A stretch of 64,000 bases of DNA from Candidatus Omnitrophota bacterium (GCA_015231405.1 JADGBR010000005.1:40034-104033), one strand, 5' to 3'. Positions 1 to 64,000 are shown, counted from the first letter of the stretch. Notes: generated by a model not told the origin, from the sequence alone. Program-made: numbers and translations.

Positions 1-13
1 AGTATTTGCCGCG

Positions 14-343
14 GTGTGCGCCGTCTCTTCTTTCGTCGCCTTCACCATGCTAAGAGGCAGTACGCTTAGTGGCCTCTCCTCGAGAACGCTTTTGATCTTC
101 CCGGCCCTCTCTTACGCGTTCTCATCATTTTATTTCACCGCGGCGCGGGTCAAATGGGCGATCTTGCCGGACTACCTGCGCGTTCTTTTCCTCTCGCATT
201 TATCGGTATGTCTCGTCTCGGCCTTTTCACTCGTCGTTTTCGCGGTTCAACTCGCTAACATTAAACGGTTCACACGTATCATGGATGAGCACTTGTCGAA
301 GACCCGGCCCGACGATATGGAGACGGATATTTCCGTCCAATAG
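14..343 (+). CDS. hypothetical small hydrophobic protein (uncertain; convergent to the end of the giant gene)
   Basis: 109-aa ORF with hydrophobic stretches; no recognisable motif; no competing minus-strand ORF in the first 375 nt. Confidence 0.2.
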   Translation: MCAVSSFVAFTMLRGSTLSGLSSRTLLIFPALSYAFSSFYFTAARVKWAILPDYLRVLFLSHLSVCLVSAFSLVVFAVQLANIKRFTRIMDEHLSKTRPDDMETDISVQ

Positions 344-375
344 AGACTGTGCACGGGTGCGCGGTTTGTTGTGAT

Positions 376-3300
376 TTACACCGATCTCATAAACCGCAGG
401 AACTTTTCGAAACGGTCGGCTTTTCCTCCGCCGGGGGAACGTTCTATTTTGGGGAGAATGGTGAAAACCATGAAACCCAGCTCGGGGTCGTTCGATATGT
501 CGTCTATGCCAAGCTCTTCGAGGTTTATTCCCCTCTTTTCGAGCCCGGCCATGAAAGTATTGACATCTACGTTGAGGAGTTCCTTATTGAGCGATAGTGC
601 CACTATTTCAGCCAGGGGATAATAATATCCGGGATAGAACGCCTTCTCTTTTTCGTTCTGGCGGATCATGACCGGTCTCACGTCGGCTCCCATCCCTCTA
701 TATGAAGAGGCATTCGAAGCGTCACCGGTATAGACAAAAATATAGTTACCCTCCATATCCTTTCCGGAAACACCGTTCTCGTCCAGTTTCACCTCTAGGT
801 CCGCTTTATCCGTAAAAAATGTTAAAACGATATTATCGAGAAACCGGCGCATGTTCTTCTTTTCAACGTCTCCTCCCTCAAGTTTTACCACTGAATCTTT
901 CCACTCGTTGACAATCTTCTCGAATCTCTCTTTATCAAATCCCTTTTCCGTGACGCCATCTTCGATGGCCACTATAAGCATTTTCTCCGAACCCACCCGG
1001 CGCGTGAACCTCATGAACGCGGACTGTAAGGACCAGGCCAGCTCCTCCTCCTTCCTGATATCGCCTACGCAATCGGCGACGAGGTCTTCTATCCCGGTTT
1101 TTTTTTCGGCGTTTTCCTTAGCCTCGGACACCGCCCGGTAAAGGGTTATTGCCGGTTGGCTCTCTTTGGCCATGCGCGGGGCTATGATAACCCCTTCCGG
1201 CATCTCGGCGCCTTCCTCATGGCCTGTATAAATTTTTATCAAGTCCACATCCCAGTCTATGCCGGCCGCACGGAGATCATCCCTTGTCAAAGCGAGCATG
1301 CTGCGGTCGTTTCCGGGATCCTTCGCCGTTCCGACCGAATCGGCGAGTATAACTACCCTTTTCAAACCGAACTGCTTTATCATACGCATGACGCTCGCGC
1401 CTTTTGTTATAGCTATGACGTCTACGCCTCCGGAGGAAGTCACGACTTCGACTGAAGAGGATATCTTCCCGGACCGTTTAAGTTCATCTATTACCACGCG
1501 TAGCCGCCGCGCCATATCGAACCTTTTGGGTTTCAGGTCGACCTCGTCTTCCAGATATATCGTAACCCCGCCTTTTTCAGCCTTTATCCTTATATGGTCG
1601 GCTCTTTTATTATCGATACTTTCTGCCATGATCGTCTCGAGTAAGGCTTTTTTAGCTGCTTTCCGGACTTCCTCTACGGCGCCGTCACCCCCGATCACGG
1701 ACCTGACAAAACCCTCAATATCCCCGGTACGGCCGTCTTTCCTTAAAAGCCGGCCATCCGCGCCTGTATTAGTAAGGATCCGGTACGGCGTATCCGCGCC
1801 GATGGCGGACGCCCTCTCTATCCCTCCCATCCTTATCATGAAATCATCCCAGGGAAGACCCGTAACCGTAAAATTCAATACTCCGTTCATCGACATCCCC
1901 GCCCGCGCCTGTATCGTATCGTCCGACGCCACCCGATCGTCCCTGTCCCTGTCGACGCCATCAAAATCTGAGAATACCCCGTCCACACCCGCCAACCTTA
2001 GCGCATCGCCAAGAACTTCTTCATATGCCACGGCACGGATCCCGACCCCTTCACTTACAAGGCCCATGACCGCCCCGGCTATCTCTTCAAGCGGCAGGTT
2101 CCGGGCTCCCGGAACCGCCTCGAGCACTTTAGAAGGCATCTTTCCGGCCCCGGCGAACGGCCCGTCGGGATCGACTTTCTGGGTAATTATCTCCGCTCCG
2201 GCGGAAGCCGCCTTTTCGGCTCCCAATACCCCGTCATAGCCTAAGCCTGAAGTCTGTATGATGATTACCTTATCTCTGAAAAGTTCCGCCGCGGAAGAAT
2301 ACAACACATCTATCGCTCCGGCTTCCTCAAACTGATGGCAATCCGTTTCATCCCTGAATACCCGCGCGACCGTCCAGCCTTCGCTATCCCTCAGAACATA
2401 AACGAACTTCGCAATAACGGCCATACCTTTTTCGAGGATAATATCCTTTGTCCGGCTGTCGCCGAAATATTCATTATCAGCCAGAACAATGTTCCGTCCC
2501 GACTCACGAATGAAACGTGCGAAGTCCCCCCCGGCCAATTTTGCAAAATGGTCCAGATGCTCCGCCGCCACGACCGGAGGATGATCCGCGGGAAGCCTTT
2601 TAATTATCTCCTCAAGTGCTTGGTAACCGTACCGCGACCCGCCTATCGCTATTATGTTCCCGATTTCTCCGGTCTTTACGGTCGCGCTTTCCTGTTCGGC
2701 CGCGTTCATGGCCGGCGCTTCTTTTCCCTTCTTCATGACAAAAACGGCGCTCCCTTTGGCGTGGATCTTGAACTCAAGTTTTCCATCACGGATATTGTGC
2801 GCCAGACCGCTCACCCGGTCGGTGATCGACGCCCCGGCGTATCCCTCTCCCGGAAGAAAAGAGATATCCTGGTCGACCTCGCTCGTATTGAAGAAGATAA
2901 AAGCGTTCTCCCCTTTATACCTCCTCAGCATGACCACGAGCCTCCTCTCGTCATCGGCGGAAACTATCTCGAAAGAGCCGTATTTCAGAGACGGGGTTTC
3001 GTTGCGGAGGCGGGCCATCTTCCTGTAGTGTTCGCGGAGTTCGATGTCGGGTTTACCGGCGGCCGTTTCTTCCCAGAGCATGGGCCTGCGGCAACCGGGA
3101 TCGTTATCTCCCGGAAGGCCTATCTCGTCGCCGTAGTAAATAACAGGCATACCGGGAGCGGTCAAAAGGTATGTGGCGAGCTGTTTTGAGACCTTTCTGG
3201 CCGCGTCGATCTCATCCGGGCCGGCCTCGAGCTTATAACTGCCGTCAAGGACCACTTGCCCGTTCTCGTATCCGGAATGATTACGGACCCTCGCGTAATC

Positions 3301-6300
3301 ACCGTAAGCCATATGGTCAACTCTTTCCTTGGGCGGATTCGGTTCAAGACGCGCCGTCGCTATCCTCTCGGTGTCATGGGTGCCAAGCGAGTTAAAGATC
3401 GTATCCCTCAGACGGGCAGGATACAGCCCCGCGAGCCCCTCTATAGCCCTTACGAATGTGCTGGGCTTCAATCCGTCTATGAATAACCGCGCTGACGCCC
3501 ACAGGAATGGATAGTTCATCGTGGAGTCAGAAGTTCCTTCGTTCATCTGTTCATAGGTATTACCCCAATCCGGTTCCGAAATAACAATGGCCTCCGGGTC
3601 GATCGCTTTCATCATGCCGTAAAGCTGCTTCCTGAATTTTGGGTGCAGCTGGCATTCGACGTCAAGCCTCCATCCGTCTATGCCACGAGCCGCTTTTCCG
3701 TCCACTGTCCCGGGGATCATCCATCTTTTCAGGATATTATTGACGTACTCCACATACCCGCGCGGATAATTCCCCTCGTTATCGCGTCTCAATTCGGGTA
3801 AAGCGTCGACATCTCCCCACCAGCCTTCCCATCCGAAACTACCGTCATCATTCCTCCACCACTTATACCAATCAAAAAACGGAGATGGTTCGCCTCTTTT
3901 CGTCTTCTCGATAATATCCTGTAACGCGAAAAATTGATTCCCTGTATGGTTGAACACCCCGTCCAGCACCACCTTTATCCCTTTCTCATGGGCTTCGCTT
4001 ATGAGTCGCATGAAAAGTTTATCGGCGCTTGTCCATACCCACTTATTCGGGTCAAGCGGATCCTCTGTCTCGATAAGCCTCATATCCCCTTCGGGATCGG
4101 GCCCGAACCACGGGTCTATATGGTGCAATGTTTTCGCGTTATACTTATGGTGGGTGTCGGCCCAGAAAACCGGGTTGAAATAAATGAACCCTATACCCAT
4201 ATCTTTCAAATAATCAAGTTCATCTATGACTCCCTGAAGATCGCCGCCGTATTCCCTCGTCCAAAGAATAGAGTCCGGGTGTTGGCCATGGCTTTCGGCC
4301 CATTTTTTCTCAAAGTCGGTCAGCTCATACCACGGTTTGTCCCAGGATACGGGGCCGATGGAATAAATCCGGCCATGTCCCGCGGGTATCTTATCCCGGG
4401 GTTTATTATTACCAAGCGACTTCTTGAAACGATCCACCATGATCTGGTACCCGACCTCTCCCGCGAATTCACCGAACGGCGAACTCTCGAGCGCGGGTTC
4501 GGGCGCCGCGAGCGCGACCCGCGCGTCGATGACCGCCGGCCGGGCCGCGAGTTCGGACGGAACAGGCTTCGGAGGCTGTACGCCGCGGAGTTTGTTCAGA
4601 TAATAGTGTATATCCGCCTTTATATATTTGACCCTGAACGGTTCGCCCGGTTCATAATGCCCCGCGGTTTTCCCGCCGGAAGCGTCGTCTCCGCCTGTCC
4701 AGAATATCCGGAAGATCGTGGCCCCTTCGGATAAAGGCGCCCCCCATCGGCCGTCGGGGAGCTCGCGTATAGCCGTATAATGGACATTCGCCCAGGACTT
4801 CTCGTCCGGAAGTAATGTGCCGGACCAGACGAAGCCTTTCGGAAGTTTTTCGGGGTTCGGCCCCGAAACGGCTATACCCGCGGGTATCCCTTCGTAGGCC
4901 CAGATCTGGTGGCCGTCGGTGAAGGGATCGTAATACTCCGTATCTTCGGGCGGGCATGCCTGCCTGCCGGCAAGGCAGGGGGCATCCGCCTTCGCCAAGG
5001 CTACGACGGACAGGTGGAGCTTGGGGCTTGGGGCTTGGGTTATCGTATCATCATCGGCTACGGACGCCACTTCCTTCAATTGAGAAAAAACAGTGAATGG
5101 GTTAATGGAAAGATCCTCCCGATAACGTTCGTAATATTCAAACCGAATAATCTCGTTGATATCGAACCCGCCGGCTAACAACCCTTCTGTCTCCGTACGC
5201 GTCTTATCGAAGTTTTTTTGCGCCCATTCCCAAATAGCGCTGGAAGAAAGGTCTATTCCTTCAAGTATCTCAAAATGAAGATGCGGACACGCTTCCGAAG
5301 CTATTTCCCCGATAATATCACCCTGTTTTACTTCTTCCCCGGAATTTAATTTTGAATATACATGGCGGTATAAACTAACCTTCCCCTTACCATGATCAAT
5401 AACAACAGAATTAAAACTTGTCCCGGCTGATTTTTGTCCGATAAACACTCTCCCCGGTAAAACTGCCCTGACAGAGGTGCCTACTTTTACGGGGTTCGTC
5501 TCTCCTGCCTCATTTTGATATTCATAAAAATCTATCCCCTCATGGTCAGGCCATGAATCCTGATACGACGCCCCTTCCCGCCCTGATCTCCAGTTCCACC
5601 TGGACCCATACCCGGTTCCCTTGCGAAACACAAACCTCTTAAATCCCGGCAGGTCTTTTGTATCAATAGGCAATACCGGAACCCCATGCCCTTCAAGCTG
5701 TTCCGTAAACATCTCAATATCACCGAGCGTCGCTTGAGGGCCGGCGAAATTTGTGTTGAAGAAATTCTGCCATCCGGGAATGCCGTGATAGCGGTTCTCG
5801 CCTACGTTGACGATAATGTCTATCCCCTCGGTGCCTACGGCGTTCCCGTCGTTCCAGTACTCCCACAGCTGGTCGCCGTAAAGGGCGAGAAGTTCATGTT
5901 TATCCCGGCCGAGATGGTCGATAAGCCTGAGGAGCCCTTCGGATTTCTGGAGGCCCCAGCTCTCAAAAACGACCTTATAAGAATCGGACAGAACGTCGTA
6001 AATAAAAGCCTGTTTGCCGCCGCATAATATGACCGGGATATTGGAAAGTAAATGGAGCTTACCTCTTTCGGCAAAATAACCTCTCATTATCTCGTAAAAC
6101 CTTTTATAGAACCACTCATTGTCCCCCTTGGTATTAAATACAAGCACCCCGCCTTTTTCCACATAACGCTCTACCGCGCCGAGCACCTCATCGTTCATAT
6201 CCGCGCCAAATTTAAGCAATGTATCGTCAATATCGGCGGATATTACAGGGGTTTTACCCGAACCCATAATGCGAGCCAGCCTGTCTTTTAACGCCTGGGC

Positions 6301-9300
6301 CCTGTCAGCCGGTTCATACAGCCCCTCGCCGGCATACGCCCCCGTGACCGGATCGTTCTTAATGTCTATTTCGCTTATCCCTATCCTGTCCTTAGTGACA
6401 TCGCCTTCGGGGATCCTGATATTACAGGCGAACTTAAGACGCCCGTCCATTTCCCTCGCGTAGAATATAAATTCGTCGCCTCTGGCGCCGAGCGGCGACA
6501 AGCCGAGCTTGATGTAATCGGTCCCTCCCAGTTTAACGACGAGACCCTCGTTCAGGGCGTATTCGAGCGGAGTTCTTTCATCGCCAATAGGGGGATAATG
6601 CGGACAAACCAGGCGGAGCGACCTGGCCAGTTCCGCTATTTTCCGGGCATTGTCGCCCTCCGCCAGGACTTTATGAACAGCGTTGATATCCATGGGAATA
6701 TCCGACGGCATGCTGAGACCAGGATTACTCCCGGCCCCCAGGACTTTGACGCGGACATCTTCCACTTTAAGTGCCGGACTCCCGGCGGAAACGGTTCCCG
6801 TCTTGGCAGGTTCCGTCAATACGCCCCTTTCAGGCCAGATCTCGAATACATGAACCTCCCTGGGCGCAAGTTTATAATAGATGCTCCCTTCCGGACGACC
6901 GAGCGCGTCCCCTTTGGAAAACACATTGATCCCCGGCATAAATTTAATGACATCATACGAAGAACGGTCAAATAGCTCGAACTCTTTCCCCGGATCGATG
7001 CCCATAGTATGCAGCTCGACTGGCGTTATCCCTTCAATAGTGCTGTCCGACATGTTTCTTATACCGACGGCGTATCCGCCCCTGCCGTCCAATGGATAGC
7101 GGAAAACAGTGACTTTCTCATCCGCTGAAAGGATGACGATCTCTTTGGTGGTTAAAATATCCCGGAACACCCATGGCGATCTTATTGAAGAAACTTCCCT
7201 GATCAGTTCCGCCGTTCTATTGAACTCTTTATATCTTTCCAGGAATATTCCCTGTTGTTCTCCGGGTAAAAGCGCCCGGATAAATCTGGCGAGCGGTGGA
7301 ACTGTCCTTTTGTCAGAAGGTATCAACTGTTTGACATCAGTGAACCTGGCCTCTCCGCTGGCCAGAGACCTGATAAGTCCGAGCGCCTGGAAACTCGTGA
7401 CATCGCCCGGAAGGGTCAGGCGGATCCCGCGTTCTGTCACGATCAAACGAAAATTATGAAGACCGTATTCGTTCTGCGTCGCGCCGTCTTTATCCACCCA
7501 GTGGGCTAAAAGCTTGATATTATGTATCGCGGCCGTGATCTCGGCAAGCTGGCTGAATATCTCTTCTTCCACCCTTCGAACGGTGACGCCAAACCTCGCC
7601 GCTATCGCGGCTATGGCCTCCGGAGTAACATTGCTCAGACGTTTACCGTCTTCCTCATAATCGTATAGGACAAGACCGCGGTTCTTTATCTCGCTTTCCG
7701 GGAACTCTAGCGGTACTCCGTAAAGCTCATATGTGCCGGGCGTGAGGTATATCTTCTGTTTCCACGGGACGATATATCCTCTAAGCGGATATATCCCTCT
7801 TATCCTGTCTATTATGCCTGACCGTTTATCGCACGCGGTATCGAGCCTCGCCGGATTATCCCCGGGAATAAGGGCCTCGAAAGCGGAACCGATAGTTCCG
7901 TCGCCGTTCCTTGTGAATACTATATGCCGCCTGAACGATTCGCTGACGGGGGTCATGAAAAGATCTTTTCCGATACGGATATACAGCCCCTCTTCCAGCG
8001 CGAATTGAAGCGGCGGCCTCGTATCGTACCGCGTCAGGTCGTACGGACAAGCGTTCCGGCACAATGTAGCGGTCTTGAGGAAATCATAGATAGTCCCGTC
8101 ATCCCCGAAAACGGCCTCCATCGCTTCATCTTTTGATGATATGTCTTTCGTTATATTCAAGCCCGACGAAGCGCTTATTTCAGCCAGTTTTGCCCTGATA
8201 ATATCCTTATCATAAGCCCCTCCTTTGACCGGCTCACGGACCGCTCCGCCCTTGACCTTCATGGAAAGGTCGAGAGCGGAATTATCCCCTATGTACACAA
8301 CATGATCTAGCCTCTCGAGCGCCAATAAGGCAAGCCGTCCCTCGTGAGATCCGGGAGTTCCGCCGTACGGGATAAGCTCCGCCCTCAACTTCTCCCCGAG
8401 GTCTCGGCTAAGTTTCCTGACGATCGCGTCTATCTCAATCCGCGCAGCGGCGTCCGGAAGACCCTGCATACCCCGGGTGATCTGGGCGGCAAGCGATACC
8501 ATATCGCCCTCGCCGATAAAACGCTGGACGGTCAAGATATCCGTCCCTCCGCCTTCGGCCATACCTCCGGAGCCAGGGGTTTTATCACCGCTCAAGATGG
8601 GTATGGCATCTCTTGCGAGTTTCGCGAAATCCCTGTATTTTTCCGTTATTCTCTTCTTTCGTCCCCCGGCTGATGGAGTTGTCCCGGCAAGGCGTTTCAG
8701 CTCGTCCTCTATTCTTAGAGCGGCGGTGCGCCAGTCGTGGCCGTTCTTATGCGCCTCCACAACCAAGGCGATCAGTTCCCGAGCCGTCACGTTCTCATCC
8801 GAAGCTTTTCCATCAAGGTCCGCTAAATCGACTCCCGTAATGACGAATTCCGCGAGTGCTTTCTCGGCAGGCAATAATCTCGCGCCTCTCCCTCGAAGAT
8901 TTTGCGCGAGTTCGTTTAAACCCCTTTCTATTTTACGACCCCTGGAGACCACCCCTAATAGCACATTGATAAAATCATCGTATAAAGCGTAATGCCCCGG
9001 GCAACCTTCCGCTATATTCCGCGCGGCACGGCACCGCCCCGGAGCGTCTTTTATCCCGGGAAGGACCCGCCGGCAAAGCGCCATGAACATCTTATCCTTA
9101 TCAGGCATTTGTATCTCTTCTATCGAATAGTAAAGACGCATCGCCGTTCTCGACACGAAAGGATGCGCCTCCGACAAAATGCACTTCTTGAGCGCCCCGG
9201 CGAGCTTCATCGATGTTTCGGCCGGTATCAACATACTTTCAAGGCTGTAGGTGCTTTCCGGGAGTTCACCTATACCCCTCATCTGCCTCGTTTCGGCCAG

Positions 9301-12300
9301 ATCCATAAATTTTTGTTCCAGCGCCTCGAGCGCGGCGAAACTTCGGGCATCGTCATTACTTGAAGCCAGATCATCAACGACATCGCCGATGGTTTTACCA
9401 ATAAATAATTCATACTGGGTGTCCCCTCGCATAAACTCTTTCATAACGGCATAAGAATTCCAGCCATATCCCGTCAAAGCATCACGATACGCCTTTTTCC
9501 ATATTACGCCGCGCCATTCCTTCCCAAAAAGTGATGGAGAAAAAGCGACGGATGAATCTTCCAATTTTGACAAAAGCGCTTCGGGTGCGCCGTTACTCAA
9601 AGACACGGCGAATTCCAACACAACCAGCAGTATACGGTCGAGATGTGTCCCTAGAGATTCCGTGTCAATGTAATCAGCCGCCCTTATAACTATCTCCCTC
9701 AACTCATCCCGGAATTTCTCGCCGATCAATTCCATGGCCGCGGATGCGTCCTCAACATTTATATGGGTATATTCCACACCATCCGAGTGCCCCAGATCTA
9801 TTAGCTTTTCAGATTTAACGCCCCAAATGAACGACAGGAAAGAATAGATCGTTTCTGCCGCCGTGTTCCCGTCATACTTCTCCATTACCGCCTTTATCGT
9901 TGTTTCCGTATAAGCGTCGTATTTCCTTCTCAAAAGTTCCATCATCGCCATACAGAGGACATCTTCCATTTTTATTTCGCTGGCGACGACCCGTCCGAAA
10001 ATCGCAGGCACCGCGAGAAGATCCGCCATTTCAGGGACATCGTTGATCAGCTTCGCGTAATAATCCCTTATGAGCTCCCTCAATTCCGGGTACTTTACGA
10101 CCGCGGCGACGAACCGCCGGGTCGCTTCGTCCATCCTTCGACCGATATCGTTCTTTTCTCTTTCGGCCAGGAACTTCGCTTCAGCGTCTGAGGTGGGTTT
10201 ATAAGCTTTAATATGCTCTTCAGCGTCAGGATACCTCGCTACGGCGGCTAACCATGAAAAGAACTCCGAATTGAGATTGTCACCCGGATAAGCTCTCAAC
10301 GCGGACATGTAGGCGATAAAACTTTCTTTTAATTCTTTAGTCTCTTCACGCGCATCGTCGGACCCGTTCACGATCCGGGATATTTCCGCCACCGAAACGG
10401 ATTCCGATGTATATCCCTCCGTTACGTCCATCCTCTCCCCTCGCGCCGTTATAGCGGCCTCTATAGCTTCATGGTAGACAATATGCCCGTTATCGACCGG
10501 CCTATAAACGAACGCGGCCATTGGATATCCCATGACCGCCGCGATAATAAGTTTATCCTTTAGCGTGAGGTAATGCCCGTCACCCTCTATTCCCTTCGTC
10601 CTCGACTCCAGCATCGAGAGCATCGCCATCATCTGCACCGGCGAAAAAGAGCACCCTAGGAATACGGCGCCTTCGCCACCATTAAAACCCGCCATCACAT
10701 ACCGCCATTCGCTGAAATCATCCACATATATAACGCGCCCCGAACCCTTGATGTCGCCGTTCAATATTGGGCTAAGGGCCCTCGTAAGGCGGACGAATTC
10801 ACGATGTTTCTTGTCCCATTCCCGGGCCGCCTGGCCTTGACCCTCACCGTCCCCGGCCAGACGTTTCAATGTCAGTTCTATCGCTTCGGCCTTTCTTCTC
10901 CAATCCTCGCCGGCATCAAACGCGCGCTTTATACGGCTGATAAGCTCCTCTACCGGAACGCGCGGATCCGCGGCCGCACCAGTCTCATCCTCCATCATTA
11001 GCGGAGAGAACAACCCGGGCATAAGCGCGGCTAAAGTGTCGTATATTGCGTGTCCCCGTGTATTGACGTAATACCTCGCGAATCGGACGCTAGCGTAAGT
11101 TCCGCCCATAACTATCGCCAAACCCGCCCAATAGCCAAGAATAAAACCGAACGATGAAACGTATATCCCCGCCGATACTGTAAGCCCCATGGCCGCCCAT
11201 ACGCCGATAAGCGCGAGGGGCCTAGTCACCCTGTCTCGCAAATAACCCCATTTGGAATCTTTCCAGGCGGTATTCTTATGCTTTGGAAGAAAGCCAATGA
11301 TCGCCAGGAGGTCTCTCCATTCACGTTTAGCTGTTTCAAGGGAATAGGCCCACTTTTCATTAAAAGTCATCGGCCGGAAAACAAGAGTCGGCATGACCAG
11401 TTGCTGTTTTCGTTCTATTAGGGACCCATCATCCCATATTTCATCGTCAATATTCATTTCCAATAGTTCCCGGAGCTTCATCCCTAGCGAAGCCGCTTCT
11501 CGTATGATCTTGTTCGTTATCCCGTAATTGTCTATTTTTCTCGCCTCAACGCCGCCCGATGCGATGATCACGTTCACACCCGGGAAAGTCCTCCTGATAT
11601 CCCCGATAAGGCTTTCCCTCTTCGTAGCCATTATCGCCTTACCTCGAGGGGTTTCATCCAGCCAATCGCCGTATTTTCTGAGACGCTCCGGCTGTTCTTT
11701 CTCAGCGGCAAGATACTCGGAATAACTCGTTTCCAAATAACCGTAACCGAATTTTTCGAAACTGAACGCGAGGATGGCGTTCTTATATTCCCGCTCGGGG
11801 ACATTTCTGATCGTCGTATTATATATCCTCGAGCGTTCAAGATTCCCGTTGATGATCAGGTTCGCCGTTACAAGATCGGTCTTTTGGGGAAAATCCTTAT
11901 CGGACCTTCTCGTCCCGAGTTCCCGCGTGTCTACCGCCTGCGGATCGTTCTCAATACATACAACATCACTGGCCCCAAGAAGAAAAGCCGCGTTACCGAT
12001 AACGGCATTGCGGCTGAACGCGTCAATAAATGTATGCCCTTCGATATTCTTTCGCTCGGCCTGCATCGCTATCAGCTGCCCTATGGTCGAATCGAGATAA
12101 TAGGACCTGCCGCTAATGTACTTACCCGCCTTATAAGGGAACCACCCATAATGCCCTTCCGGGGCTATTTCCTCATACAGCTTGACGACATTTCGATACT
12201 TCGAGAGAAGAAGGTCCACGAGCGGTTCTCTACTCCCGGATCTGGCCGCGGCGTTCAATACAAACATGTCCCCGGCCCTGAAATAGACAGGCCCTTCGGC

Positions 12301-15300
12301 TCTAGTCGTTCCACTGCATCTGGTAAAAGCGTACCTCTCCCCGTTATACAGCACCGACCCGCGTTCGGTCTCCCAATTTTTAAGCCCGAATATCAAGTTC
12401 AAAGCCAGCTCGAACTCTTCGGCGGTCGGCATTTTCCCGTCCCCTGTGATGCCGTTCACATAAGCCTCAACTTCCCGATCAATGACCGCCGGGTCGATCA
12501 CGACCGGCGGCATAACGGGCTTGGCGGCCATCGCTTTACATCCTTCCGAAAGGAGGCTTAAGAGCCAAGGATAAGCTTTCTCGATACCATCCAGAAGACT
12601 AGCGCTCCATCCGGTTCCTCCGAACAACACCCGTCCCAATTCGTCAAAACTGAGCTCGATCGACCCCGCGTTTACAGGCCTCGTAAATTCGCCATGAAAA
12701 AGGTACGGGGCTAGTTCAATATCGTAACGGAGCGGTGTCCCCGGAATATGATCCGCGTCTAAAGAGTCCGCCAACATGAGCTGGACCACGTATCCCGGAC
12801 CATTCTCACCCCTGTCTTCGGGGTACCACATCCATGAGATCTCGGTCATCACTTTTTGTTTACCGTCATATTTGACCGAACCCGGTAATTTTTCTGAGTC
12901 CCAGCCTGTCTGGCCGGAGGCTTTCCCGGTCATAGCCGCATTAGCGCCCGGAATTGACACCCCCGTATCGAGCTGATCAAGAATGTATCCTCCGCCGGTT
13001 GGCAAGGGACCGTCCTGGTGTTCAATGCCGTATACTTTATGAAAAAAGGGGATGGCTGAGCTCCTCTTTATTTTTCCCGGGATATATCCCGCCAGGCTAT
13101 TTTTTCCAAGATATGAGCTCATAATTACCCAGGCCATCAGGAACCCGATAGCCCCGATACCCATGACCAGTAAGTAAGTATTCGGGACCATTAATAGAGC
13201 GAGAGCCGGTATCGCGGCGGGTTTAAGTTTTCGAAGGACCCGGACGGCACTGTCGGGGTCGTCCCTCATCCTCATGATAAGCCCTGCCGCCGGGAATGCG
13301 GTGAGTATGAACCCTATTCCTATGGCGGCCTTTTCGAACAATTCGGGTGAATAGTTGTAAGAAAGCGACAGCGCTACCGTCAGGATAACCGTAAGTACGA
13401 TGCCGTTCAGAAGATCGAGACGCGTTACACCCCCGCGACGGAATGAGCCTCCGGTCCGGATGACAGGCGGCTTTTCTCTTTTTTCGGAAGCCAGCCATTT
13501 TTTCAACTGGATAACTGCCAATACGAACGATCCCAGCTCGACCGCCGTAACGACAGCGTTGATGAAGAACCCCCTAAGCGACATGCCGTATCCGTGCCGG
13601 TTTTTTTTGTGTTTAGCTCTCGCTGAACGGTCGGCGAGTTTTTTCAGCCATACCATGAAGACCATACCGATCATCATGGGACCGATAACTGGTCCTCTCG
13701 CGTTTCTAGCTTCGCCGGGTATCGGTGCCGTTTTCTCGATCGCCGAGAGTATACGGCCAGGCAGGCTTTTCGTTTTCTCTTCGGTCGTTTCGCATACCGC
13801 GCAATTCCGTTTCCTTCGATCGCTCGTAAAAATTCCCCAGTTCTGCTCGGGTAGGCCGGAATATCCCATATATCCGCCCACGCCGGTCTTCCTGGCAAAA
13901 GCGATATCCCTTGCCGCCCGGTCCCCGGTATGACCTGCCGCGGGAGCGGTATTTTTAAAATGATCGTCTCCTTCGGCGATATTCATCAACCCTAGATATT
14001 TCATCGAGTCATCGTATCTGCCGGAGACCATTTTATTGAAATATTTCGGATCGAATTGACCGTGGGTCATATCTATAAAAACGGCTTTTTTTCCGCCAAG
14101 CCAGACCACGGTAACAACATGCCCTGTCCCTTTTTTCCGGCTCTCCGGAAGCTCTCCTGTCCCGGGCCTTAAAACCATCTCCATCTCTACCCTGTTCGGA
14201 GATACTCCGTCCATGGCTAAACCCAGGCGCCCGGCAAGCACATGCGCCATGGTATATGCCCCGCCCTCGCAAGAACCCGGATCAGCAGGATAAATCTTCC
14301 TAAAGGCCTCAAAAAACACAGGCGCTATTTTTTCGCATTCATCCAGCACCCTTTCGGCATCGATTACGCCGGGATCAACGTTCTTTCTTTTTGGGCGCGG
14401 CGCCTCGCTTGTCTTACCGCCGCGCTGGATCCATAGAACCGCGCCCGCGATGAGCGCTATAGATACTTGCGGCAAGTAGTTTGCCATGGCTGAACATATC
14501 ACCGCCGGTCCTCCGGGAACTACCATACAAAAAGCCGATATCGCTGACGACAGAACTATGATCCCAAGCATGATCAACGTGGGCCCGATCACAGGACTTC
14601 TGCTAGAGGCAACGGTATTCTCTACATTCCCCGGCTTGAAAACGGCGACAATACGATCCCTTTCCGGCCCAAGATCCTTTTTACTTATGACAAGAACCCG
14701 GTCCTTGTATTCCGGTTCGATTTCTCCGTATACGAGATCGATGCAGATATCATCGTCTATCTTTACCATATAACGGCCATGCCTATTGCCCCCAAGGTCC
14801 TTCACATCAGCTCTCGCCAGGGCGACAACATGTCCGGGAAAGGTGTTCGCCAGGACAGTAGCCAGATTATAGTTAGCCTCATAATTCAGCTCGTCATATG
14901 GGGGGAGCGGATATAAGGTCTCCGGCGCATACAGGGCTTCCGACAGCTCTTCCAGGACTTCGCTAAATACCCACTCTGAGCCTGAATTGAGCGCCGAGCT
15001 CAGTTCTTCGATATCAATATCGTCTTTATGGACCTTCCTCAGTAAACCACCGAGCATCCCCCTTAACCTGATCCGGCCCAATAAGACATCCTGGTCCTTC
15101 GAGAAGAACGCCTCTCGCTCAGATTTGGAATGAGCCAGCCATTCGACATCTGCCTCCGGCCGATCGACCAGCTTGTCCGTATCCGCTACCCTGAACACAA
15201 GCGTCGGATATATGTTGATATGTTCCCAGCCGTGTTTCGCATAGCTGTAACCCCACCCGTGCCGGATATCTACCATCCCTTCGGCTTTCATCCCCAGGGT

Positions 15301-18300
15301 GAACGCGTCGTGGATAAGTTTCCTGGTCTCGCCGATATCACCCAGACTATCCGGCTCGCTGCCGCCGCTCGCTATGATCCACCTTATGCCGGAGAATTTT
15401 TCCCTGATATCTTTTATCAGGCTTTCCCTTTTCGAAGCCAACAGCCCTTTCCCACGCTCTGATTCCGGCACCCAATCACCAAAGAAAAATTTTGGGTCAC
15501 TTCTCATCGCTTCAACGATCTCGGTAGTGCTCGCGTCGTAATATCCCATGGCGAAATGACGCAGACTGTACGACAGTACGGCTTCGTTAAATGTCTCCTC
15601 CGTGATATGACGGACACTCGCGTAATAGACCCTTGCCTTATTACCGTTTCCGTTAAGCGCGAGGTTGAGACCGATAAGGTCCATTGTTGCCGGGAGGACC
15701 GTACTATCCGCAGGCGATGAGACATTTTTTGTATCTATATCCTGCCGGTCGTTCTCGATAACGACAACGTCCTTCGCGCCCAGTAATAGTGCCGCGTTGG
15801 CCATGATACCGTTACGGGATAAAGCGTCGATGTAAGTGCGGCCCCGAATGATCTCCCTATTGGCCTGTAAGGCTATAAGCTGGCCGACGGCGCCCGCCAG
15901 GTAATAATAACCCTCGGGGGTACGGGGGTGATAAGTATACGGCCACCATCCGCCTTCACCGTACTTAGTCGCCTCTTCAAACATCCTTATGGCATAAGGA
16001 TACCTGGCCAGGAGACGGTCCAACAGTTCTTTGCGCCTCATCCCGGGCATCTTCCCGCCCGAACCCTTTCCCATCGCTTTTTCGTTTTCATCCCATGGTT
16101 TAAGCCCGTAATTAACGGCAAAGATCTCCCCGGCCCTGAAATATACCGGACCCTTATTATTGTTCTCGGACTGGAACATGGTATACGGATATTCTTCTTC
16201 CAGATAACGCGCGGTCCCCCGCGTTATCTGATCTTCTTCGACGCCGAATATTACAAGAAGTGCATTCTCGAACTCATCCGGCGTTATCGAGTGTCCCGGA
16301 GCAAGATATCCCTCCACTTCCTTTTCACCTTCGGACATATCCGGAAAAAGCTTGTTGACGATCTCCTCTGCCGTTTTCCGTTCGACCTTTGTCAGGTCGA
16401 AGAAAGAGTACCACCCTTTTTTGGGCCTTGTCCCCTCTAGCGCCGTGATCAGGTCTTCCCTCGTAAGCCCTATTTTACCCAGATCCGTCTCTACTCCGGC
16501 ATTCCTGGCTATAGCGAAAAGATCTTCCGGCTGTATGACGTCGGAACGCATCCTGGTGTAAATATAAGACATGATGAGCGTCGTGATACCGATCATCTCG
16601 CCGTGAAGGATCTTCCTGCCTCTGGTCAATTTTTCCAGGGTCTCAGCGAGAATATGCTCTGATCCTGTCCTGGGCCTCTCGGACCCGAATTCCGTTATTA
16701 ACGCAGCGCTCCTCGCGTTCAGGTACGTTATGGCTTTTAGCCCTTCCTTGCCGCCGGAACGTATGGCCGGAGCGGATTTCACAAGGTCACGCAATAATTC
16801 CTCGGTTTTACGCCTTACCGCCTCATCCTCCCTTTCTCCCTCCGACAGAGCAAGTCTCCAGTCGTTAAGCGCGACCCAGCCGGACATGAGCCCCCCTGCC
16901 CCGGCCGTATTGCCTCTCGGGTTCAACGATATGAAATCAGGATCAACAACGACTTTACGCGGCGCGTATGTTGCGGCGCTGTACAGGGTATAATTGCCTC
17001 CGTCACGGTCTTCGTCACGGATAATGGCGTTTCCCGTAAATGGGGCGTTTGTCGATAACGCGCTCGGAATGATGACAACATCGGCGGAGAATTTTTTTCC
17101 TATCAGTTTCGCCCAATCCGTAACTGAACCGAGCCCTATCCCGACGACCAGTTCCGGATAATTGTGCCCGGATCCTTCCGTTCCGGGATAAGATCCTTTC
17201 GCTATCTCCTCGGCTTTATCAAAATAGCTCCCTTCCCCGAACCTCTCCTTATCGATATGCCTGAAATTCACGTCTTCGACATCCATGGCTCGCGAAAGCA
17301 ACTCATCCTTACCGGGAAAGACCCATTTTTCCATCTGTGCGCGGACAAGCGGCGAGGTCACGACAATGAACCTCTTTTCACTACCGCCACGGAGCAGTCC
17401 TTTTAAATATTTTTCGGCGGCATTTGCGCCTGTTTCAACTTCAGGGGCGTACATTTCTTTCTCGCCCGGGTAACGCCTTCTCCTCGCCTCAGCCTTAACG
17501 TCGTCATAAGGTTTAAGGAGTTCTTCATACCTCGCCGCCATCCGCTCCCGGCGCGTATCACGGGTGGCGTTGCCCGGGGCATACCCTTCACCGCTCGTCA
17601 AGCCCTTCTCACTCAGTTCATTTTTAATACCCATTATTTCCGCGTTACCTTCTGTATGACCGGCGGCATAAGCCGCTTCGACCCTTAGATTAAAAGCGTC
17701 ATCGGTGCTGCCTGCCAGGGACATCGCCTCATGCACAATGGCGGCCCCCCTTCTATCATCGCGGCAGCTCGCCGAGATATTTATCCCGTATGTCGCGCTC
17801 GCGTGAGCGTCGAATAGCGGCGGCAGGCCATGATCCGCCTCAAGGACATTGACCTTCCCCTCCTCGATATACCCCAGGAGTATTCCCCAGATATCCGCCC
17901 TTCCAAGCACATCGGTAAAAAAGTCTTTTATCTTCGACAGCGTCTCCCGGTCGTCGTACCTGAAATGGCGTTTGCCGGCAGCTTCGGCCCCGGCGGCGTA
18001 AAACCCGGCTATATACTCATCGATAAGGATATCGTGCAGTTCCAATTTAACGCGGTGATCTATCCCCGGGGCTGAAAGAACTGAACGGTAAGCATCAGAC
18101 TCTTTGATGTTGTTCTTTCCGAGAATAGCCTTTACCCTTTCGACCTGGTCATCCGAATACATCGGTTCTTCACAACGGCCATCCCGTCCTTCTCTCATGA
18201 GATCACGGAAGGTCACAAGATGCGCGCATTCCCTGAATTTAGCAAGATCTCGTTCCTTCTGGGCCTCACCGGCCAGGGACGTATCAACTTCCGCGTATTC

Positions 18301-21300
18301 CGTGGCCGACAGGAACTCCGTCACCGCGTCAGACGTGCCGGCATACCCCAGCCCCACACCATCCTGCTCATCATCGCCGCTATTAAATACACCTATCAGT
18401 TTTCCTCGGACATACACGGGAACGCCGCATGAACCCCACCTGTTGCAGGCTGGGTTATAAATGATAATGGTTTCATGCCTATCCCCAACCCATCTGGTTA
18501 TTTCGGCTTCAGTGTCTACGGCCCTGATCGTCTTGGCCGCCCGGGCTATGTCCCTGGCTGCTTCTTCGTATTCGGCTAATACGACTACCGCGTCACCCCG
18601 TTCGGTCTCTCCTGGTTCGCTCGTATAAGGCAGCTCGTCAGTACCGGCTATCGGCAAAATGTCAAAATGCCTGATGGGGTTTTCCGGGTATAATTTTATC
18701 AAGCTTAGGTCTTTATTTTTACTATGAACATATTTTACGATCTCACCGCAGATCTCTCTGCCATGGAATGAAGCTTTGACCTTCTGCCCGACCTTGGCGC
18801 CGTGGCCTACGGAAAGGACATAGACCTCCTGCCTGTGCTCTATTTCGACGGTAGCTAGTATGGTCCCCTGATACACCTCGGGTGACTCAAGCTCATGATC
18901 CTCAAGCGTTATTAACCTCTCCAGCATTTCGTCGCGCGTGATACCGCCCTCGAACGTTTCTGACGTCTCTTCAGCCTCTTCCGGGTCAGCCGTTTTTTCC
19001 AAAGCCTCGAGTATCCCCTCCATGAACCCCAGGATCTCGAGATCCCGGTTGATCCTGTCTCTTTCATCCATCATGTTCCATGGGACCTTCTTCATGTTCT
19101 CAAGCACCCAGCGAACACCCGATAGAGACTCGATCCCTTCCAAAAGATACGACGAATACGGCAGGATATCACCCATATAGTTCTGATGGCCCGAATGGAA
19201 TCCCAGACTCCACCGGCTGGCATAGCCAAGATCCTTATACCCATTCAGAAAGCCTTTGATCCCGAGTTTCGGCTGGGTGATGGTCTTCAGTGTCACACCC
19301 CATTCCATGAACTGCCACCAGAACTGGTCCTCCTTCCTGTCCAGAACTTCGAGTATATGCCCGGCCTCGTGCATCCAGTCTTTTTTCTCCTCTAGAAGTC
19401 TACGGGCTTTTCTCTTCCCGTCCGCGTAGGCTGAAAAATTCTGCGGCGGGTCCTCGTCCATATTGAGTAGGACAAACTCGCCCGAATCCATGCTGTGGCT
19501 TATGAACTTGTCGGTTCCTACCCTGCCGAATTTCTTCGTGAAGTAATTCCAGGAGTCCCCATGGAGCGGGGTTATCTTTATGGAATCGCCTTCCCTGTAA
19601 GGCCGCGAGTTCCCTATAGTATTGTGGTTTGAAAAATTATAACTATTCCAGAGGTCACGCGGCATCGCTATCCCTATACCGCCCTCCGCCAGGGCGTATT
19701 TATGCATTTCTTTGAGAAAATTCAAGATGAGTTCTTCGCCGTCAAATACTGGCGACTCTATGGTGTCTACCGTCAGCACTTTTTCACCTTTATCGTTCTT
19801 TCCCCACACGAGCCCTATCCATCCCACAAGCTGGCCCTTACGGTAGACAAAATATCCCAGGGCGTCTTCCTGGTAAGCACGCATAAAACCAAGGCCCTTA
19901 TCCATATCGAAAGAACAGTCATCTATGCCTGCCCGGCCCTGGAACGTTCCGAGGAACCCGACCGGGATGAGATCGAAAGTGTGCTTCACGACGGTATCGA
20001 CGAATTTCGCTTTTTCATATTCTTTGTAGAACACTTCCGAAAGGGCGAGCAGTTCAGCTTTTACCTCGGCGCCTCCGCCAAGCCCATTTCCTAGTGTTTC
20101 CAACGCATCCCGGGCATTATCCTCATAAAGGACTTTCAGATACTGCATTTTTTCGGATATATCCTCTCCCTGGCCCCGGGTTATCATGTCAAGAATTCCT
20201 GGCCTTTCCAGTACCGCCGCGATCACTACATCCCGCATAACAACTAGGCATTTATCTTTAAGCGCCGGGTCCACGATACGCCTCGCCGCAAGCTCGTACG
20301 CAGCGCGGTAGACGAATTCCTTGTTCGCCATTAGCTCTTCACGCATATCTTCCTCTGAACGGCTTTTCATCGCTTCCGTAACATATGCCCTTTTGCCATC
20401 ACCCTGTATTTTCCCAGCCTCCTCATACTTGAACAGGTAGTACAGATTCCTCACGGATAGTCTTTTATGCCCGGGGAAATATTCCGAGAGTATGGACAGG
20501 TCATCCACTTTCCTTTTTAAGTCCATGAGCCGAGAGACATGCGTCTCTATGGTCCGGGAAGAAACTTCGCTAGTGTTCAGCTCCCTGACGCCGGACGCGC
20601 CGACTTCGAGCGGCTTAAGCTTATTGCGTTTATTGAATATGTCTTTAAAATTCGAGCCATCAGGCGCGCCGTACGTGATATCCCTTACCGGAGCCATATG
20701 CGTGTCGTATTCGCCCTTCGTCATCGACACCCCGGCCAGCTTCGCCCCGAGATAAGCGTAAAAATTATCGCTGTCGTTCTTAATATCAAAACCGTCGTTC
20801 ATTGCCTTCCACGCTTTTGCTTCAAGGCCGCGAAGATATTCGTCCGCGGACGCATATTCGAGACATTTCTCCATTAATATCCTGTCATCCATGGGTAACC
20901 CGTGTTTAATGAAGAATTTTACGACCTTCGCCCCGGCATCGCCGAAACTGAAACCCTCCGCCCCTATGACGCGAGCCATAAGCCGGCCGTTCCCCCTATA
21001 GCTGAAGTCCTTTTCGTATTCATATTCCGGAGCGAGGAGGTGCAGGGGGCGCTTACCCTTTTCAAGGAGGTCAGCGCAGAGTTCCGAAAGCGAGTCATAG
21101 AAATCGCCCCTATTCGGATGCTCGCCGCGCATATTCTCGAGCGCCTTGTAAAACGACCCGACCCGCTCTGGGAGGCCTTGCTCGATAAGCGCCTTGTTCA
21201 TGGAAAATAGCCCGCTTATCCAGGCAGACTCTTTTAACCTGATCTTGTAATTCTCGGCCATCCACCCCCGATATTTGGCATCCTCCGTCTCGAGGTTTTT

Positions 21301-23106
21301 TTCGAACCATGAAAAGTATTCCGCGCTTTCGGCTTTGCCGGTCACCCTTATCTTTTCGGCCTGGCACCTTGCGAGTTCCAGAACGGCTGTGATCATTATT
21401 TCGGGGTTTTCGTGCAGGGAGAGCCCTTTCAATTCTTCGTCGTAGACCGTCCTTTCCCCGGCCCTTATATGCGCCCTGTCTATCATCCCGGCCGCCTTTA
21501 TTGCCCAATTGGCTATGTGGACGACCCGAGACGTCATGTATGCTGCCAGTTTTATATAGATCTCGTCCTTGTTCCTGCCGTTCTGTATTAGCGCCGAGTT
21601 TACCGCGGCGAACATGATAAAAAGCTTTTCGAGGTGCGCGAGCGAGTCGTCATCGGCTTTTTCCACATGTTTACGTACCATTTCAGCGAAACGCGGCCCG
21701 ATATTCCTTGAATATACCGGTTCACCTCCTTTATTGACGCTCTCGATATCCATTTTCATCATAGCCGGTATTACCTCGGCCATCTCGTCGGGCCTCATCA
21801 TTTGAAGATCTTCGCTCGCAGCAAGAAGCCTGGCCTCGATCTTTTTGGGAGCAAGCTCAGCCAGCGCCTTCAGGACTTCGGACGCGGGAGCTTTCGGATG
21901 ATCGGCAAGAGTTACGAGCGCTTCTATAAAACGCGCCTTACCAGCGGTCTTTTTATCCTTCGCTTTCAATATAGCTTTGACGGCGCTTTCATTAAGTTCG
22001 TTCCCTCGCCGATGCTCGGGGTTATCACTTATCTCCGCGTTGACGCTTGCGAGTAAAATATCCGGGAGCATCAGTTTCTCCGATACCTCATTAATTATCC
22101 CGATAGCCTCGACTGCAAGTTCCCTTACCCAAGCTCCGTCACCGCCACGGCCTTCGCCCCCCGCATAAGCCCATTTATAAAGATCAAGAGACAACGGCTC
22201 ACGGCCGTTCTCTATCAGCTTCGCGTCTATTTCGGCGAGCACCTTGAATATTTCGTTGAAACAATAATACCCCTCGAAGAATTTGTCCGGATTATACAGA
22301 TCCCTGATATATTCCCCGACCATCTTCTGCATTTCTATAACGCCAACCGGATCGCGTTCCGTCTCGATCAAGGCATAGTTTATTTTTTTAAGTGTCTCAA
22401 TGGCCATCGATCTCACCGTATCAACGTCCGTTAGCTTTTCCACAAAAATATCGAGAGACACATCCTCTTTTTTTCTTATGAGCGCCGCTACCATAAGGCC
22501 GAGGTCCCTTACTCCGTTAAAACGCACATCGCTGGAAGGATCGTAAAGATTAAGCCATTTTTTGTATAAAGTCTCTCTAACTCCAGAAATGAGACGGGGC
22601 ATAGCACCGTTATCCGCTTCAAGAGGCTCGGACAGTGATACTGCATCACCCGATACGGGCGCTCCGACACTTTTCCCTTTGGGCCGTATGGTAATATTTT
22701 CGCCGTTAGGGCTAATGACCACCTCGTGCCACCTGAGCGGATCTCTATGTTCAACGTCCAGTTTTGAGTAGATCGCAATGGGTATTACGAGGGAATCATC
22801 AGTGTCATATCTCTTTGCATCCCAATGAAAACCAACCACTTCGGATCTATTTGGAGCGATCTCAGGGTCGAACCCTTTCCGCCCTGCGAGCCCTTCCAAT
22901 TTCCTGCCATCCATGAATTCAAGTATCTTACCGACGACGAAAACATAGCTTTCCTCGCTGGGATCGTCGAAATTAGTCCAAACGGCAAGGGAATTTACCT
23001 CATTCCTATTTTTCAACACCCCCGGATCCGCCCAAACAATATCCTCAGCCACGAAAGTGACGAGTACTATTGAGGATATGATCTTAACTATAAGTTTTTT
23101 CATCAT
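376..23106 (-). CDS. giant (7576 aa) secreted/multi-pass membrane multidomain protein (mosaic of hydrolase, protease and phosphatase domains)
   Basis: Uninterrupted 22.7-kb ORF; N-terminal signal peptide MMKKLIVKIISSIVLVTFVAEDIVWA; multiple recognisable enzyme motifs (see domain features); many plus-strand ORFs inside are antisense artefacts. Confidence 0.85.
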   Translation of the reverse strand: MMKKLIVKIISSIVLVTFVAEDIVWADPGVLKNRNEVNSLAVWTNFDDPSEESYVFVVGKILEFMDGRKLEGLAGRKGFDPEIAPNRSEVVGFHWDAKRYDTDDSLVIPIAIYSKLDVEHRDPLRWHEVVISPNGENITIRPKGKSVGAPVSGDAVSLSEPLEADNGAMPRLISGVRETLYKKWLNLYDPSSDVRFNGVRDLGLMVAALIRKKEDVSLDIFVEKLTDVDTVRSMAIETLKKINYALIETERDPVGVIEMQKMVGEYIRDLYNPDKFFEGYYCFNEIFKVLAEIDAKLIENGREPLSLDLYKWAYAGGEGRGGDGAWVRELAVEAIGIINEVSEKLMLPDILLASVNAEISDNPEHRRGNELNESAVKAILKAKDKKTAGKARFIEALVTLADHPKAPASEVLKALAELAPKKIEARLLAASEDLQMMRPDEMAEVIPAMMKMDIESVNKGGEPVYSRNIGPRFAEMVRKHVEKADDDSLAHLEKLFIMFAAVNSALIQNGRNKDEIYIKLAAYMTSRVVHIANWAIKAAGMIDRAHIRAGERTVYDEELKGLSLHENPEIMITAVLELARCQAEKIRVTGKAESAEYFSWFEKNLETEDAKYRGWMAENYKIRLKESAWISGLFSMNKALIEQGLPERVGSFYKALENMRGEHPNRGDFYDSLSELCADLLEKGKRPLHLLAPEYEYEKDFSYRGNGRLMARVIGAEGFSFGDAGAKVVKFFIKHGLPMDDRILMEKCLEYASADEYLRGLEAKAWKAMNDGFDIKNDSDNFYAYLGAKLAGVSMTKGEYDTHMAPVRDITYGAPDGSNFKDIFNKRNKLKPLEVGASGVRELNTSEVSSRTIETHVSRLMDLKRKVDDLSILSEYFPGHKRLSVRNLYYLFKYEEAGKIQGDGKRAYVTEAMKSRSEEDMREELMANKEFVYRAAYELAARRIVDPALKDKCLVVMRDVVIAAVLERPGILDMITRGQGEDISEKMQYLKVLYEDNARDALETLGNGLGGGAEVKAELLALSEVFYKEYEKAKFVDTVVKHTFDLIPVGFLGTFQGRAGIDDCSFDMDKGLGFMRAYQEDALGYFVYRKGQLVGWIGLVWGKNDKGEKVLTVDTIESPVFDGEELILNFLKEMHKYALAEGGIGIAMPRDLWNSYNFSNHNTIGNSRPYREGDSIKITPLHGDSWNYFTKKFGRVGTDKFISHSMDSGEFVLLNMDEDPPQNFSAYADGKRKARRLLEEKKDWMHEAGHILEVLDRKEDQFWWQFMEWGVTLKTITQPKLGIKGFLNGYKDLGYASRWSLGFHSGHQNYMGDILPYSSYLLEGIESLSGVRWVLENMKKVPWNMMDERDRINRDLEILGFMEGILEALEKTADPEEAEETSETFEGGITRDEMLERLITLEDHELESPEVYQGTILATVEIEHRQEVYVLSVGHGAKVGQKVKASFHGREICGEIVKYVHSKNKDLSLIKLYPENPIRHFDILPIAGTDELPYTSEPGETERGDAVVVLAEYEEAARDIARAAKTIRAVDTEAEITRWVGDRHETIIIYNPACNRWGSCGVPVYVRGKLIGVFNSGDDEQDGVGLGYAGTSDAVTEFLSATEYAEVDTSLAGEAQKERDLAKFRECAHLVTFRDLMREGRDGRCEEPMYSDDQVERVKAILGKNNIKESDAYRSVLSAPGIDHRVKLELHDILIDEYIAGFYAAGAEAAGKRHFRYDDRETLSKIKDFFTDVLGRADIWGILLGYIEEGKVNVLEADHGLPPLFDAHASATYGINISASCRDDRRGAAIVHEAMSLAGSTDDAFNLRVEAAYAAGHTEGNAEIMGIKNELSEKGLTSGEGYAPGNATRDTRRERMAARYEELLKPYDDVKAEARRRRYPGEKEMYAPEVETGANAAEKYLKGLLRGGSEKRFIVVTSPLVRAQMEKWVFPGKDELLSRAMDVEDVNFRHIDKERFGEGSYFDKAEEIAKGSYPGTEGSGHNYPELVVGIGLGSVTDWAKLIGKKFSADVVIIPSALSTNAPFTGNAIIRDEDRDGGNYTLYSAATYAPRKVVVDPDFISLNPRGNTAGAGGLMSGWVALNDWRLALSEGEREDEAVRRKTEELLRDLVKSAPAIRSGGKEGLKAITYLNARSAALITEFGSERPRTGSEHILAETLEKLTRGRKILHGEMIGITTLIMSYIYTRMRSDVIQPEDLFAIARNAGVETDLGKIGLTREDLITALEGTRPKKGWYSFFDLTKVERKTAEEIVNKLFPDMSEGEKEVEGYLAPGHSITPDEFENALLVIFGVEEDQITRGTARYLEEEYPYTMFQSENNNKGPVYFRAGEIFAVNYGLKPWDENEKAMGKGSGGKMPGMRRKELLDRLLARYPYAIRMFEEATKYGEGGWWPYTYHPRTPEGYYYLAGAVGQLIALQANREIIRGRTYIDALSRNGIMANAALLLGAKDVVVIENDRQDIDTKNVSSPADSTVLPATMDLIGLNLALNGNGNKARVYYASVRHITEETFNEAVLSYSLRHFAMGYYDASTTEIVEAMRSDPKFFFGDWVPESERGKGLLASKRESLIKDIREKFSGIRWIIASGGSEPDSLGDIGETRKLIHDAFTLGMKAEGMVDIRHGWGYSYAKHGWEHINIYPTLVFRVADTDKLVDRPEADVEWLAHSKSEREAFFSKDQDVLLGRIRLRGMLGGLLRKVHKDDIDIEELSSALNSGSEWVFSEVLEELSEALYAPETLYPLPPYDELNYEANYNLATVLANTFPGHVVALARADVKDLGGNRHGRYMVKIDDDICIDLVYGEIEPEYKDRVLVISKKDLGPERDRIVAVFKPGNVENTVASSRSPVIGPTLIMLGIIVLSSAISAFCMVVPGGPAVICSAMANYLPQVSIALIAGAVLWIQRGGKTSEAPRPKRKNVDPGVIDAERVLDECEKIAPVFFEAFRKIYPADPGSCEGGAYTMAHVLAGRLGLAMDGVSPNRVEMEMVLRPGTGELPESRKKGTGHVVTVVWLGGKKAVFIDMTHGQFDPKYFNKMVSGRYDDSMKYLGLMNIAEGDDHFKNTAPAAGHTGDRAARDIAFARKTGVGGYMGYSGLPEQNWGIFTSDRRKRNCAVCETTEEKTKSLPGRILSAIEKTAPIPGEARNARGPVIGPMMIGMVFMVWLKKLADRSARAKHKKNRHGYGMSLRGFFINAVVTAVELGSFVLAVIQLKKWLASEKREKPPVIRTGGSFRRGGVTRLDLLNGIVLTVILTVALSLSYNYSPELFEKAAIGIGFILTAFPAAGLIMRMRDDPDSAVRVLRKLKPAAIPALALLMVPNTYLLVMGIGAIGFLMAWVIMSSYLGKNSLAGYIPGKIKRSSAIPFFHKVYGIEHQDGPLPTGGGYILDQLDTGVSIPGANAAMTGKASGQTGWDSEKLPGSVKYDGKQKVMTEISWMWYPEDRGENGPGYVVQLMLADSLDADHIPGTPLRYDIELAPYLFHGEFTRPVNAGSIELSFDELGRVLFGGTGWSASLLDGIEKAYPWLLSLLSEGCKAMAAKPVMPPVVIDPAVIDREVEAYVNGITGDGKMPTAEEFELALNLIFGLKNWETERGSVLYNGERYAFTRCSGTTRAEGPVYFRAGDMFVLNAAARSGSREPLVDLLLSKYRNVVKLYEEIAPEGHYGWFPYKAGKYISGRSYYLDSTIGQLIAMQAERKNIEGHTFIDAFSRNAVIGNAAFLLGASDVVCIENDPQAVDTRELGTRRSDKDFPQKTDLVTANLIINGNLERSRIYNTTIRNVPEREYKNAILAFSFEKFGYGYLETSYSEYLAAEKEQPERLRKYGDWLDETPRGKAIMATKRESLIGDIRRTFPGVNVIIASGGVEARKIDNYGITNKIIREAASLGMKLRELLEMNIDDEIWDDGSLIERKQQLVMPTLVFRPMTFNEKWAYSLETAKREWRDLLAIIGFLPKHKNTAWKDSKWGYLRDRVTRPLALIGVWAAMGLTVSAGIYVSSFGFILGYWAGLAIVMGGTYASVRFARYYVNTRGHAIYDTLAALMPGLFSPLMMEDETGAAADPRVPVEELISRIKRAFDAGEDWRRKAEAIELTLKRLAGDGEGQGQAAREWDKKHREFVRLTRALSPILNGDIKGSGRVIYVDDFSEWRYVMAGFNGGEGAVFLGCSFSPVQMMAMLSMLESRTKGIEGDGHYLTLKDKLIIAAVMGYPMAAFVYRPVDNGHIVYHEAIEAAITARGERMDVTEGYTSESVSVAEISRIVNGSDDAREETKELKESFIAYMSALRAYPGDNLNSEFFSWLAAVARYPDAEEHIKAYKPTSDAEAKFLAEREKNDIGRRMDEATRRFVAAVVKYPELRELIRDYYAKLINDVPEMADLLAVPAIFGRVVASEIKMEDVLCMAMMELLRRKYDAYTETTIKAVMEKYDGNTAAETIYSFLSFIWGVKSEKLIDLGHSDGVEYTHINVEDASAAMELIGEKFRDELREIVIRAADYIDTESLGTHLDRILLVVLEFAVSLSNGAPEALLSKLEDSSVAFSPSLFGKEWRGVIWKKAYRDALTGYGWNSYAVMKEFMRGDTQYELFIGKTIGDVVDDLASSNDDARSFAALEALEQKFMDLAETRQMRGIGELPESTYSLESMLIPAETSMKLAGALKKCILSEAHPFVSRTAMRLYYSIEEIQMPDKDKMFMALCRRVLPGIKDAPGRCRAARNIAEGCPGHYALYDDFINVLLGVVSRGRKIERGLNELAQNLRGRGARLLPAEKALAEFVITGVDLADLDGKASDENVTARELIALVVEAHKNGHDWRTAALRIEDELKRLAGTTPSAGGRKKRITEKYRDFAKLARDAIPILSGDKTPGSGGMAEGGGTDILTVQRFIGEGDMVSLAAQITRGMQGLPDAAARIEIDAIVRKLSRDLGEKLRAELIPYGGTPGSHEGRLALLALERLDHVVYIGDNSALDLSMKVKGGAVREPVKGGAYDKDIIRAKLAEISASSGLNITKDISSKDEAMEAVFGDDGTIYDFLKTATLCRNACPYDLTRYDTRPPLQFALEEGLYIRIGKDLFMTPVSESFRRHIVFTRNGDGTIGSAFEALIPGDNPARLDTACDKRSGIIDRIRGIYPLRGYIVPWKQKIYLTPGTYELYGVPLEFPESEIKNRGLVLYDYEEDGKRLSNVTPEAIAAIAARFGVTVRRVEEEIFSQLAEITAAIHNIKLLAHWVDKDGATQNEYGLHNFRLIVTERGIRLTLPGDVTSFQALGLIRSLASGEARFTDVKQLIPSDKRTVPPLARFIRALLPGEQQGIFLERYKEFNRTAELIREVSSIRSPWVFRDILTTKEIVILSADEKVTVFRYPLDGRGGYAVGIRNMSDSTIEGITPVELHTMGIDPGKEFELFDRSSYDVIKFMPGINVFSKGDALGRPEGSIYYKLAPREVHVFEIWPERGVLTEPAKTGTVSAGSPALKVEDVRVKVLGAGSNPGLSMPSDIPMDINAVHKVLAEGDNARKIAELARSLRLVCPHYPPIGDERTPLEYALNEGLVVKLGGTDYIKLGLSPLGARGDEFIFYAREMDGRLKFACNIRIPEGDVTKDRIGISEIDIKNDPVTGAYAGEGLYEPADRAQALKDRLARIMGSGKTPVISADIDDTLLKFGADMNDEVLGAVERYVEKGGVLVFNTKGDNEWFYKRFYEIMRGYFAERGKLHLLSNIPVILCGGKQAFIYDVLSDSYKVVFESWGLQKSEGLLRLIDHLGRDKHELLALYGDQLWEYWNDGNAVGTEGIDIIVNVGENRYHGIPGWQNFFNTNFAGPQATLGDIEMFTEQLEGHGVPVLPIDTKDLPGFKRFVFRKGTGYGSRWNWRSGREGASYQDSWPDHEGIDFYEYQNEAGETNPVKVGTSVRAVLPGRVFIGQKSAGTSFNSVVIDHGKGKVSLYRHVYSKLNSGEEVKQGDIIGEIASEACPHLHFEILEGIDLSSSAIWEWAQKNFDKTRTETEGLLAGGFDINEIIRFEYYERYREDLSINPFTVFSQLKEVASVADDDTITQAPSPKLHLSVVALAKADAPCLAGRQACPPEDTEYYDPFTDGHQIWAYEGIPAGIAVSGPNPEKLPKGFVWSGTLLPDEKSWANVHYTAIRELPDGRWGAPLSEGATIFRIFWTGGDDASGGKTAGHYEPGEPFRVKYIKADIHYYLNKLRGVQPPKPVPSELAARPAVIDARVALAAPEPALESSPFGEFAGEVGYQIMVDRFKKSLGNNKPRDKIPAGHGRIYSIGPVSWDKPWYELTDFEKKWAESHGQHPDSILWTREYGGDLQGVIDELDYLKDMGIGFIYFNPVFWADTHHKYNAKTLHHIDPWFGPDPEGDMRLIETEDPLDPNKWVWTSADKLFMRLISEAHEKGIKVVLDGVFNHTGNQFFALQDIIEKTKRGEPSPFFDWYKWWRNDDGSFGWEGWWGDVDALPELRRDNEGNYPRGYVEYVNNILKRWMIPGTVDGKAARGIDGWRLDVECQLHPKFRKQLYGMMKAIDPEAIVISEPDWGNTYEQMNEGTSDSTMNYPFLWASARLFIDGLKPSTFVRAIEGLAGLYPARLRDTIFNSLGTHDTERIATARLEPNPPKERVDHMAYGDYARVRNHSGYENGQVVLDGSYKLEAGPDEIDAARKVSKQLATYLLTAPGMPVIYYGDEIGLPGDNDPGCRRPMLWEETAAGKPDIELREHYRKMARLRNETPSLKYGSFEIVSADDERRLVVMLRRYKGENAFIFFNTSEVDQDISFLPGEGYAGASITDRVSGLAHNIRDGKLEFKIHAKGSAVFVMKKGKEAPAMNAAEQESATVKTGEIGNIIAIGGSRYGYQALEEIIKRLPADHPPVVAAEHLDHFAKLAGGDFARFIRESGRNIVLADNEYFGDSRTKDIILEKGMAVIAKFVYVLRDSEGWTVARVFRDETDCHQFEEAGAIDVLYSSAAELFRDKVIIIQTSGLGYDGVLGAEKAASAGAEIITQKVDPDGPFAGAGKMPSKVLEAVPGARNLPLEEIAGAVMGLVSEGVGIRAVAYEEVLGDALRLAGVDGVFSDFDGVDRDRDDRVASDDTIQARAGMSMNGVLNFTVTGLPWDDFMIRMGGIERASAIGADTPYRILTNTGADGRLLRKDGRTGDIEGFVRSVIGGDGAVEEVRKAAKKALLETIMAESIDNKRADHIRIKAEKGGVTIYLEDEVDLKPKRFDMARRLRVVIDELKRSGKISSSVEVVTSSGGVDVIAITKGASVMRMIKQFGLKRVVILADSVGTAKDPGNDRSMLALTRDDLRAAGIDWDVDLIKIYTGHEEGAEMPEGVIIAPRMAKESQPAITLYRAVSEAKENAEKKTGIEDLVADCVGDIRKEEELAWSLQSAFMRFTRRVGSEKMLIVAIEDGVTEKGFDKERFEKIVNEWKDSVVKLEGGDVEKKNMRRFLDNIVLTFFTDKADLEVKLDENGVSGKDMEGNYIFVYTGDASNASSYRGMGADVRPVMIRQNEKEKAFYPGYYYPLAEIVALSLNKELLNVDVNTFMAGLEKRGINLEELGIDDISNDPELGFMVFTILPKIERSPGGGKADRFEKFLRFMRSV
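1250..2000 (-). other. domain of the giant protein: HAD-IIB (Cof / sugar-phosphate phosphatase-like) hydrolase
   Basis: GVDGVFSDFDGV (DxDGT-type motif I) ... ADSVGTAKDPGNDRSM (GDxxND motif IV-like). Confidence 0.45.
2740..4480 (-). other. domain of the giant protein: GH13 alpha-amylase-family glycoside hydrolase
   Basis: All four GH13 conserved regions are present: VVLDGVFNHTG (I, DNA 3950-3975), GWRLDVECQ (II), VISEPDWG (III), FNSLGTHDTERI (IV), followed by a MPVIYYGDEIG C-terminal region. Confidence 0.75.
5240..5700 (-). other. domain of the giant protein: M23/LytM-family metallopeptidase
   Basis: DHEGIDFYEY (HxGxD) ... VVIDHGKGKVSLYRHV ... GEIASEACPHLHFEI (HxH); DNA 5258-5330 decodes to GEEVKQGDIIGEIASEACP. 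Confidence 0.65.
5800..6270 (-). other. domain of the giant protein: HAD-like hydrolase
   Basis: GSGKTPVISADIDDTLLKFG corresponds to HAD motif I DxDxT; GSGK is encoded at about 6262. Confidence 0.4.
11080..14600 (-). other. region of the giant protein holding at least 8 predicted transmembrane helices (two clusters)
   Basis: Hydrophobic 20-25-aa stretches such as LIMLGIIVLSSAISAFCMVV, VIGPMMIGMVFMVWL, FINAVVTAVELGSFVLAVI, LLNGIVLTVILTVALSLSY, AAIGIGFILTAFPAAGLIM, ALALLMVPNTYLLVMGIGAIGFLMAWVIM, LALIGVWAAMGLTVSAGIYVSSFGFILGYWAGLAIVM. Confidence 0.55.
14030..14290 (-). other. domain of the giant protein: transglutaminase-like (TGc) cysteine-protease core
   Basis: PGSCEGGAYTMAHVLAGRLGLAMDG ... 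GHVVTVVWLGGKKAVFIDMTHGQFD matches the TGc pattern C..(about 50 aa)..HxWxEVxL..GWxxxDPT. Confidence 0.4.
16240..17400 (-). other. domain of the giant protein: DHQS-like / glycerol-dehydrogenase-like (iron-ADH fold)
   Basis: RFIVVTSPLV...GIGLGSVTDWAKLIG...VVIIPSALSTNAPFTGNAI...HGEMIGITT resembles GldA/DHQS motifs GGGxxxDxAK, PTIASTDAPxS and HGExVA. Confidence 0.45.
18300..18820 (-). other. domain of the giant protein: chymotrypsin-fold protease-like region with Cys at the nucleophile position (3C-like GxCG)
   Basis: GHGAKVG...HGREICGEI (His), KDLSLIKL (like trypsin NDIALLKL, Asp), WGSCGVPVYV (GxCG instead of GDSGGP); the Cys codon tgc lies at about 18427-18429. Confidence 0.3.
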
Positions 23107-23386
23107 TTTTAGGAAGCTGTTAAAAGCATCTTGCTGCTTACTTTATTATTAGTTTACATATTATACTAATAAAGGCTTTAATTTACAACTTTATTGTATC
23201 TTAACAAGTTTGAGCAACCCTTTGATTGTAAAATGATGTAATAGTTCAGTTGTGGGAGCGATAAAGGTACCCCGACGTCATTGCGGGAAGGCCCGCAGGC
23301 CGACGAAGCAATCCCTACAAAAATATCCTAATACTTGCGAATTGAAATATCTATGATATACTCCGAGCAAAAAGATAGCATATCTT
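23107..23386. promoter_or_regulatory. AT-rich divergent intergenic region (likely promoter of the giant gene; left flank of the IS)
   Basis: 280-bp AT-rich non-coding stretch between the minus-strand giant-gene start and the plus-strand transposase start; no clear SD upstream of the giant-gene ATG. Confidence 0.3.
23270..23315. repeat. family D-like palindromic repeat (cgtcattgcg...cgacgaagcaatcc)
   Basis: ccccgacgtcattgcgggaaggcccgcaggccgacgaagcaatccc shares the arms of the 38863 and 42660 elements. Confidence 0.5.
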
Positions 23387-23587
23387 TTGACCGGTTGTAA
23401 GGACTGTAATCAATATGAAAAAGAGCTGAAGGAGTTAAAAGACCGGTATGCATTAATGGAGTATGAGCTAAAAAGCCTTAAATCAGAATTTTTCAAAAGG
23501 TCCCGCAAGAAAAAAGAGATTGATAAAGATCAGCCAAAGCCCCCGCCCAAAAAGTCCGGGAACGACGAAAAAAGATTAATCGAATAG
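23387..23587 (+). CDS. IS66-family transposase, N-terminal coiled-coil/basic fragment (frame-split)
   Basis: YEKELKELKDRYALMEYELKSLKSEFFKRSRKKKE...PPKKSGNDEKR resembles the leucine-zipper plus basic region of IS66 TnpC. Confidence 0.5.
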   Translation: MTGCKDCNQYEKELKELKDRYALMEYELKSLKSEFFKRSRKKKEIDKDQPKPPPKKSGNDEKRLIE

Positions 23588-23592
23588 TCGAA

Positions 23593-24603
23593 GTGCGTCC
23601 TTCAAAATGTCCCTACTGTGGAGGTACGGATATTACTGAACGCCAAGACACTAAAGATCATTATCAAAAAGACATTATTTTGCCTGAAGCGCAAGCCACC
23701 TTGTTCCGGAAACACAGATATTACTGCAATAGCTGCAGAAAGACGGTTATGGGAAAAGATGCCGATGAAATACCCAAAAGCAAAATAGGTCCGGTAGCCA
23801 AATCGTGGGCGACATTCCTAAAATACGGGATCAAGATATCGGATAGGGACGTCGCGAATATCCTTAAGATGCTAAGTTTAAAGGTAGTTCCCTCGTCGAT
23901 AGTCGGGTTCAGAGCTCAACTGAAGAAAGAGGCTTTGCCGATATACGAATTGTTAATAGCCTCATTGAAACGCGGCAAATTCATACATTTCGATGAAACC
24001 GGCGCAAAGATAAATGGAGAGGATGCGTGGTGTTGGAAGGCATCGAACAAGACGGTATGTATAACGCATACTGACCGGAGCCGAGGGCAAAGAGTCGTGG
24101 AAGAGATCCTTGGTCCGGAGTATGATGGCGTGCTGATAAGCGACTTTTTATCGGCGTATAACAAGATCAAAACGAAGGCCAAGCAGAAGTGTCTTGTACA
24201 TATTCTCAGGGATCTCAAGAAAGTGCTTGAATACTGGCGGGAAGAGGACGATGAGGTCATTAGGTATTGCGGTAGATTGAAAAGCATATTTGAGAACGCT
24301 ATTAAGCTGTATAAGGAATATCTGGACAAGAAGTGGGATAGAAAGTATTACACCAGGCGCAGGCTGATAACCGAGAGTCTTAAAGATTTCGCGTTCCCGA
24401 ACCCGGATAAGAAAATATTAAATAGATTCGCTAAAAGACTGGAAAAACACAATGTTAAGAAACTGGTTTATTATGAAATAGCGGACAGCATCGAAGACGC
24501 GATTGAGAGAGAAAAACAGATCAAAGCCGGTTCCCGCAAGAAGAAGATAGCTCTTATTGAATCGATGAACCCTACCTATAAAGACCTGTATTTTGAAATT
24601 TAG
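23593..24603 (+). CDS. IS66-family transposase core (zinc finger + DDE) fused to a GIY-YIG-like (UPF0213-type) C-terminal tail
   Basis: CPYCGG...CNSC zinc finger; IHFDETGAKI, VLISDFLSAY and CLVHILRDLKKVLE resemble IS66 DDE motifs; the C-terminus RFAKRLEKHNVKKLVYYEIADSIEDAIEREKQIKAGSRKKKIALIES matches the conserved GIY-YIG tail ...RRLxEHN...LVYYEEF..xEAxxREKQIKxxSRxKKxxLI. Confidence 0.55.
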   Translation: MRPSKCPYCGGTDITERQDTKDHYQKDIILPEAQATLFRKHRYYCNSCRKTVMGKDADEIPKSKIGPVAKSWATFLKYGIKISDRDVANILKMLSLKVVPSSIVGFRAQLKKEALPIYELLIASLKRGKFIHFDETGAKINGEDAWCWKASNKTVCITHTDRSRGQRVVEEILGPEYDGVLISDFLSAYNKIKTKAKQKCLVHILRDLKKVLEYWREEDDEVIRYCGRLKSIFENAIKLYKEYLDKKWDRKYYTRRRLITESLKDFAFPNPDKKILNRFAKRLEKHNVKKLVYYEIADSIEDAIEREKQIKAGSRKKKIALIESMNPTYKDLYFEI

Positions 24604-24613
24604 GTTATTTGTT

Positions 24614-24649
24614 GAGATCGCTTCGTCGCTTCGCTCCTCGCGATGACGG
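24614..24649. repeat. family D-like half element
   Basis: gagatcgcttcgtcgcttcgctcctcgcgatgacgg is the reverse-complement arm type of the family D element. Confidence 0.45.
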
Positions 24650-24728
24650 TGTTGCGTTCCATAACTGAACTATTACAAGAAAAGACAGGATTCACATTTC
24701 AAGGGTTGACACAAAGACTTTTTTATAT

Positions 24729-25538
24729 TTACAGGACCACTATGGATAGGGAATTGGCGTCGGCCAACTGTACTGCGGCTTGTTTTTGTAGGAAGAACAT
24801 CTTGCCGGACTCGATCGCCAGGCATTTAAATTTATTGTCGATGAGCCGGGTTATAGTTTCCATCCCTATGGTGGGGACGTCCCATCTCATGTCCTGCTGC
24901 GGCCGGCCGGCCTTGATCATCACGCAACCGGCCCCGGCTATTTTTCCGGCCCTCTCGATAACTGCGTTAGTGCCCTCGGCGGCTTCGACTCCTATGACTA
25001 CGCCGTCCCGGACTATCACGGTCTGCCCTATATCGTGGCCGGCTATTTCTTTGGCGATACGGAACCCGTAGGCAATATCCTTGTCCATCGTCCCTGAGGG
25101 GTTGACATTGCCGAGAACCCCGGGCACCGGGATAAGATGCCCCAAATACTCCGAAGGGTCTACGACTTGTACCCCTACCTTTTTAAGTTTTTCCGTAACC
25201 TCGCGAAGTATCGAATAATCCCTTTTATTTACGGATCTTGCGAGTATCTCACCGGACTCTTCGTCATATTTTCCATGGCTGCCGTATATCAACCCGCGGG
25301 ATATGGCTCCAAGGAGAGCTATATGCCTGAGCTGCTCCTTGAGCATGAAAAACATCACCTTAGCGAACTCGCCGAAGTTGAGCCAGTAGACCTTGTCTGC
25401 TTCCTTCTCGATGTCCGGCGAGGTCACCCCGTTGACGGCAAAAACCGGTACCTGTATGCCGCGGCTTTTAACAGCACGTATAAACTCAAGCGGCAACTCA
25501 CCCGCCCCCGCAGCTAATCCTATTTTTTTTATTTCCAT
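24729..25538 (-). CDS. lpxI: UDP-2,3-diacylglucosamine pyrophosphatase LpxI (DUF1009 family)
   Basis: MEIKKIGLAAGAGELPLEFIRAVKSRGI... matches the LpxI N-terminus; start set at ATG 25538, preceded by AAGGAA; the ORF-track start at 25610 would read through a repeat element. Confidence 0.7.
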   Translation of the reverse strand: MEIKKIGLAAGAGELPLEFIRAVKSRGIQVPVFAVNGVTSPDIEKEADKVYWLNFGEFAKVMFFMLKEQLRHIALLGAISRGLIYGSHGKYDEESGEILARSVNKRDYSILREVTEKLKKVGVQVVDPSEYLGHLIPVPGVLGNVNPSGTMDKDIAYGFRIAKEIAGHDIGQTVIVRDGVVIGVEAAEGTNAVIERAGKIAGAGCVMIKAGRPQQDMRWDVPTIGMETITRLIDNKFKCLAIESGKMFFLQKQAAVQLADANSLSIVVL

Positions 25539-25542
25539 ATTC

Positions 25543-25614
25543 CTTCGTTGTTCGTTGCCGGTTGTTTGTTGCCGGTTAACAGGCACCGGGCAACTGACAA
25601 CCGACCACAAACTT
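25543..25614. repeat. family C palindromic repeat (mirrored gttgccggttg heptad repeats)
   Basis: ttcgttgttcgttgccggttgtttgttgccggttaacaggcaccgggcaactgacaaccgaccacaaacttg; fills the fabZ stop to lpxI SD gap exactly. Confidence 0.7.
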
Positions 25615-25621
25615 GTTATCC

Positions 25622-26071
25622 CTACTTCTTGTCTACCACGCTAAACATGAGCTCTCCCTCGCAGATCACCTGCCCGTTCACCCGGACCTCACCCTTTGTT
25701 TTCACGATATTAGATCGGACGATTTTCAGGACTTCAACATAAAGCTCGAGCTGGTCTCCGGGAACAGCGGGTTTTCTGAACTTGACCTGGTCTATCGTCA
25801 TGAAAAAAGCAAGCTTTTCCCCGGTCCTCCCTTCCGAAACTATCGCGAGGATACCCCCAGCCTGAGCAAGCGCCTCTATCATAAGCACCCCCGGCATTAT
25901 AGGCTCGCCGGGGAAATGCCCCATAAAATGCGGCTCGTTAATCGTCACGTTCTTTATCGCCTTTATCCATTTCCCCGCCTCGTAATCTATGACCCTGTCT
26001 ACGAGAAGAAAGGGATACCTGTGCGGTATGCATGCCATTATCTGTTTTATGTCCAGTGTCTTTTCGCTCAT
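25622..26071 (-). CDS. fabZ: 3-hydroxyacyl-ACP dehydratase FabZ
   Basis: IPHRYPFLLVDRVIDYE...INEPHFMGHFPGEPIMPGVLMIEALAQAGG is the hot-dog fold FabZ signature. Confidence 0.9.
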   Translation of the reverse strand: MSEKTLDIKQIMACIPHRYPFLLVDRVIDYEAGKWIKAIKNVTINEPHFMGHFPGEPIMPGVLMIEALAQAGGILAIVSEGRTGEKLAFFMTIDQVKFRKPAVPGDQLELYVEVLKIVRSNIVKTKGEVRVNGQVICEGELMFSVVDKK

Positions 26072-26085
26072 TTTGTCCCCCTTGT

Positions 26086-26160
26086 GACGTCATCCCCGCG
26101 AAGGCGGGGATCACATGAAAATAATATTGTTTTTGTTTGATTCCCGCTTCCGCGGGAATG
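26086..26160. repeat. pair of GC-rich hairpins between the lpxC stop and the fabZ start
   Basis: ccccgcgaaggcgggg and attcccgcttccgcgggaat perfect stems; the gacgtcat motif is shared with family D. Confidence 0.5.
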
Positions 26161-26169
26161 ACTAACCAT

Positions 26170-27006
26170 TTACCTCGGCAAATATTTATCGTATATCTTC
26201 TCAACAAGCTCCGCATTCAACCTATGCCCGGACTTACACGCCGTCACGGCACCCTTGATCGGAATACCCAGAATATACAGATCCCCGACAAGGTCAAGTA
26301 TCTTGTGGCGCAGGGGCTCATTGGGGAACCTGAGGGTGTTCCCGACCGGCCCGTCATCCCCCATGACCAGGGTGTTCCCTAGATCCGCGCCCTTTCCGTA
26401 TCCGGCCGCGAGAAGCGCTTCCGCCTCACGTTTAAGGCAAAAAGTCCTGGCAGGGGCTATCTCTTTCTCGAAATTATCTCCGGTGAGATCTATTCCGAAA
26501 GTTTCTTTCCCGATGGAAGCGACGGGATAATCGATGGTGTATGACACCGAAAATCTGTCCGAAGGGCTTATCATGACGTAAGAATCGTCATTTCCAACCC
26601 GCACCGTTCCCGTGACCCGAAGAATGTTCTTCGTTTTTTCCTGATCGACCGGTCCGGCTTCTTTTACCGCTTTCAGGAACCCAAGAGCCGACCCGTCAAG
26701 CCCGGGTAGTTCAGGACCTCCGACTTCAACTATAACATTGTCCACTGATAAGGCCCATAACGCGGCCATAAAATGCTCGATAGTGTCTATCGCCCCTTCT
26801 CCTATCCCCACGGTCGTTCTCCTGGCGCCGGAAGAACCCGCAAGAACTTCCCCGAGCTTGAAGGATATCGGCTGGCTGAGATCCACGCGTCTGAACACTA
26901 TGCCCGTACCGGGGGGCGCTGGTTTCAAGGTCATCGAAACAAGCGCCCCCGTCTGTAAGGCTACACCCGTGATCTCAACGGATCGGGATATAGTTCTCTC
27001 GTCCAC
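26170..27006 (-). CDS. lpxC: UDP-3-O-acyl-N-acetylglucosamine deacetylase LpxC
   Basis: ITGVALQTGALVSMTLKPAPPGTGIVFRRVDL...HKILDLVGDLYILG...KSGHRLNAELV aligns with LpxC along its length. Confidence 0.9.
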   Translation of the reverse strand: MDERTISRSVEITGVALQTGALVSMTLKPAPPGTGIVFRRVDLSQPISFKLGEVLAGSSGARRTTVGIGEGAIDTIEHFMAALWALSVDNVIVEVGGPELPGLDGSALGFLKAVKEAGPVDQEKTKNILRVTGTVRVGNDDSYVMISPSDRFSVSYTIDYPVASIGKETFGIDLTGDNFEKEIAPARTFCLKREAEALLAAGYGKGADLGNTLVMGDDGPVGNTLRFPNEPLRHKILDLVGDLYILGIPIKGAVTACKSGHRLNAELVEKIYDKYLPR

Positions 27007-27560
27007 TATTGTTTGGGCTTAGCCGGTTCCTCGGCGGGTTTTGGTATGACCGCTCCGGGCTTGTTCAGCTCCACGAGGACCTTTTCCGTGAGGTCGTACT
27101 CTTCTTTCGCGAACATTATGTTCCTGGAATCAAGGATATAATCGTATCCCTCGGTCTTGCCAATATTGATGACAACCGCCTGGATGTCTTCAATAACTTC
27201 CTTGAACATATCGTTCTTCTTGGTAAGGAGCTCTTCCCTTGTCTTCTTGTCGAATTCGTTAAGCTCCGTTATCTTCGCGTCAAGTTCCTGCTGTTTAGCG
27301 GCCCTTGCCTGCTCGTTAAGGAGCTCGGCCTCATCCCTCAGCTTCCTGATAGCCGTCACCAGGTTACCCCTCTCATCGCTGCGGGTATTAGTCACCGCGT
27401 TAAGATCCTTGTCGTATGACTTGCTTTTCTCATATTCATAAAAAGCCCTACGGAGATCCACATACCCCAATTTCGCCTCAGCCGCAAAAGCGGGAACATT
27501 GGAACAAACCACAGCTATAACGGCAAACACACCACCCAAAACCCAAAATTTCCTACCCAT
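27006..27560 (-). CDS. skp: periplasmic chaperone Skp (OmpH family)
   Basis: Signal peptide, then a coiled-coil region rich in K/E/L; sits between bamA and lpxC as in many Gram-negatives. Confidence 0.75.
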   Translation of the reverse strand: MGRKFWVLGGVFAVIAVVCSNVPAFAAEAKLGYVDLRRAFYEYEKSKSYDKDLNAVTNTRSDERGNLVTAIRKLRDEAELLNEQARAAKQQELDAKITELNEFDKKTREELLTKKNDMFKEVIEDIQAVVINIGKTEGYDYILDSRNIMFAKEEYDLTEKVLVELNKPGAVIPKPAEEPAKPKQ

Positions 27561-27637
27561 ATCTCTCTCCTCCCTTTTTTCTTTTGTTTTTAATTTTACC
27601 GTGTTTCACCTCTATTCCACGTCATGACACGGTAAAA

Positions 27638-29968
27638 TTAAAAACCGTGGCTCATGCTGAAATAGAACTGCCCGGACTTCTTGTCCTGATAATTTTTGCT
27701 GAGCGGATATCCCCAATCCACCTTGATCGGCCCGATAGGGGTCTTGACCCGGACGCCCACACCGGCCCCGTGTTTCAGATCCTCTTCCTCCCTGAAAGGG
27801 CTCCCGATCATGTCATCGCCCAGCGACCATACGTTACCTACGTCATAGAACGTGGCTGCCTTGATGATGTTCTTATACACGGGCACCGTTACCTCTGCCG
27901 TCCCAAGCGTCAGGGCCTCGCCGCCTATAGCTTCATTCGAGGCTGAATCACGAGGACCTACCGCCCTTTCCTCATACCCTCTTATTGTCTCCGCGCCTCC
28001 GGCGAAAAACCTGTCGAATATCGGCACATAATCGCTGTCTCCGTAAGGGTTGACGAGCCCGCCGGCTCCCTTTAGCTCAAGCACCGCGAAATCGAAAAAT
28101 TCGTAAAAAATACTGGCATCGACCCGTTCCTTGAGGAAATCCTTGTCTCCGCCTATGAACCCGCCGGCGTTCTGCCCGGCGAGAGTCACAAGAACTCCCT
28201 CGGTAGGCGCGAACTTATTATCCCTCGTATCCAATGTAAGCTTACCGGTCACACGGCTGATAAGGTCCTCGCCGACCTCGCTCTTAAGCGCCGGCCCTGT
28301 CTCCTCAGGCATGTTCGATATCTTAACCTGTTCGAGGTTGTAAATGAGGCCCGCGTAAAGATACTCTGTGAGCTCCTTCCCCAGCCGAAGGCTTCCCCCG
28401 ATCCGCCTTTCATCGTAACCGTAACCTGACATACCTGACCTGTTGTGCTCTTCCCTGTAAAGATCGAAACCGAAAAGATAGGGATAATCGAATATCCACG
28501 GGTCGGTCCAGCTGAGCATGTAGTTGCTCATGGAACTTCCGATCTCTCCCCTTATCCTGAGGTCCTGCCCGCCGCCGGTGAAGGTCGGGAAACCGAGAAT
28601 GTCAAAATTCTTCTGCTCGATCTGGGCGAACCCTATGAAAGCGTCGACGGAAGAGTATCCGCCGCCGAAAGAGAACTCGCCGGTCTTGGTCTCCTTGACC
28701 GTAACGTTGAGGTCCTTGACCGAAGGATCATTGGTCGGGACCGGCTCGAGATACACATCCTCGAAATACCCCAGGTTGTATATCCTTTCCTTGCTCCTTC
28801 TCATCTTCTTTCCGTCATAAAGCTCCCCGGGAAAGAGCCTCACTTCCCTCCGGACCACCTTATCCCTGGTCTTGGTGTTGCCTATGACATTGACCTTTCC
28901 GACATAAACTTCGGCGTGGGAGTTCAGGGTATACGTCAGGGTCATGTCCCCTTTGTCCGGGTTGAATTTATGCCCAAGGTTGACCTCCGCGTTCATATAC
29001 CCCTTGTCGAAATAAAAGGTTTTTATCGCCTCAATGTCAGCTTTCATCATCTCATAGTCGAACGGGTCGCCCGGCTTCATTTTGATGCCTTTCCGGATAT
29101 CCTCCTCAGGGAACTTGAGATCCCCTCCGACAAGTATTTCCCCGACCTGGTATTGCTTCCCTTCGATCACGGTAAGAGTGATGTCCATTCCCTTGCCGTC
29201 GGCTATATAATCGATCTTGCTGTCGACTTTGACGTCCAGGAAGCCCTTGCTCCTGTAATAGGATTCAACCCTCGCCACGTCCGCGTAAAAAGCGTTCTCG
29301 TCGTACGCCCCCTTACGGATGAACCACCACGCCGTCTTGGTCGTCATCAGTTTCGAGAGCTCGCCCGACTTTACGCTCTTATTTCCCTCGAACTTGACGT
29401 GTTTAACCTTAAGGACCCCTCCTTCGTTGATAAGGAATACCAGCTTCGCGCTTTCCCCCTCATTAGACTGTTCCACCTTGTACTCGCATGTAGCCTTGTA
29501 ATAGCCCTCGCTGACGTAATAGGACTGTATCGCCGAAGTGTCCTGTGAGATCTGGTTGAGGTCAAGGAGATCCCCTTCTTTGATCGTTATCTTTTTCTTG
29601 AGCCGGTTCGCCTTGATCTTCGTATTGCCCCTGAACTCTATTTCCATTATGAGCGGTTTTTCCACCACCGTGAACACGACAATGACCCCGTCGGGGTGTT
29701 CCTCTATGTCGATGGTGACGTCGGCGAAAAAGCCAAGGCCGTAAAGCCTTTTCAGCTCTTTATTGAGCGCCGCCTCGTCATAGACGTCCCCCGCACTTAC
29801 TTTCAGCTTGTTCAGCACCGTATCCGTGCTTATGGAGGTATTACCCTTGACCTGGATATCCAGTATCCTCTTCCCTGCCGTCTGGGTGTAGGATGTCTCC
29901 GGGCCTATTGACGCGCAAAATACCACAACGACTATCGCGCTTACAATTCGTTTCATTTTCACCATCAA
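27638..29968 (-). CDS. bamA: outer membrane protein assembly factor BamA
   Basis: 776 aa; signal peptide, POTRA-like repeats, C-terminal surface-antigen beta-barrel region ...GVGVRVKTPIGPIKVDWGYPL...FYFSMSHGF ending in F. Confidence 0.85.
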   Translation of the reverse strand: MMVKMKRIVSAIVVVVFCASIGPETSYTQTAGKRILDIQVKGNTSISTDTVLNKLKVSAGDVYDEAALNKELKRLYGLGFFADVTIDIEEHPDGVIVVFTVVEKPLIMEIEFRGNTKIKANRLKKKITIKEGDLLDLNQISQDTSAIQSYYVSEGYYKATCEYKVEQSNEGESAKLVFLINEGGVLKVKHVKFEGNKSVKSGELSKLMTTKTAWWFIRKGAYDENAFYADVARVESYYRSKGFLDVKVDSKIDYIADGKGMDITLTVIEGKQYQVGEILVGGDLKFPEEDIRKGIKMKPGDPFDYEMMKADIEAIKTFYFDKGYMNAEVNLGHKFNPDKGDMTLTYTLNSHAEVYVGKVNVIGNTKTRDKVVRREVRLFPGELYDGKKMRRSKERIYNLGYFEDVYLEPVPTNDPSVKDLNVTVKETKTGEFSFGGGYSSVDAFIGFAQIEQKNFDILGFPTFTGGGQDLRIRGEIGSSMSNYMLSWTDPWIFDYPYLFGFDLYREEHNRSGMSGYGYDERRIGGSLRLGKELTEYLYAGLIYNLEQVKISNMPEETGPALKSEVGEDLISRVTGKLTLDTRDNKFAPTEGVLVTLAGQNAGGFIGGDKDFLKERVDASIFYEFFDFAVLELKGAGGLVNPYGDSDYVPIFDRFFAGGAETIRGYEERAVGPRDSASNEAIGGEALTLGTAEVTVPVYKNIIKAATFYDVGNVWSLGDDMIGSPFREEEDLKHGAGVGVRVKTPIGPIKVDWGYPLSKNYQDKKSGQFYFSMSHGF

Positions 29969-31320
29969 AATCCTTCCTCCGTTTCTAACCTGGCCAGGTT
30001 AGTGAATTTCGTGAACTCCTTCAGGAATGCCAGCTTGACATCCCCTACCGGGCCGTTACGCTGCTTTGCCACCACCACTTCCGCCACCCCCGCGTTCTCA
30101 TCGGTCGGCGTGTAATATTCTTCCCTGAAGAGCAAAAGAACGACGTCCGCGTCCTGCTCTATGGCTCCGGACTCGCGAAGGTCAGACAGCCTGGGTTTAT
30201 GGTCCTCTCTGTTCTCCGCCGCGCGGGAGAGCTGGCTTATAGCGATTATCGGCACGTCCAGCTCGCGGGCCAGCGACTTAAGCGCCCAGGAGATTTCCGT
30301 GATCTCCTGCTGGCGGTTCTCTTTCCTGGAGGACGACCTCATGAGCTGCAGATAGTCGAGCACGATGAACTGTATGTCGTGCTGTGCCTTGAGCCTCCTG
30401 CATTTCGCCCTCATCTCGAGAACGGATAAAGCCGCGGTATCGTCGATAAGTATCGGCGCTTCCGAAAGCTTCTGGGCCGCGTCAACAAGCTTCGGCCAAT
30501 CACTCTGGGATAGGAAGCCCGTCCTCACCTTATGCGCGTTGACTTTAGCTATGGAGCAGAGCATCCTCTGCGCCAGCTGCTCCTTGGACATTTCAAGGCT
30601 GAATATCACGCATGGCGTCTTAGCCACGACACCAATGTATTCCACCATGGATGTCGCGAACGCGCTCTTGCCCATTGACGGCCGGCCGGCGACCACTATT
30701 AGATCCGACCTCTGAAAACCCGCGGTCATTATATCCAGATCGTGGAAGCCCGAAGCGACACCCGTCACGTTCTCTTTCTTCTGGTAAAGCTTATCTATCA
30801 TCGCGATAGACCCTTTGACGATATCCTTCATCTCCGAGATGGACCTGCCTGTCTTCTGGGCAGATGTGATCTCGAATATGAGTTTTTCGGAGCGGTCGAG
30901 AAGTTCGTCGATGCTTATCGAAGCGTCGTAACTTTCCGATATTATCTGAGTGGCAGTGCTTATGAGCGTCCTGAGAAGATATTTTTCCCTGACTATCTTG
31001 GCGTAATATTCTATGTTGGCGGAGGTCGGGATAGCGTTGGCCAGATCAGCCACGAACGATGCACCGCCGACCTCGTCGAGCATCTCCTGTTTTTTCAACT
31101 CCTCGACCATGGTCACGATATCTATACCGCGGTTCTGGTCGTAAAGCTTGACGATGACCTGGTATATCCTGCGGTTGTTCTCGGAGTAAAAGGATTCCTC
31201 GGTAAGTACCTCGATCGCCCTGGCGATGGCCTCCCGGTCCAGAAGCATCGAGCCCAGGACGGCCGTTTCGGCTTCAAGGCTCTGCGGAGGTATCTTATCA
31301 ATAGTTTTCTGGGTGACCAT
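29965..31320 (-). CDS. dnaB: replicative DNA helicase DnaB
   Basis: AETAVLGSMLLD...GRPSMGKSAFATSMVEYI (Walker A)...ILIDDTAALS...IIAISQLSR; 4-nt overlap with bamA. Confidence 0.9.
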   Translation of the reverse strand: MVTQKTIDKIPPQSLEAETAVLGSMLLDREAIARAIEVLTEESFYSENNRRIYQVIVKLYDQNRGIDIVTMVEELKKQEMLDEVGGASFVADLANAIPTSANIEYYAKIVREKYLLRTLISTATQIISESYDASISIDELLDRSEKLIFEITSAQKTGRSISEMKDIVKGSIAMIDKLYQKKENVTGVASGFHDLDIMTAGFQRSDLIVVAGRPSMGKSAFATSMVEYIGVVAKTPCVIFSLEMSKEQLAQRMLCSIAKVNAHKVRTGFLSQSDWPKLVDAAQKLSEAPILIDDTAALSVLEMRAKCRRLKAQHDIQFIVLDYLQLMRSSSRKENRQQEITEISWALKSLARELDVPIIAISQLSRAAENREDHKPRLSDLRESGAIEQDADVVLLLFREEYYTPTDENAGVAEVVVAKQRNGPVGDVKLAFLKEFTKFTNLARLETEEGF

Positions 31321-31336
31321 ATTTATCGTTTAAAAT

Positions 31337-31464
31337 ATAGAATCCAGAATCCAGAATTCAGAATCCAGAATTTAGAATTATCAACGAACATCTTCTGAAT
31401 ATTTTTTCCAGGCAACTAGTTCCAAACCCGATTTTCTGGATTCTGGATTCTGAATTCCTAAATC
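31337..31464. repeat. family A palindromic repeat (mirrored gaatccagaa/ccagaatt octamer repeats)
   Basis: Left arm atagaatccagaatccagaattcagaatccagaatttagaatt; right arm attttctggattctggattctgaattcctaaatc; lies between the rplI stop and the dnaB start. Confidence 0.7.
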
Positions 31465-31468
31465 TCTA

Positions 31469-31912
31469 TTACTTCTTAATGACCCAGACCCTGATCTGTG
31501 TCTTTATCTCGGAATGCAGCTTGATCTCGACGTCGTAGACGCCAAGTGCCTTTATCGGCTCTCCAAGGATGACCTTGCGTTTATCTACTTTATGCCCCTC
31601 GGCAAGAAGCGATTCAACTATCATTTCGGAAGTTACTGAACCGTAAAGTTTATCCCCTTCCCCTGCCTCCATGGCAAGCGTCAGCGAAAGCCCTTGAAGC
31701 TTGGAAGAGAGCGCCTGGCTCTCTTCTTTTTCCTTTTTCACGGCAAGCTCGTGTTCCTTTATCTTTTTCTCGAGCAATTTCATCGCGGCAGGCGTAGCCT
31801 CGGCCGCCAACTTCTGAGGTAAAAGATAATTACGGGCGTATCCGTCCTTTACTTTAACTTTGGCCCCCATCACGCCCAGTTTTTCAACGTCTTGTAGAAG
31901 TATGACGTTCAC
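31469..31912 (-). CDS. rplI: 50S ribosomal protein L9
   Basis: MNVILLQDVEKLGVMGAKVKVKDGYARNYLLPQKLA is the canonical L9 N-terminus. Confidence 0.9.
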   Translation of the reverse strand: MNVILLQDVEKLGVMGAKVKVKDGYARNYLLPQKLAAEATPAAMKLLEKKIKEHELAVKKEKEESQALSSKLQGLSLTLAMEAGEGDKLYGSVTSEMIVESLLAEGHKVDKRKVILGEPIKALGVYDVEIKLHSEIKTQIRVWVIKK

Positions 31913-32165
31913 GCTGCACTCCTTGTTTTAACTTCACATAAGGTAAAAGCGCCGATATACGCGCTCTTTTAATACGGTTCGCTACCATCCTCTGGTGTTT
32001 CTGACAATTGCCGGAAACCCGCGAGGGGACGATCTTTCCCCTGTCGGAGATATACCTGTCAAGAAAATCCACGTCCGTAAAGTCTACGCTCTCGATCTTG
32101 TCGTGGCAAAGCCTGCACGGCTTTTTCTTGAATATCCTCTTGGTCAGTAATTTCTTTTTTTTCAT
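31884..32165 (-). CDS. rpsR: 30S ribosomal protein S18
   Basis: KKPCRLCHDKIESVDFTDVDFLDRYISDRGKIVPSRVSGNCQKHQRMVANRIKRARISALLPY. Confidence 0.85.
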   Translation of the reverse strand: MKKKKLLTKRIFKKKPCRLCHDKIESVDFTDVDFLDRYISDRGKIVPSRVSGNCQKHQRMVANRIKRARISALLPYVKLKQGVQRERHTSTRR

Positions 32166-32191
32166 ATTCGCCGCTCACTTTTTTCTTTAAG

Positions 32192-32650
32192 TTAAAATGG
32201 TATCTCCTCATCCCCGTTAGCCCCCGGACCTTTGTCAAAACCTCCGAACTCGGAATCCAGGTCTACAACATTATCCGCGGGGACATGTTTCGGACTTCCC
32301 TCGCGCGTATCCTTTTCTTTAGCGCCGATGAACTGAACGCTGTTAGCTATGACCTCGACGATCGAGTTCTTCTTCCCGTCCGGAGAGTCCCACGTCCTCG
32401 ATTGAAGCCTTCCCTCGACAAGCACCGCCCGGCCCTTCGCGAGGTATTCACCGCAAACTTCGGCCATTTTACCCCACACGACCACCCTTATGAAAGTCGC
32501 GTCCTCTTTCTTTTCTCCGGCTTTGTCTTTGTATACTCTGTTCACGGCTACAGTGAAATTCGCGACGGCCATACCGCTCGGGACATACCTTAACTCAGGG
32601 TCCCTGGTAAGGTTCCCCATAATAAAGACCTTGTTAAGACTGGCTGCCAT
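32192..32650 (-). CDS. ssb: single-stranded DNA-binding protein
   Basis: OB-fold N-terminus MAASLNKVFIMGNLTRDPELRYVPSGMAVANFTVAVNR and acidic tail ending DEEIPF. Confidence 0.9.
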   Translation of the reverse strand: MAASLNKVFIMGNLTRDPELRYVPSGMAVANFTVAVNRVYKDKAGEKKEDATFIRVVVWGKMAEVCGEYLAKGRAVLVEGRLQSRTWDSPDGKKNSIVEVIANSVQFIGAKEKDTREGSPKHVPADNVVDLDSEFGGFDKGPGANGDEEIPF

Positions 32651-32717
32651 GTTAACTCCTCTATTTAGCGGCTAGCGTTTAGTTACCACATCAACACTAA
32701 CCGCTGACCGCTATCAG

Positions 32718-33008
32718 CTATTTCTCCAAGCTAATTATCGTCCGCATTATATTTGTATTGATGTTACAAAGGCGTGAAATTTTAGTAATAGCAGAAGGCA
32801 CCGCTTCGAAAGCAAGGTTGTAATAAATAGCTTCGTTCTTCTTTTGCACGGGATAAGTGAGCCTTCTTTTACCCAAAACCTTCTCGTCAATGACATTTCC
32901 GGCGTTTTCCATGACTATGGCCTTTATCCCGCCCGTTACTTCATTCACGACCGGCTCTTTATCCGGATCCAACATGAATAACCCAGTATATTTTCTGCTC
33001 TTTTCCAT
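32718..33008 (-). CDS. rpsF: 30S ribosomal protein S6
   Basis: MEKSRKYTGLFMLDPD...RRLTYPVQKKNEAIYY; completes the conserved rpsF-ssb-rpsR-rplI operon order. Confidence 0.85.
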   Translation of the reverse strand: MEKSRKYTGLFMLDPDKEPVVNEVTGGIKAIVMENAGNVIDEKVLGKRRLTYPVQKKNEAIYYNLAFEAVPSAITKISRLCNINTNIMRTIISLEK

Positions 33009-33232
33009 TCAAACCGCCATTTCTTTAGTTATATTAGAAACCCCTCCACTCAAACAAACTATTTAAAACAATTACCCTTAGGCCTTAGAACATAGGACCC
33101 AGTAGAATACAATTCACCAACCGACATGCCTCCCGGGTCCTGAATTAAAATTCGGTATTTAAATTCCCGGCCACTTCCGCCGTTAAACACCGCATAAAGG
33201 TCTTTAAATAATAACACACCTCGTCCTATATA

Positions 33233-33790
33233 TCAACAATTATATTGCCTCATAGCCATCTCGGACCCTTTTTCGACCCAGAGATCAACACATCCTTCCG
33301 ACCTCTCGATAACTCCGGCCAAAACCCCCTTTTCCTGCCTCGAAAAGGGGGCTAGCACGTATGTGGCCTTATCCTCCGGAAGGGCTTCCTTTCCTACCCC
33401 GATCCTCAGCCTGGCAAAATCCACCCCAATATTCTCTATTAGGGATTTAAGACCGTTATGTCCCCCCGATGATCCGCCAGGTCTTATCCGCAATGAGCCC
33501 GTCATAAGATTGAAATCATCGCTTATAACCAACAACTCCTTGATGTCTATGCCCTTATCCTTAAGGAGAGCAAGGACCGCCATTCCTGAAAGGTTCATGT
33601 AGGTAAGCGGCTTAAAGAGCATTACCTCTTCGTCTTTAACCTTGCCGATACCATAGACACCATCATATGCCCTATGCCTTATCCTTATCCGATGCTTCCC
33701 GGCGAATGAGTCCAGGACCATGAATCCTATATTGTGCCTTGTATTCCTGTATTTGAACCCGGGATTGCCGAGACCTACTATGACTTTCAT
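33233..33790 (-). CDS. pth: peptidyl-tRNA hydrolase
   Basis: MKVIVGLGNPGFKYRNTRHNIGFMVLD...DDFNLMTGSLRIRPGGSSGGHNGLKS. Confidence 0.9.
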   Translation of the reverse strand: MKVIVGLGNPGFKYRNTRHNIGFMVLDSFAGKHRIRIRHRAYDGVYGIGKVKDEEVMLFKPLTYMNLSGMAVLALLKDKGIDIKELLVISDDFNLMTGSLRIRPGGSSGGHNGLKSLIENIGVDFARLRIGVGKEALPEDKATYVLAPFSRQEKGVLAGVIERSEGCVDLWVEKGSEMAMRQYNC

Positions 33791-33806
33791 ATTGAGACGA
33801 TCGTGA

Positions 33807-34508
33807 TTATTTCGCCTTTTCCTTCGGTTTTTCCGACTCCTCGCCCTCGCCCTCTTCGTCCTTCTTGCCCTTCTTTATCAATTCGGGTTCGGATTCAACC
33901 TCCGAGGCTAATCCTTCTTCGACAGGAGCGGCCTCTTCGGTATGCGGCGGGTTAATGCTCAAAAGAAGCTTTTCGGTATCCTCTTTAACGGTGACCCCGT
34001 TTATCGCCTTAAGGTCCTTCACATAAAGAGCGTCGTTGATATTGAGATTAGTGATATCGACGGTAAAGCTCTCCGGTTTATCCATGGCCATACACTCGAC
34101 CTCGATCTCCCACATGACAAGGTTGAGAACGCCTCCCGACGTAACGCCAGAAGCCGTACCTTTGATATGCACTGGAACCTTGATCCTTATGATCTCGGTC
34201 AGGGATATCTCGTGAAAATCCACGTGTATCACCTTGTCCTTAAGCGGGTCCGACTGGATCTCCTGGATGATGACCGTTTTCGGCTCAAGCTTTTTCGCGC
34301 CGTCCAGCATTTCAAGGGTCAATATCGAGTTCTCCCCCAACCCGGCCGAGAACGCGTGAAGGACTTCGGCCTCCTCCAGCGTGATCATGACGCCGTCCAC
34401 CCCGCCTTTGTATATCACGCCCGGGATCATTTTTTTCTTCCTGAGCTGTTTACAGGCTATGGTCCCCTTATCCTTCCTTAAATTCGCTTTCATTTTTATT
34501 TTTTCCAT
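33807..34508 (-). CDS. rplY: 50S ribosomal protein L25 / general stress protein Ctc
   Basis: L25-type N-terminal beta-barrel, then a C-terminal acidic/Lys-rich extension typical of Ctc-form L25. Confidence 0.8.
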   Translation of the reverse strand: MEKIKMKANLRKDKGTIACKQLRKKKMIPGVIYKGGVDGVMITLEEAEVLHAFSAGLGENSILTLEMLDGAKKLEPKTVIIQEIQSDPLKDKVIHVDFHEISLTEIIRIKVPVHIKGTASGVTSGGVLNLVMWEIEVECMAMDKPESFTVDITNLNINDALYVKDLKAINGVTVKEDTEKLLLSINPPHTEEAAPVEEGLASEVESEPELIKKGKKDEEGEGEESEKPKEKAK

Positions 34509-34523
34509 TACCCTTCTCCTTTT

Positions 34524-35462
34524 TTATAGAGCGAACAGTTCGCTTATGGTCTCCTCGTTATGTATCCTTTTAATGGCCTCGCCGAGTATGTGCGCGACCG
34601 ACAGCTGTTTTATCCTCCTGATCCTTTTCTCCTGCCCGAGCGGAATAGTGTCCGTCACGACCACTTCCTTTATATCTGACTTCTCTATCCTCTCTATGGC
34701 CGGACCGCAAAGCACCGCGTGGGTCGCGGCGACATATATGTCCTTTACTCCGTTCTTCTTAAGCGCCGCTGCGGCCTCGACAAGGCTTCCCGCCGTGGCG
34801 ATAATATCGTCGACGATTATCACGTTCTTGCCTTTCACCTCGCCCATTATGTGCATGGCCTCCGCCTTCTCGTCGCTCACCCGCCTTTTATCGACGATAG
34901 CAAGACCGGAATTGAATCTCTTGGCGTATGCCCTGGCCATCTTGGTACCGCCGACATCGGGCGCTACAACGACCCAATCCTCGTCCACCTTGTCCTTGAA
35001 ATACTCTGAGAAAAGGCTTACGGCGAAAAGATGGTCGAACGGTATGTCGAAAAACCCCTGAACCTGCGCCGCGTGCAGATCGATCGTGAGTATCCTGTCG
35101 GCTCCTGCCCTCTCAAGGAGGTTAGCTACCAGCTTCGCCGTTATAGGGACCCTCGGTTTGTCTTTCCTGTCTTGCCTCGCGTAACCGAAATAAGGAAGGA
35201 CCGCCGTTATCCTTTTGGCCGAGGCCCTCATCGCTGCGTCCATTATAATGAGAAGCTCCATCAGGTTGTCGTTAGCCGGCACGCATGTGGGCTGCACCAC
35301 GAAAACGTCCTTGCCCCTTATGTTCTCGGTGATATGCACCTTGATCTCGCCGTCGGAGAACTTCCCGACCTCGCATTTCCCAAGCGGGATATTCAAACTG
35401 TCGCAAACTTTTCTCGCAAGGTCCGGGTTCGAGTTACCCGAAAAGATAGTCAAAGTGTTCAT
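34524..35462 (-). CDS. prs: ribose-phosphate pyrophosphokinase
   Basis: MNTLTIFSGNSNPDLARKV...DGEIKVHITENIRGKDVFVVQPT...VDLHAAQVQGFFDIPFDH...IVDDIIATAGSL; preceded by AGGGGAG. Confidence 0.9.
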   Translation of the reverse strand: MNTLTIFSGNSNPDLARKVCDSLNIPLGKCEVGKFSDGEIKVHITENIRGKDVFVVQPTCVPANDNLMELLIIMDAAMRASAKRITAVLPYFGYARQDRKDKPRVPITAKLVANLLERAGADRILTIDLHAAQVQGFFDIPFDHLFAVSLFSEYFKDKVDEDWVVVAPDVGGTKMARAYAKRFNSGLAIVDKRRVSDEKAEAMHIMGEVKGKNVIIVDDIIATAGSLVEAAAALKKNGVKDIYVAATHAVLCGPAIERIEKSDIKEVVVTDTIPLGQEKRIRRIKQLSVAHILGEAIKRIHNEETISELFAL

Positions 35463-35490
35463 TCTTTTCTCCCCTTTATGTCGACTCTTT

Positions 35491-35586
35491 ATTTGTTGCC
35501 CGTTGTCAGTTGCCCGTTGCCGGTTAATGTTGGTTCCCGTTCACTGCGAACAGGCAACAGGCAACCGACAACTGACAACAAACTTC
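35491..35586. repeat. family C palindromic repeat (second copy)
   Basis: atttgttgcccgttgtcagttgcccgttgccggttaatg...gcgaacaggcaacaggcaaccgacaactgacaacaaacttc; fills the glmU stop to prs SD gap. Confidence 0.7.
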
Positions 35587-36844
35587 AAGCTTTCTTCGCA
35601 GAACTGAACAGCCTCGCCGGCACCCCCACAACCGTAGCTCCGTCCGGAACATTCTTATTCTTAGTAACGACGCTCCCCGCACCGACCCTGGCGCCCTTAC
35701 CGATCTCGACCGGCGCTATCAGCGTAACGCCGACGCCGATAAACGCCGCATCCTTAATGATGGTCTTATTTTTATTTACCCCGTCGTAATTCGCGGTTAT
35801 CACTCCCGCCCCGACGTTAACATCCTTCCCGACGACCGCGTCACCGAGATAAGTATGGTGTTTAACCTTCGTCCGCTCGCCTACCTTCGTGCGGCATATC
35901 TCCACGAAATTGCCGATCTCCGCTCCGTCCGAAATATCGCTCCCGGGCCGTATTCTCGCGAAAGGCCCTATTTTACAGTCTTTCCCGATGACAACCCCTC
36001 CTTCTATCACTGTATTCGGGTATATCACCGTGTCCTGCCCGATCCGCACGTCCTCTTCTATCCACACGGTAGTGGGATCTATTATCGTAACGCCCCCATC
36101 CATGAGCCTTAGGACGGTCTTATCGACGGCGATCCTGTTCGCCGAGGCGATATCCCGGCGCGAATTGATACCTACCGCCTCGGCGGAGGCGCATTTAACG
36201 GCTATAACTTTTTTCCCGGACTCCACCATAAGCTCGACAATATCGGTCAAATAAAATTCTTTTTTCTTAGGGTTCTCTTCTATCTTATTTATGTTCTTCC
36301 AGAGCTCTTTATTCGAAAAACAATAGGTCCCGGTATTCACTTCCTTTATGCTTTTTTCCTTAGGGGAAGCGTCCTTCTCCTCGACTATCTTAATAACACT
36401 ATCACGTTTGTCACGCACTATCCTGCCGTATGAGGACGGGTCGTCCATATCACAGGTGAGCACCGTACACGCCGCGCCGGTCTTAACATGGGTTTTCACG
36501 AGATCCAGAAATGTTTCGCCCGTAATGAGCGGCGCGTCCCCGCAAGCGACTACCAGCGTGCCGGAAAAGCCCCGGAGAACCCCTTCGGCCCTTTTCACAG
36601 CGTCGCCGGTTCCGAGCAGCTTATCTTGGATGACGTATCCTATTTTTTCTTTAACCGCTTTCTTTACCGCGTCAGATTTGTACCCGACCACGGCGGTTAT
36701 GTCGTCCACCCCGGCTTTTTTCAAAGATCCTATTACTCTTTCGATGAGCGCTTTCCCCGCGACCTTATGTAGGACTTTAGGCTCTTCGGTCTTCATCCGC
36801 GTGCCGAGGCCCGCGGCCAGGATGAGTGCTTTTGTTTTACTCAT
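35585..36844 (-). CDS. glmU: bifunctional N-acetylglucosamine-1-phosphate uridyltransferase / glucosamine-1-phosphate acetyltransferase GlmU
   Basis: LILAAGLGTRMKTEEPKVLHKVAGKALIERV nucleotidyltransferase N-terminus plus a C-terminal left-handed beta-helix with hexapeptide repeats. Confidence 0.8.
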   Translation of the reverse strand: MSKTKALILAAGLGTRMKTEEPKVLHKVAGKALIERVIGSLKKAGVDDITAVVGYKSDAVKKAVKEKIGYVIQDKLLGTGDAVKRAEGVLRGFSGTLVVACGDAPLITGETFLDLVKTHVKTGAACTVLTCDMDDPSSYGRIVRDKRDSVIKIVEEKDASPKEKSIKEVNTGTYCFSNKELWKNINKIEENPKKKEFYLTDIVELMVESGKKVIAVKCASAEAVGINSRRDIASANRIAVDKTVLRLMDGGVTIIDPTTVWIEEDVRIGQDTVIYPNTVIEGGVVIGKDCKIGPFARIRPGSDISDGAEIGNFVEICRTKVGERTKVKHHTYLGDAVVGKDVNVGAGVITANYDGVNKNKTIIKDAAFIGVGVTLIAPVEIGKGARVGAGSVVTKNKNVPDGATVVGVPARLFSSAKKA

Positions 36845-36909
36845 TGCTCAATTGCCCTATTGTTAGCTGCCAGATATTTCCTCAACACCTGTATCACTCG
36901 CCTGGCCGC

Positions 36910-36960
36910 GCCATGAACCTGAGGCGTGAACCGCAAGGTTCACGGCGAATGGTTCATGGC
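36910..36960 (-). terminator. nested hairpin in the tRNA-Gln 3' trailer (possible terminator/processing structure; no U-tract)
   Basis: Outer stem ccatgaacc/ggttcatgg encloses inner stem gtgaacc-gcaa-ggttcac; the outer 3' arm overlaps the encoded CCA. Confidence 0.3.
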
Positions 36961-37030
36961 TGGCGGGCAGGGATTCGAACCCCGACAAACAGCTCCAAAA
37001 GCTGCTGTGCTACCGTTACACAACCCGCCA
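36957..37030 (-). tRNA. tRNA-Gln (anticodon UUG), CCA encoded
   Basis: Minus-strand read TGGCGGG-TT-GTG-TAACGGTAG-CAC-A-GCAGC-TTTTGGA-GCTGT-TTGT-CGGGG-TTCGAAT-CCCTG-CCCGCCA-G-CCA folds as a cloverleaf with a 7-bp acceptor stem (U1-A72), D-loop GG, T-loop TTCGAAT and anticodon TTG. Confidence 0.8.
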
Positions 37031-37120
37031 ATCGCGTGATTCGTGGTACGTTATCGAAATGCCAGATCCCAGTTACCCCGCTACGAACCACTAATCACGA
37101 ACCACTACCGAATCTGCCAA

Positions 37121-37825
37121 CTACAGCTCGATATCCTCACCCTCATCAATGCCGCCAGGTGAGACCGGCGGTGCCGGAGGAACGGAAGGGCTAAGCGGAG
37201 TCGTCGGGCGGACATTGTCCCTCGCCTCGCCTCTCGAGTTATCTCTCCTGGGTTCTCTGCCGCGATCTCTGCCATGATTCCGGGAGTGATCCCTCGACTG
37301 GTCTCTCGCCCGGTCTCTTCCGCGGTCTCTGGCGTGATCCCGCTCCTGGTCATTCTTCTTGGGCGCCTCGTTTCCAGGCTCGAACCCTTCCTGTGCCCTG
37401 TCAAAATCATCAGTCGTAGCGGGTTTATAGTTCTCCCCTTCTTTCTCCTTCCTTTCCATTTCAACGTCAAAGGCTTTAAGGACTTCCTCCTGTATATAAA
37501 CCCTGCAGGCCTGTCTGATCGGATGAGCTATGTCCATATGGTCGTTCTGCTTTTTGTCCCTCTGGTCGCCGGAGTCCTCTCTTCTTACGTGAAGCTGAGT
37601 GCCGCAGTCGTTGCAGAACTTGCTGCCGCGGACGTTCTTGAACCCGCATTTCTTGCACGGGTCCATTATTTTCCTCGAGGGCATAGCCACAAAAAGACCG
37701 GTATTGCCCTGAATTATCTTCACGTTCCTGACGACGAACCAGTCGTCAAAGGTCATTGTAGCGTACGCCTTCAATCTTCCGTCCCTGCTCTTTGTCGGGA
37801 AAACCCTTACTTCAGTGATCTTCAT
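37121..37825 (-). CDS. spoVG: SpoVG-domain protein with an inserted C4 zinc ribbon and an Arg/Asp-rich low-complexity C-terminal tail
   Basis: MKITEVRVFPTKSRDGRLKAYATMTFDDWFVVRNVKIIQGNTGLFVAMPSRK (SpoVG fold); CKKCGFKNVRGSKFCNDCG; tail ...RDHARDRGRDRARDQSRDHSRNHGRDRGREPRRDNSRGEARD... Confidence 0.7.
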   Translation of the reverse strand: MKITEVRVFPTKSRDGRLKAYATMTFDDWFVVRNVKIIQGNTGLFVAMPSRKIMDPCKKCGFKNVRGSKFCNDCGTQLHVRREDSGDQRDKKQNDHMDIAHPIRQACRVYIQEEVLKAFDVEMERKEKEGENYKPATTDDFDRAQEGFEPGNEAPKKNDQERDHARDRGRDRARDQSRDHSRNHGRDRGREPRRDNSRGEARDNVRPTTPLSPSVPPAPPVSPGGIDEGEDIEL

Positions 37826-37865
37826 ATACTTCTCCTCTTTCTTAGTTGGACAAACTCTTAATCAA

Positions 37866-37975
37866 CTGGAATCCAGAAGCCAGAATCCAGAAGCCAGAAT
37901 TCAGAATCCAGAAGCCAGAATTCAGAATCGTTGGAAGGCCATTCACATTATTCTGGATTCTATATTCTGGCTTCT
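37866..37975. repeat. family A palindromic repeat (second copy)
   Basis: ggaatccagaagccagaatccagaagccagaattcagaatccagaagccagaattcagaatc ... attattctggattctatattctggcttc; lies between the ispE stop and the spoVG start. Confidence 0.7.
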
Positions 37976-38851
37976 TTATTCTTTTATCTCCGGCTGATAC
38001 GTCGTCACCACTTCGATCTTCCAGTTCCTGTCGGGAAATTTTTCTCTGAGCCGTTCTTTGGCACTAAACGCTTCTTTTTCCTCAAAAATACCGAACACGG
38101 TAGGGCCACTTCCTGACATAATGGCACCCTGTGCTCCCTGAGTCATTAATTCACGCAGGGTCTCACCCAAAACCGGAAAAATTCCTAACGTTATGTGCTG
38201 TAAATCGTTATGGAGATTTTTAGCGATATCCCACGTATCCCTGCCGGATAAAAAATCGCCAAACATTCTACCAACGCCATTATGGTTTGTCAAGCCCAAA
38301 GGGTTTACCAGACTGTATACCTCTTTTGTGGAGACGCTTATCGGAGGATTGATCAGAACATGCCAGATCTTTACCATGCTTTCCATCCCGGAAATTATGT
38401 CCCCTTTTCCCGTGCCGTAAGCAAAGGAATGGTTATGCAGAAAAAAAGGGATATCCGCGCCTAAAGACCCGCCCATTTCATTAAGAGTATTAGTGTCGAG
38501 AGGCGAGCCCGACAATTCGTTCATGGCTTTGAGCAAAGTAGCGGTATCGCTTGACCCGCCTCCAAGTCCGGCGCTGACGGGTATGTTTTTTTCAAGGTGA
38601 ACCTTGAAATTTTTGCCATTGCCGGCCCTATCCCTGAAGAGGGATGCCGCGCGCATCATTATGCTTGAATTATCGACCGGTATATTCGGGTCGTTCGACG
38701 TGATAACGGTCTTTTTTGAGGTTGCTTCGACGGAAACTATATCGAATAATGATATTTTTTCGAATACAGTCTCAATATCGTGGTAACCATCGGGGCGTTT
38801 CGCTAGAACTTTCAGGTACAGGTTAACTTTCGCGGGGGCTTTAAATTCCAT
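37976..38851 (-). CDS. ispE: 4-diphosphocytidyl-2-C-methyl-D-erythritol kinase
   Basis: MEFKAPAKVNLYLKVLAKRPDGYHDIETVF...NIPVSAGLGGGSSDTATLL (GHMP kinase motif). Confidence 0.85.
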   Translation of the reverse strand: MEFKAPAKVNLYLKVLAKRPDGYHDIETVFEKISLFDIVSVEATSKKTVITSNDPNIPVDNSSIMMRAASLFRDRAGNGKNFKVHLEKNIPVSAGLGGGSSDTATLLKAMNELSGSPLDTNTLNEMGGSLGADIPFFLHNHSFAYGTGKGDIISGMESMVKIWHVLINPPISVSTKEVYSLVNPLGLTNHNGVGRMFGDFLSGRDTWDIAKNLHNDLQHITLGIFPVLGETLRELMTQGAQGAIMSGSGPTVFGIFEEKEAFSAKERLREKFPDRNWKIEVVTTYQPEIKE

Positions 38852-38862
38852 GGTGGCATACT

Positions 38863-38932
38863 CCCGTCATTGTGAGCGAAGCGATCTCTATATGGACTGC
38901 TTCGGGCACTTCGTGCCCCCGCAATGACGATC
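38863..38932. repeat. family D palindromic repeat
   Basis: cccgtcattgtgagcgaagcgatctctatatggactgcttcgggcacttcgtgcccccgcaatgacgatc; outer stem cgtcattg/caatgacg. Confidence 0.7.
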
Positions 38933-38938
38933 AACTAC

Positions 38939-39907
38939 TCAAGTTCTCTTCTTCTTAAACAACTCCTCAGCTTCCTTAACAATATACTTCTCGGTCAGCC
39001 CGAAATACTCGTAAAGTTCTTCGGGGGTTCCGCTAACGCCGAACCTGTCGTCCAGACCCATGAATTTCATGGGCACCGGGCAATTTTCGGCCAGAACCTC
39101 CGCCACGGCGCTGCCCATTCCCCCGGCTATGGAATGCTCCTCGACGGTAAGCACCGCCCCTGTCTCCCTGGCGGCTTTTATGATCGCGGGCTTATCTATC
39201 GGCTTCGGGGTATGCAGGTTGATGATCCTGGCTTTTATCTTCTTTTCCCTCAGATATTTAGCCGCTTCAAGCGATTTTTCCACCATGTGTCCGCAGGCGA
39301 TGATAGTTATATCATCCCCAGGAGTAAGGACCGACGCCTTACCTATAATAAACTCCGGCTTGTCCTCTATTATCGTAGCTGCCGCCCTGCCCAACCTTAA
39401 ATACACCGGGCCCGGCAAGCCCGCCGCCTGTTTAGTTGCAAGGAACGCCTCTTCGGCGTCCGCGGGAACCACTACGGTCATATGCGGGAGAACACGCATT
39501 AATGTTATCTCCTCAAGTGACTGATGCGTCGCGCCGTCGCCGCCGACCGAAATGCCCCCATGTGTCCCCACTATAATGACATTGATGTTCGTGTAAGCGA
39601 CCGATACCCTGACCTGGTCCCATGCCCGGCCGCTCGCGAAAGCCCCGAAAGTACAGGCGTACGGTATCTTCCCGGAAAGCGCCATACCCGCTGCGACGCC
39701 TATCATATCCTGCTCGGCAACGCCAAGGCTGACAAACCTGTCCGGGAATTCCTCCTTGAACCAGTTGGCCCTCACGGATTCCGTAAGGTCGGCGCAAAGC
39801 ACCACCACGTTCTTATTCTCTTTTCCCAACTCGACAAGGGCCCTGCCGAACCCGTCCCTCGTCGCTACTTTTTTCTTCGGCTCTTTTATGATCATTATTC
39901 GCTCCAA
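38939..39907 (-). CDS. transketolase, C-terminal subunit (split form)
   Basis: Pyrimidine-binding and C-terminal transketolase domains: FVSLGVAEQDMIGVAAGMALSGKIPYACTFGAF...VIIVGTHGGISVGGDGATHQSLE. Confidence 0.85.
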   Translation of the reverse strand: MERIMIIKEPKKKVATRDGFGRALVELGKENKNVVVLCADLTESVRANWFKEEFPDRFVSLGVAEQDMIGVAAGMALSGKIPYACTFGAFASGRAWDQVRVSVAYTNINVIIVGTHGGISVGGDGATHQSLEEITLMRVLPHMTVVVPADAEEAFLATKQAAGLPGPVYLRLGRAAATIIEDKPEFIIGKASVLTPGDDITIIACGHMVEKSLEAAKYLREKKIKARIINLHTPKPIDKPAIIKAARETGAVLTVEEHSIAGGMGSAVAEVLAENCPVPMKFMGLDDRFGVSGTPEELYEYFGLTEKYIVKEAEELFKKKRT

Positions 39908-39951
39908 TTATTTTATTATCGCATAAATCCTGAGTCGCAATGACGTAGCAC

Positions 39952-40968
39952 CTAGAAATACTCCCCAGACGCCTTCACAATACTCTCTATCGGCACCTTA
40001 CCGTCTCGATAATTATACAGATCGTCGGAGGATACCGTCAATTTAACGTTCTCAAGCTGGTCTTCCATTTCGAGCGCCGTGAACTGATCGAACGCATAGC
40101 CCTGAACCACTGTACTGGCGATATTGACTATGGCTTTGACCTTCCGCTTCAAGACATCTTTGTGGTTCGTGTCGGTAGTTTGATCGAATATCTTGAATGC
40201 CACGACCATCACCTTTTCTTCCTTCGAAGCGATTATCTTCCCCTCTGAAGAGCTGAACTTGAAAAGCTCTTTCAGCTTAGCGTCAGACTGGAAATCGAGT
40301 TTGACCCTGTTGGCTATCTGTGCGATAAGAAATTCCTCCAGTGATATATCCTTCAGATAGAAATGGTCTTTCCAATAGCCTATATCCTTGATATCCGAGG
40401 GGGGACTCCTGAAAAATTCCGACATGACGTTCTCGCGGGTATCTTCCTCAAGGCCCATTTTGTCGAAGATGCGCTCGATCGAACGTTCCTTCCTGGCCTG
40501 CGGCGTCAGGTTAATACTGAAGAGCGTCCGCTTAAAAGACTCGTCTCTGCCTATATATCTGAACATCCCTTTTTTCACGTCGTCGGTATATTTTATGATT
40601 ATCATTTGCATCTCGGGGAGACGTTCGTCCTGAGTTATGACGCAGTAAAACTTTATATTGGCGTCCGTCGAAAGGACAACGCGGGAAGCGACCAGTATGA
40701 GGTTCGAGACCTTGTCCCAGGCGTCCGTACTTATCCCCATGCTGACGTCCAAGAGCCCTTTCATCGGATAATATATCCCCAGCGTCGAACCATCCATCGA
40801 GGCGTCGACGTCCATGTCATACTCGGCCCTGCAGACCGTCTTCACAAGTTCGCAAAGATTCTCCCGGGGATACGTAGGAGCGCATGACGACAAAAAGAAC
40901 GCTGCCAGACACGCCAACGCCGACGCCGATAACACCAACGATCCGGCGTATCCGAACCTTCTAAGCAT
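39952..40968 (-). CDS. hypothetical lipoprotein
   Basis: Signal peptide with lipobox ...AAFFLSSC; no recognisable catalytic motifs. Confidence 0.6.
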   Translation of the reverse strand: MLRRFGYAGSLVLSASALACLAAFFLSSCAPTYPRENLCELVKTVCRAEYDMDVDASMDGSTLGIYYPMKGLLDVSMGISTDAWDKVSNLILVASRVVLSTDANIKFYCVITQDERLPEMQMIIIKYTDDVKKGMFRYIGRDESFKRTLFSINLTPQARKERSIERIFDKMGLEEDTRENVMSEFFRSPPSDIKDIGYWKDHFYLKDISLEEFLIAQIANRVKLDFQSDAKLKELFKFSSSEGKIIASKEEKVMVVAFKIFDQTTDTNHKDVLKRKVKAIVNIASTVVQGYAFDQFTALEMEDQLENVKLTVSSDDLYNYRDGKVPIESIVKASGEYF

Positions 40969-42649
40969 TAGCCCCCCAATTCAAGTCCTCATTGGGGATC
41001 TGGTCGTCGTATTTCGACTCCTTTACGCCGTATTCCTCAAAAATGGCTATTATCTCGTCATACTCGAGCTCTTCCCTTTGTAAAAGTTCGTTCGCGAAAC
41101 GGTCAAGGATATCGCGCCTCGTCTCAAGCGTTTTCATGACCTCATCGAGACACTTCCTTATGAGGCTGTTCGTATCGTTGTTAAGGGTCATCTTGATCTG
41201 TTCGGACAGCTGCTCCGGAGGTATGCCCGTGTAATCACCTATGTAGCCGGACGCCCCCATGCCGAGCGTCCATACCATCGCGTGCGCCATTTTTATCGCG
41301 TTATTGAAATCCGAGCTGACGCCGGTAGTGGTAGTGTTATATTTTGTCTTCTCCGCGGCGTATCCCGCGAGTTTGGTCATAATATCCTGGAGAAGCTGAG
41401 TTTTGCTCCTCGAATGGAGCTCTTCCCTTTCGGGTGACCATACGACCCCGAGCGCGCCCCTTCTGGGGATAATACTGGCTTTAAAAACGGTCTTCGACGG
41501 GGCCTTCAGATAAGTTATTATCAGGTGCCCTGCCTCGTGATAAGCCGTCATCTCCTTTTCTTTCGGGGTGACGGTCAGCCTGTGTTTTATGCCCAGGTCA
41601 ACCCTTTCGAAAGCCTCGCTGATCTCCTTAAGGCCTATCGCTGATTTTTTATATCTCGTGGCTATGATCGCGGATTCCTTGACTATGTTTGATATGTCGG
41701 CGGGACTCTTCCCGACGGCTCTTCTCGCCAGGCGACCCGTATCCAGGTCTGTCTCTGCCTTCACCTTTTTCAGATAGAATTTGAAGAGCTCTTCCCTGTC
41801 GGTCTGAGAGGGTTTAGAGATGAGTATCTTCCGGTCAAACCTGCCGGGCCGAAGAAGAGCCTCGTCCATATGTCCCTCGAAAGCGTTTGTCGCGCCTATA
41901 ACGACGATGTTATCGTCTTTGCCCTTCAGCCCGTCCATCTCGGCCAGCAGCTGGTTCAATGTGCTGTTCGTCTCCTGCCCGCCCCCGAAACTGAAAGTCC
42001 TCTGACGGCCTATCGCGTCGATCTCGTCTATAAAGATTATGCAACCTCCGTAACCGTAGCTGAGATCCCTGGCTTTCTGGAAAAGTTTCCTCACCCTGGA
42101 GGCTCCGACACCGACAAAAACCTCGACGAACTCGCTTCCCGACATGGATATGAACGGCATATTCGCTTCTGTAGCGATCGCCTTGGCAAGATATGTCTTC
42201 CCGCATCCCGGGGGCCCCAGCATCAGAAGCCCCTTAATGACGCTCCCTCCCATTTTCTGCACGTTGGCCCGATCCTTGACAAGCTGAACTATCTCAAGCG
42301 CCTCCTGCTTAGCGTCCTGCATACCTATAACGTCATTCCAGGATATCAGGACATCTTTACCTTTAATAGGCGCCTTATCGAGTTTCGCGAACCCGCCCTG
42401 CAAAAATGTGAGGTACATGAAAACGAAAATGGCCGCGTGAATACCTGCCATGAGGAACTGCATCGGTATCGTCGCGATCGTCATCTTCCTGTAGAAAGAC
42501 TCGAGAGAAGCCAGCCCTATTACAGTACCTACGAGCAACAGTATCACTACCAAACTGATCCAAATGATCATCTGATACTGTCGAAAATACATTTTCCAAA
42601 GTCTTCCGGTCATCTTATTGCTCCTTTTTTGAAAATTCAGTTGTTTCAA
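40961..42649 (-). CDS. FtsH-family membrane AAA+ ATPase / M41 zinc metalloprotease (atypical N-terminus)
   Basis: Two N-terminal TM helices; Walker A GPPGCGKTYLAKAIA; Walker B IIFIDEIDA; zinc motif TAYHEAGHLI; 8-nt overlap with the downstream lipoprotein gene. Confidence 0.75.
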   Translation of the reverse strand: MKQLNFQKRSNKMTGRLWKMYFRQYQMIIWISLVVILLLVGTVIGLASLESFYRKMTIATIPMQFLMAGIHAAIFVFMYLTFLQGGFAKLDKAPIKGKDVLISWNDVIGMQDAKQEALEIVQLVKDRANVQKMGGSVIKGLLMLGPPGCGKTYLAKAIATEANMPFISMSGSEFVEVFVGVGASRVRKLFQKARDLSYGYGGCIIFIDEIDAIGRQRTFSFGGGQETNSTLNQLLAEMDGLKGKDDNIVVIGATNAFEGHMDEALLRPGRFDRKILISKPSQTDREELFKFYLKKVKAETDLDTGRLARRAVGKSPADISNIVKESAIIATRYKKSAIGLKEISEAFERVDLGIKHRLTVTPKEKEMTAYHEAGHLIITYLKAPSKTVFKASIIPRRGALGVVWSPEREELHSRSKTQLLQDIMTKLAGYAAEKTKYNTTTTGVSSDFNNAIKMAHAMVWTLGMGASGYIGDYTGIPPEQLSEQIKMTLNNDTNSLIRKCLDEVMKTLETRRDILDRFANELLQREELEYDEIIAIFEEYGVKESKYDDQIPNEDLNWGANA

Positions 42650-42659
42650 CCGCGACTAT

Positions 42660-42740
42660 CGTCATTGCGAGCGAAGCGAAGCAATCTCTCCGATATCATG
42701 TGGATTGCTTCGTCGGCCTCAGGCCTCCTCGCAATGACGG
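42660..42740. repeat. family D palindromic repeat
   Basis: cgtcattgcgagcgaagcgaagcaatctctccgatatcatgtggattgcttcgtcggcctcaggcctcctcgcaatgacgg; 11-bp outer stem gtcattgcgag/ctcgcaatgac. Confidence 0.7.
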
Positions 42741-42781
42741 ATCAGAACCCATAATTCCGCTATCACACATTTACAGCTGTT

Positions 42782-43618
42782 TTAAAGCGCCTTCTCCGCC
42801 AGATCAAGCTCCTGAAGCGCGAGCGCGAGCTCGTCTTTTTTCGGTGAGATACCGTGCCACTCGACCTTGTTCTCGACGAAAGAAACGCCTTTGCCTTTAA
42901 CGGTATGGGCTATTATCATCTGCGGCTTACCTTTAACCTTTTCGGCCTCGTCAAATGCATTTGAGAGCTGAGAGAGATCGTGCCCGTCGACCTCCTGGGT
43001 AAACCACCCGAAATTATCCCATTTCTTCCTGTATTCGCCCTGGTCTTTCACTTCGCAGCAGAAACCGTCTATCTGCAGTTTGTTGAAATCAATAATGCCG
43101 CAAACGCTGTCCAGCTTGTAATGCGCGCATGTCGAGGCGGCTTCCCATACCTGGCCTTCGTTGGTCTCTCCGTCTCCCATGAGGCAGTATACCCTCGTTT
43201 TATGACCGTCCATCCTGTCCGCGAGAGCGAACCCCGCCGCGATAGAAAGACCCTGGCCCAGCGACCCGGAAGACACCTCGAGGCCCGGCAAACCGAACTG
43301 CGGATGGCCCTGAAGACGCGTACCCAGCTTCCTGAGCGTCCAGAGCTCTTCCTTTTTGAAAAAACCCAAGTCCGCGAGAACGGCGTACAATGCCGGGCAG
43401 GCATGGCCTTTGGAAAGTATGAACTTATCCCTTTCCCTGCATACGAACGTCTTGCAATCCAGGTTCATCTTCTGGTAGTAAAGAGAGATGAGTATCTCCA
43501 CAATGGATAGAGACCCTCCGGTATGACCGGAACCCGCTTTTTCAAGCATAGTGAGAATATCCCGCCTTATGTCGATGGCCTTCTTTTTGAGCTGTTTGAT
43601 ATCTTTTATCTTTTCCAC
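42782..43618 (-). CDS. transketolase, N-terminal subunit (split form; TPP-binding)
   Basis: GSGHTGGSLSIVEILISLYY...GHACPALYAVLA...GSLGQGLSIAAGFALA...GDGETNEGQVWEA. Confidence 0.85.
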   Translation of the reverse strand: MEKIKDIKQLKKKAIDIRRDILTMLEKAGSGHTGGSLSIVEILISLYYQKMNLDCKTFVCRERDKFILSKGHACPALYAVLADLGFFKKEELWTLRKLGTRLQGHPQFGLPGLEVSSGSLGQGLSIAAGFALADRMDGHKTRVYCLMGDGETNEGQVWEAASTCAHYKLDSVCGIIDFNKLQIDGFCCEVKDQGEYRKKWDNFGWFTQEVDGHDLSQLSNAFDEAEKVKGKPQMIIAHTVKGKGVSFVENKVEWHGISPKKDELALALQELDLAEKAL

Positions 43619-43701
43619 AGGTTTACATCCCTTCTGTCTTTATGTTATGGACGTTTATTCGAAACCTTTTAATTATACAACAATAACCCGCAATAAAGCG
43701 C

Positions 43702-45228
43702 CTATTTTTTTACTTTTTCTATTTTTGCCCTGACTTCGGCGTTTTTCGGGTCCGCAGCAAGCGACGCTTTCCATTTCTCAAGCGCGAGGGTGTTATCGCC
43801 CTTTGCGGAATATATATCCCCCAAATGGTCCAGGACCACGGCATCTGCCGGAAGAAGCTCTGACGCTTTCTTGACGCTCGAGAGCGCCTCGTCGACCTTC
43901 CCCATCTTGAAATAAGCCCAGCCAAGGCTGTCTATATAAGCCCCGTTATCGGGATCCAGCTCCAGCGCCTTTTTAATGAGCTGTTCCGCGCGGTCAAGGT
44001 CATTCCCGGCGAGGACATACAAATAACCAAGATAATTGAACGCGTCAGAAAGATCAGGCGAGGTCTTCACGCATTCCTCTAAGATCCGGATCGCCTCTTT
44101 CTGGTCCCCCTTGGTGTCGAAGGCCACACCAAGATAGAACTTATAAAGACCGTTCCCCGGGTCCTTATCCAGCGCCAACCGGTAATTTTTAATCGCCGCG
44201 TCAAGGGCCCCTTCGTTCATGTCCAGATGCGCCATGTTCGAATAGATTTCCGCGTTGTCGATCCCCTTTTCTACCGCCTCGGTAAGGACCTTACGGGCTT
44301 CGAGATTCGCGCCCACCGCAATGTATATACTTGACGCCCTGATATACGCTTCGGGGTCACTAGGGTCAAGGCTGATCATTTTCCGGAATTTTTCCGAGGC
44401 TTCCAGAGTATTCCCCTGGATATATTCCAGATATCCGCACCGGGCGTACGCTTCCTTGAACAAAGGATCTATGTCGGAGACCTTCGAATAAGCCCTGACG
44501 GCCTCCTTATAGTTCCCTTCCACTTCATAAACGAACCCCAGCACCATCTCGGCTTCGAGATACTCGTTGTCAAGCTTCAAAGCCTTTTCGAGATTGTTTC
44601 TGGCTTCGCCGTATTTTTCAAGCTTACTGAAGAGAACTCCCAGGTTGAAATAGATAAGCGGGTCGTTCTTCCTAACTTCGAGCATATTCTTGTACACCGC
44701 CAGGGCCTTATCGGACTCGCCGTTCTTAATATACAGATCGGCGAGAAAAGCCATGGCAGCGATATCACCCGGATCGACGGAAAGGGCCTTCTCATATTCT
44801 ATCCTAGCCCCCTCTATATCCCCTTTTTTTCTGAAAATAAGGGCCTTGAGAAGCCCGGCCTTTTTATTTCCGGGATCCAGACCGGCCGCCTTATCGAGAT
44901 GTTCCGACGCCCTGGCAAGATCATCAAGCACGAGATACCCGGCGCCGATCTTCAGATGTATAAGAGCATTGTCGCCGGAAAACCCGAGAACTTTCTCGTA
45001 TTCTGCTACGGCATCCCTCGTCTTCCCTTCGGAATCGTAATAAACGCCTTTTATATAGTGCTCTACAGAGCCTGAAAGGGCGCTGACCCCGGGATCGGAC
45101 AATATCCGTGTATCGGTATAAGTCGCCTTGAGGACGGCGGGATCATCCGCGAACGCCTCCCAGGCGAATAAAAGAACAAGCCCCGGGAAAATGACCAAAA
45201 ACCCCTTGGCCTTTCGTGAACGGAACAT
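43702..45228 (-). CDS. secreted TPR-repeat protein
   Basis: Signal peptide MMFRSRKAKGFLVIFPGLVLLFAWEAFA, then about a dozen 34-aa TPR-like repeats; ATG at 45226-45228 overlaps the upstream TGA (TGATG). Confidence 0.75.
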   Translation of the reverse strand: MFRSRKAKGFLVIFPGLVLLFAWEAFADDPAVLKATYTDTRILSDPGVSALSGSVEHYIKGVYYDSEGKTRDAVAEYEKVLGFSGDNALIHLKIGAGYLVLDDLARASEHLDKAAGLDPGNKKAGLLKALIFRKKGDIEGARIEYEKALSVDPGDIAAMAFLADLYIKNGESDKALAVYKNMLEVRKNDPLIYFNLGVLFSKLEKYGEARNNLEKALKLDNEYLEAEMVLGFVYEVEGNYKEAVRAYSKVSDIDPLFKEAYARCGYLEYIQGNTLEASEKFRKMISLDPSDPEAYIRASSIYIAVGANLEARKVLTEAVEKGIDNAEIYSNMAHLDMNEGALDAAIKNYRLALDKDPGNGLYKFYLGVAFDTKGDQKEAIRILEECVKTSPDLSDAFNYLGYLYVLAGNDLDRAEQLIKKALELDPDNGAYIDSLGWAYFKMGKVDEALSSVKKASELLPADAVVLDHLGDIYSAKGDNTLALEKWKASLAADPKNAEVRAKIEKVKK

Positions 45229-45320
45229 CACTTATTCTTCTTGTGCCGGTCTCTTCTCATTCTTTTCTTTCTCTTGTGTCTCTTGACCTTCTTGACTTTC
45301 CTTTTTCTTCCGCAGGGCAT
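45228..45320 (-). CDS. unannotated 30-aa ultra-basic peptide (MPCGRKRKVKKVKRHKRKKRMRRDRHKKNK), possibly a small ribosome-associated or nucleic-acid-binding protein
   Basis: ATG at 45318-45320, preceded by GGAGGA 7 nt upstream (caaacaGGAGGAaataaATG); 25 of 30 residues are K/R/H; its stop overlaps the TPR start (TGATG); missing from the ORF track (shorter than 60 aa). Confidence 0.45.
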   Translation of the reverse strand: MPCGRKRKVKKVKRHKRKKRMRRDRHKKNK

Positions 45321-45348
45321 TTATTTCCTCCTGTTTGATTACCAAATG

Positions 45349-45418
45349 TTAACGTGGGACGTAGGATGTGGGACGTGGGACGTGCATAGCAACTTAAAAC
45401 GTCCTACGTCCTACGGAA
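45349..45418. repeat. family B GC-rich hairpin repeat (gtaggacgtgggacg...cgtcctac), intergenic copy 3' of hisG
   Basis: ttaacgtgggacgtaggatgtgggacgtgggacgtg...acgtcctacgtcctacgg. Confidence 0.75.
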
Positions 45419-45422
45419 CCCG

Positions 45423-46301
45423 TTAATATATCACTTTATTGAGCGGATACTCGATTATCCCTTCCGCCCCCGCCGACTTAAGCGCCGGGATCAGTTTCCT
45501 CACATCTTCCTCGTCTATGATGGTCTCCACGTCGAACCATCCGCCGCCGTATAACGGGGCGACGGTCGGTTTATTGAGCGCGGGAAGCATCTTGACGATC
45601 TTTTCAATATCTTTTTCCCGCACGTTCATCTTGAGACCCACCTTATTCTCAGCCAAAATAGCTCCTTTTAGGAGCATAGCTATCCTGTCTATCTTTTCCT
45701 TTTTCCAGGGATCGCCGTACGCCCCCTTGTTAGCGATAAGACGCGTCGTGGACTGGCATATCTCATCTATTATCTTGAGGTCGTTAGCCCGGAGACTCGA
45801 ACCCGTCTCGGTTATTTCCACTATGGCGTCTATCCCCATTTTGGGTTTCACTTCGGTCGCGCCCCAGCTGAACTCGACCTCGGCTTTCACTCCTTTCGAG
45901 GCCAGATATTTTTTTGTCACGTTGACAAGCTCAGTGGCGACCCTTTTACCCTGGAGCTCTTTTACGCTGTTAATGCCCGAAGCGTTCGGAACGGCGAGCA
46001 CCCAGCGGACGGGTTTCAAACTCTGTTTGGCATACATCAGTTCCGCCACGTTCACGACTACCGAAGCGTTCTCCTCTATCCAGTCCTGCCCGGTTATACC
46101 GCAGTCTATGAGCCCGTCCTCGACATAACGCGACATCTCCTGTGCCCGGAGAAGCACCGTCTCGATCTCATCGTCGTTAATACTGGGAAAATACGACCTG
46201 GAAGATACCCGCACCTTATATCCCGCCTTCTCGAATATCCTGATAGTGGACTCCTCAAGGCTCCCCTTGGGTATACCTAATTTCAGCTTATTAACAGACA
46301 T
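45423..46301 (-). CDS. hisG: ATP phosphoribosyltransferase, long form (with C-terminal regulatory domain)
   Basis: [26 protein letters not shown]...[17 protein letters not shown]...; 292 aa fits HisG-long; no other his genes in the window. Confidence 0.85.
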
Positions 46302-46445
46302 AAATACCCCTTGTTATGAGCACTTACAACGCGTCTTCAATACAGATATTAAGACGGGACAATTGTATACTATTGGGTATGGATAGTCAATAGCGACCGG
46401 CGTGGCATTTTAAACATCACCGTTTTCTTTGAACCCCGATTCCAT

Positions 46446-46500
46446 GTTAACGTAGGACGTGGGACGTGAGGACGTCCCACATCCTACGTCCTACGTTAAA
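46446..46500. repeat. family B hairpin repeat, intergenic copy immediately 3' of the giant gene stop
   Basis: gttaacgtaggacgtgggacgtgaggacgtcccacatcctacgtcctacgttaa. Confidence 0.75.
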
Positions 46501-46507
46501 TGTGATA

Positions 46508-49500
46508 CTACGCTCTAGACAGTATCTGGTGCCTGTATATCAGGTAATTCGCGTACATCTCCGTATCCAAGAGTACCGCCGGGGTGTAGAGGTCGAGCCA
46601 GGCGGCGTTCTTCCATTTTTCTCCGTCTTTCGCGGCTGAGGCCCTCATGCCTACGAGGCGGGTCAATAGATCGCCGAAACGGTATACTCCGAGGACATTG
46701 TCGTTCATCACTATGACGGGGACTTTAACCTTGTATGTGAGTTTGGCTTTCGCCCAGTTGATGCCGTTCGCGCGGATAATGCCGAGGATATTCTCGGGTT
46801 TATATTGCGCTTCTCCTCCCTTCCTCGCGGCCGAGTTCAATACCTTTATAAGCGTCTCGACCTCGGTGTTCAGGTCTTTGTACGGATCGTTGTCTATGGC
46901 GGTGAAAAGTTTCGGGTGTTCCCATTTCTTTAACGCGACTATTTCGACGCCCGGAGCGGCGCGGCCGATGATCGCGGCGAGCTTATCGGCTTCGGCTCCT
47001 TTTTCGGCATAGCGTTTTTCGTCGCGGGAGTAGAGGATGATCTTCCCGCCGGAGAGAATGTTCTTCTCTTTAACCATATCGTTTATGGAGTTTTCAAGCT
47101 CGTCAAATCGGACGGCGTTGTCGAGTATATCCTCGGCGTAAATGATGAGCGATCTCGGCGTCCCGGCTTCGAGCCCTGAGGCCAGACCGGCGAGATCCGC
47201 TTCAGCCTCTCCCTGTGTTTTACCCAAATGACCTTCCGCGTAAGAAACGAATCTCGAGGCCCTTTCGTCATACTCCGCCGCGGTCGTCTCCGCCGTTCCC
47301 GCCATGACGCGCGTCACGGCTTTTATCGTCGCCGGGGACTGTTTCTCAATTATTTTTACTATATCCCTGAACCATTCAAACCCGCCGAATACCGGCATAG
47401 CCGCGGCCATAACTTTCGCGGCGGCGTCGATGTACGCGGCCCGCCTGACGATGAGGAGCCGCGCCACTGCGTCCGCAAGCTCCTTCGTGACAACCGGCCC
47501 TTTCTCCCTGGGTTTCATGCTGTCGCGTATACCCTCACGCCTTTTCCTGAGCTCCGCGATCTTCGCGCCATTACCCGCCGAGTCCGGACCGGCGGCGATC
47601 TCTTCTATTTCTCGATCGATAGCGAGGATCTGGTTGTATTTTTCTTTCGCCGCCCGGAGGATTTCCAACTTCTTGTCGATATCCGGTGTTCCATGGGACG
47701 TGGGATATATCCCGTGGGACGTAGGACGTGGGATGTGGGACGTCCTACGTTCCACGGAACCAGGCTCGGGAAATTGCAAACTCTCCACATCGAACAAAAG
47801 CCGCGACACGCTCCCGTCGCCCTCGTTCAGCGCGAAAAGCCTGTCTCCGGAATACCAGAGATGTGACGGTCCGTCGAAACCACCAAGCCCGCGGGGGATG
47901 ATGCCGAGCACCTTACTCTCTTTGAGGTCGTAGACCGTAACCTCGTCCGTATCAAGCCCCGCTATAAACAATTTATTACCAACAACTTCCATCCCGGCCG
48001 GAGCAGCAACGGGAATACTCTCGATCTTCTTTCCGGCCGATCCTGTGAGATATATCCTTGTCACCATATCATTCTGGAGATCTGAGACAAGCAAGCTGAA
48101 GCTTTCCGCATCGAAACAGATCCTGTCGGCGTCACGGAGATCGACCGTTGTTCGTTTTATGAAACCGTTGTGCCAGGAATTATTATTATCGCTCCGAAGG
48201 CTCCCTCCTTTCAAATTCACGACAGTAATGTATGCCCCTTCAGTTATATCGCCTTTGTTGAGGACGTAAAGCCCGTCTCCTCCGATCGCGAGCCCGACCG
48301 GGTTTTTGAACCAATCCTTCCCCGCGCCTATTATCCCATTTATCCCGTTCTCACTGTAATCGGGATCGGGAGCCCAGAAGCCAGGGGCAGCGCTGAGAGA
48401 ATACCGATATACCTTTATCGTATTATCCCCTTTATCGGCAATAAAGAACCTGATATAACCGCTCCCCTGAATAATAGCCATGCCGGCGGGTTCTTTAACA
48501 TGGTTAGGCTCGGGCCAGCCGGTGGCGGTATTACTCCCGTCAAGGTAAAGTACCGTTTCATTCCCGTGGAGGGAGAACCTGGAGATCTCTATCGCTTTTT
48601 TATGATCCGACCCGTGGTCATCCGTTAACACGGCCGTGTAGTTTATATCTCCAACGGTGAAAGGCGCTACACCAAGAGCCGGCTTCCCCTCAGAAACCAC
48701 GGTATCCCTCTGATACCTGGGAACTACCCCGGAAATATTCAATTCTTCAGGTTCCGTATCTATAACCGTCCCTGAACCAGGATTAGAAACGATCACCCGG
48801 GTGCCAAAAGGCATTTCAGCCGCCCTTATGGTATGATATGCCCCGGAAGGAGGTTCCATTTTCCCAAACTTCAGCGCTTTTTCGTCCGTTTTGGACATAG
48901 TCTCATCAAAGGTGTATACCGACCCGTCGCTGTTAAGGACCATGAACCCGACCTGCCCCGGATTGACCGCCACGCTCACGGGATAGTTATTCAGCCACGG
49001 ATCGCCTTGTGATCTGGCGCTTTTCGTTATGGAGAACACTCCATTCCTGGCCAACCTGTAAATACGGTTCTCTGTCGACCCTTTTCCCGCGGAAATAACG
49101 ACCAGGAGCTCTTCGCCTTTTACCGCCATATCCACGATCCGGACTTTATCCTTCCCGACAACCTGCACATCCAATGTGTCCTTTAGCTCTTCCTTGAAAT
49201 CGGATGCCGGAACGAGCCCCATATCCGTTTTAACGATCCTATTGTCATCGCCTGAGATGAAATACAGTCTGCCCCCGTCTTCATCCGGATCATAAATTAT
49301 CCTGTCGAATTTATCGATACCTGGCACCCTCTTGATCTCATAGTCACCCTTTATAAGCTTTATCTTTCTACCTTCAACTATCTTATAGTCCGGCACGGGA
49401 TTATCGTTAAAATAGAATTTGCGGACCAGACCGTCATCCCCGGCGACATACAAGCGCCCGCCATTGTCCATAACTACACCGCGGGGAGAGACGATCCTCT

Positions 49501-52500
49501 TGCCGTCCTCACTTAAGATCACGAACGACCCGTTGTCGCCCATATCGGGGATCAGGTTCCAGTCCCTGCTGTACACCTGTATCTCTTTAGCCTCGCGGTT
49601 CACGACCCAGATGCGGCCTTCGTTGTCGATGGTCATGTCGGAGGGATCGGGTAATCTTGGTAACGTAGGACGTGGGACGTGGGACGTGGGACGTCCTACG
49701 GAACTTAGCGATTTAAGCTGGTCAATGTCGGTGATGTCGAAGAGGGATCTTGAGATGGTACCGTCGGCGGTGTTGCCGGCGAGGAGACGGTTATCGGAGA
49801 GGTCCAGGAATTGGAGGCCGCTAAAACCGCCGGCCGAGGCGGGGATGACGGCGAGGATCTCGCCGCTTAATATATCGATCACGTGAACACTGTCCGATCC
49901 CGTGCTCGCCGCGTACAGCGCCTTATTCTTAACGAAAATATCGTAAGGCTTATCTACGGGATAATGCGTGATCCTTTGGCTCATTTCCACGCCTTCAACA
50001 AGGGATATACGGGTCACTACGTTCTTCGACCGGCTGGAGACGAAAATGCTGTGGCTCTCAGAATCATAGAAAAGCCTGTCCGGATCTTCCATAGCGCCGG
50101 GTATGTCGGTCAACTCAATATGCCCTTTATGCCAGCATCCGGCCGCATCCGCCCAGGTACTCCCGAAATAGTCGATGGCCGATATGAACGGCCGGCCGCC
50201 GGGGTTCTTGTTCAGGAGATACCATCCGGAATTAGTGGTTACCCGGCCATGAACGATGTCGGTTACACCGGCCACTAGTCGATTCCCTCCGGTAATAATA
50301 CCGTTTTTATTCCCGAACCGATCATCCGGCATGAGCACCCCGGAATTCACAACCCACTTGAACACTTTTACCGTATCATCGGCTTTATCGGTTATTAAAA
50401 AAAGATGCAGACCCTGGTCGTTGTCGTAAATAATATCCATACCACCCGGGATACCTACACTATTGAGCGACAATTTAGTCGGTTCAGGCCCTTTCCCGTT
50501 TTCGGGATATAACTCTACCCTACATCCCTCATCCCCGGATCTTTCCTTTAAACACGCCACCCAACGCACAGCACCCGGCGTATCGTTGAATTTCAACCGT
50601 TTCATATCTACCATATCGCCGGTTATGCCTTTGACCGTTTTCCTGTATTTAGGCAGAATTCCAGTTACGCCCGGTACCCCCAGGACTGAACCTATCACCG
50701 CGCCCGGGTCCGAATGAGAGACGACGACCCTCTGTGGTCCGGAGGTCGTATCCAAGAACCTTATGGAACGGGTGCCCTCGAACGTGTCGGACTGGGCGGA
50801 ATAGCCGGGGTCCACGGCGCTGTAATCGTCAGGAACAGTGCTCTTATGGGCCATATCTTTATCGAGGATAAAGACTGACCCGTCCGAATTAAGCACGGCT
50901 AAAAATGCCCCGTTTGGATCGGGAGTTACGCTTAACGGATAGCAATTTGAATTCCACAGGGGATCAGAAAATGTTATCAGCCGCCCGTCTTTCGTCATCT
51001 TACAGAGCATGTTCCTGACCCCGGGCGTCACCCCAGCAACAAGCGCGTACAGGCTGTCACCCATTACGGCCATATCCGCTACTTTAACCCTGCGATCGGG
51101 GCCTGTGCCGTAGAAACGCGCGATGATATCGGTTATGTCATTCAAAAATCCGCCATCGACGGTCATGGCCAAATTTGTCTTCACTATCTTATTGCTGCCG
51201 TTATCGATAAAATATAACTTTCCTCCGTCCTCGTCCGGGTCATAGATGATCCTGTCGGCTTTGGTGATGCCCGGGATCGCGACCCCTTCTATCCAACCCC
51301 TGAATACCCTTACATCTTTTCCGTCAATATTCATTTTTTTAGGTGTTTTGGGATCGGGATCAGTGTGGAGACTGAATTTTTGGACCTTCCCGTCGCTTAC
51401 GGAAACATACAAATACTCTTCGCCGCCGTCTATCACTACGGCGAGGCTGTGCGGTTTAAGGATATGCCTTATCCCCTGGCCGGTCGAGAAGACCACAATC
51501 GTCCCGTCATTGGCGAAACCTTTCGTAGGTTCCCAGTTGCTGTCATAGACATTGATCTCCCATGTATCGTTATTGATGACCCAGATGCGGCCTTTCGAGT
51601 CGACGGTCATGTCGCCGGGGTTCGGCTTTCCGTTGGACGTGGGACGTGGGATGTGGGACGTCCTACGTCCTACGTCCAACGTCCCACGGGACATCGCCGG
51701 CCACTTGATCACCGGCGTTTCAGGCTCATTCTTACAGAAGACACAAAGGCTGCCGTCGCCCGATATGTCCATAGTCACGGGATCGATGAATCCGTCGTCG
51801 GTAATTATGCCGTTCTTACCGAAACGCGTATCGATCCTGCCGAACCTGTCCAGGGCCATAACGCGGTTATCCTGCTTATCCCACAAAAAGATATGGCCCG
51901 TCAGGCGGTTTATCCTTAGGAGTTCGACCTTTCCGAAAGTATCGATCCCGGCATAACGCGCGTCGGCGTGGCCTATACCGTTAAAACCGAAATCCTTATT
52001 CAAGAGGCCGAATTCGTTGAGCGAAAGGACCATCCTGGACTCGCCTGTCTGGTCAAGCCGCCCGAACAGGTAGAAATTGCCGTCAGAATCGACGTCGAAA
52101 GAAGAGACAGCGACGAACCTCGCGCCGAAATGATCCTCGAGATATTTCTTTTCCGCCATGCGTTTTATGAAAGTGCCGTCGGGCGAGAATTTTGATATCA
52201 TGCATGGGTCGGTGTTCTCGGAACGTCTTGTATCGAGTATATAGATGAACCCCTTATCATCCACGGCAAGCGCGTCCGGGCCCTTTATCTCGGGCGAACC
52301 CGGCGCGTCCTTCAAAGGGATCTTATTTAATTTCCCGTTAAGCCCGATCAATATGAGGGCGCCACCCGCATCCAGGACCGCGAGCCCCTTGCCGTCTGGC
52401 AATACCCTTATATCATTAACGCCGAAAATACTTATCGCGCTGAAGTTAAACTCGCTGTCATGGTTAAAAGCCATATTCGGCTCACCGTTGGGCTTTGTAC

Positions 52501-55500
52501 TACGGATAACTGAGCGGCCCCCCGCGCGGGTCTCCACCCAGACTTCGTAAATATTCCCGTCGGCATCGACCGTGCCCGCGGCAAGCACTTCATCGCCTTT
52601 TTTACCGTTCTTGATCGCCTGAGGCACATGTTTGAAAGGTATAACCGGGCGGATATACTCGCGCGGCAATAGCTCGAGGCCGGTGTTTTCGCCGGTCACG
52701 TAGAGGTCGCCTTTTTTGTTGAGGCGTATGCAGTATGGTTTGTCAAAATTGCCGTATATCTTCCCTGATAAACCAAAGTTTTTGTTAACGGTAAGAGTTG
52801 GCGCTATCGGATCGAACACAACTATGTAACCGGCATCGTAAGCCACAAAAATATTCCCTTCATGGTCTACCCCTAAACGGCTGGGGTCCCGGCCGTGAGG
52901 GTTAAGGTCCCATTCGCCGAGCCAGGTTTTGTCACGTGATAACGCCATAAGCTTACCGTTCTCCCCAAGGAGATATATTGTCCCGTCATTCTGTCTGACG
53001 GTTATATCCTTGCACGGGGCCTTTAATATATTTGGTATGTGTGTGCCGGAAGCTATCTCATACTGATCCAGGTGCTTCGGATCTTTAAGGGTATATTTCA
53101 TCGCCCCTTCCTCGTCGATATCCACGGGGAAGCTTTCTTCGTAAAACTTCCCACGTTTGTTATCATAGGCACAGAAAAAATTGGTCAATTCAATGTTCCC
53201 TTTATCGGTGACCACGAAATTCTGCTTTTTCCTGCCCGGGGCATATTCCCGTATCCTTTTCGGCGTAATGGCGGTATCCCTGAGCGCCTTAAGGTCCGGC
53301 GAAGTTTTTTCTCCGGGAGTCAATAACGGCCTCATGCCCATCACGCCGTACGGCACCATGGATATGGTATGGTCGCCGGCGTTGATGACGTAAAGGTCGT
53401 GGAACGGGTCGAAATCGGCGTTCGCGGCGAACCCGGAGGGTTTGTCAAACCCTCCGGCCGACGGAGGGATAACACTGATCCCGGAACCGTCCGTTAAAGC
53501 CAGTGACCCGTTCTCTCCGTTAAGGACGGCTATTCTGCCGTCAGTAAGATATTTAATACTTTTTGGCGCGTTAAATTCCGCGGGATGCGAGTCCCTGTCA
53601 AAATTATCTATGTTAACTTTAAAATATGAACCATTCGCCGAATTGGTTAGATGCAAATGTCTCGTCACCTGATCATACGTAATACCGTCCATCGCGAGGT
53701 TTGGGTCATTGCTCCCTATACACATTATCTGTCCTAATGGAAAATCGTTATATGGGCTGCCGTCACCGTTAAACACATAGATCTGATGGAATTCCAACTC
53801 TTTCTTTTTGCATAGTACGAATATAGCGGGTTTTGTGCCGTCGTTGTCAGCTTTGACCGCGACCCCAAGCGGGATCTCATCATCGGGAAGTGATATTACT
53901 CCGCTCCCGGCGAACCGCGTATCCAGCTTACCGTTCATGTCAAATACCTTAACATCCCCATCGCCGGCATCGGGAACAAAGATATTCATTGTCGCGCCTT
54001 CATCCACAGTATCTATAACAAGGTCGCGCGGATCGATGAACGGGTGGCCATCGTCAGATACCTCTGCGGTCACTTTGAACACGTCACCGTCATGTCCGGC
54101 GCGTTCGAGCCTTTTCAATTTTTTATCGGCGAGATCTATTGTCCAGAGAGCGCCTTTATCGTCCATATCGAGTTTGAACGGTTCCCGGACGCCTTCGAAC
54201 GGTATCTTGAGATACCCCGGGGCGTAGCCTTTGATACTGTAAGTATCGCTATCAACGGCGTAAACAATATTGTCGTCGAAATCAGTAACGAGTATATCCC
54301 CGTTACTGTCCAGGCTAAGCGAGTACAAATTTCTCGGGGAAAGACTGACAGTGCGGATAGGTTTCGCCTGACGGGGGTCGATTACAGTGATACGGTTCAC
54401 CCGTTCCGAATGCTTGTCGGGATCGGGCTGAAAGCTATTCAGGATAAGCAGGTTCATATTTTTATCCAGGATGATATCCATGTGGTTTTCGAAACCCAGG
54501 TTCACGCCTTCCAGTCGCTCGGCAGGCGTAGCTTTCTTTCCGGTATTCTTGTCGAATACCAATATTTCGTTCGAAACTGCCCCAGCCAGGTACAGGTTCC
54601 CGTTCGCGCCGTCCTCCACACAAAAGCTCCAAAGAGAGGAAACCCGTCCAAAATTGCCGTTTCCGGCAGGGCCGTTGAAATCCGGGTCTTTCTGTCCGTC
54701 TTCAGAACACTTTACGACGGACATGAACTCTTCATTCTCATCGTCCTTGACCCTCACGAGCCAGTAAACGCTGCCCATATCGTCCACCGCTATATCCATC
54801 ACTTCTTTCACGTCGAATTTCGGACGGTTTAGTCCCGGCAATATGATATCCTTTTTTTTCGCGCCAGGTTCATATCTAACGCCTTTGTATTCCTCATAAT
54901 AAACTATCAGCCTGTTTTTTCGGTCAAGCGCAAAAGCCTCTATTTTGTGTCTTTCGCCGGCATTACCTTTCGGCATGAACACCCGGCCGTTCGATCCCAT
55001 CGAAGTATTCACGCGCCAGTTCGCGTCATAGACCACGATCTCGTTCCCCGCGCCGTTAAGGACGTAACGGTTGCCGTCGAGTCCGGTCTTCACGCGGCCT
55101 AATCCGGTTAGTCTATATGTATCGTAGGACGTGGGATGTGGGACGTGGGACGTTACACGTCCTTCATCCGACGTCCTACGTCCTACGTCCAACGTCCCAC
55201 GTAACTTCTGACCCTCCGCCCCATGCCCCAACCCCTCAGTCCCCTCCCACGTAAGCTTGACCGCATTATGCGCGTCCCCGTCCGTAAATACCCACAGTTC
55301 GCCTTTAGCCGATATGTACGTATCCTGAACCCGACCGAATTTGGCGTCTTTGATGATGCCGTTCCCGCCGAAACGGGTATCAAGCCGACCGTCCCTTGTA
55401 AGACAGATAAGCCTGTTGTCTTCGACGCGACCGCTCCCGACATTCCCTTCACGATCTATAAGGAACATATGTCCCGTGGCCCGGTTAATGGTCAGTTTAT

Positions 55501-58500
55501 GGACCTCGCCGTAAGTATCCAGCCCGGAGTACCTCGCGTGGGCAAAAGCCCGTTCTTTCCCGCCGAAATCCTTATTTACCCGTCCGAATTCGTCGAACGA
55601 TACGATGATCTTCGGCTGGCCGGTCCACGCTTCACCCATGACAAAAAAGTTCCCGTCGGCGTCAATGTCGAAGACTGAAGCCTGAAAACGCGCGTTCTGA
55701 CCAAGATATCCGTCAAGCTCATTTTTGTCGCAGAAAGCCCTCAAAAATTTCCCGTTGGGCGAGTATTTGTATATCCGATATTCACCCGGCGCACCTGTCC
55801 CTTTTTCAGGGTCCATAACATAAATGAACCCATTACCGTCTATGGCCAACTTGCCCGGTTTTTGTATCTCTTCCGAATGGTCCACGCTCCCGTCAAGCTT
55901 CAGGAATACCAGATGCCCGTTTTCCAGAACTATGAGGTTTTTCCCGTCGGCCGACAATTTGAGATCCAGAATGCCCTCCCGGCCACGCTCGATCTCGCCC
56001 GTGACTCCAAAATCCGTGTTCGGACCTCCGCCAGGCAAAGAGCTTCTAATTATATGCTTCATGGAATCTACATTGTATAAAGAGACATAAATATTCCCGT
56101 CATAGTCGACCGTCCCGCGGGCGAACAATTCTTTATCGTTCTTCCTGCTGTTAAAAGCGGCGGTCGCGTGGACGAAAGGTTTTGCCTGAACGATATATTC
56201 CCGCGGTAACAGCTCAAGGCCTGTCTCTAAACCGGTCACGTACAGATCACCTTTGTTATTAAGCCCGATACAGAACGGCATGTCAAAATCGCCGTATATT
56301 TTTCCGGCGTAGCCGAAACTCTCAAGGAGGACACATACCTTCCCGTCGAGGCTCAGCCCGAACACTCCCACAAAACCCTCTTCGTACGCGGCGAAAACTC
56401 TCCCTTCGCTGTCGACAGCGAGACGGCGTGGCGAGATCCCGTAGTCGTTAAGGTTGAACGTCTCGATCGGCTGGCCGGTATCTGAAAACAGCTCCAGCCT
56501 GCCGTCATTTGACAGTAGGCAGATCTTCCCGTCACGCGGGTCGACAGCCACATCCTTCTGATCGTCTAAAGGAGAAAAATCAGATATCATTATGCCTGTA
56601 TCGGCGTTAAATATCTTCACCTGGTCCAAGGACTCATTTGTAAGAACATAGATCTTCCTCCGCGCCTCGTCTACGGCTATGGCTTTTACCCCTTCCTGAT
56701 GCCCTTGGAGCGACCCGTTTTTATCGGGCCCGAAATCGGCGTCAAGTTCCTGCCCGGAATTGAAAGCCATAACGCTTTTGGAAGCCGGGTGGTACGTGAA
56801 ATACCTTTTATTCTTTCCATCGGCCGCGCAAGGATTAAGTGCGAATATCGTCTGATCCTCGCCCAGAACGGCGAAATATATTTCCTTCGCGGGCGGATCA
56901 AAATCTCTGATCCTTCTCGGCGAAAAAGAGATATCTCTCAAGTCCCTGAGAACGGGATCAGATTTTTCTCCCGGCGTGACGGCAGGGCGCTCGCCCAGCG
57001 ATTCCAAAGGTACCATCGAAATGGTATGGTCGCCGGCGTTGATGACGTAAAGATCGTGAAAACTGTCCCATGAGGAATTCGCGGCTAAACCGGCGGGTTC
57101 ATTAAAAGCTCCGGCTGACGGGGGTATGACGAAATAATCCTTACCGGAATTGTCCTGGAGGACTGCCAAAGAGCCCGTATCTCCGTTAAGGACGGCTGTC
57201 CGCCCTTCACCTATAGCCTTCACGCTGACGGGATTATTGAAATACCCAGGTTTCATTTCCAGGACGTCGCCGTTAAGCGCCATGGCGCTGACCGCACCTG
57301 TGGCCGAGTTGGTTAAGATCAAAGCGTTTCCGTTCCAGGTGATGCTATCCATAGCGAGCGCCGGGTCATTGTCGGCTATTTTTATGACCGAGCCAAGCAA
57401 AATGCTTACCGCCGGTTCGAGCTCACCTTCGATAACACGAACGAAATATTTATCCTTGTCCTTTTCTTTGCATAAGACCATTATCGCAAACCCATTATCC
57501 TTTTTATAGATCGTGACTCCCAGCGGGATCTCTTCTTTCTCTAGAGGGATAACCCCGCTACCTGAGCACCTCGTATCAAGTTCGCCCTTCATGGTATAAA
57601 CTTTAATCGACGGTTTTACCGTGGCGTCTCCCGCGTCCGGGACGAAGATATTCATCGTTTTGCCTCCGTCCAGCGTGTCTATGACGAGATCGCGCGGGTC
57701 GATGAGCGGATGACCCTTGTCATGCGCCACGTTTACGACCTTGAACTTGTCGCCGTCATGTTTCTCCCGAGCCAGTTTCTTCACCTTTTTATCGGCGCGG
57801 TCTATGGTCCAGAGTGCGCCTTCGTGATCCATATCGAGCTTGAATGGTTCCCTAACCCCTTCGAACGGTATCTTGAGATAACCCGGCGCGTAGCCCTTTA
57901 TCCTGAAAGTGCCGCCGTCGGCTACGGTGATAATATCGTTCTTACCTTGCTCGCCGACAAAAAGTATATCGCCGTTCCGGTCCCCGGACATGGTACCGAA
58001 AGACCGGCCGGAAAACCTTGTTTCCGATATTTTTTTCCACGAACTGGTATCAATGACGGTTACCCTCGCGACCCGTTCCGTGCCTGATATTTCTTCGCTA
58101 TCAAGCACGACCAGGTTATTGTTTTGATCATGCATGATGTCCAGCGGGAAATCAAACCCGTAACTCTCGCCATGAACCAAGGTTGTAGCGGCATATTTGC
58201 CGGTGTTCTTATTATATATGCTTATCTGCCGGTCCCCGATCGACGCGAGGATCAGCTTACCTTCCGCGCCGTCCTGAACGCAAAAACTAAATCCAGACCC
58301 GAACGTTTTGATCATCTTGGCATCGGTCGGCCCCACGAAATCTGGATCGAGCCCCCCGTCGACAAACTCCTTCAAAACGACGGCGAATCCGCTGTTTGTC
58401 ACCAAAAGCCAATATATTTTATCCTGGTCATCCGTGGTAATATCTATCACTTTCGACAGCCGTTCCCCGGGTCCAAGAGAGTCGGGTACCGTTATTTCCC

Positions 58501-61500
58501 TATCCACCTCTTTCGCTCCGGAGGCGTATCTTACAACCTTATGTTCCTTATAAGAGACCAAGAGCCTGTTGTGCCGGTCGACGGTGAAAGCCCATATTGC
58601 TCGCCTTTTCCCCGTATCTCCGTCCGACATGAACACCTTTCCGTCCGCGCCGATATTCTTATTTACGCGCCAGTTCTCATCGTAGACCACGATCTCGTTC
58701 GTGGCGCCGTTCAGGACGTAACGGTTGCCGTCAGTGTCGGTCTTGACGCGGCGGATGTCCTTGAGGCGATAGGTATCGTAGGTCGAAGGTGGAAGGTCGA
58801 TGGTGGAAGGCCCCTCTTCCCCCTTTCCTTGCCTGCCCGCCGTAGCCTTGGCGAAGGCGGGACCCTTGACCCCTGACCCTTGCCCCTTAGACATCGCCCT
58901 ATCCACCACGTCCCACGTTATCTCAGTCGTTTTCCAGTCGGAAGTGGCAGCACTGAGGCGGCCTGTATCGTCGATGTCAAGTTTTACCGCCTGGGCCAGT
59001 TTATCATCGTATATCGTTCCGTTCACGCCGAAACGCGTGTCTAAGTAACCGTAGCGGTCGAGGACGGTTATTCCTTCTATAGTGAGAAGGCATATGTGCC
59101 CGGTGCGGCGGTTGACCTTAATATCCTTTATCCCTCCAAATGGGTGGGTATCACTGAAATATGCCGTAATACCCGCGATAATACCCATATTCCCCAGGTC
59201 CTTGTTAAGCTCTCCTCGTTCGTTGAACGCTATTAACACATCCTTAGTCTTTTCTACAATAAAGATATTCCCTTCATCATCGATATCGATAGCATGTATG
59301 TTGGGTCTTACGGGAAGCAATAATCGTTGCGATATCTCATTGAACAGCGTTTTTTCACCTATGTGTCTTATGAACTTCCCTTGAGGGCTGAACTTGCTTA
59401 TCAGGGGGAACTCCGCTCCACCGTTCGTAACATAGATATACCCGAATTTATCGACGGCGATATTCCGCGGCTCGGACATGTAAACGGCCAGATCCTCATC
59501 GAGCGGAACGGACTCTTTGTCCGGATCTTTTTGCCCGTCTAAGGTATAGAAATCTATGCCGGCATCGGTCATAACTATCTTATTCTTCCCATCCGCCGAC
59601 ATGACCGTATTGGGCATAGAGTCGACTGAAGACCTTTGAGCCATCTTGTGAGCGAACTTTTCAGGACGGATATGCGTCCGCGGCAAGATCACCAGGCCGG
59701 CTATGTCTTCAGAGGAAATATACAGATCGCCTTTATCGTTGAAACCGATATCGTAAGGCTTGCCGAAACCGCCCGTTATTACGCCCCCCTTACCATAAGA
59801 TGGATCCGGTTGTTTTGTGTCGGGATCTATGAAGACTATAGCCCCCGAGCCGAATGCTACGGCTATTCTGCCTTCGAGGTCGACAGCCACTGAGACTGGA
59901 TCCGTATGCCCCAGGTTGGGTAAGAAAATCGGTCCGCCCACCGCCGCTTTGGCGTTATACCAGCCTATTCTATCCTCATAGAGATCGTAATACTTGCCCT
60001 CTTTTCCGGAGGCTATATCCCTTATGCCTATGGAGTGCGGGAACCTGCCGATGAACCCACCCGTATCGAGATGGTATCTGTATACCGCGTTGTTCGAGCA
60101 GAGAACATATAATAGTCTTTCACCCTCGTCCACCGTCATGGATAGGGGTTCATGATCAGGTTGTTGAAGTTTGAGAATACCGTCACCATCGGGACCGAAA
60201 GCAGTATCAGGCCGCAAGTCGCTTTTCAGCGCGAATATTTTGCCTTTCTCGTCGGCGACGAAAACGCGGCCGGTCTTCCTGTCCTCGGCCATGCATGATG
60301 GTCTATTGATATCCAGGCTGACGAAATCGGGCGCCGATGTTCCTCGGCCTATGGCTAATTCTAATTTTCCGGAAGGAGCAAAGACCTTCACGACATTACC
60401 GGTTATCGACATGATATGCCCGTCTCGCCGGACGATGAATTTTTCTTTTTTGACCGCACGGTTGTCTTTATCGGCTATCCGTTTCGGGAGGACGCGTTGC
60501 CTTAGTTGCCGGAGTTCGGGGTTGGCCTTCTCTTCCTGAGACATAACAGGCCGTAACTCAGCCGCGCCCAGAGGCACCATATAGACCGCTTTTTCTTCGG
60601 GACTAAGGATGACTAGATCGGGACTCGCCGTACCGCTCCTAGTGCCCGGATATAAGGCTACCCCGCCCGGGACATATTTCCCCGACGGAAGCGGGAAGAT
60701 ACCGTCAGGTAAAGGCCCGTTGTCGCGATGTAATACCATCGATGTTCTATCCCTTCCCAAATAGCACATATGGTCTTCGAAGGGGACCATCCCGATAGGT
60801 TCGTCAAGACGTTCCGGCATAACTGTCCGGAATGGGACACCCGCCCCGGAGTAATTAAACTCTTCCTTTACGGTCCTTATGATCTTCCTCACGGGATCGA
60901 CGAATAAGTTCCCGGGTGCGTCTTTCTTAATATCAAGGCCCGATATCCTGCTCCCGCTGGGAAATGTAAGGTCGGGCTCGCAGTTACTGTTAAGGACCTG
61001 GATATACGGAGCGCCTCCTTCCTCACCAAGACAAAGGACAAATATCCTGTGGTCTACCTCCCCATCCACGGCCACGGAGACTGGGCGTTTAAACCAACCC
61101 ATCCCCTTACCTATAATACCGCCGGGGCCGAACCTGGTTTCCGGTTCACCGTTCATATCGAACACTTTTATATCATTGTCACCCATGTCAGGAACAAAAA
61201 TATTATCGTCAAGGCCGCTGTTGAAAGAGGCGATAACGACATCGGCCGGGTCATTGAAAGAGCCGAACTCTTTAACTACCGTGAATCCAGCGCTGTCATG
61301 CTTTTCCCTTATCAGCTTTTTAACTTTTTTGTCGGACTTATCGATAGTGTAAAGAGCATTATCCCGGTCCATGGCCAGCTTCCACGGTTCTTTTACTCCC
61401 TCTATGGCTATTTTCAAGTACCCCGGGGCATATCCTTTCAAGAGGTGAGTATCGCCGTCAATGACCCATACAATATCGCTACCGTTCTCCGCTATAAGGA

Positions 61501-64000
61501 TATCACCGTCATCGTCGACGCTTATTTTACGGTCCGCACCCGCCTTTATTCTTATACCTATATCACCGAATTTTATCGCCCCGAGATAAGCCCCGCTCGT
61601 ACGGTCGACTATAGTTATGCCCTCCTTCTTCTCTTCACTGCCGAGAAGCAAGAGCCGCCCGTGCTTCTCGAGGGCTATGCCGGTCAAATATCTATGATCG
61701 GCAGCGCCAGGCAGGGACTCATCCCGCGATGCCCTGACTTTATCAAGCGCCTTTACCTCTTCCCCATTAACAATATAGTAGACATTACCATTTTCACCGT
61801 TCTCAACCGTAAAGTCGACGACCCCTTCACCTATATCGCAATAACCTATGCCCAAAAAAGCAAGGTCCCTAAGATCGTCTTTCCCGGTTTTTACTAAATA
61901 ATATCTTTTAGGACCGGACCAATCAGGGGCATAGGCATGTTCAAAAAGATAATATAGGCACCCCTGATCATCCGCCTTCATTTCGATGAGCCCGCCCAAC
62001 GCCACTATGCCCGAGTACATCCCATAGACAGGTATAGTAACCGGTCCGCCTTCGCCTTTACTCCTGTATTTCACCGCTCCAACGTCCTCATAGAATACGA
62101 CAGGGGTGTCATTATTGCTTATAGTTACCGCCTTTATCTTCAGCCTTTCGCCGCTACTCTCGATGAATATCCGCCCGTTCTCGCCTATCGCCGGGTTTAT
62201 TACCCAGTTCTTGTCGTACACGATTATCTCGTTCGCGCCTTTGTTCAGGACGTATTTGTTGCCTTTAGCGTCGCTCTTGACATGGCCTATGTCGGTGATC
62301 CTGTATGTATCGTCCGACGTCCCACGTCCTACGTCCCACGTCCTACGTTCAACGTCTGACGTCCTACGTCCTACGTCCAACGTCCCACGGAAACCAGTTT
62401 GCCCCTTCTCAACTTCCGCCAGATACACCCCGTATTCCACCCCCGCCAACTCTTTGAGCGTCGCCAAATGATCTGCCGCAGCTTCAATGCTTTCCGAACT
62501 CACCGGCTTTGGCCTAGGCGGCAGTACCGGCTCGACCGGTCCGGCCCGTACGGGCTCGACTCGCTTTCTCATCCACTCGACCGGCTCGAGGCGCATCTCC
62601 TGGCGGGCTACTCTGCCATCGGGCATGACGAACGCCATATTCCCCGCTCCGGTGATAAAATCTCCCGCATCGGGGACTCTCCCATTATCCACTTCCAAAT
62701 ATCCGCCTTCGCCTATACCCTCGTCGAGTTTCCCGGTATGGGGATCAACGACCGCCGCCCTTCGCCCGTTTTTATCGAAAAATATCAACCTGTTCATCTC
62801 GCGGTCAAATGCCGCCTGAGCGGCGTTAACGCCGAATTTAGAGTCGCTGAAACTCGCCACCTCATGGGCCCTATTATTTTCAATATCGATATTAGCTAAC
62901 ACATCGACCGCCAGAAGCCCTTCTCCCAAAGGCGAAGTATGCGCGTAAACTACTGAGAGTTCGTCATTTTCGCCGAAAAATATCTTTCTCGCCGAGGTAG
63001 AAACTATCCCTTTCGCGTTTGCCATATTTTTCCAAACCGGCGAATATTTCACCGGCGCCGTCGGCTCGCGCCATATCTCAAATATGCCGTTTTCCAGGAG
63101 TACGAATATCTCGCCCCTTGAATTGACATCCATTGATATCCCTTTACAATTACCTCCGCGGGCCCTGATCGTCCCCTTATCGGCCGTGACGGTATCCAGG
63201 GACCCGTCGGGATTAAAGAAATAAACGATATTCTCGGTGGCCGTGGCGCAAAGGACCAGGATCTTGATACCTGTCCCGGTATCGGGCATTACTGCCATGG
63301 CCTTCACTTCCTGCATGTAAAAATGCACATCCTGAGTCTCCCCTGGAAGCCGGAATGTTACCCTCCCGTCCGGAGCGCCGATAAAGTTACGGACTACGGT
63401 GCCGTCAGTCATTATCTTGTTAATGAAATACAGAGCGGTCCCGGCGACAGGAGGCGCGGCTGACTTTTCGGCGAAATAGATATTTCCTTCATTGTCGGTC
63501 GCTTTGAACGTCGGCTCCAGGTATTGATCTTTGGTAACGGTCACTTCGGGTTTATTGATAAGCGGTATCGTAACCCGGCTTTCGGACGCTTCGTCCGTGA
63601 CTATGAGCCCGCCTTCTTTATCGAATTTTATGTCGATGGGCGTTGTTATGCCGAATTCTTTAAGGTCTATCTCTCCGTCATCCGCGAAATCCGTATCGGA
63701 GGTGCCGTCGGGCCTGTATATGAGAAGGATGTTCTTTTCTTTCGAGGCCAGGAATATCCTTTTAGAATAGAGGTCGACGGCTATCGAGAACTCTGTGCCG
63801 TATTTTCTGTCGATCTTGATCGCACCCATTTTTGATCCCGACGTGCTGAACGGGACCATCCTTTCATTCTTGTCCATCCTGACAAGATACGCGCCGTCGG
63901 CGTTGGAGCACATGACAAGGATATTTTCATTCACATCCAGCGCCATATCTCCGGGCGCGACCAGAGCGAGCTGGCCAAAACTTGCGGCAACGCTTTCTAT
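46508..64000 (-). CDS. giant NHL/beta-propeller-repeat protein, 5'-partial (more than 5830 aa; the ORF stays open to the window edge), built of tandem paralogous modules
   Basis: Uninterrupted minus-strand ORF; the frame remains open upstream of the first Met (…LALVAPGD-MALDV…) through position 64000; repeated ...GxIYVxD.../NHL-like blades; five paralogous modules separated by in-frame hairpin linkers. Confidence 0.85.
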   Translation of the reverse strand: MESVAASFGQLALVAPGDMALDVNENILVMCSNADGAYLVRMDKNERMVPFSTSGSKMGAIKIDRKYGTEFSIAVDLYSKRIFLASKEKNILLIYRPDGTSDTDFADDGEIDLKEFGITTPIDIKFDKEGGLIVTDEASESRVTIPLINKPEVTVTKDQYLEPTFKATDNEGNIYFAEKSAAPPVAGTALYFINKIMTDGTVVRNFIGAPDGRVTFRLPGETQDVHFYMQEVKAMAVMPDTGTGIKILVLCATATENIVYFFNPDGSLDTVTADKGTIRARGGNCKGISMDVNSRGEIFVLLENGIFEIWREPTAPVKYSPVWKNMANAKGIVSTSARKIFFGENDELSVVYAHTSPLGEGLLAVDVLANIDIENNRAHEVASFSDSKFGVNAAQAAFDREMNRLIFFDKNGRRAAVVDPHTGKLDEGIGEGGYLEVDNGRVPDAGDFITGAGNMAFVMPDGRVARQEMRLEPVEWMRKRVEPVRAGPVEPVLPPRPKPVSSESIEAAADHLATLKELAGVEYGVYLAEVEKGQTGFRGTLDVGRRTSDVERRTWDVGRGTSDDTYRITDIGHVKSDAKGNKYVLNKGANEIIVYDKNWVINPAIGENGRIFIESSGERLKIKAVTISNNDTPVVFYEDVGAVKYRSKGEGGPVTIPVYGMYSGIVALGGLIEMKADDQGCLYYLFEHAYAPDWSGPKRYYLVKTGKDDLRDLAFLGIGYCDIGEGVVDFTVENGENGNVYYIVNGEEVKALDKVRASRDESLPGAADHRYLTGIALEKHGRLLLLGSEEKKEGITIVDRTSGAYLGAIKFGDIGIRIKAGADRKISVDDDGDILIAENGSDIVWVIDGDTHLLKGYAPGYLKIAIEGVKEPWKLAMDRDNALYTIDKSDKKVKKLIREKHDSAGFTVVKEFGSFNDPADVVIASFNSGLDDNIFVPDMGDNDIKVFDMNGEPETRFGPGGIIGKGMGWFKRPVSVAVDGEVDHRIFVLCLGEEGGAPYIQVLNSNCEPDLTFPSGSRISGLDIKKDAPGNLFVDPVRKIIRTVKEEFNYSGAGVPFRTVMPERLDEPIGMVPFEDHMCYLGRDRTSMVLHRDNGPLPDGIFPLPSGKYVPGGVALYPGTRSGTASPDLVILSPEEKAVYMVPLGAAELRPVMSQEEKANPELRQLRQRVLPKRIADKDNRAVKKEKFIVRRDGHIMSITGNVVKVFAPSGKLELAIGRGTSAPDFVSLDINRPSCMAEDRKTGRVFVADEKGKIFALKSDLRPDTAFGPDGDGILKLQQPDHEPLSMTVDEGERLLYVLCSNNAVYRYHLDTGGFIGRFPHSIGIRDIASGKEGKYYDLYEDRIGWYNAKAAVGGPIFLPNLGHTDPVSVAVDLEGRIAVAFGSGAIVFIDPDTKQPDPSYGKGGVITGGFGKPYDIGFNDKGDLYISSEDIAGLVILPRTHIRPEKFAHKMAQRSSVDSMPNTVMSADGKNKIVMTDAGIDFYTLDGQKDPDKESVPLDEDLAVYMSEPRNIAVDKFGYIYVTNGGAEFPLISKFSPQGKFIRHIGEKTLFNEISQRLLLPVRPNIHAIDIDDEGNIFIVEKTKDVLIAFNERGELNKDLGNMGIIAGITAYFSDTHPFGGIKDIKVNRRTGHICLLTIEGITVLDRYGYLDTRFGVNGTIYDDKLAQAVKLDIDDTGRLSAATSDWKTTEITWDVVDRAMSKGQGSGVKGPAFAKATAGRQGKGEEGPSTIDLPPSTYDTYRLKDIRRVKTDTDGNRYVLNGATNEIVVYDENWRVNKNIGADGKVFMSDGDTGKRRAIWAFTVDRHNRLLVSYKEHKVVRYASGAKEVDREITVPDSLGPGERLSKVIDITTDDQDKIYWLLVTNSGFAVVLKEFVDGGLDPDFVGPTDAKMIKTFGSGFSFCVQDGAEGKLILASIGDRQISIYNKNTGKYAATTLVHGESYGFDFPLDIMHDQNNNLVVLDSEEISGTERVARVTVIDTSSWKKISETRFSGRSFGTMSGDRNGDILFVGEQGKNDIITVADGGTFRIKGYAPGYLKIPFEGVREPFKLDMDHEGALWTIDRADKKVKKLAREKHDGDKFKVVNVAHDKGHPLIDPRDLVIDTLDGGKTMNIFVPDAGDATVKPSIKVYTMKGELDTRCSGSGVIPLEKEEIPLGVTIYKKDNGFAIMVLCKEKDKDKYFVRVIEGELEPAVSILLGSVIKIADNDPALAMDSITWNGNALILTNSATGAVSAMALNGDVLEMKPGYFNNPVSVKAIGEGRTAVLNGDTGSLAVLQDNSGKDYFVIPPSAGAFNEPAGLAANSSWDSFHDLYVINAGDHTISMVPLESLGERPAVTPGEKSDPVLRDLRDISFSPRRIRDFDPPAKEIYFAVLGEDQTIFALNPCAADGKNKRYFTYHPASKSVMAFNSGQELDADFGPDKNGSLQGHQEGVKAIAVDEARRKIYVLTNESLDQVKIFNADTGIMISDFSPLDDQKDVAVDPRDGKICLLSNDGRLELFSDTGQPIETFNLNDYGISPRRLAVDSEGRVFAAYEEGFVGVFGLSLDGKVCVLLESFGYAGKIYGDFDMPFCIGLNNKGDLYVTGLETGLELLPREYIVQAKPFVHATAAFNSRKNDKELFARGTVDYDGNIYVSLYNVDSMKHIIRSSLPGGGPNTDFGVTGEIERGREGILDLKLSADGKNLIVLENGHLVFLKLDGSVDHSEEIQKPGKLAIDGNGFIYVMDPEKGTGAPGEYRIYKYSPNGKFLRAFCDKNELDGYLGQNARFQASVFDIDADGNFFVMGEAWTGQPKIIVSFDEFGRVNKDFGGKERAFAHARYSGLDTYGEVHKLTINRATGHMFLIDREGNVGSGRVEDNRLICLTRDGRLDTRFGGNGIIKDAKFGRVQDTYISAKGELWVFTDGDAHNAVKLTWEGTEGLGHGAEGQKLRGTLDVGRRTSDEGRVTSHVPHPTSYDTYRLTGLGRVKTGLDGNRYVLNGAGNEIVVYDANWRVNTSMGSNGRVFMPKGNAGERHKIEAFALDRKNRLIVYYEEYKGVRYEPGAKKKDIILPGLNRPKFDVKEVMDIAVDDMGSVYWLVRVKDDENEEFMSVVKCSEDGQKDPDFNGPAGNGNFGRVSSLWSFCVEDGANGNLYLAGAVSNEILVFDKNTGKKATPAERLEGVNLGFENHMDIILDKNMNLLILNSFQPDPDKHSERVNRITVIDPRQAKPIRTVSLSPRNLYSLSLDSNGDILVTDFDDNIVYAVDSDTYSIKGYAPGYLKIPFEGVREPFKLDMDDKGALWTIDLADKKLKRLERAGHDGDVFKVTAEVSDDGHPFIDPRDLVIDTVDEGATMNIFVPDAGDGDVKVFDMNGKLDTRFAGSGVISLPDDEIPLGVAVKADNDGTKPAIFVLCKKKELEFHQIYVFNGDGSPYNDFPLGQIMCIGSNDPNLAMDGITYDQVTRHLHLTNSANGSYFKVNIDNFDRDSHPAEFNAPKSIKYLTDGRIAVLNGENGSLALTDGSGISVIPPSAGGFDKPSGFAANADFDPFHDLYVINAGDHTISMVPYGVMGMRPLLTPGEKTSPDLKALRDTAITPKRIREYAPGRKKQNFVVTDKGNIELTNFFCAYDNKRGKFYEESFPVDIDEEGAMKYTLKDPKHLDQYEIASGTHIPNILKAPCKDITVRQNDGTIYLLGENGKLMALSRDKTWLGEWDLNPHGRDPSRLGVDHEGNIFVAYDAGYIVVFDPIAPTLTVNKNFGLSGKIYGNFDKPYCIRLNKKGDLYVTGENTGLELLPREYIRPVIPFKHVPQAIKNGKKGDEVLAAGTVDADGNIYEVWVETRAGGRSVIRSTKPNGEPNMAFNHDSEFNFSAISIFGVNDIRVLPDGKGLAVLDAGGALILIGLNGKLNKIPLKDAPGSPEIKGPDALAVDDKGFIYILDTRRSENTDPCMISKFSPDGTFIKRMAEKKYLEDHFGARFVAVSSFDVDSDGNFYLFGRLDQTGESRMVLSLNEFGLLNKDFGFNGIGHADARYAGIDTFGKVELLRINRLTGHIFLWDKQDNRVMALDRFGRIDTRFGKNGIITDDGFIDPVTMDISGDGSLCVFCKNEPETPVIKWPAMSRGTLDVGRRTSHIPRPTSNGKPNPGDMTVDSKGRIWVINNDTWEINVYDSNWEPTKGFANDGTIVVFSTGQGIRHILKPHSLAVVIDGGEEYLYVSVSDGKVQKFSLHTDPDPKTPKKMNIDGKDVRVFRGWIEGVAIPGITKADRIIYDPDEDGGKLYFIDNGSNKIVKTNLAMTVDGGFLNDITDIIARFYGTGPDRRVKVADMAVMGDSLYALVAGVTPGVRNMLCKMTKDGRLITFSDPLWNSNCYPLSVTPDPNGAFLAVLNSDGSVFILDKDMAHKSTVPDDYSAVDPGYSAQSDTFEGTRSIRFLDTTSGPQRVVVSHSDPGAVIGSVLGVPGVTGILPKYRKTVKGITGDMVDMKRLKFNDTPGAVRWVACLKERSGDEGCRVELYPENGKGPEPTKLSLNSVGIPGGMDIIYDNDQGLHLFLITDKADDTVKVFKWVVNSGVLMPDDRFGNKNGIITGGNRLVAGVTDIVHGRVTTNSGWYLLNKNPGGRPFISAIDYFGSTWADAAGCWHKGHIELTDIPGAMEDPDRLFYDSESHSIFVSSRSKNVVTRISLVEGVEMSQRITHYPVDKPYDIFVKNKALYAASTGSDSVHVIDILSGEILAVIPASAGGFSGLQFLDLSDNRLLAGNTADGTISRSLFDITDIDQLKSLSSVGRPTSHVPRPTLPRLPDPSDMTIDNEGRIWVVNREAKEIQVYSRDWNLIPDMGDNGSFVILSEDGKRIVSPRGVVMDNGGRLYVAGDDGLVRKFYFNDNPVPDYKIVEGRKIKLIKGDYEIKRVPGIDKFDRIIYDPDEDGGRLYFISGDDNRIVKTDMGLVPASDFKEELKDTLDVQVVGKDKVRIVDMAVKGEELLVVISAGKGSTENRIYRLARNGVFSITKSARSQGDPWLNNYPVSVAVNPGQVGFMVLNSDGSVYTFDETMSKTDEKALKFGKMEPPSGAYHTIRAAEMPFGTRVIVSNPGSGTVIDTEPEELNISGVVPRYQRDTVVSEGKPALGVAPFTVGDINYTAVLTDDHGSDHKKAIEISRFSLHGNETVLYLDGSNTATGWPEPNHVKEPAGMAIIQGSGYIRFFIADKGDNTIKVYRYSLSAAPGFWAPDPDYSENGINGIIGAGKDWFKNPVGLAIGGDGLYVLNKGDITEGAYITVVNLKGGSLRSDNNNSWHNGFIKRTTVDLRDADRICFDAESFSLLVSDLQNDMVTRIYLTGSAGKKIESIPVAAPAGMEVVGNKLFIAGLDTDEVTVYDLKESKVLGIIPRGLGGFDGPSHLWYSGDRLFALNEGDGSVSRLLFDVESLQFPEPGSVERRTSHIPRPTSHGIYPTSHGTPDIDKKLEILRAAKEKYNQILAIDREIEEIAAGPDSAGNGAKIAELRKRREGIRDSMKPREKGPVVTKELADAVARLLIVRRAAYIDAAAKVMAAAMPVFGGFEWFRDIVKIIEKQSPATIKAVTRVMAGTAETTAAEYDERASRFVSYAEGHLGKTQGEAEADLAGLASGLEAGTPRSLIIYAEDILDNAVRFDELENSINDMVKEKNILSGGKIILYSRDEKRYAEKGAEADKLAAIIGRAAPGVEIVALKKWEHPKLFTAIDNDPYKDLNTEVETLIKVLNSAARKGGEAQYKPENILGIIRANGINWAKAKLTYKVKVPVIVMNDNVLGVYRFGDLLTRLVGMRASAAKDGEKWKNAAWLDLYTPAVLLDTEMYANYLIYRHQILSRA
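47690..47758. repeat. family B hairpin repeat in frame within the giant gene (linker VERRTSHIPRPTSHGIYPTSHGT)
   Basis: ccatgggacgtgggatatatcccgtgggacgtaggacgtgggatgtgggacgtcctacgttccacgg. Confidence 0.8.
49662..49702. repeat. family B hairpin repeat in frame within the giant gene (linker SSVGRPTSHVPRPT)
   Basis: aacgtaggacgtgggacgtgggacgtgggacgtcctacgg, a near-perfect 10-bp stem. Confidence 0.8.
51631..51690. repeat. family B hairpin repeat in frame within the giant gene (linker GTLDVGRRTSHIPRPTSNG)
   Basis: cgttggacgtgggacgtgggatgtgggacgtcctacgtcctacgtccaacgtcccacggg. Confidence 0.8.
55122..55206. repeat. family B hairpin repeat in frame within the giant gene (linker GTLDVGRRTSDEGRVTSHVPHPTS)
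   Basis: atcgtaggacgtgggatgtgggacgtgggacgttacacgtccttcatccgacgtcctacgtcctacgtccaacgtcccacgtaac. Confidence 0.8.
58775..58870. repeat. degenerate module-junction linker (direct repeats ggtggaagg / gacccttgacccctgaccc) at the position where other junctions carry the family B hairpin
   Basis: atcgtaggtcgaaggtggaaggtcgatggtggaagg ... gacccttgacccctgacccttgcccc encodes ...GQGSGVKGPAFAKATAGRQGKGEEGPSTIDLPPSTYDTYRL. Confidence 0.5.
62311..62390. repeat. family B hairpin repeat read in frame within the giant gene (module linker ...GTLDVGRRTSDVERRTWDVGRGTSDD...)
   Basis: cgtccgacgtcccacgtcctacgtcccacgtcctacgttcaacgtctgacgtcctacgtcctacgtccaacgtcccacgg. Confidence 0.8.

Follow-up and report, generated by a model that had tools for sequence, protein, structure and literature searches.

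The window analyzed here is a stretch of 64,000 nt from a Candidatus Omnitrophota bacterium (GCA_015231405.1, JADGBR010000005.1:40034-104033), whose Prs protein is 74% identical to that of an Omnitrophota MAG, most of the best 80 loci being likewise from Omnitrophota. It carries a giant reading frame, ORF B, whose translation (window:46508-64000:-) comprises 5,831 codons with the last one as the sole stop. These 17.5 kb contain no stop upstream of the terminal one as far as position 64000, and at a GC content of 51% such a frame cannot be due to chance. The earliest in-frame ATG (63946) lies within a blade-like motif (..LALVAPGDMALDVNENILVMCS..) and has a GGAG only 2 nt 5′ of it, so that ORF B most likely extends further upstream. 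The earlier description of a giant gene truncated at its 5′ end by the window can thus be kept, with the truncation as probable. To judge from its sequence, ORF B represents the 3′ part, no less than 17.5 kb, of a genuine giant gene. The window also contains a second giant gene, ORF A, which is Archaeovorin-like and has no similarity with ORF B in BLAST. The features of the locus are given in Table 1, where residue i of ORF B corresponds to window position 64000-3(i-1).

Table 1. Features of ORF B and of the DNA just downstream of it
Feature	Position	Strand	Description
Giant ORF B	46508..64000	-	5,830 codons plus stop (TAG, 46508-46510); open at the window edge
N-part	62432..64000	-	aa 1-523; blade-like repeats
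Junction N/M1	62311..62389	-	11 tandem GGACGTN in a single orientation; z -3.35; peptide GTLDVGRRTSDVERRTWDVGRGTSD
Long module M1	58874..62431	-	aa 524-1709; 1,186 aa; at least 8 NHL-like blades
Junction M1/M2	58776..58888	-	two in-frame arrays of another unit family (AAGGGTC..., CCTTCGA/CCTTCCA, gene strand)
Long module M2	55205..58873	-	aa 1710-2932; 1,223 aa; at least 9 blades
Junction M2/M3	55123..55202	-	two-arm hairpin, GGACGTN x5 then CCCACGT-type; -47 kcal/mol; z -5.8; peptide RGTLDVGRRTSDEGRVTSHVPHPTS
Long module M3	51689..55204	-	aa 2933-4104; 1,172 aa; at least 9 blades
Junction M3/S1	51631..51688	-	two-arm heptamer hairpin; -35.5 kcal/mol; z -4.5; peptide RGTLDVGRRTSHIPRPTS
Short module S1	49700..51688	-	aa 4105-4767; 663 aa
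Junction S1/S2	49663..49694	-	short heptamer hairpin; z -5.25; peptide VGRPTSHVPRPT
Short module S2	47696..49699	-	aa 4768-5435; 668 aa; top Pfam NHL score (39.8 bits)
Junction S2/C	47712..47757	-	two-arm heptamer hairpin; -33 kcal/mol; z -5.1; peptide ERRTSHIPRPTSHG
C-terminal part of ORF B	aa 5436-5830	-	non-repeat; 395 aa
Helical region	47246..47695	-	aa 5436-5585; from the last propeller module to the C-terminal domain
Conserved C-terminal alpha/beta domain	46511..47245	-	last 245 aa (family domain about 235 aa)
Hairpin 3′ of ORF B	46447..46499	-	junction unit family; 9 nt past the stop; -37 kcal/mol; z -8.2; no T-tract
hisG promoter-like site	46390-46362	-	downstream of the ORF B 3′ hairpin

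The layout of the modules was derived from chunked self-BLASTP and from an alignment of the long modules. Following the N-part, ORF B consists of three long paralogous modules (1,172–1,223 aa), two short ones (663–668 aa), and a unique tail of 395 aa. This is the three-plus-two architecture with a distinct C-terminal part that had been proposed at first sight, except that the sizes then given for the modules (about 1150 and 640 aa) were slightly too low. The motifs quoted at the time, GYAPGYLKI(A/P)(I/F)EGV(K/R)EP(W/F)KL.MD and DMT(V/I)D..GRIWV(I/V)N, are indeed present, and each long module contains in addition a strongly conserved non-NHL segment, GYAPGYLKIPFEGVREPFKLDMD. The N-part has a weak collinear match with the final third of the profile of the long modules and may be the tail of another, more divergent long module. 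A word-indexed search with M3 gave no module homologues, and scans of genome and metagenome collections gave no relatives of the N-part; an exact HisG look-up aimed at a longer contig likewise had no match. Neither these searches nor those with the C-terminal part turned up a close relative that spans the junctions. As the modules lack detectable homologues, their function has to be deduced from their fold class alone.

This fold class can be identified by several approaches. The Pfam NHL family (PF01436, gathering cut-off of 20 bits) matches M1, M2, M3, and S2 with 29.7, 23.3, 25.5, and 39.8 bits, respectively; S1 falls below the cut-off (16.1 bits) and the N-part has no NHL match. NHL is the sole Pfam family above its cut-off in ORF B, and the only repeat families detected are those of beta-propellers. 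The profile of M1–M3 matches the solved NHL propellers of TRIM71, TRIM3, TRIM2, Thin, and PknD (E from 1e-9 to 6e-7), and these matches fall at several places along the profile. An iterated blade HMM finds about 38 blades in ORF B, with none in the C-terminal part; the counts per module, 8–9 in the long and 3–6 in the short ones, are lower bounds. The initial assignment to NHL/beta-propellers is therefore supported by Pfam matches in four pieces, by the solved propellers, and by the blades: ORF B codes for a series of propeller units of the NHL type. NHL propellers are usually six-bladed. The likeness of ORF B to the six-bladed ones (TRIM71, TRIM2/3, Brat/Thin, and the PknD sensor) lies in profile similarity and in PF01436 scores above the gathering score, whereas its dozens of blades are arranged in diverged super-modules of 665–1,220 aa.

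The modules are far from identical. In the full alignment, amino acid identity is 48% between M2 and M3 and 36% between M1 and M3, and in local BLAST alignments it ranges from 27% to 53% among long modules and from 28% to 43% between S1 and S2. At the DNA level, identity is at most 67%–74%, and this only in short patches. The tandem duplications had been called recent, which is not borne out by these values: with 27%–53% identity in amino acids and at most 74% in nucleotides, the modules of ORF B are old duplicates. They are also too diverged for an assembly-collapsed repeat to be of further concern.

The C-terminal part is of a different nature. Its helical region is conserved solely in the closest relatives (P0002 and P0004), and the domain that follows it has the motifs SLI(I/L)YA(D/E)DIL, GGKI(I/V)LY, ILGIIR, VPVIVMN, and a final ..YR.QIL..A. 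A search with the C-terminal part recovered one short fragment, and a profile search just four. A metagenome scan with a 7-sequence alignment gave 11 short loci, among which only L088 has a long ORF. The exhaustive HMMER search found 52 other proteins with the domain, all of them at the extreme C-terminus (E down to 1.7e-37). The family alignment has conserved columns, with the motifs SLILYADDIL / GGKIVLY / ILAIIRG / P..I.N / G.FSFA.A / W..L.PI / Y..YR..L..A, to which ORF B conforms. Many of the family members are large or giant, up to 6,951 aa, while several short matches are probably fragments; P0002 and P0004, the sole two with source names, are Omnitrophota proteins from NCBI. The C-terminal domain has no sequence match in Pfam, NCBIfam, or PDB. 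A single-sequence AF2 model of the 395-aa tail was unusable (pLDDT 51), and the one redone for the C-terminal domain with the family alignment has a pLDDT of 86.9 and a pTM of 0.88. The domain defines a family that had not been annotated before.

Upstream of this domain, the members of the family are otherwise unrelated. They contain, for example, AAA+ and VWA domains; a ClpB-like AAA with an M50 peptidase and NHL; eight copies of HTH; kinases; methyltransferases; AAA_5; or radical-SAM. One of them, P0014, is a stand-alone protein of 803 aa composed of NHL and the C-terminal domain. A hydrophobic N-terminal leader ending in ..N(D/E)(V/I)SFA.. is found in many full-length members (P0009, P0024, P0027, P0028, P0038, P0052, and P0053); the N-terminus of ORF B lies beyond the window. 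ORF A does not have the domain, as the HMM search gave no match in it and hhalign a probability of 1.2%. The C-terminal domain connects the NHL scaffold with the large multi-enzyme proteins of Omnitrophota, which makes it a candidate for sorting, docking, or assembly; we infer that it would be a shared module of the family with one of these roles.

The most peculiar feature of ORF B is found between its modules. At each of the six module junctions, the coding sequence consists of in-frame tandem arrays of heptanucleotides, and four of the six form stable two-arm hairpins. These arrays, like the affiliation with Omnitrophota and the family defined by the C-terminal domain, are absent from the first-pass annotation. 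Every period-7 array that TRF detects in ORF B is at a junction, and the inverted repeats of ORF B are confined to the junctions, just as those elsewhere in the window are confined to intergenic spacers. The z-scores of folding range from -3.4 to -5.8 at five of the six junctions; the fold of the M1/M2 junction is no more stable than those of shuffled sequences (z -0.39). The junction arrays are 91%–100% identical to each other in nucleotides, whereas the flanking coding DNA reaches 74% at most, and identical arrays of 32–33 nt are found in direct orientation at three junctions and also in nearby spacers.

These arrays appear to be translated. The consensus GGACGTA-G would give an in-frame TAG, and it is specifically this codon that is missing from the arrays of ORF B: TAG is found in seven of nine out-of-frame GGACGTN units and in none of the seven in-frame ones, which have TTG, TCG, TCA, or TGG instead. 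Because TAG is avoided in the in-frame units, translation through the arrays is under selection, and this frame-specific avoidance is a clear signature of selection for read-through. Being in frame and devoid of in-frame TAG, the arrays would be read as linkers of 20–35 aa rich in Arg, Thr, Ser, and Pro. Separate translation starts after the hairpins were considered and rejected: S1 and S2 have a conserved initial Met, but neither is preceded by a Shine-Dalgarno sequence, and in the long modules this position offers no start codon at all.

The same kind of element, mostly with the same unit, is found at the ends of genes. All six intergenic hairpins of the window begin 0–10 nt past a stop codon, namely those of bamA, rplI, glmU, ispE, hisG, and ORF B, and hairpins made of GGACGTN/CCCACGT follow the stops of hisG and ORF B as well as occurring at five junctions. 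The junction hairpins are not canonical intrinsic terminators, since they are absent among terminator-like sites and have no T-tract; Rfam gives a tRNA-Gln as its sole match. In other Omnitrophota loci, the spacers are too short for a crude test to tie arrays to the 3′ ends of genes.

ORF A has no inverted repeats and the long ORF of L088 has no in-frame heptamer arrays, so the in-frame junction arrays known for ORF B cannot be generalized. Of the 74 heptamer arrays detected in 1.2 Mb of DNA from other Omnitrophota, only 2 are located far inside long open frames. A locus coding for an RHS/YD toxin (L045) was set aside as a second in-frame case, since of its two arrays one merely codes for YD repeats and therefore offers no parallel. 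The literature searched on Omnitrophota makes no mention of such hairpins.

We estimate at roughly three in four the probability that ORF B belongs to a giant multi-propeller gene with a C-terminal family domain and with junctions made of heptamer arrays that are read through. Its product would most likely be an exported or membrane-tethered binding scaffold of multiple propellers, of the giant-protein class of Omnitrophota, although it might also be cytoplasmic. The arrays themselves would most likely be copies of a genome-wide repeat family with fast turnover, tolerated in linkers only and maintained as uniform DNA sequences. Unequal recombination by which whole modules are added or removed probably had its breakpoints in the arrays and may have them there still; in the mRNA, where they form stable hairpins, the arrays may additionally cause transcription or translation to pause from one module to the next. 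More tentatively, and on balance doubtfully, the hairpin that normally closes a gene past its stop would have become a punctuation that is retained, in frame and without stops, from one unit of a giant ORF to the next, showing how the giants of Omnitrophota are built. Giant genes would then gain length either through fusion of hairpin-delimited units or through unequal exchange between the hairpins, which inside the ORF could still be hot spots of recombination, switches by 7-nt slippage (frameshift), or sites of RNA pausing or processing.

Other explanations share part of this evidence. The first-pass annotation regarded ORF B as a candidate surface adhesin, attachment organelle, or effector, with modules produced by recent tandem duplications at a locus likely to evolve fast. 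Repetitive NHL propellers are typical binding scaffolds, 94% of the Omnitrophota giants, with a signal peptide or transmembrane helix, are predicted to be membrane-anchored or secreted (10.64898/2026.06.07.730766), and a role in attachment has been proposed for them (West-Roberts et al. 2023, 10.1101/2023.11.21.568195); the identical direct arrays at three junctions are also plausible substrates for changes in copy number. Yet the age of the duplications is at odds with a recent origin, neither an export signal nor a transmembrane segment is visible in 5,830 aa (there are no hydrophobic 19-mers in this visible part, the N-terminus being beyond the window), and the relatives by the C-terminal domain bear domains of cytoplasmic type (HTH, AAA+, kinases). 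Pfam searches of the seven pieces of ORF B with E up to 0.1 gave no RTX, Ig-like, or cadherin domains, and ORF B has neither the RTX nonapeptides nor the Ig-like repeats that characterize RTX/LapA-like adhesins secreted by type 1 systems. We thus regard this explanation as rather unlikely. The same applies to the idea that ORF B is a relic of fusion, in which once separate tandem paralogous genes lost their stops and spacers while their gene-end hairpins were fossilized in frame, and whose mRNA or protein may be cut at the hairpins into module-sized products. It accounts for the fact that the in-ORF arrays are the element that follows the stops of six genes of the window, and that each paralogous unit has its array precisely at its 3′ end, while other domain boundaries have none. 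The Met of S1 and S2 stands 24–30 nt past the hairpin, a distance that is 14–44 nt for the real genes of the window; P0014 is an example of a stand-alone NHL protein with the C-terminal domain; and giants tiled with unrelated enzyme domains, of which Omnitrophota have many (10.64898/2026.06.07.730766), are expected from fusion. However, the Met codons of the short modules have no Shine-Dalgarno sequence before them, and the long modules have no start codon past the hairpin, opening directly with their first blade. Further, the arrays are far more alike than the modules, and hence must be younger or homogenized rather than fossils of the same age, and in a relative whose C-terminal domain is 78%–84% identical, the stop codon is already followed by another repeat.

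It is still less probable that the hairpins, with folding energies of -33 to -47 kcal/mol, are maintained as functional RNA punctuation, pausing the ribosome or RNA polymerase or recruiting a double-strand-specific RNase between modules, which would help the co-translational folding of propeller blocks or set the stoichiometry of truncated products. Four junctions fold significantly more stably than their shuffles (z from -4.5 to -5.8), and the identical 32–33 nt imply nucleotide conservation at all synonymous positions. The M1/M2 junction is occupied by another heptamer family, which suggests that position and type of repeat matter more than sequence. This same junction is nevertheless no more stable than its shuffles, and that of N/M1 is single-armed; 3′ ends lacking a stop codon would strand ribosomes, and ORF A does without such hairpins. 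Finally, one could imagine a chimeric assembly joined at shared repeats of 30–60 nt, or a decaying pseudogene. Identical arrays at junctions and in spacers could confuse the graph of a short-read assembly, but this would demand six joins all in one strand and one frame, with paralogous modules in collinear order and too divergent to be collapsed, and it explains neither the avoidance of TAG specifically in the coding frame nor 17.5 kb free of stops. An artefact is therefore very improbable. At this locus, old module boundaries coincide exactly with a repeat element normally placed at gene ends. For the assembly and remodeling of giant genes, this yields the predictions that breakpoints of variants in module copy number lie in the arrays, that RNA ends or pauses occur at the hairpins, and that peptides span the linkers.

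The giant genes of Omnitrophota rank among the longest known, and the locus of ORF B gives a concrete handle on their origin and expression. A giant NHL gene in this phylum is as such unsurprising, for it fits a class already described. Omnitrophota giant proteins include tandem-repeat scaffolds with up to 37 copies of NHL, and the repeats of this class are old at the nucleotide level (Nielsen & Lui 2026, 10.64898/2026.06.07.730766). ORF B resembles the class in phylum, in being a very long ORF dominated by NHL, and in the age of its repeats. The catalogue of these proteins begins at 10,000 aa, whereas the visible length of ORF B is at least 5,830 aa, with the 5′ end beyond the window and no transmembrane segment or signal in the visible part; the in-frame heptamer hairpins at junctions and the shared C-terminal domain are not mentioned in that work.

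Short repeats of comparable kinds are known from other bacteria. Rickettsia palindromic elements (RPE) are reportedly found as in-frame insertions within genes. Like RPE and REP/MITE-like repeats, the element of ORF B belongs to a short palindromic family with copies both between genes and, in frame, within a coding sequence, to whose product it adds a peptide. Unlike RPE, it is made of tandem heptamers, occurs in frame only where paralogous modules of a single gene meet, and has intergenic copies linked to stop codons, all this being known from one stretch of 64 kb. Cyanobacteria have heptanucleotide tandem repeats of their own (STRR). TAACTGA repeats are found in Beggiatoaceae (PMC4679880). 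Both are likewise abundant tandem 7-nt units in intergenic DNA, but phylum and units are others; here, the arrays are paired in inverted orientation as hairpins directly past stop codons, and those in ORF B are translated.

The C-terminal domain allows two further comparisons. HAD phosphatases (MDP-1, PDB 1u7o) have the catalytic motif I, DxDx(T/V), after strand 1, where the family has YADDIL and ORF B YAEDIL. No HAD family of Pfam is found in 41 family members with E up to 1, and Foldseek with the C-terminal domain does not recover HAD proteins. As a still more remote extension of the punctuation idea, the R-R-x-S motifs of the linkers (RRTS) and the resemblance of the C-terminal domain to HAD/FCP-type phosphatases might mean that the linkers are phospho-regulated. 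The relatives of the domain, with their mix of AAA_5, VWA, kinase, methyltransferase, and radical-SAM, resemble the Archaeovorins (10.1101/2023.11.21.568195), from which ORF B itself differs in having NHL repeats alone and no enzyme domains. Archaeovorins have a T2SS/T4P-like secretion locus upstream, a side that for ORF B lies beyond the window, and pilZ genes downstream, whereas ORF B is followed by hisG, and then by a basic ORF of 30 aa and a TPR protein.

ORF B, the giant gene under study (46508-64000, minus strand), translates as 5,831 codons with a single stop, the final codon. The frame is free of stops from the first ATG (63946) out to the window edge. Because this ATG falls well inside a blade-like motif, with a GGAG just 2 nt 5′ of it, the gene is almost certainly cut by the window and extends beyond its edge, as the first-pass annotation had claimed. 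Self-comparison in 300-aa chunks, together with an alignment of the long modules, recovers the layout described there (three long and two short paralogous modules, M1-M3 and S1-S2, and a distinct C-terminal part), and the module motifs it quoted are present. Over the full alignment M2 and M3 are 48% identical and M1 and M3 36%, and S1 and S2 show 28-43% identity in local segments. The region preceding M1 (N-part) gives a weak but collinear alignment with the final third of the long-module profile and may represent the end of one more, more divergent module. The indication is weak, since similarity between blades allows alignment in many registers. At the nucleotide level, even the best-matching stretches of M2 and M3 share just 67-74% identity. 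The module duplications are old, and both the recent tandem duplication initially proposed and an assembly-collapsed repeat can be dismissed.

The assignment of the modules to NHL/beta-propeller repeats, another early proposal, is supported at the sequence level. Pfam NHL (PF01436) exceeds its gathering score in M1, M2, M3, and S2, the remaining Pfam matches in ORF B being to beta-propeller families, each under its cut-off, and NCBIfam yields NHL-type matches only, below threshold. The M1-M3 profile matches solved NHL propellers at several module positions (TRIM71, 1e-9; TRIM3; TRIM2; Thin; and the PknD sensor domain, 6e-7). Iterating a blade HMM over the protein itself reveals 38 blades: three in the N-part, eight, nine, and nine in M1, M2, and M3, three and six in S1 and S2, and none in the C-terminal part.

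Parts of ORF B, period-7 arrays at its junctions, gene-end elements, array pairs in other Omnitrophota genomes, and the second giant gene
Feature	Position	Strand	Remarks
N-part	ORF B residues 1-523		523 aa
M1	ORF B residues 524-1709		1,186 aa
M2	ORF B residues 1710-2932		1,223 aa
M3	ORF B residues 2933-4104		1,172 aa
S1	ORF B residues 4105-4767		663 aa
S2	ORF B residues 4768-5435		668 aa
Unique C-terminal part	ORF B residues 5436-5830		395 aa
Array, N/M1	62311-62389	-	Tandem Repeats Finder
Array, M1/M2	58776-58888	-	Tandem Repeats Finder
Array, M2/M3	55123-55202	-	Tandem Repeats Finder
Array, M3/S1	51631-51688	-	Tandem Repeats Finder
Array, S1/S2	49663-49694	-	Tandem Repeats Finder
Array, S2/C	47713-47743	-	Tandem Repeats Finder
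Gene-end inverted repeat	27586-27645		after bamA stop; plain inverted repeat
Gene-end hairpin	31334-31470		after rplI stop; heptamer repeats
Gene-end hairpin	35502-35579		after glmU stop; heptamer repeats
Gene-end hairpin	37869-37982		after ispE stop; heptamer repeats
Gene-end hairpin	45352-45415		8 nt after hisG stop; same element as ORF B junctions
Gene-end hairpin	46447-46499		9 nt after ORF B stop, z -8.2; same element as ORF B junctions
Inverted array pairs, L039	2819-2923, 5931-6009		other Omnitrophota genome
Inverted array pairs, L035	3673-3770, 12353-12403		other Omnitrophota genome
Inverted array pair, L060	9893-9983		other Omnitrophota genome
Inverted array pair, L064	5140-5215		other Omnitrophota genome
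Inverted array pair, L034	11709-11798		other Omnitrophota genome
ORF A, complete giant gene	376-23106	-	7,576 aa

The C-terminal part defines an unannotated family. A word-indexed search retrieved one fragment (78% identical), and an exhaustive HMMER search 52 proteins, all with the match at their extreme C-terminus. These include proteins of 4,056, 6,951, 5,903, 4,189, 4,828, 3,400, and 3,595 aa; the shorter sequences are probably fragments. Two members are NCBI Omnitrophota proteins. The conserved unit, the last ~235 aa, carries the motifs SLILYADDIL, GGKIVLY, ILAIIRG, P..I.N, G.FSFA.A, and W..L.PI, ends in ..YR..LTKA or ..LQALVAA, and has no sequence match in Pfam, NCBIfam, or PDB. An AlphaFold model built on the family alignment is confidently alpha/beta (pLDDT 86.9, pTM 0.88), and Foldseek finds no significant match for it. 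The HAD motif DxDx(T/V) is absent, and on these grounds we call the modeled domain Rossmann-like, without a close solved relative, rather than a HAD member. In the family members, the parts upstream of it are very diverse: AAA_5 with VWA; an M50 peptidase with ClpB-like AAA and NHL; eight HTH_3; uridine kinase with NMN adenylyltransferase and radical SAM; or a methyltransferase. Many full-length members (P0009, P0024, P0027, P0028, P0038, P0040, P0052, and P0053) start with a conserved hydrophobic leader, ..(I/L)(I/L)FK..CIAL..ALL.N(D/E)(V/I)SFA.., followed by either SCLA(V/I)PNFF.PPC or ALAP.(A/P)GTQ. With both ends conserved and the cargo between them variable, the tail may serve the whole family as a module for docking, assembly, or sorting.

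Translated heptamer arrays lie exactly at all six module junctions of ORF B and nowhere else in the gene. Five junctions have GGACGTN units, CCCACGT-type units, or both. At four, the two kinds of unit form the arms of a stable hairpin (-19 to -47 kcal/mol, z -4.5 to -5.8); at N/M1, 11 units make up a single arm (z -3.35), and M1/M2 has different heptamers, with a stability not above that of shuffled sequence. Nucleotide identity among the arrays is 91-100%, an identical block of 32-33 nt being common to three junctions, whereas the flanking coding DNA reaches at most 74%, so that something acts on them at the nucleic-acid level, be it constraint, gene conversion, or recent regeneration. The consensus unit, GGACGTA-G, includes TAG, and since 7 mod 3 = 1, three or more consensus units in a row place TAG in every reading frame. 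In ORF B, TAG occurs in 7/9 out-of-frame but 0/7 in-frame units, which indicates that the arrays have been tuned for read-through. At each junction they share one reading frame, encoding heptad-periodic linkers (RGTLDVGRRTS... and ...(I/V)P(R/H)PTS). Together, mutual identity, frame-specific loss of TAG, and common frame make clear that chance does not account for the copies within the ORF. No close relative spanning the junctions was found.

The same kind of element occurs between genes. Each of the six strong intergenic inverted repeats in the window starts 0-10 nt past a stop codon; five consist of tandem heptamers, with three or more unit families represented (AGAATCC, GTTGCCC/GTTGTCA, and GGACGTN), and none has a T-tract. 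These repeats resemble a gene-end element of a kind specific to the phylum. The promoter-like site for hisG comes after the hairpin that ends ORF B. Inverted array pairs of the same architecture, with quite different units, are found at other Omnitrophota loci (see table). Among 74 heptamer arrays in 1.2 Mb of other Omnitrophota DNA, 62 are intergenic by crude ORF calling and only two lie deep within long open frames. A relative with a C-terminal domain 78-84% identical has a different repeat 3′ of its stop codon, and GGACGTA heptamers, a unit also present in the window, follow the stop of another gene ending in the same domain on an unrelated metagenome contig (L085, 1588-1650). Hence, the repeat families turn over quickly, unlike the old modules. 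Several further heptamer arrays occur on L085. At another locus (L045, 3116-8680), an RHS/YD-repeat toxin-like ORF of 1,854 aa, which includes dockerin-like and YVTN-like stretches, has an in-frame array, CTAGTAT... (7484-7514), that recurs downstream of the gene (9398-9428).

As a likely member of the Omnitrophota giant-protein class, the ORF B product would be a multi-propeller binding scaffold, probably exported or membrane-tethered as are most of that class, with the C-terminal domain as the base common to its family. For the arrays, we favor the hypothesis of a genome-wide repeat family tolerated in linkers only and kept uniform. They would supply direct repeats 2-3.6 kb apart, between which unequal recombination would add or remove a single whole module. 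Such a mechanism would account both for the coincidence of arrays with module boundaries and for the array-free domain boundaries inside modules.

The arrays could instead be fossil gene ends of formerly separate tandem genes, given that their usual site is after a stop codon and that S1 and S2 have a conserved Met 24-30 nt past the hairpin; yet ribosome-binding sites are absent, and the modules predate the arrays. Another reading is that the arrays function in the RNA, as sites of pausing or processing, in line with hairpin stability and nucleotide-level conservation, but two of the six junctions have no convincing hairpin, and the second giant gene of the window, ORF A, has no in-frame hairpin at all. 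A chimeric assembly is very unlikely, because the six joins share one frame and one strand and the avoidance of TAG is frame-specific.

Giant genes known from Omnitrophota include Archaeovorins and dockerin-type proteins (10.1101/2023.11.21.568195), and a catalogue of 916 long proteins contains a "tandem-repeat scaffold" class that includes NHL, with up to 37 copies, and in which nucleotide repeats have dissolved while domain repeats persist (10.64898/2026.06.07.730766). ORF B fits this class, with no major difference at the gene level, and is linked through its shared tail to Archaeovorin-like multi-enzyme proteins, although the enzyme tiling and downstream pilZ of Archaeovorins are not seen in it. 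The closest known in-frame palindromic repeats are the Rickettsia palindromic elements; the arrays of ORF B differ in being tandem heptamers at module boundaries only. For heptamer periodicity, the closest are the cyanobacterial STRR and Beggiatoaceae TAACTGA repeats, whereas the arrays here form inverted pairs, lie close to stop codons, and are in frame at every paralogue boundary, a combination not described in the literature searched. ORF B as a gene is of a known type and moderately interesting; the family of its C-terminal domain is unannotated, and the junction hairpins are the part deserving follow-up.

The window genes lie on the minus strand, with steady negative GC skew. The only sizeable plus-strand gene is an IS66-family transposase ORF (23593-24603), which adjoins the start of ORF A in a low-GC patch (22001-24000, GC 0.44). 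The genes from lpxI to hisG are core genes, in the order lpxI, fabZ, lpxC, skp, bamA, dnaB, rplI, rpsR, ssb, rpsF, pth, rplY, prs, glmU, tRNA-Gln, spoVG, ispE, a split transketolase, an FtsH-like protease, a TPR protein, and hisG. The Prs protein shares 74% identity with its counterpart in an Omnitrophota MAG, and Omnitrophota make up the majority of the best 80 loci. ORF A contains Peptidase_M23, alpha-amylase, and CheB methylesterase domains, a weak Fe-ADH match, and hydrophobic segments clustered at ~aa 2837-3316. No similarity to ORF B was found, and it lacks the C-terminal domain of ORF B; its N-terminal hydrophobic leader, MMKKLIVKIISSIVLVTFVAEDIVWADPG, is similar to those of the C-terminal-domain family. 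The transketolase halves are encoded by two distinct genes (N-terminal, 42782-43618; C-terminal, 38939-39907; region 38939-43618, minus strand), between which lie the FtsH-like AAA + M41 protease gene and an ORF of 338 aa that matches no family. A 30-codon ORF between hisG and the TPR gene (45228-45320, minus strand) has a strong AGGAGG ribosome-binding site. Its product, MPCGRKRKVKKVKRHKRKKRMRRDRHKKNK, is a very basic peptide that has no Pfam match and in our view recalls very small basic ribosomal proteins. In the SpoVG homologue (37121-37825, minus strand; 234 aa), the SpoVG domain is interrupted by a zinc-ribbon insert (residues 57-79), and the C-terminus is greatly extended.
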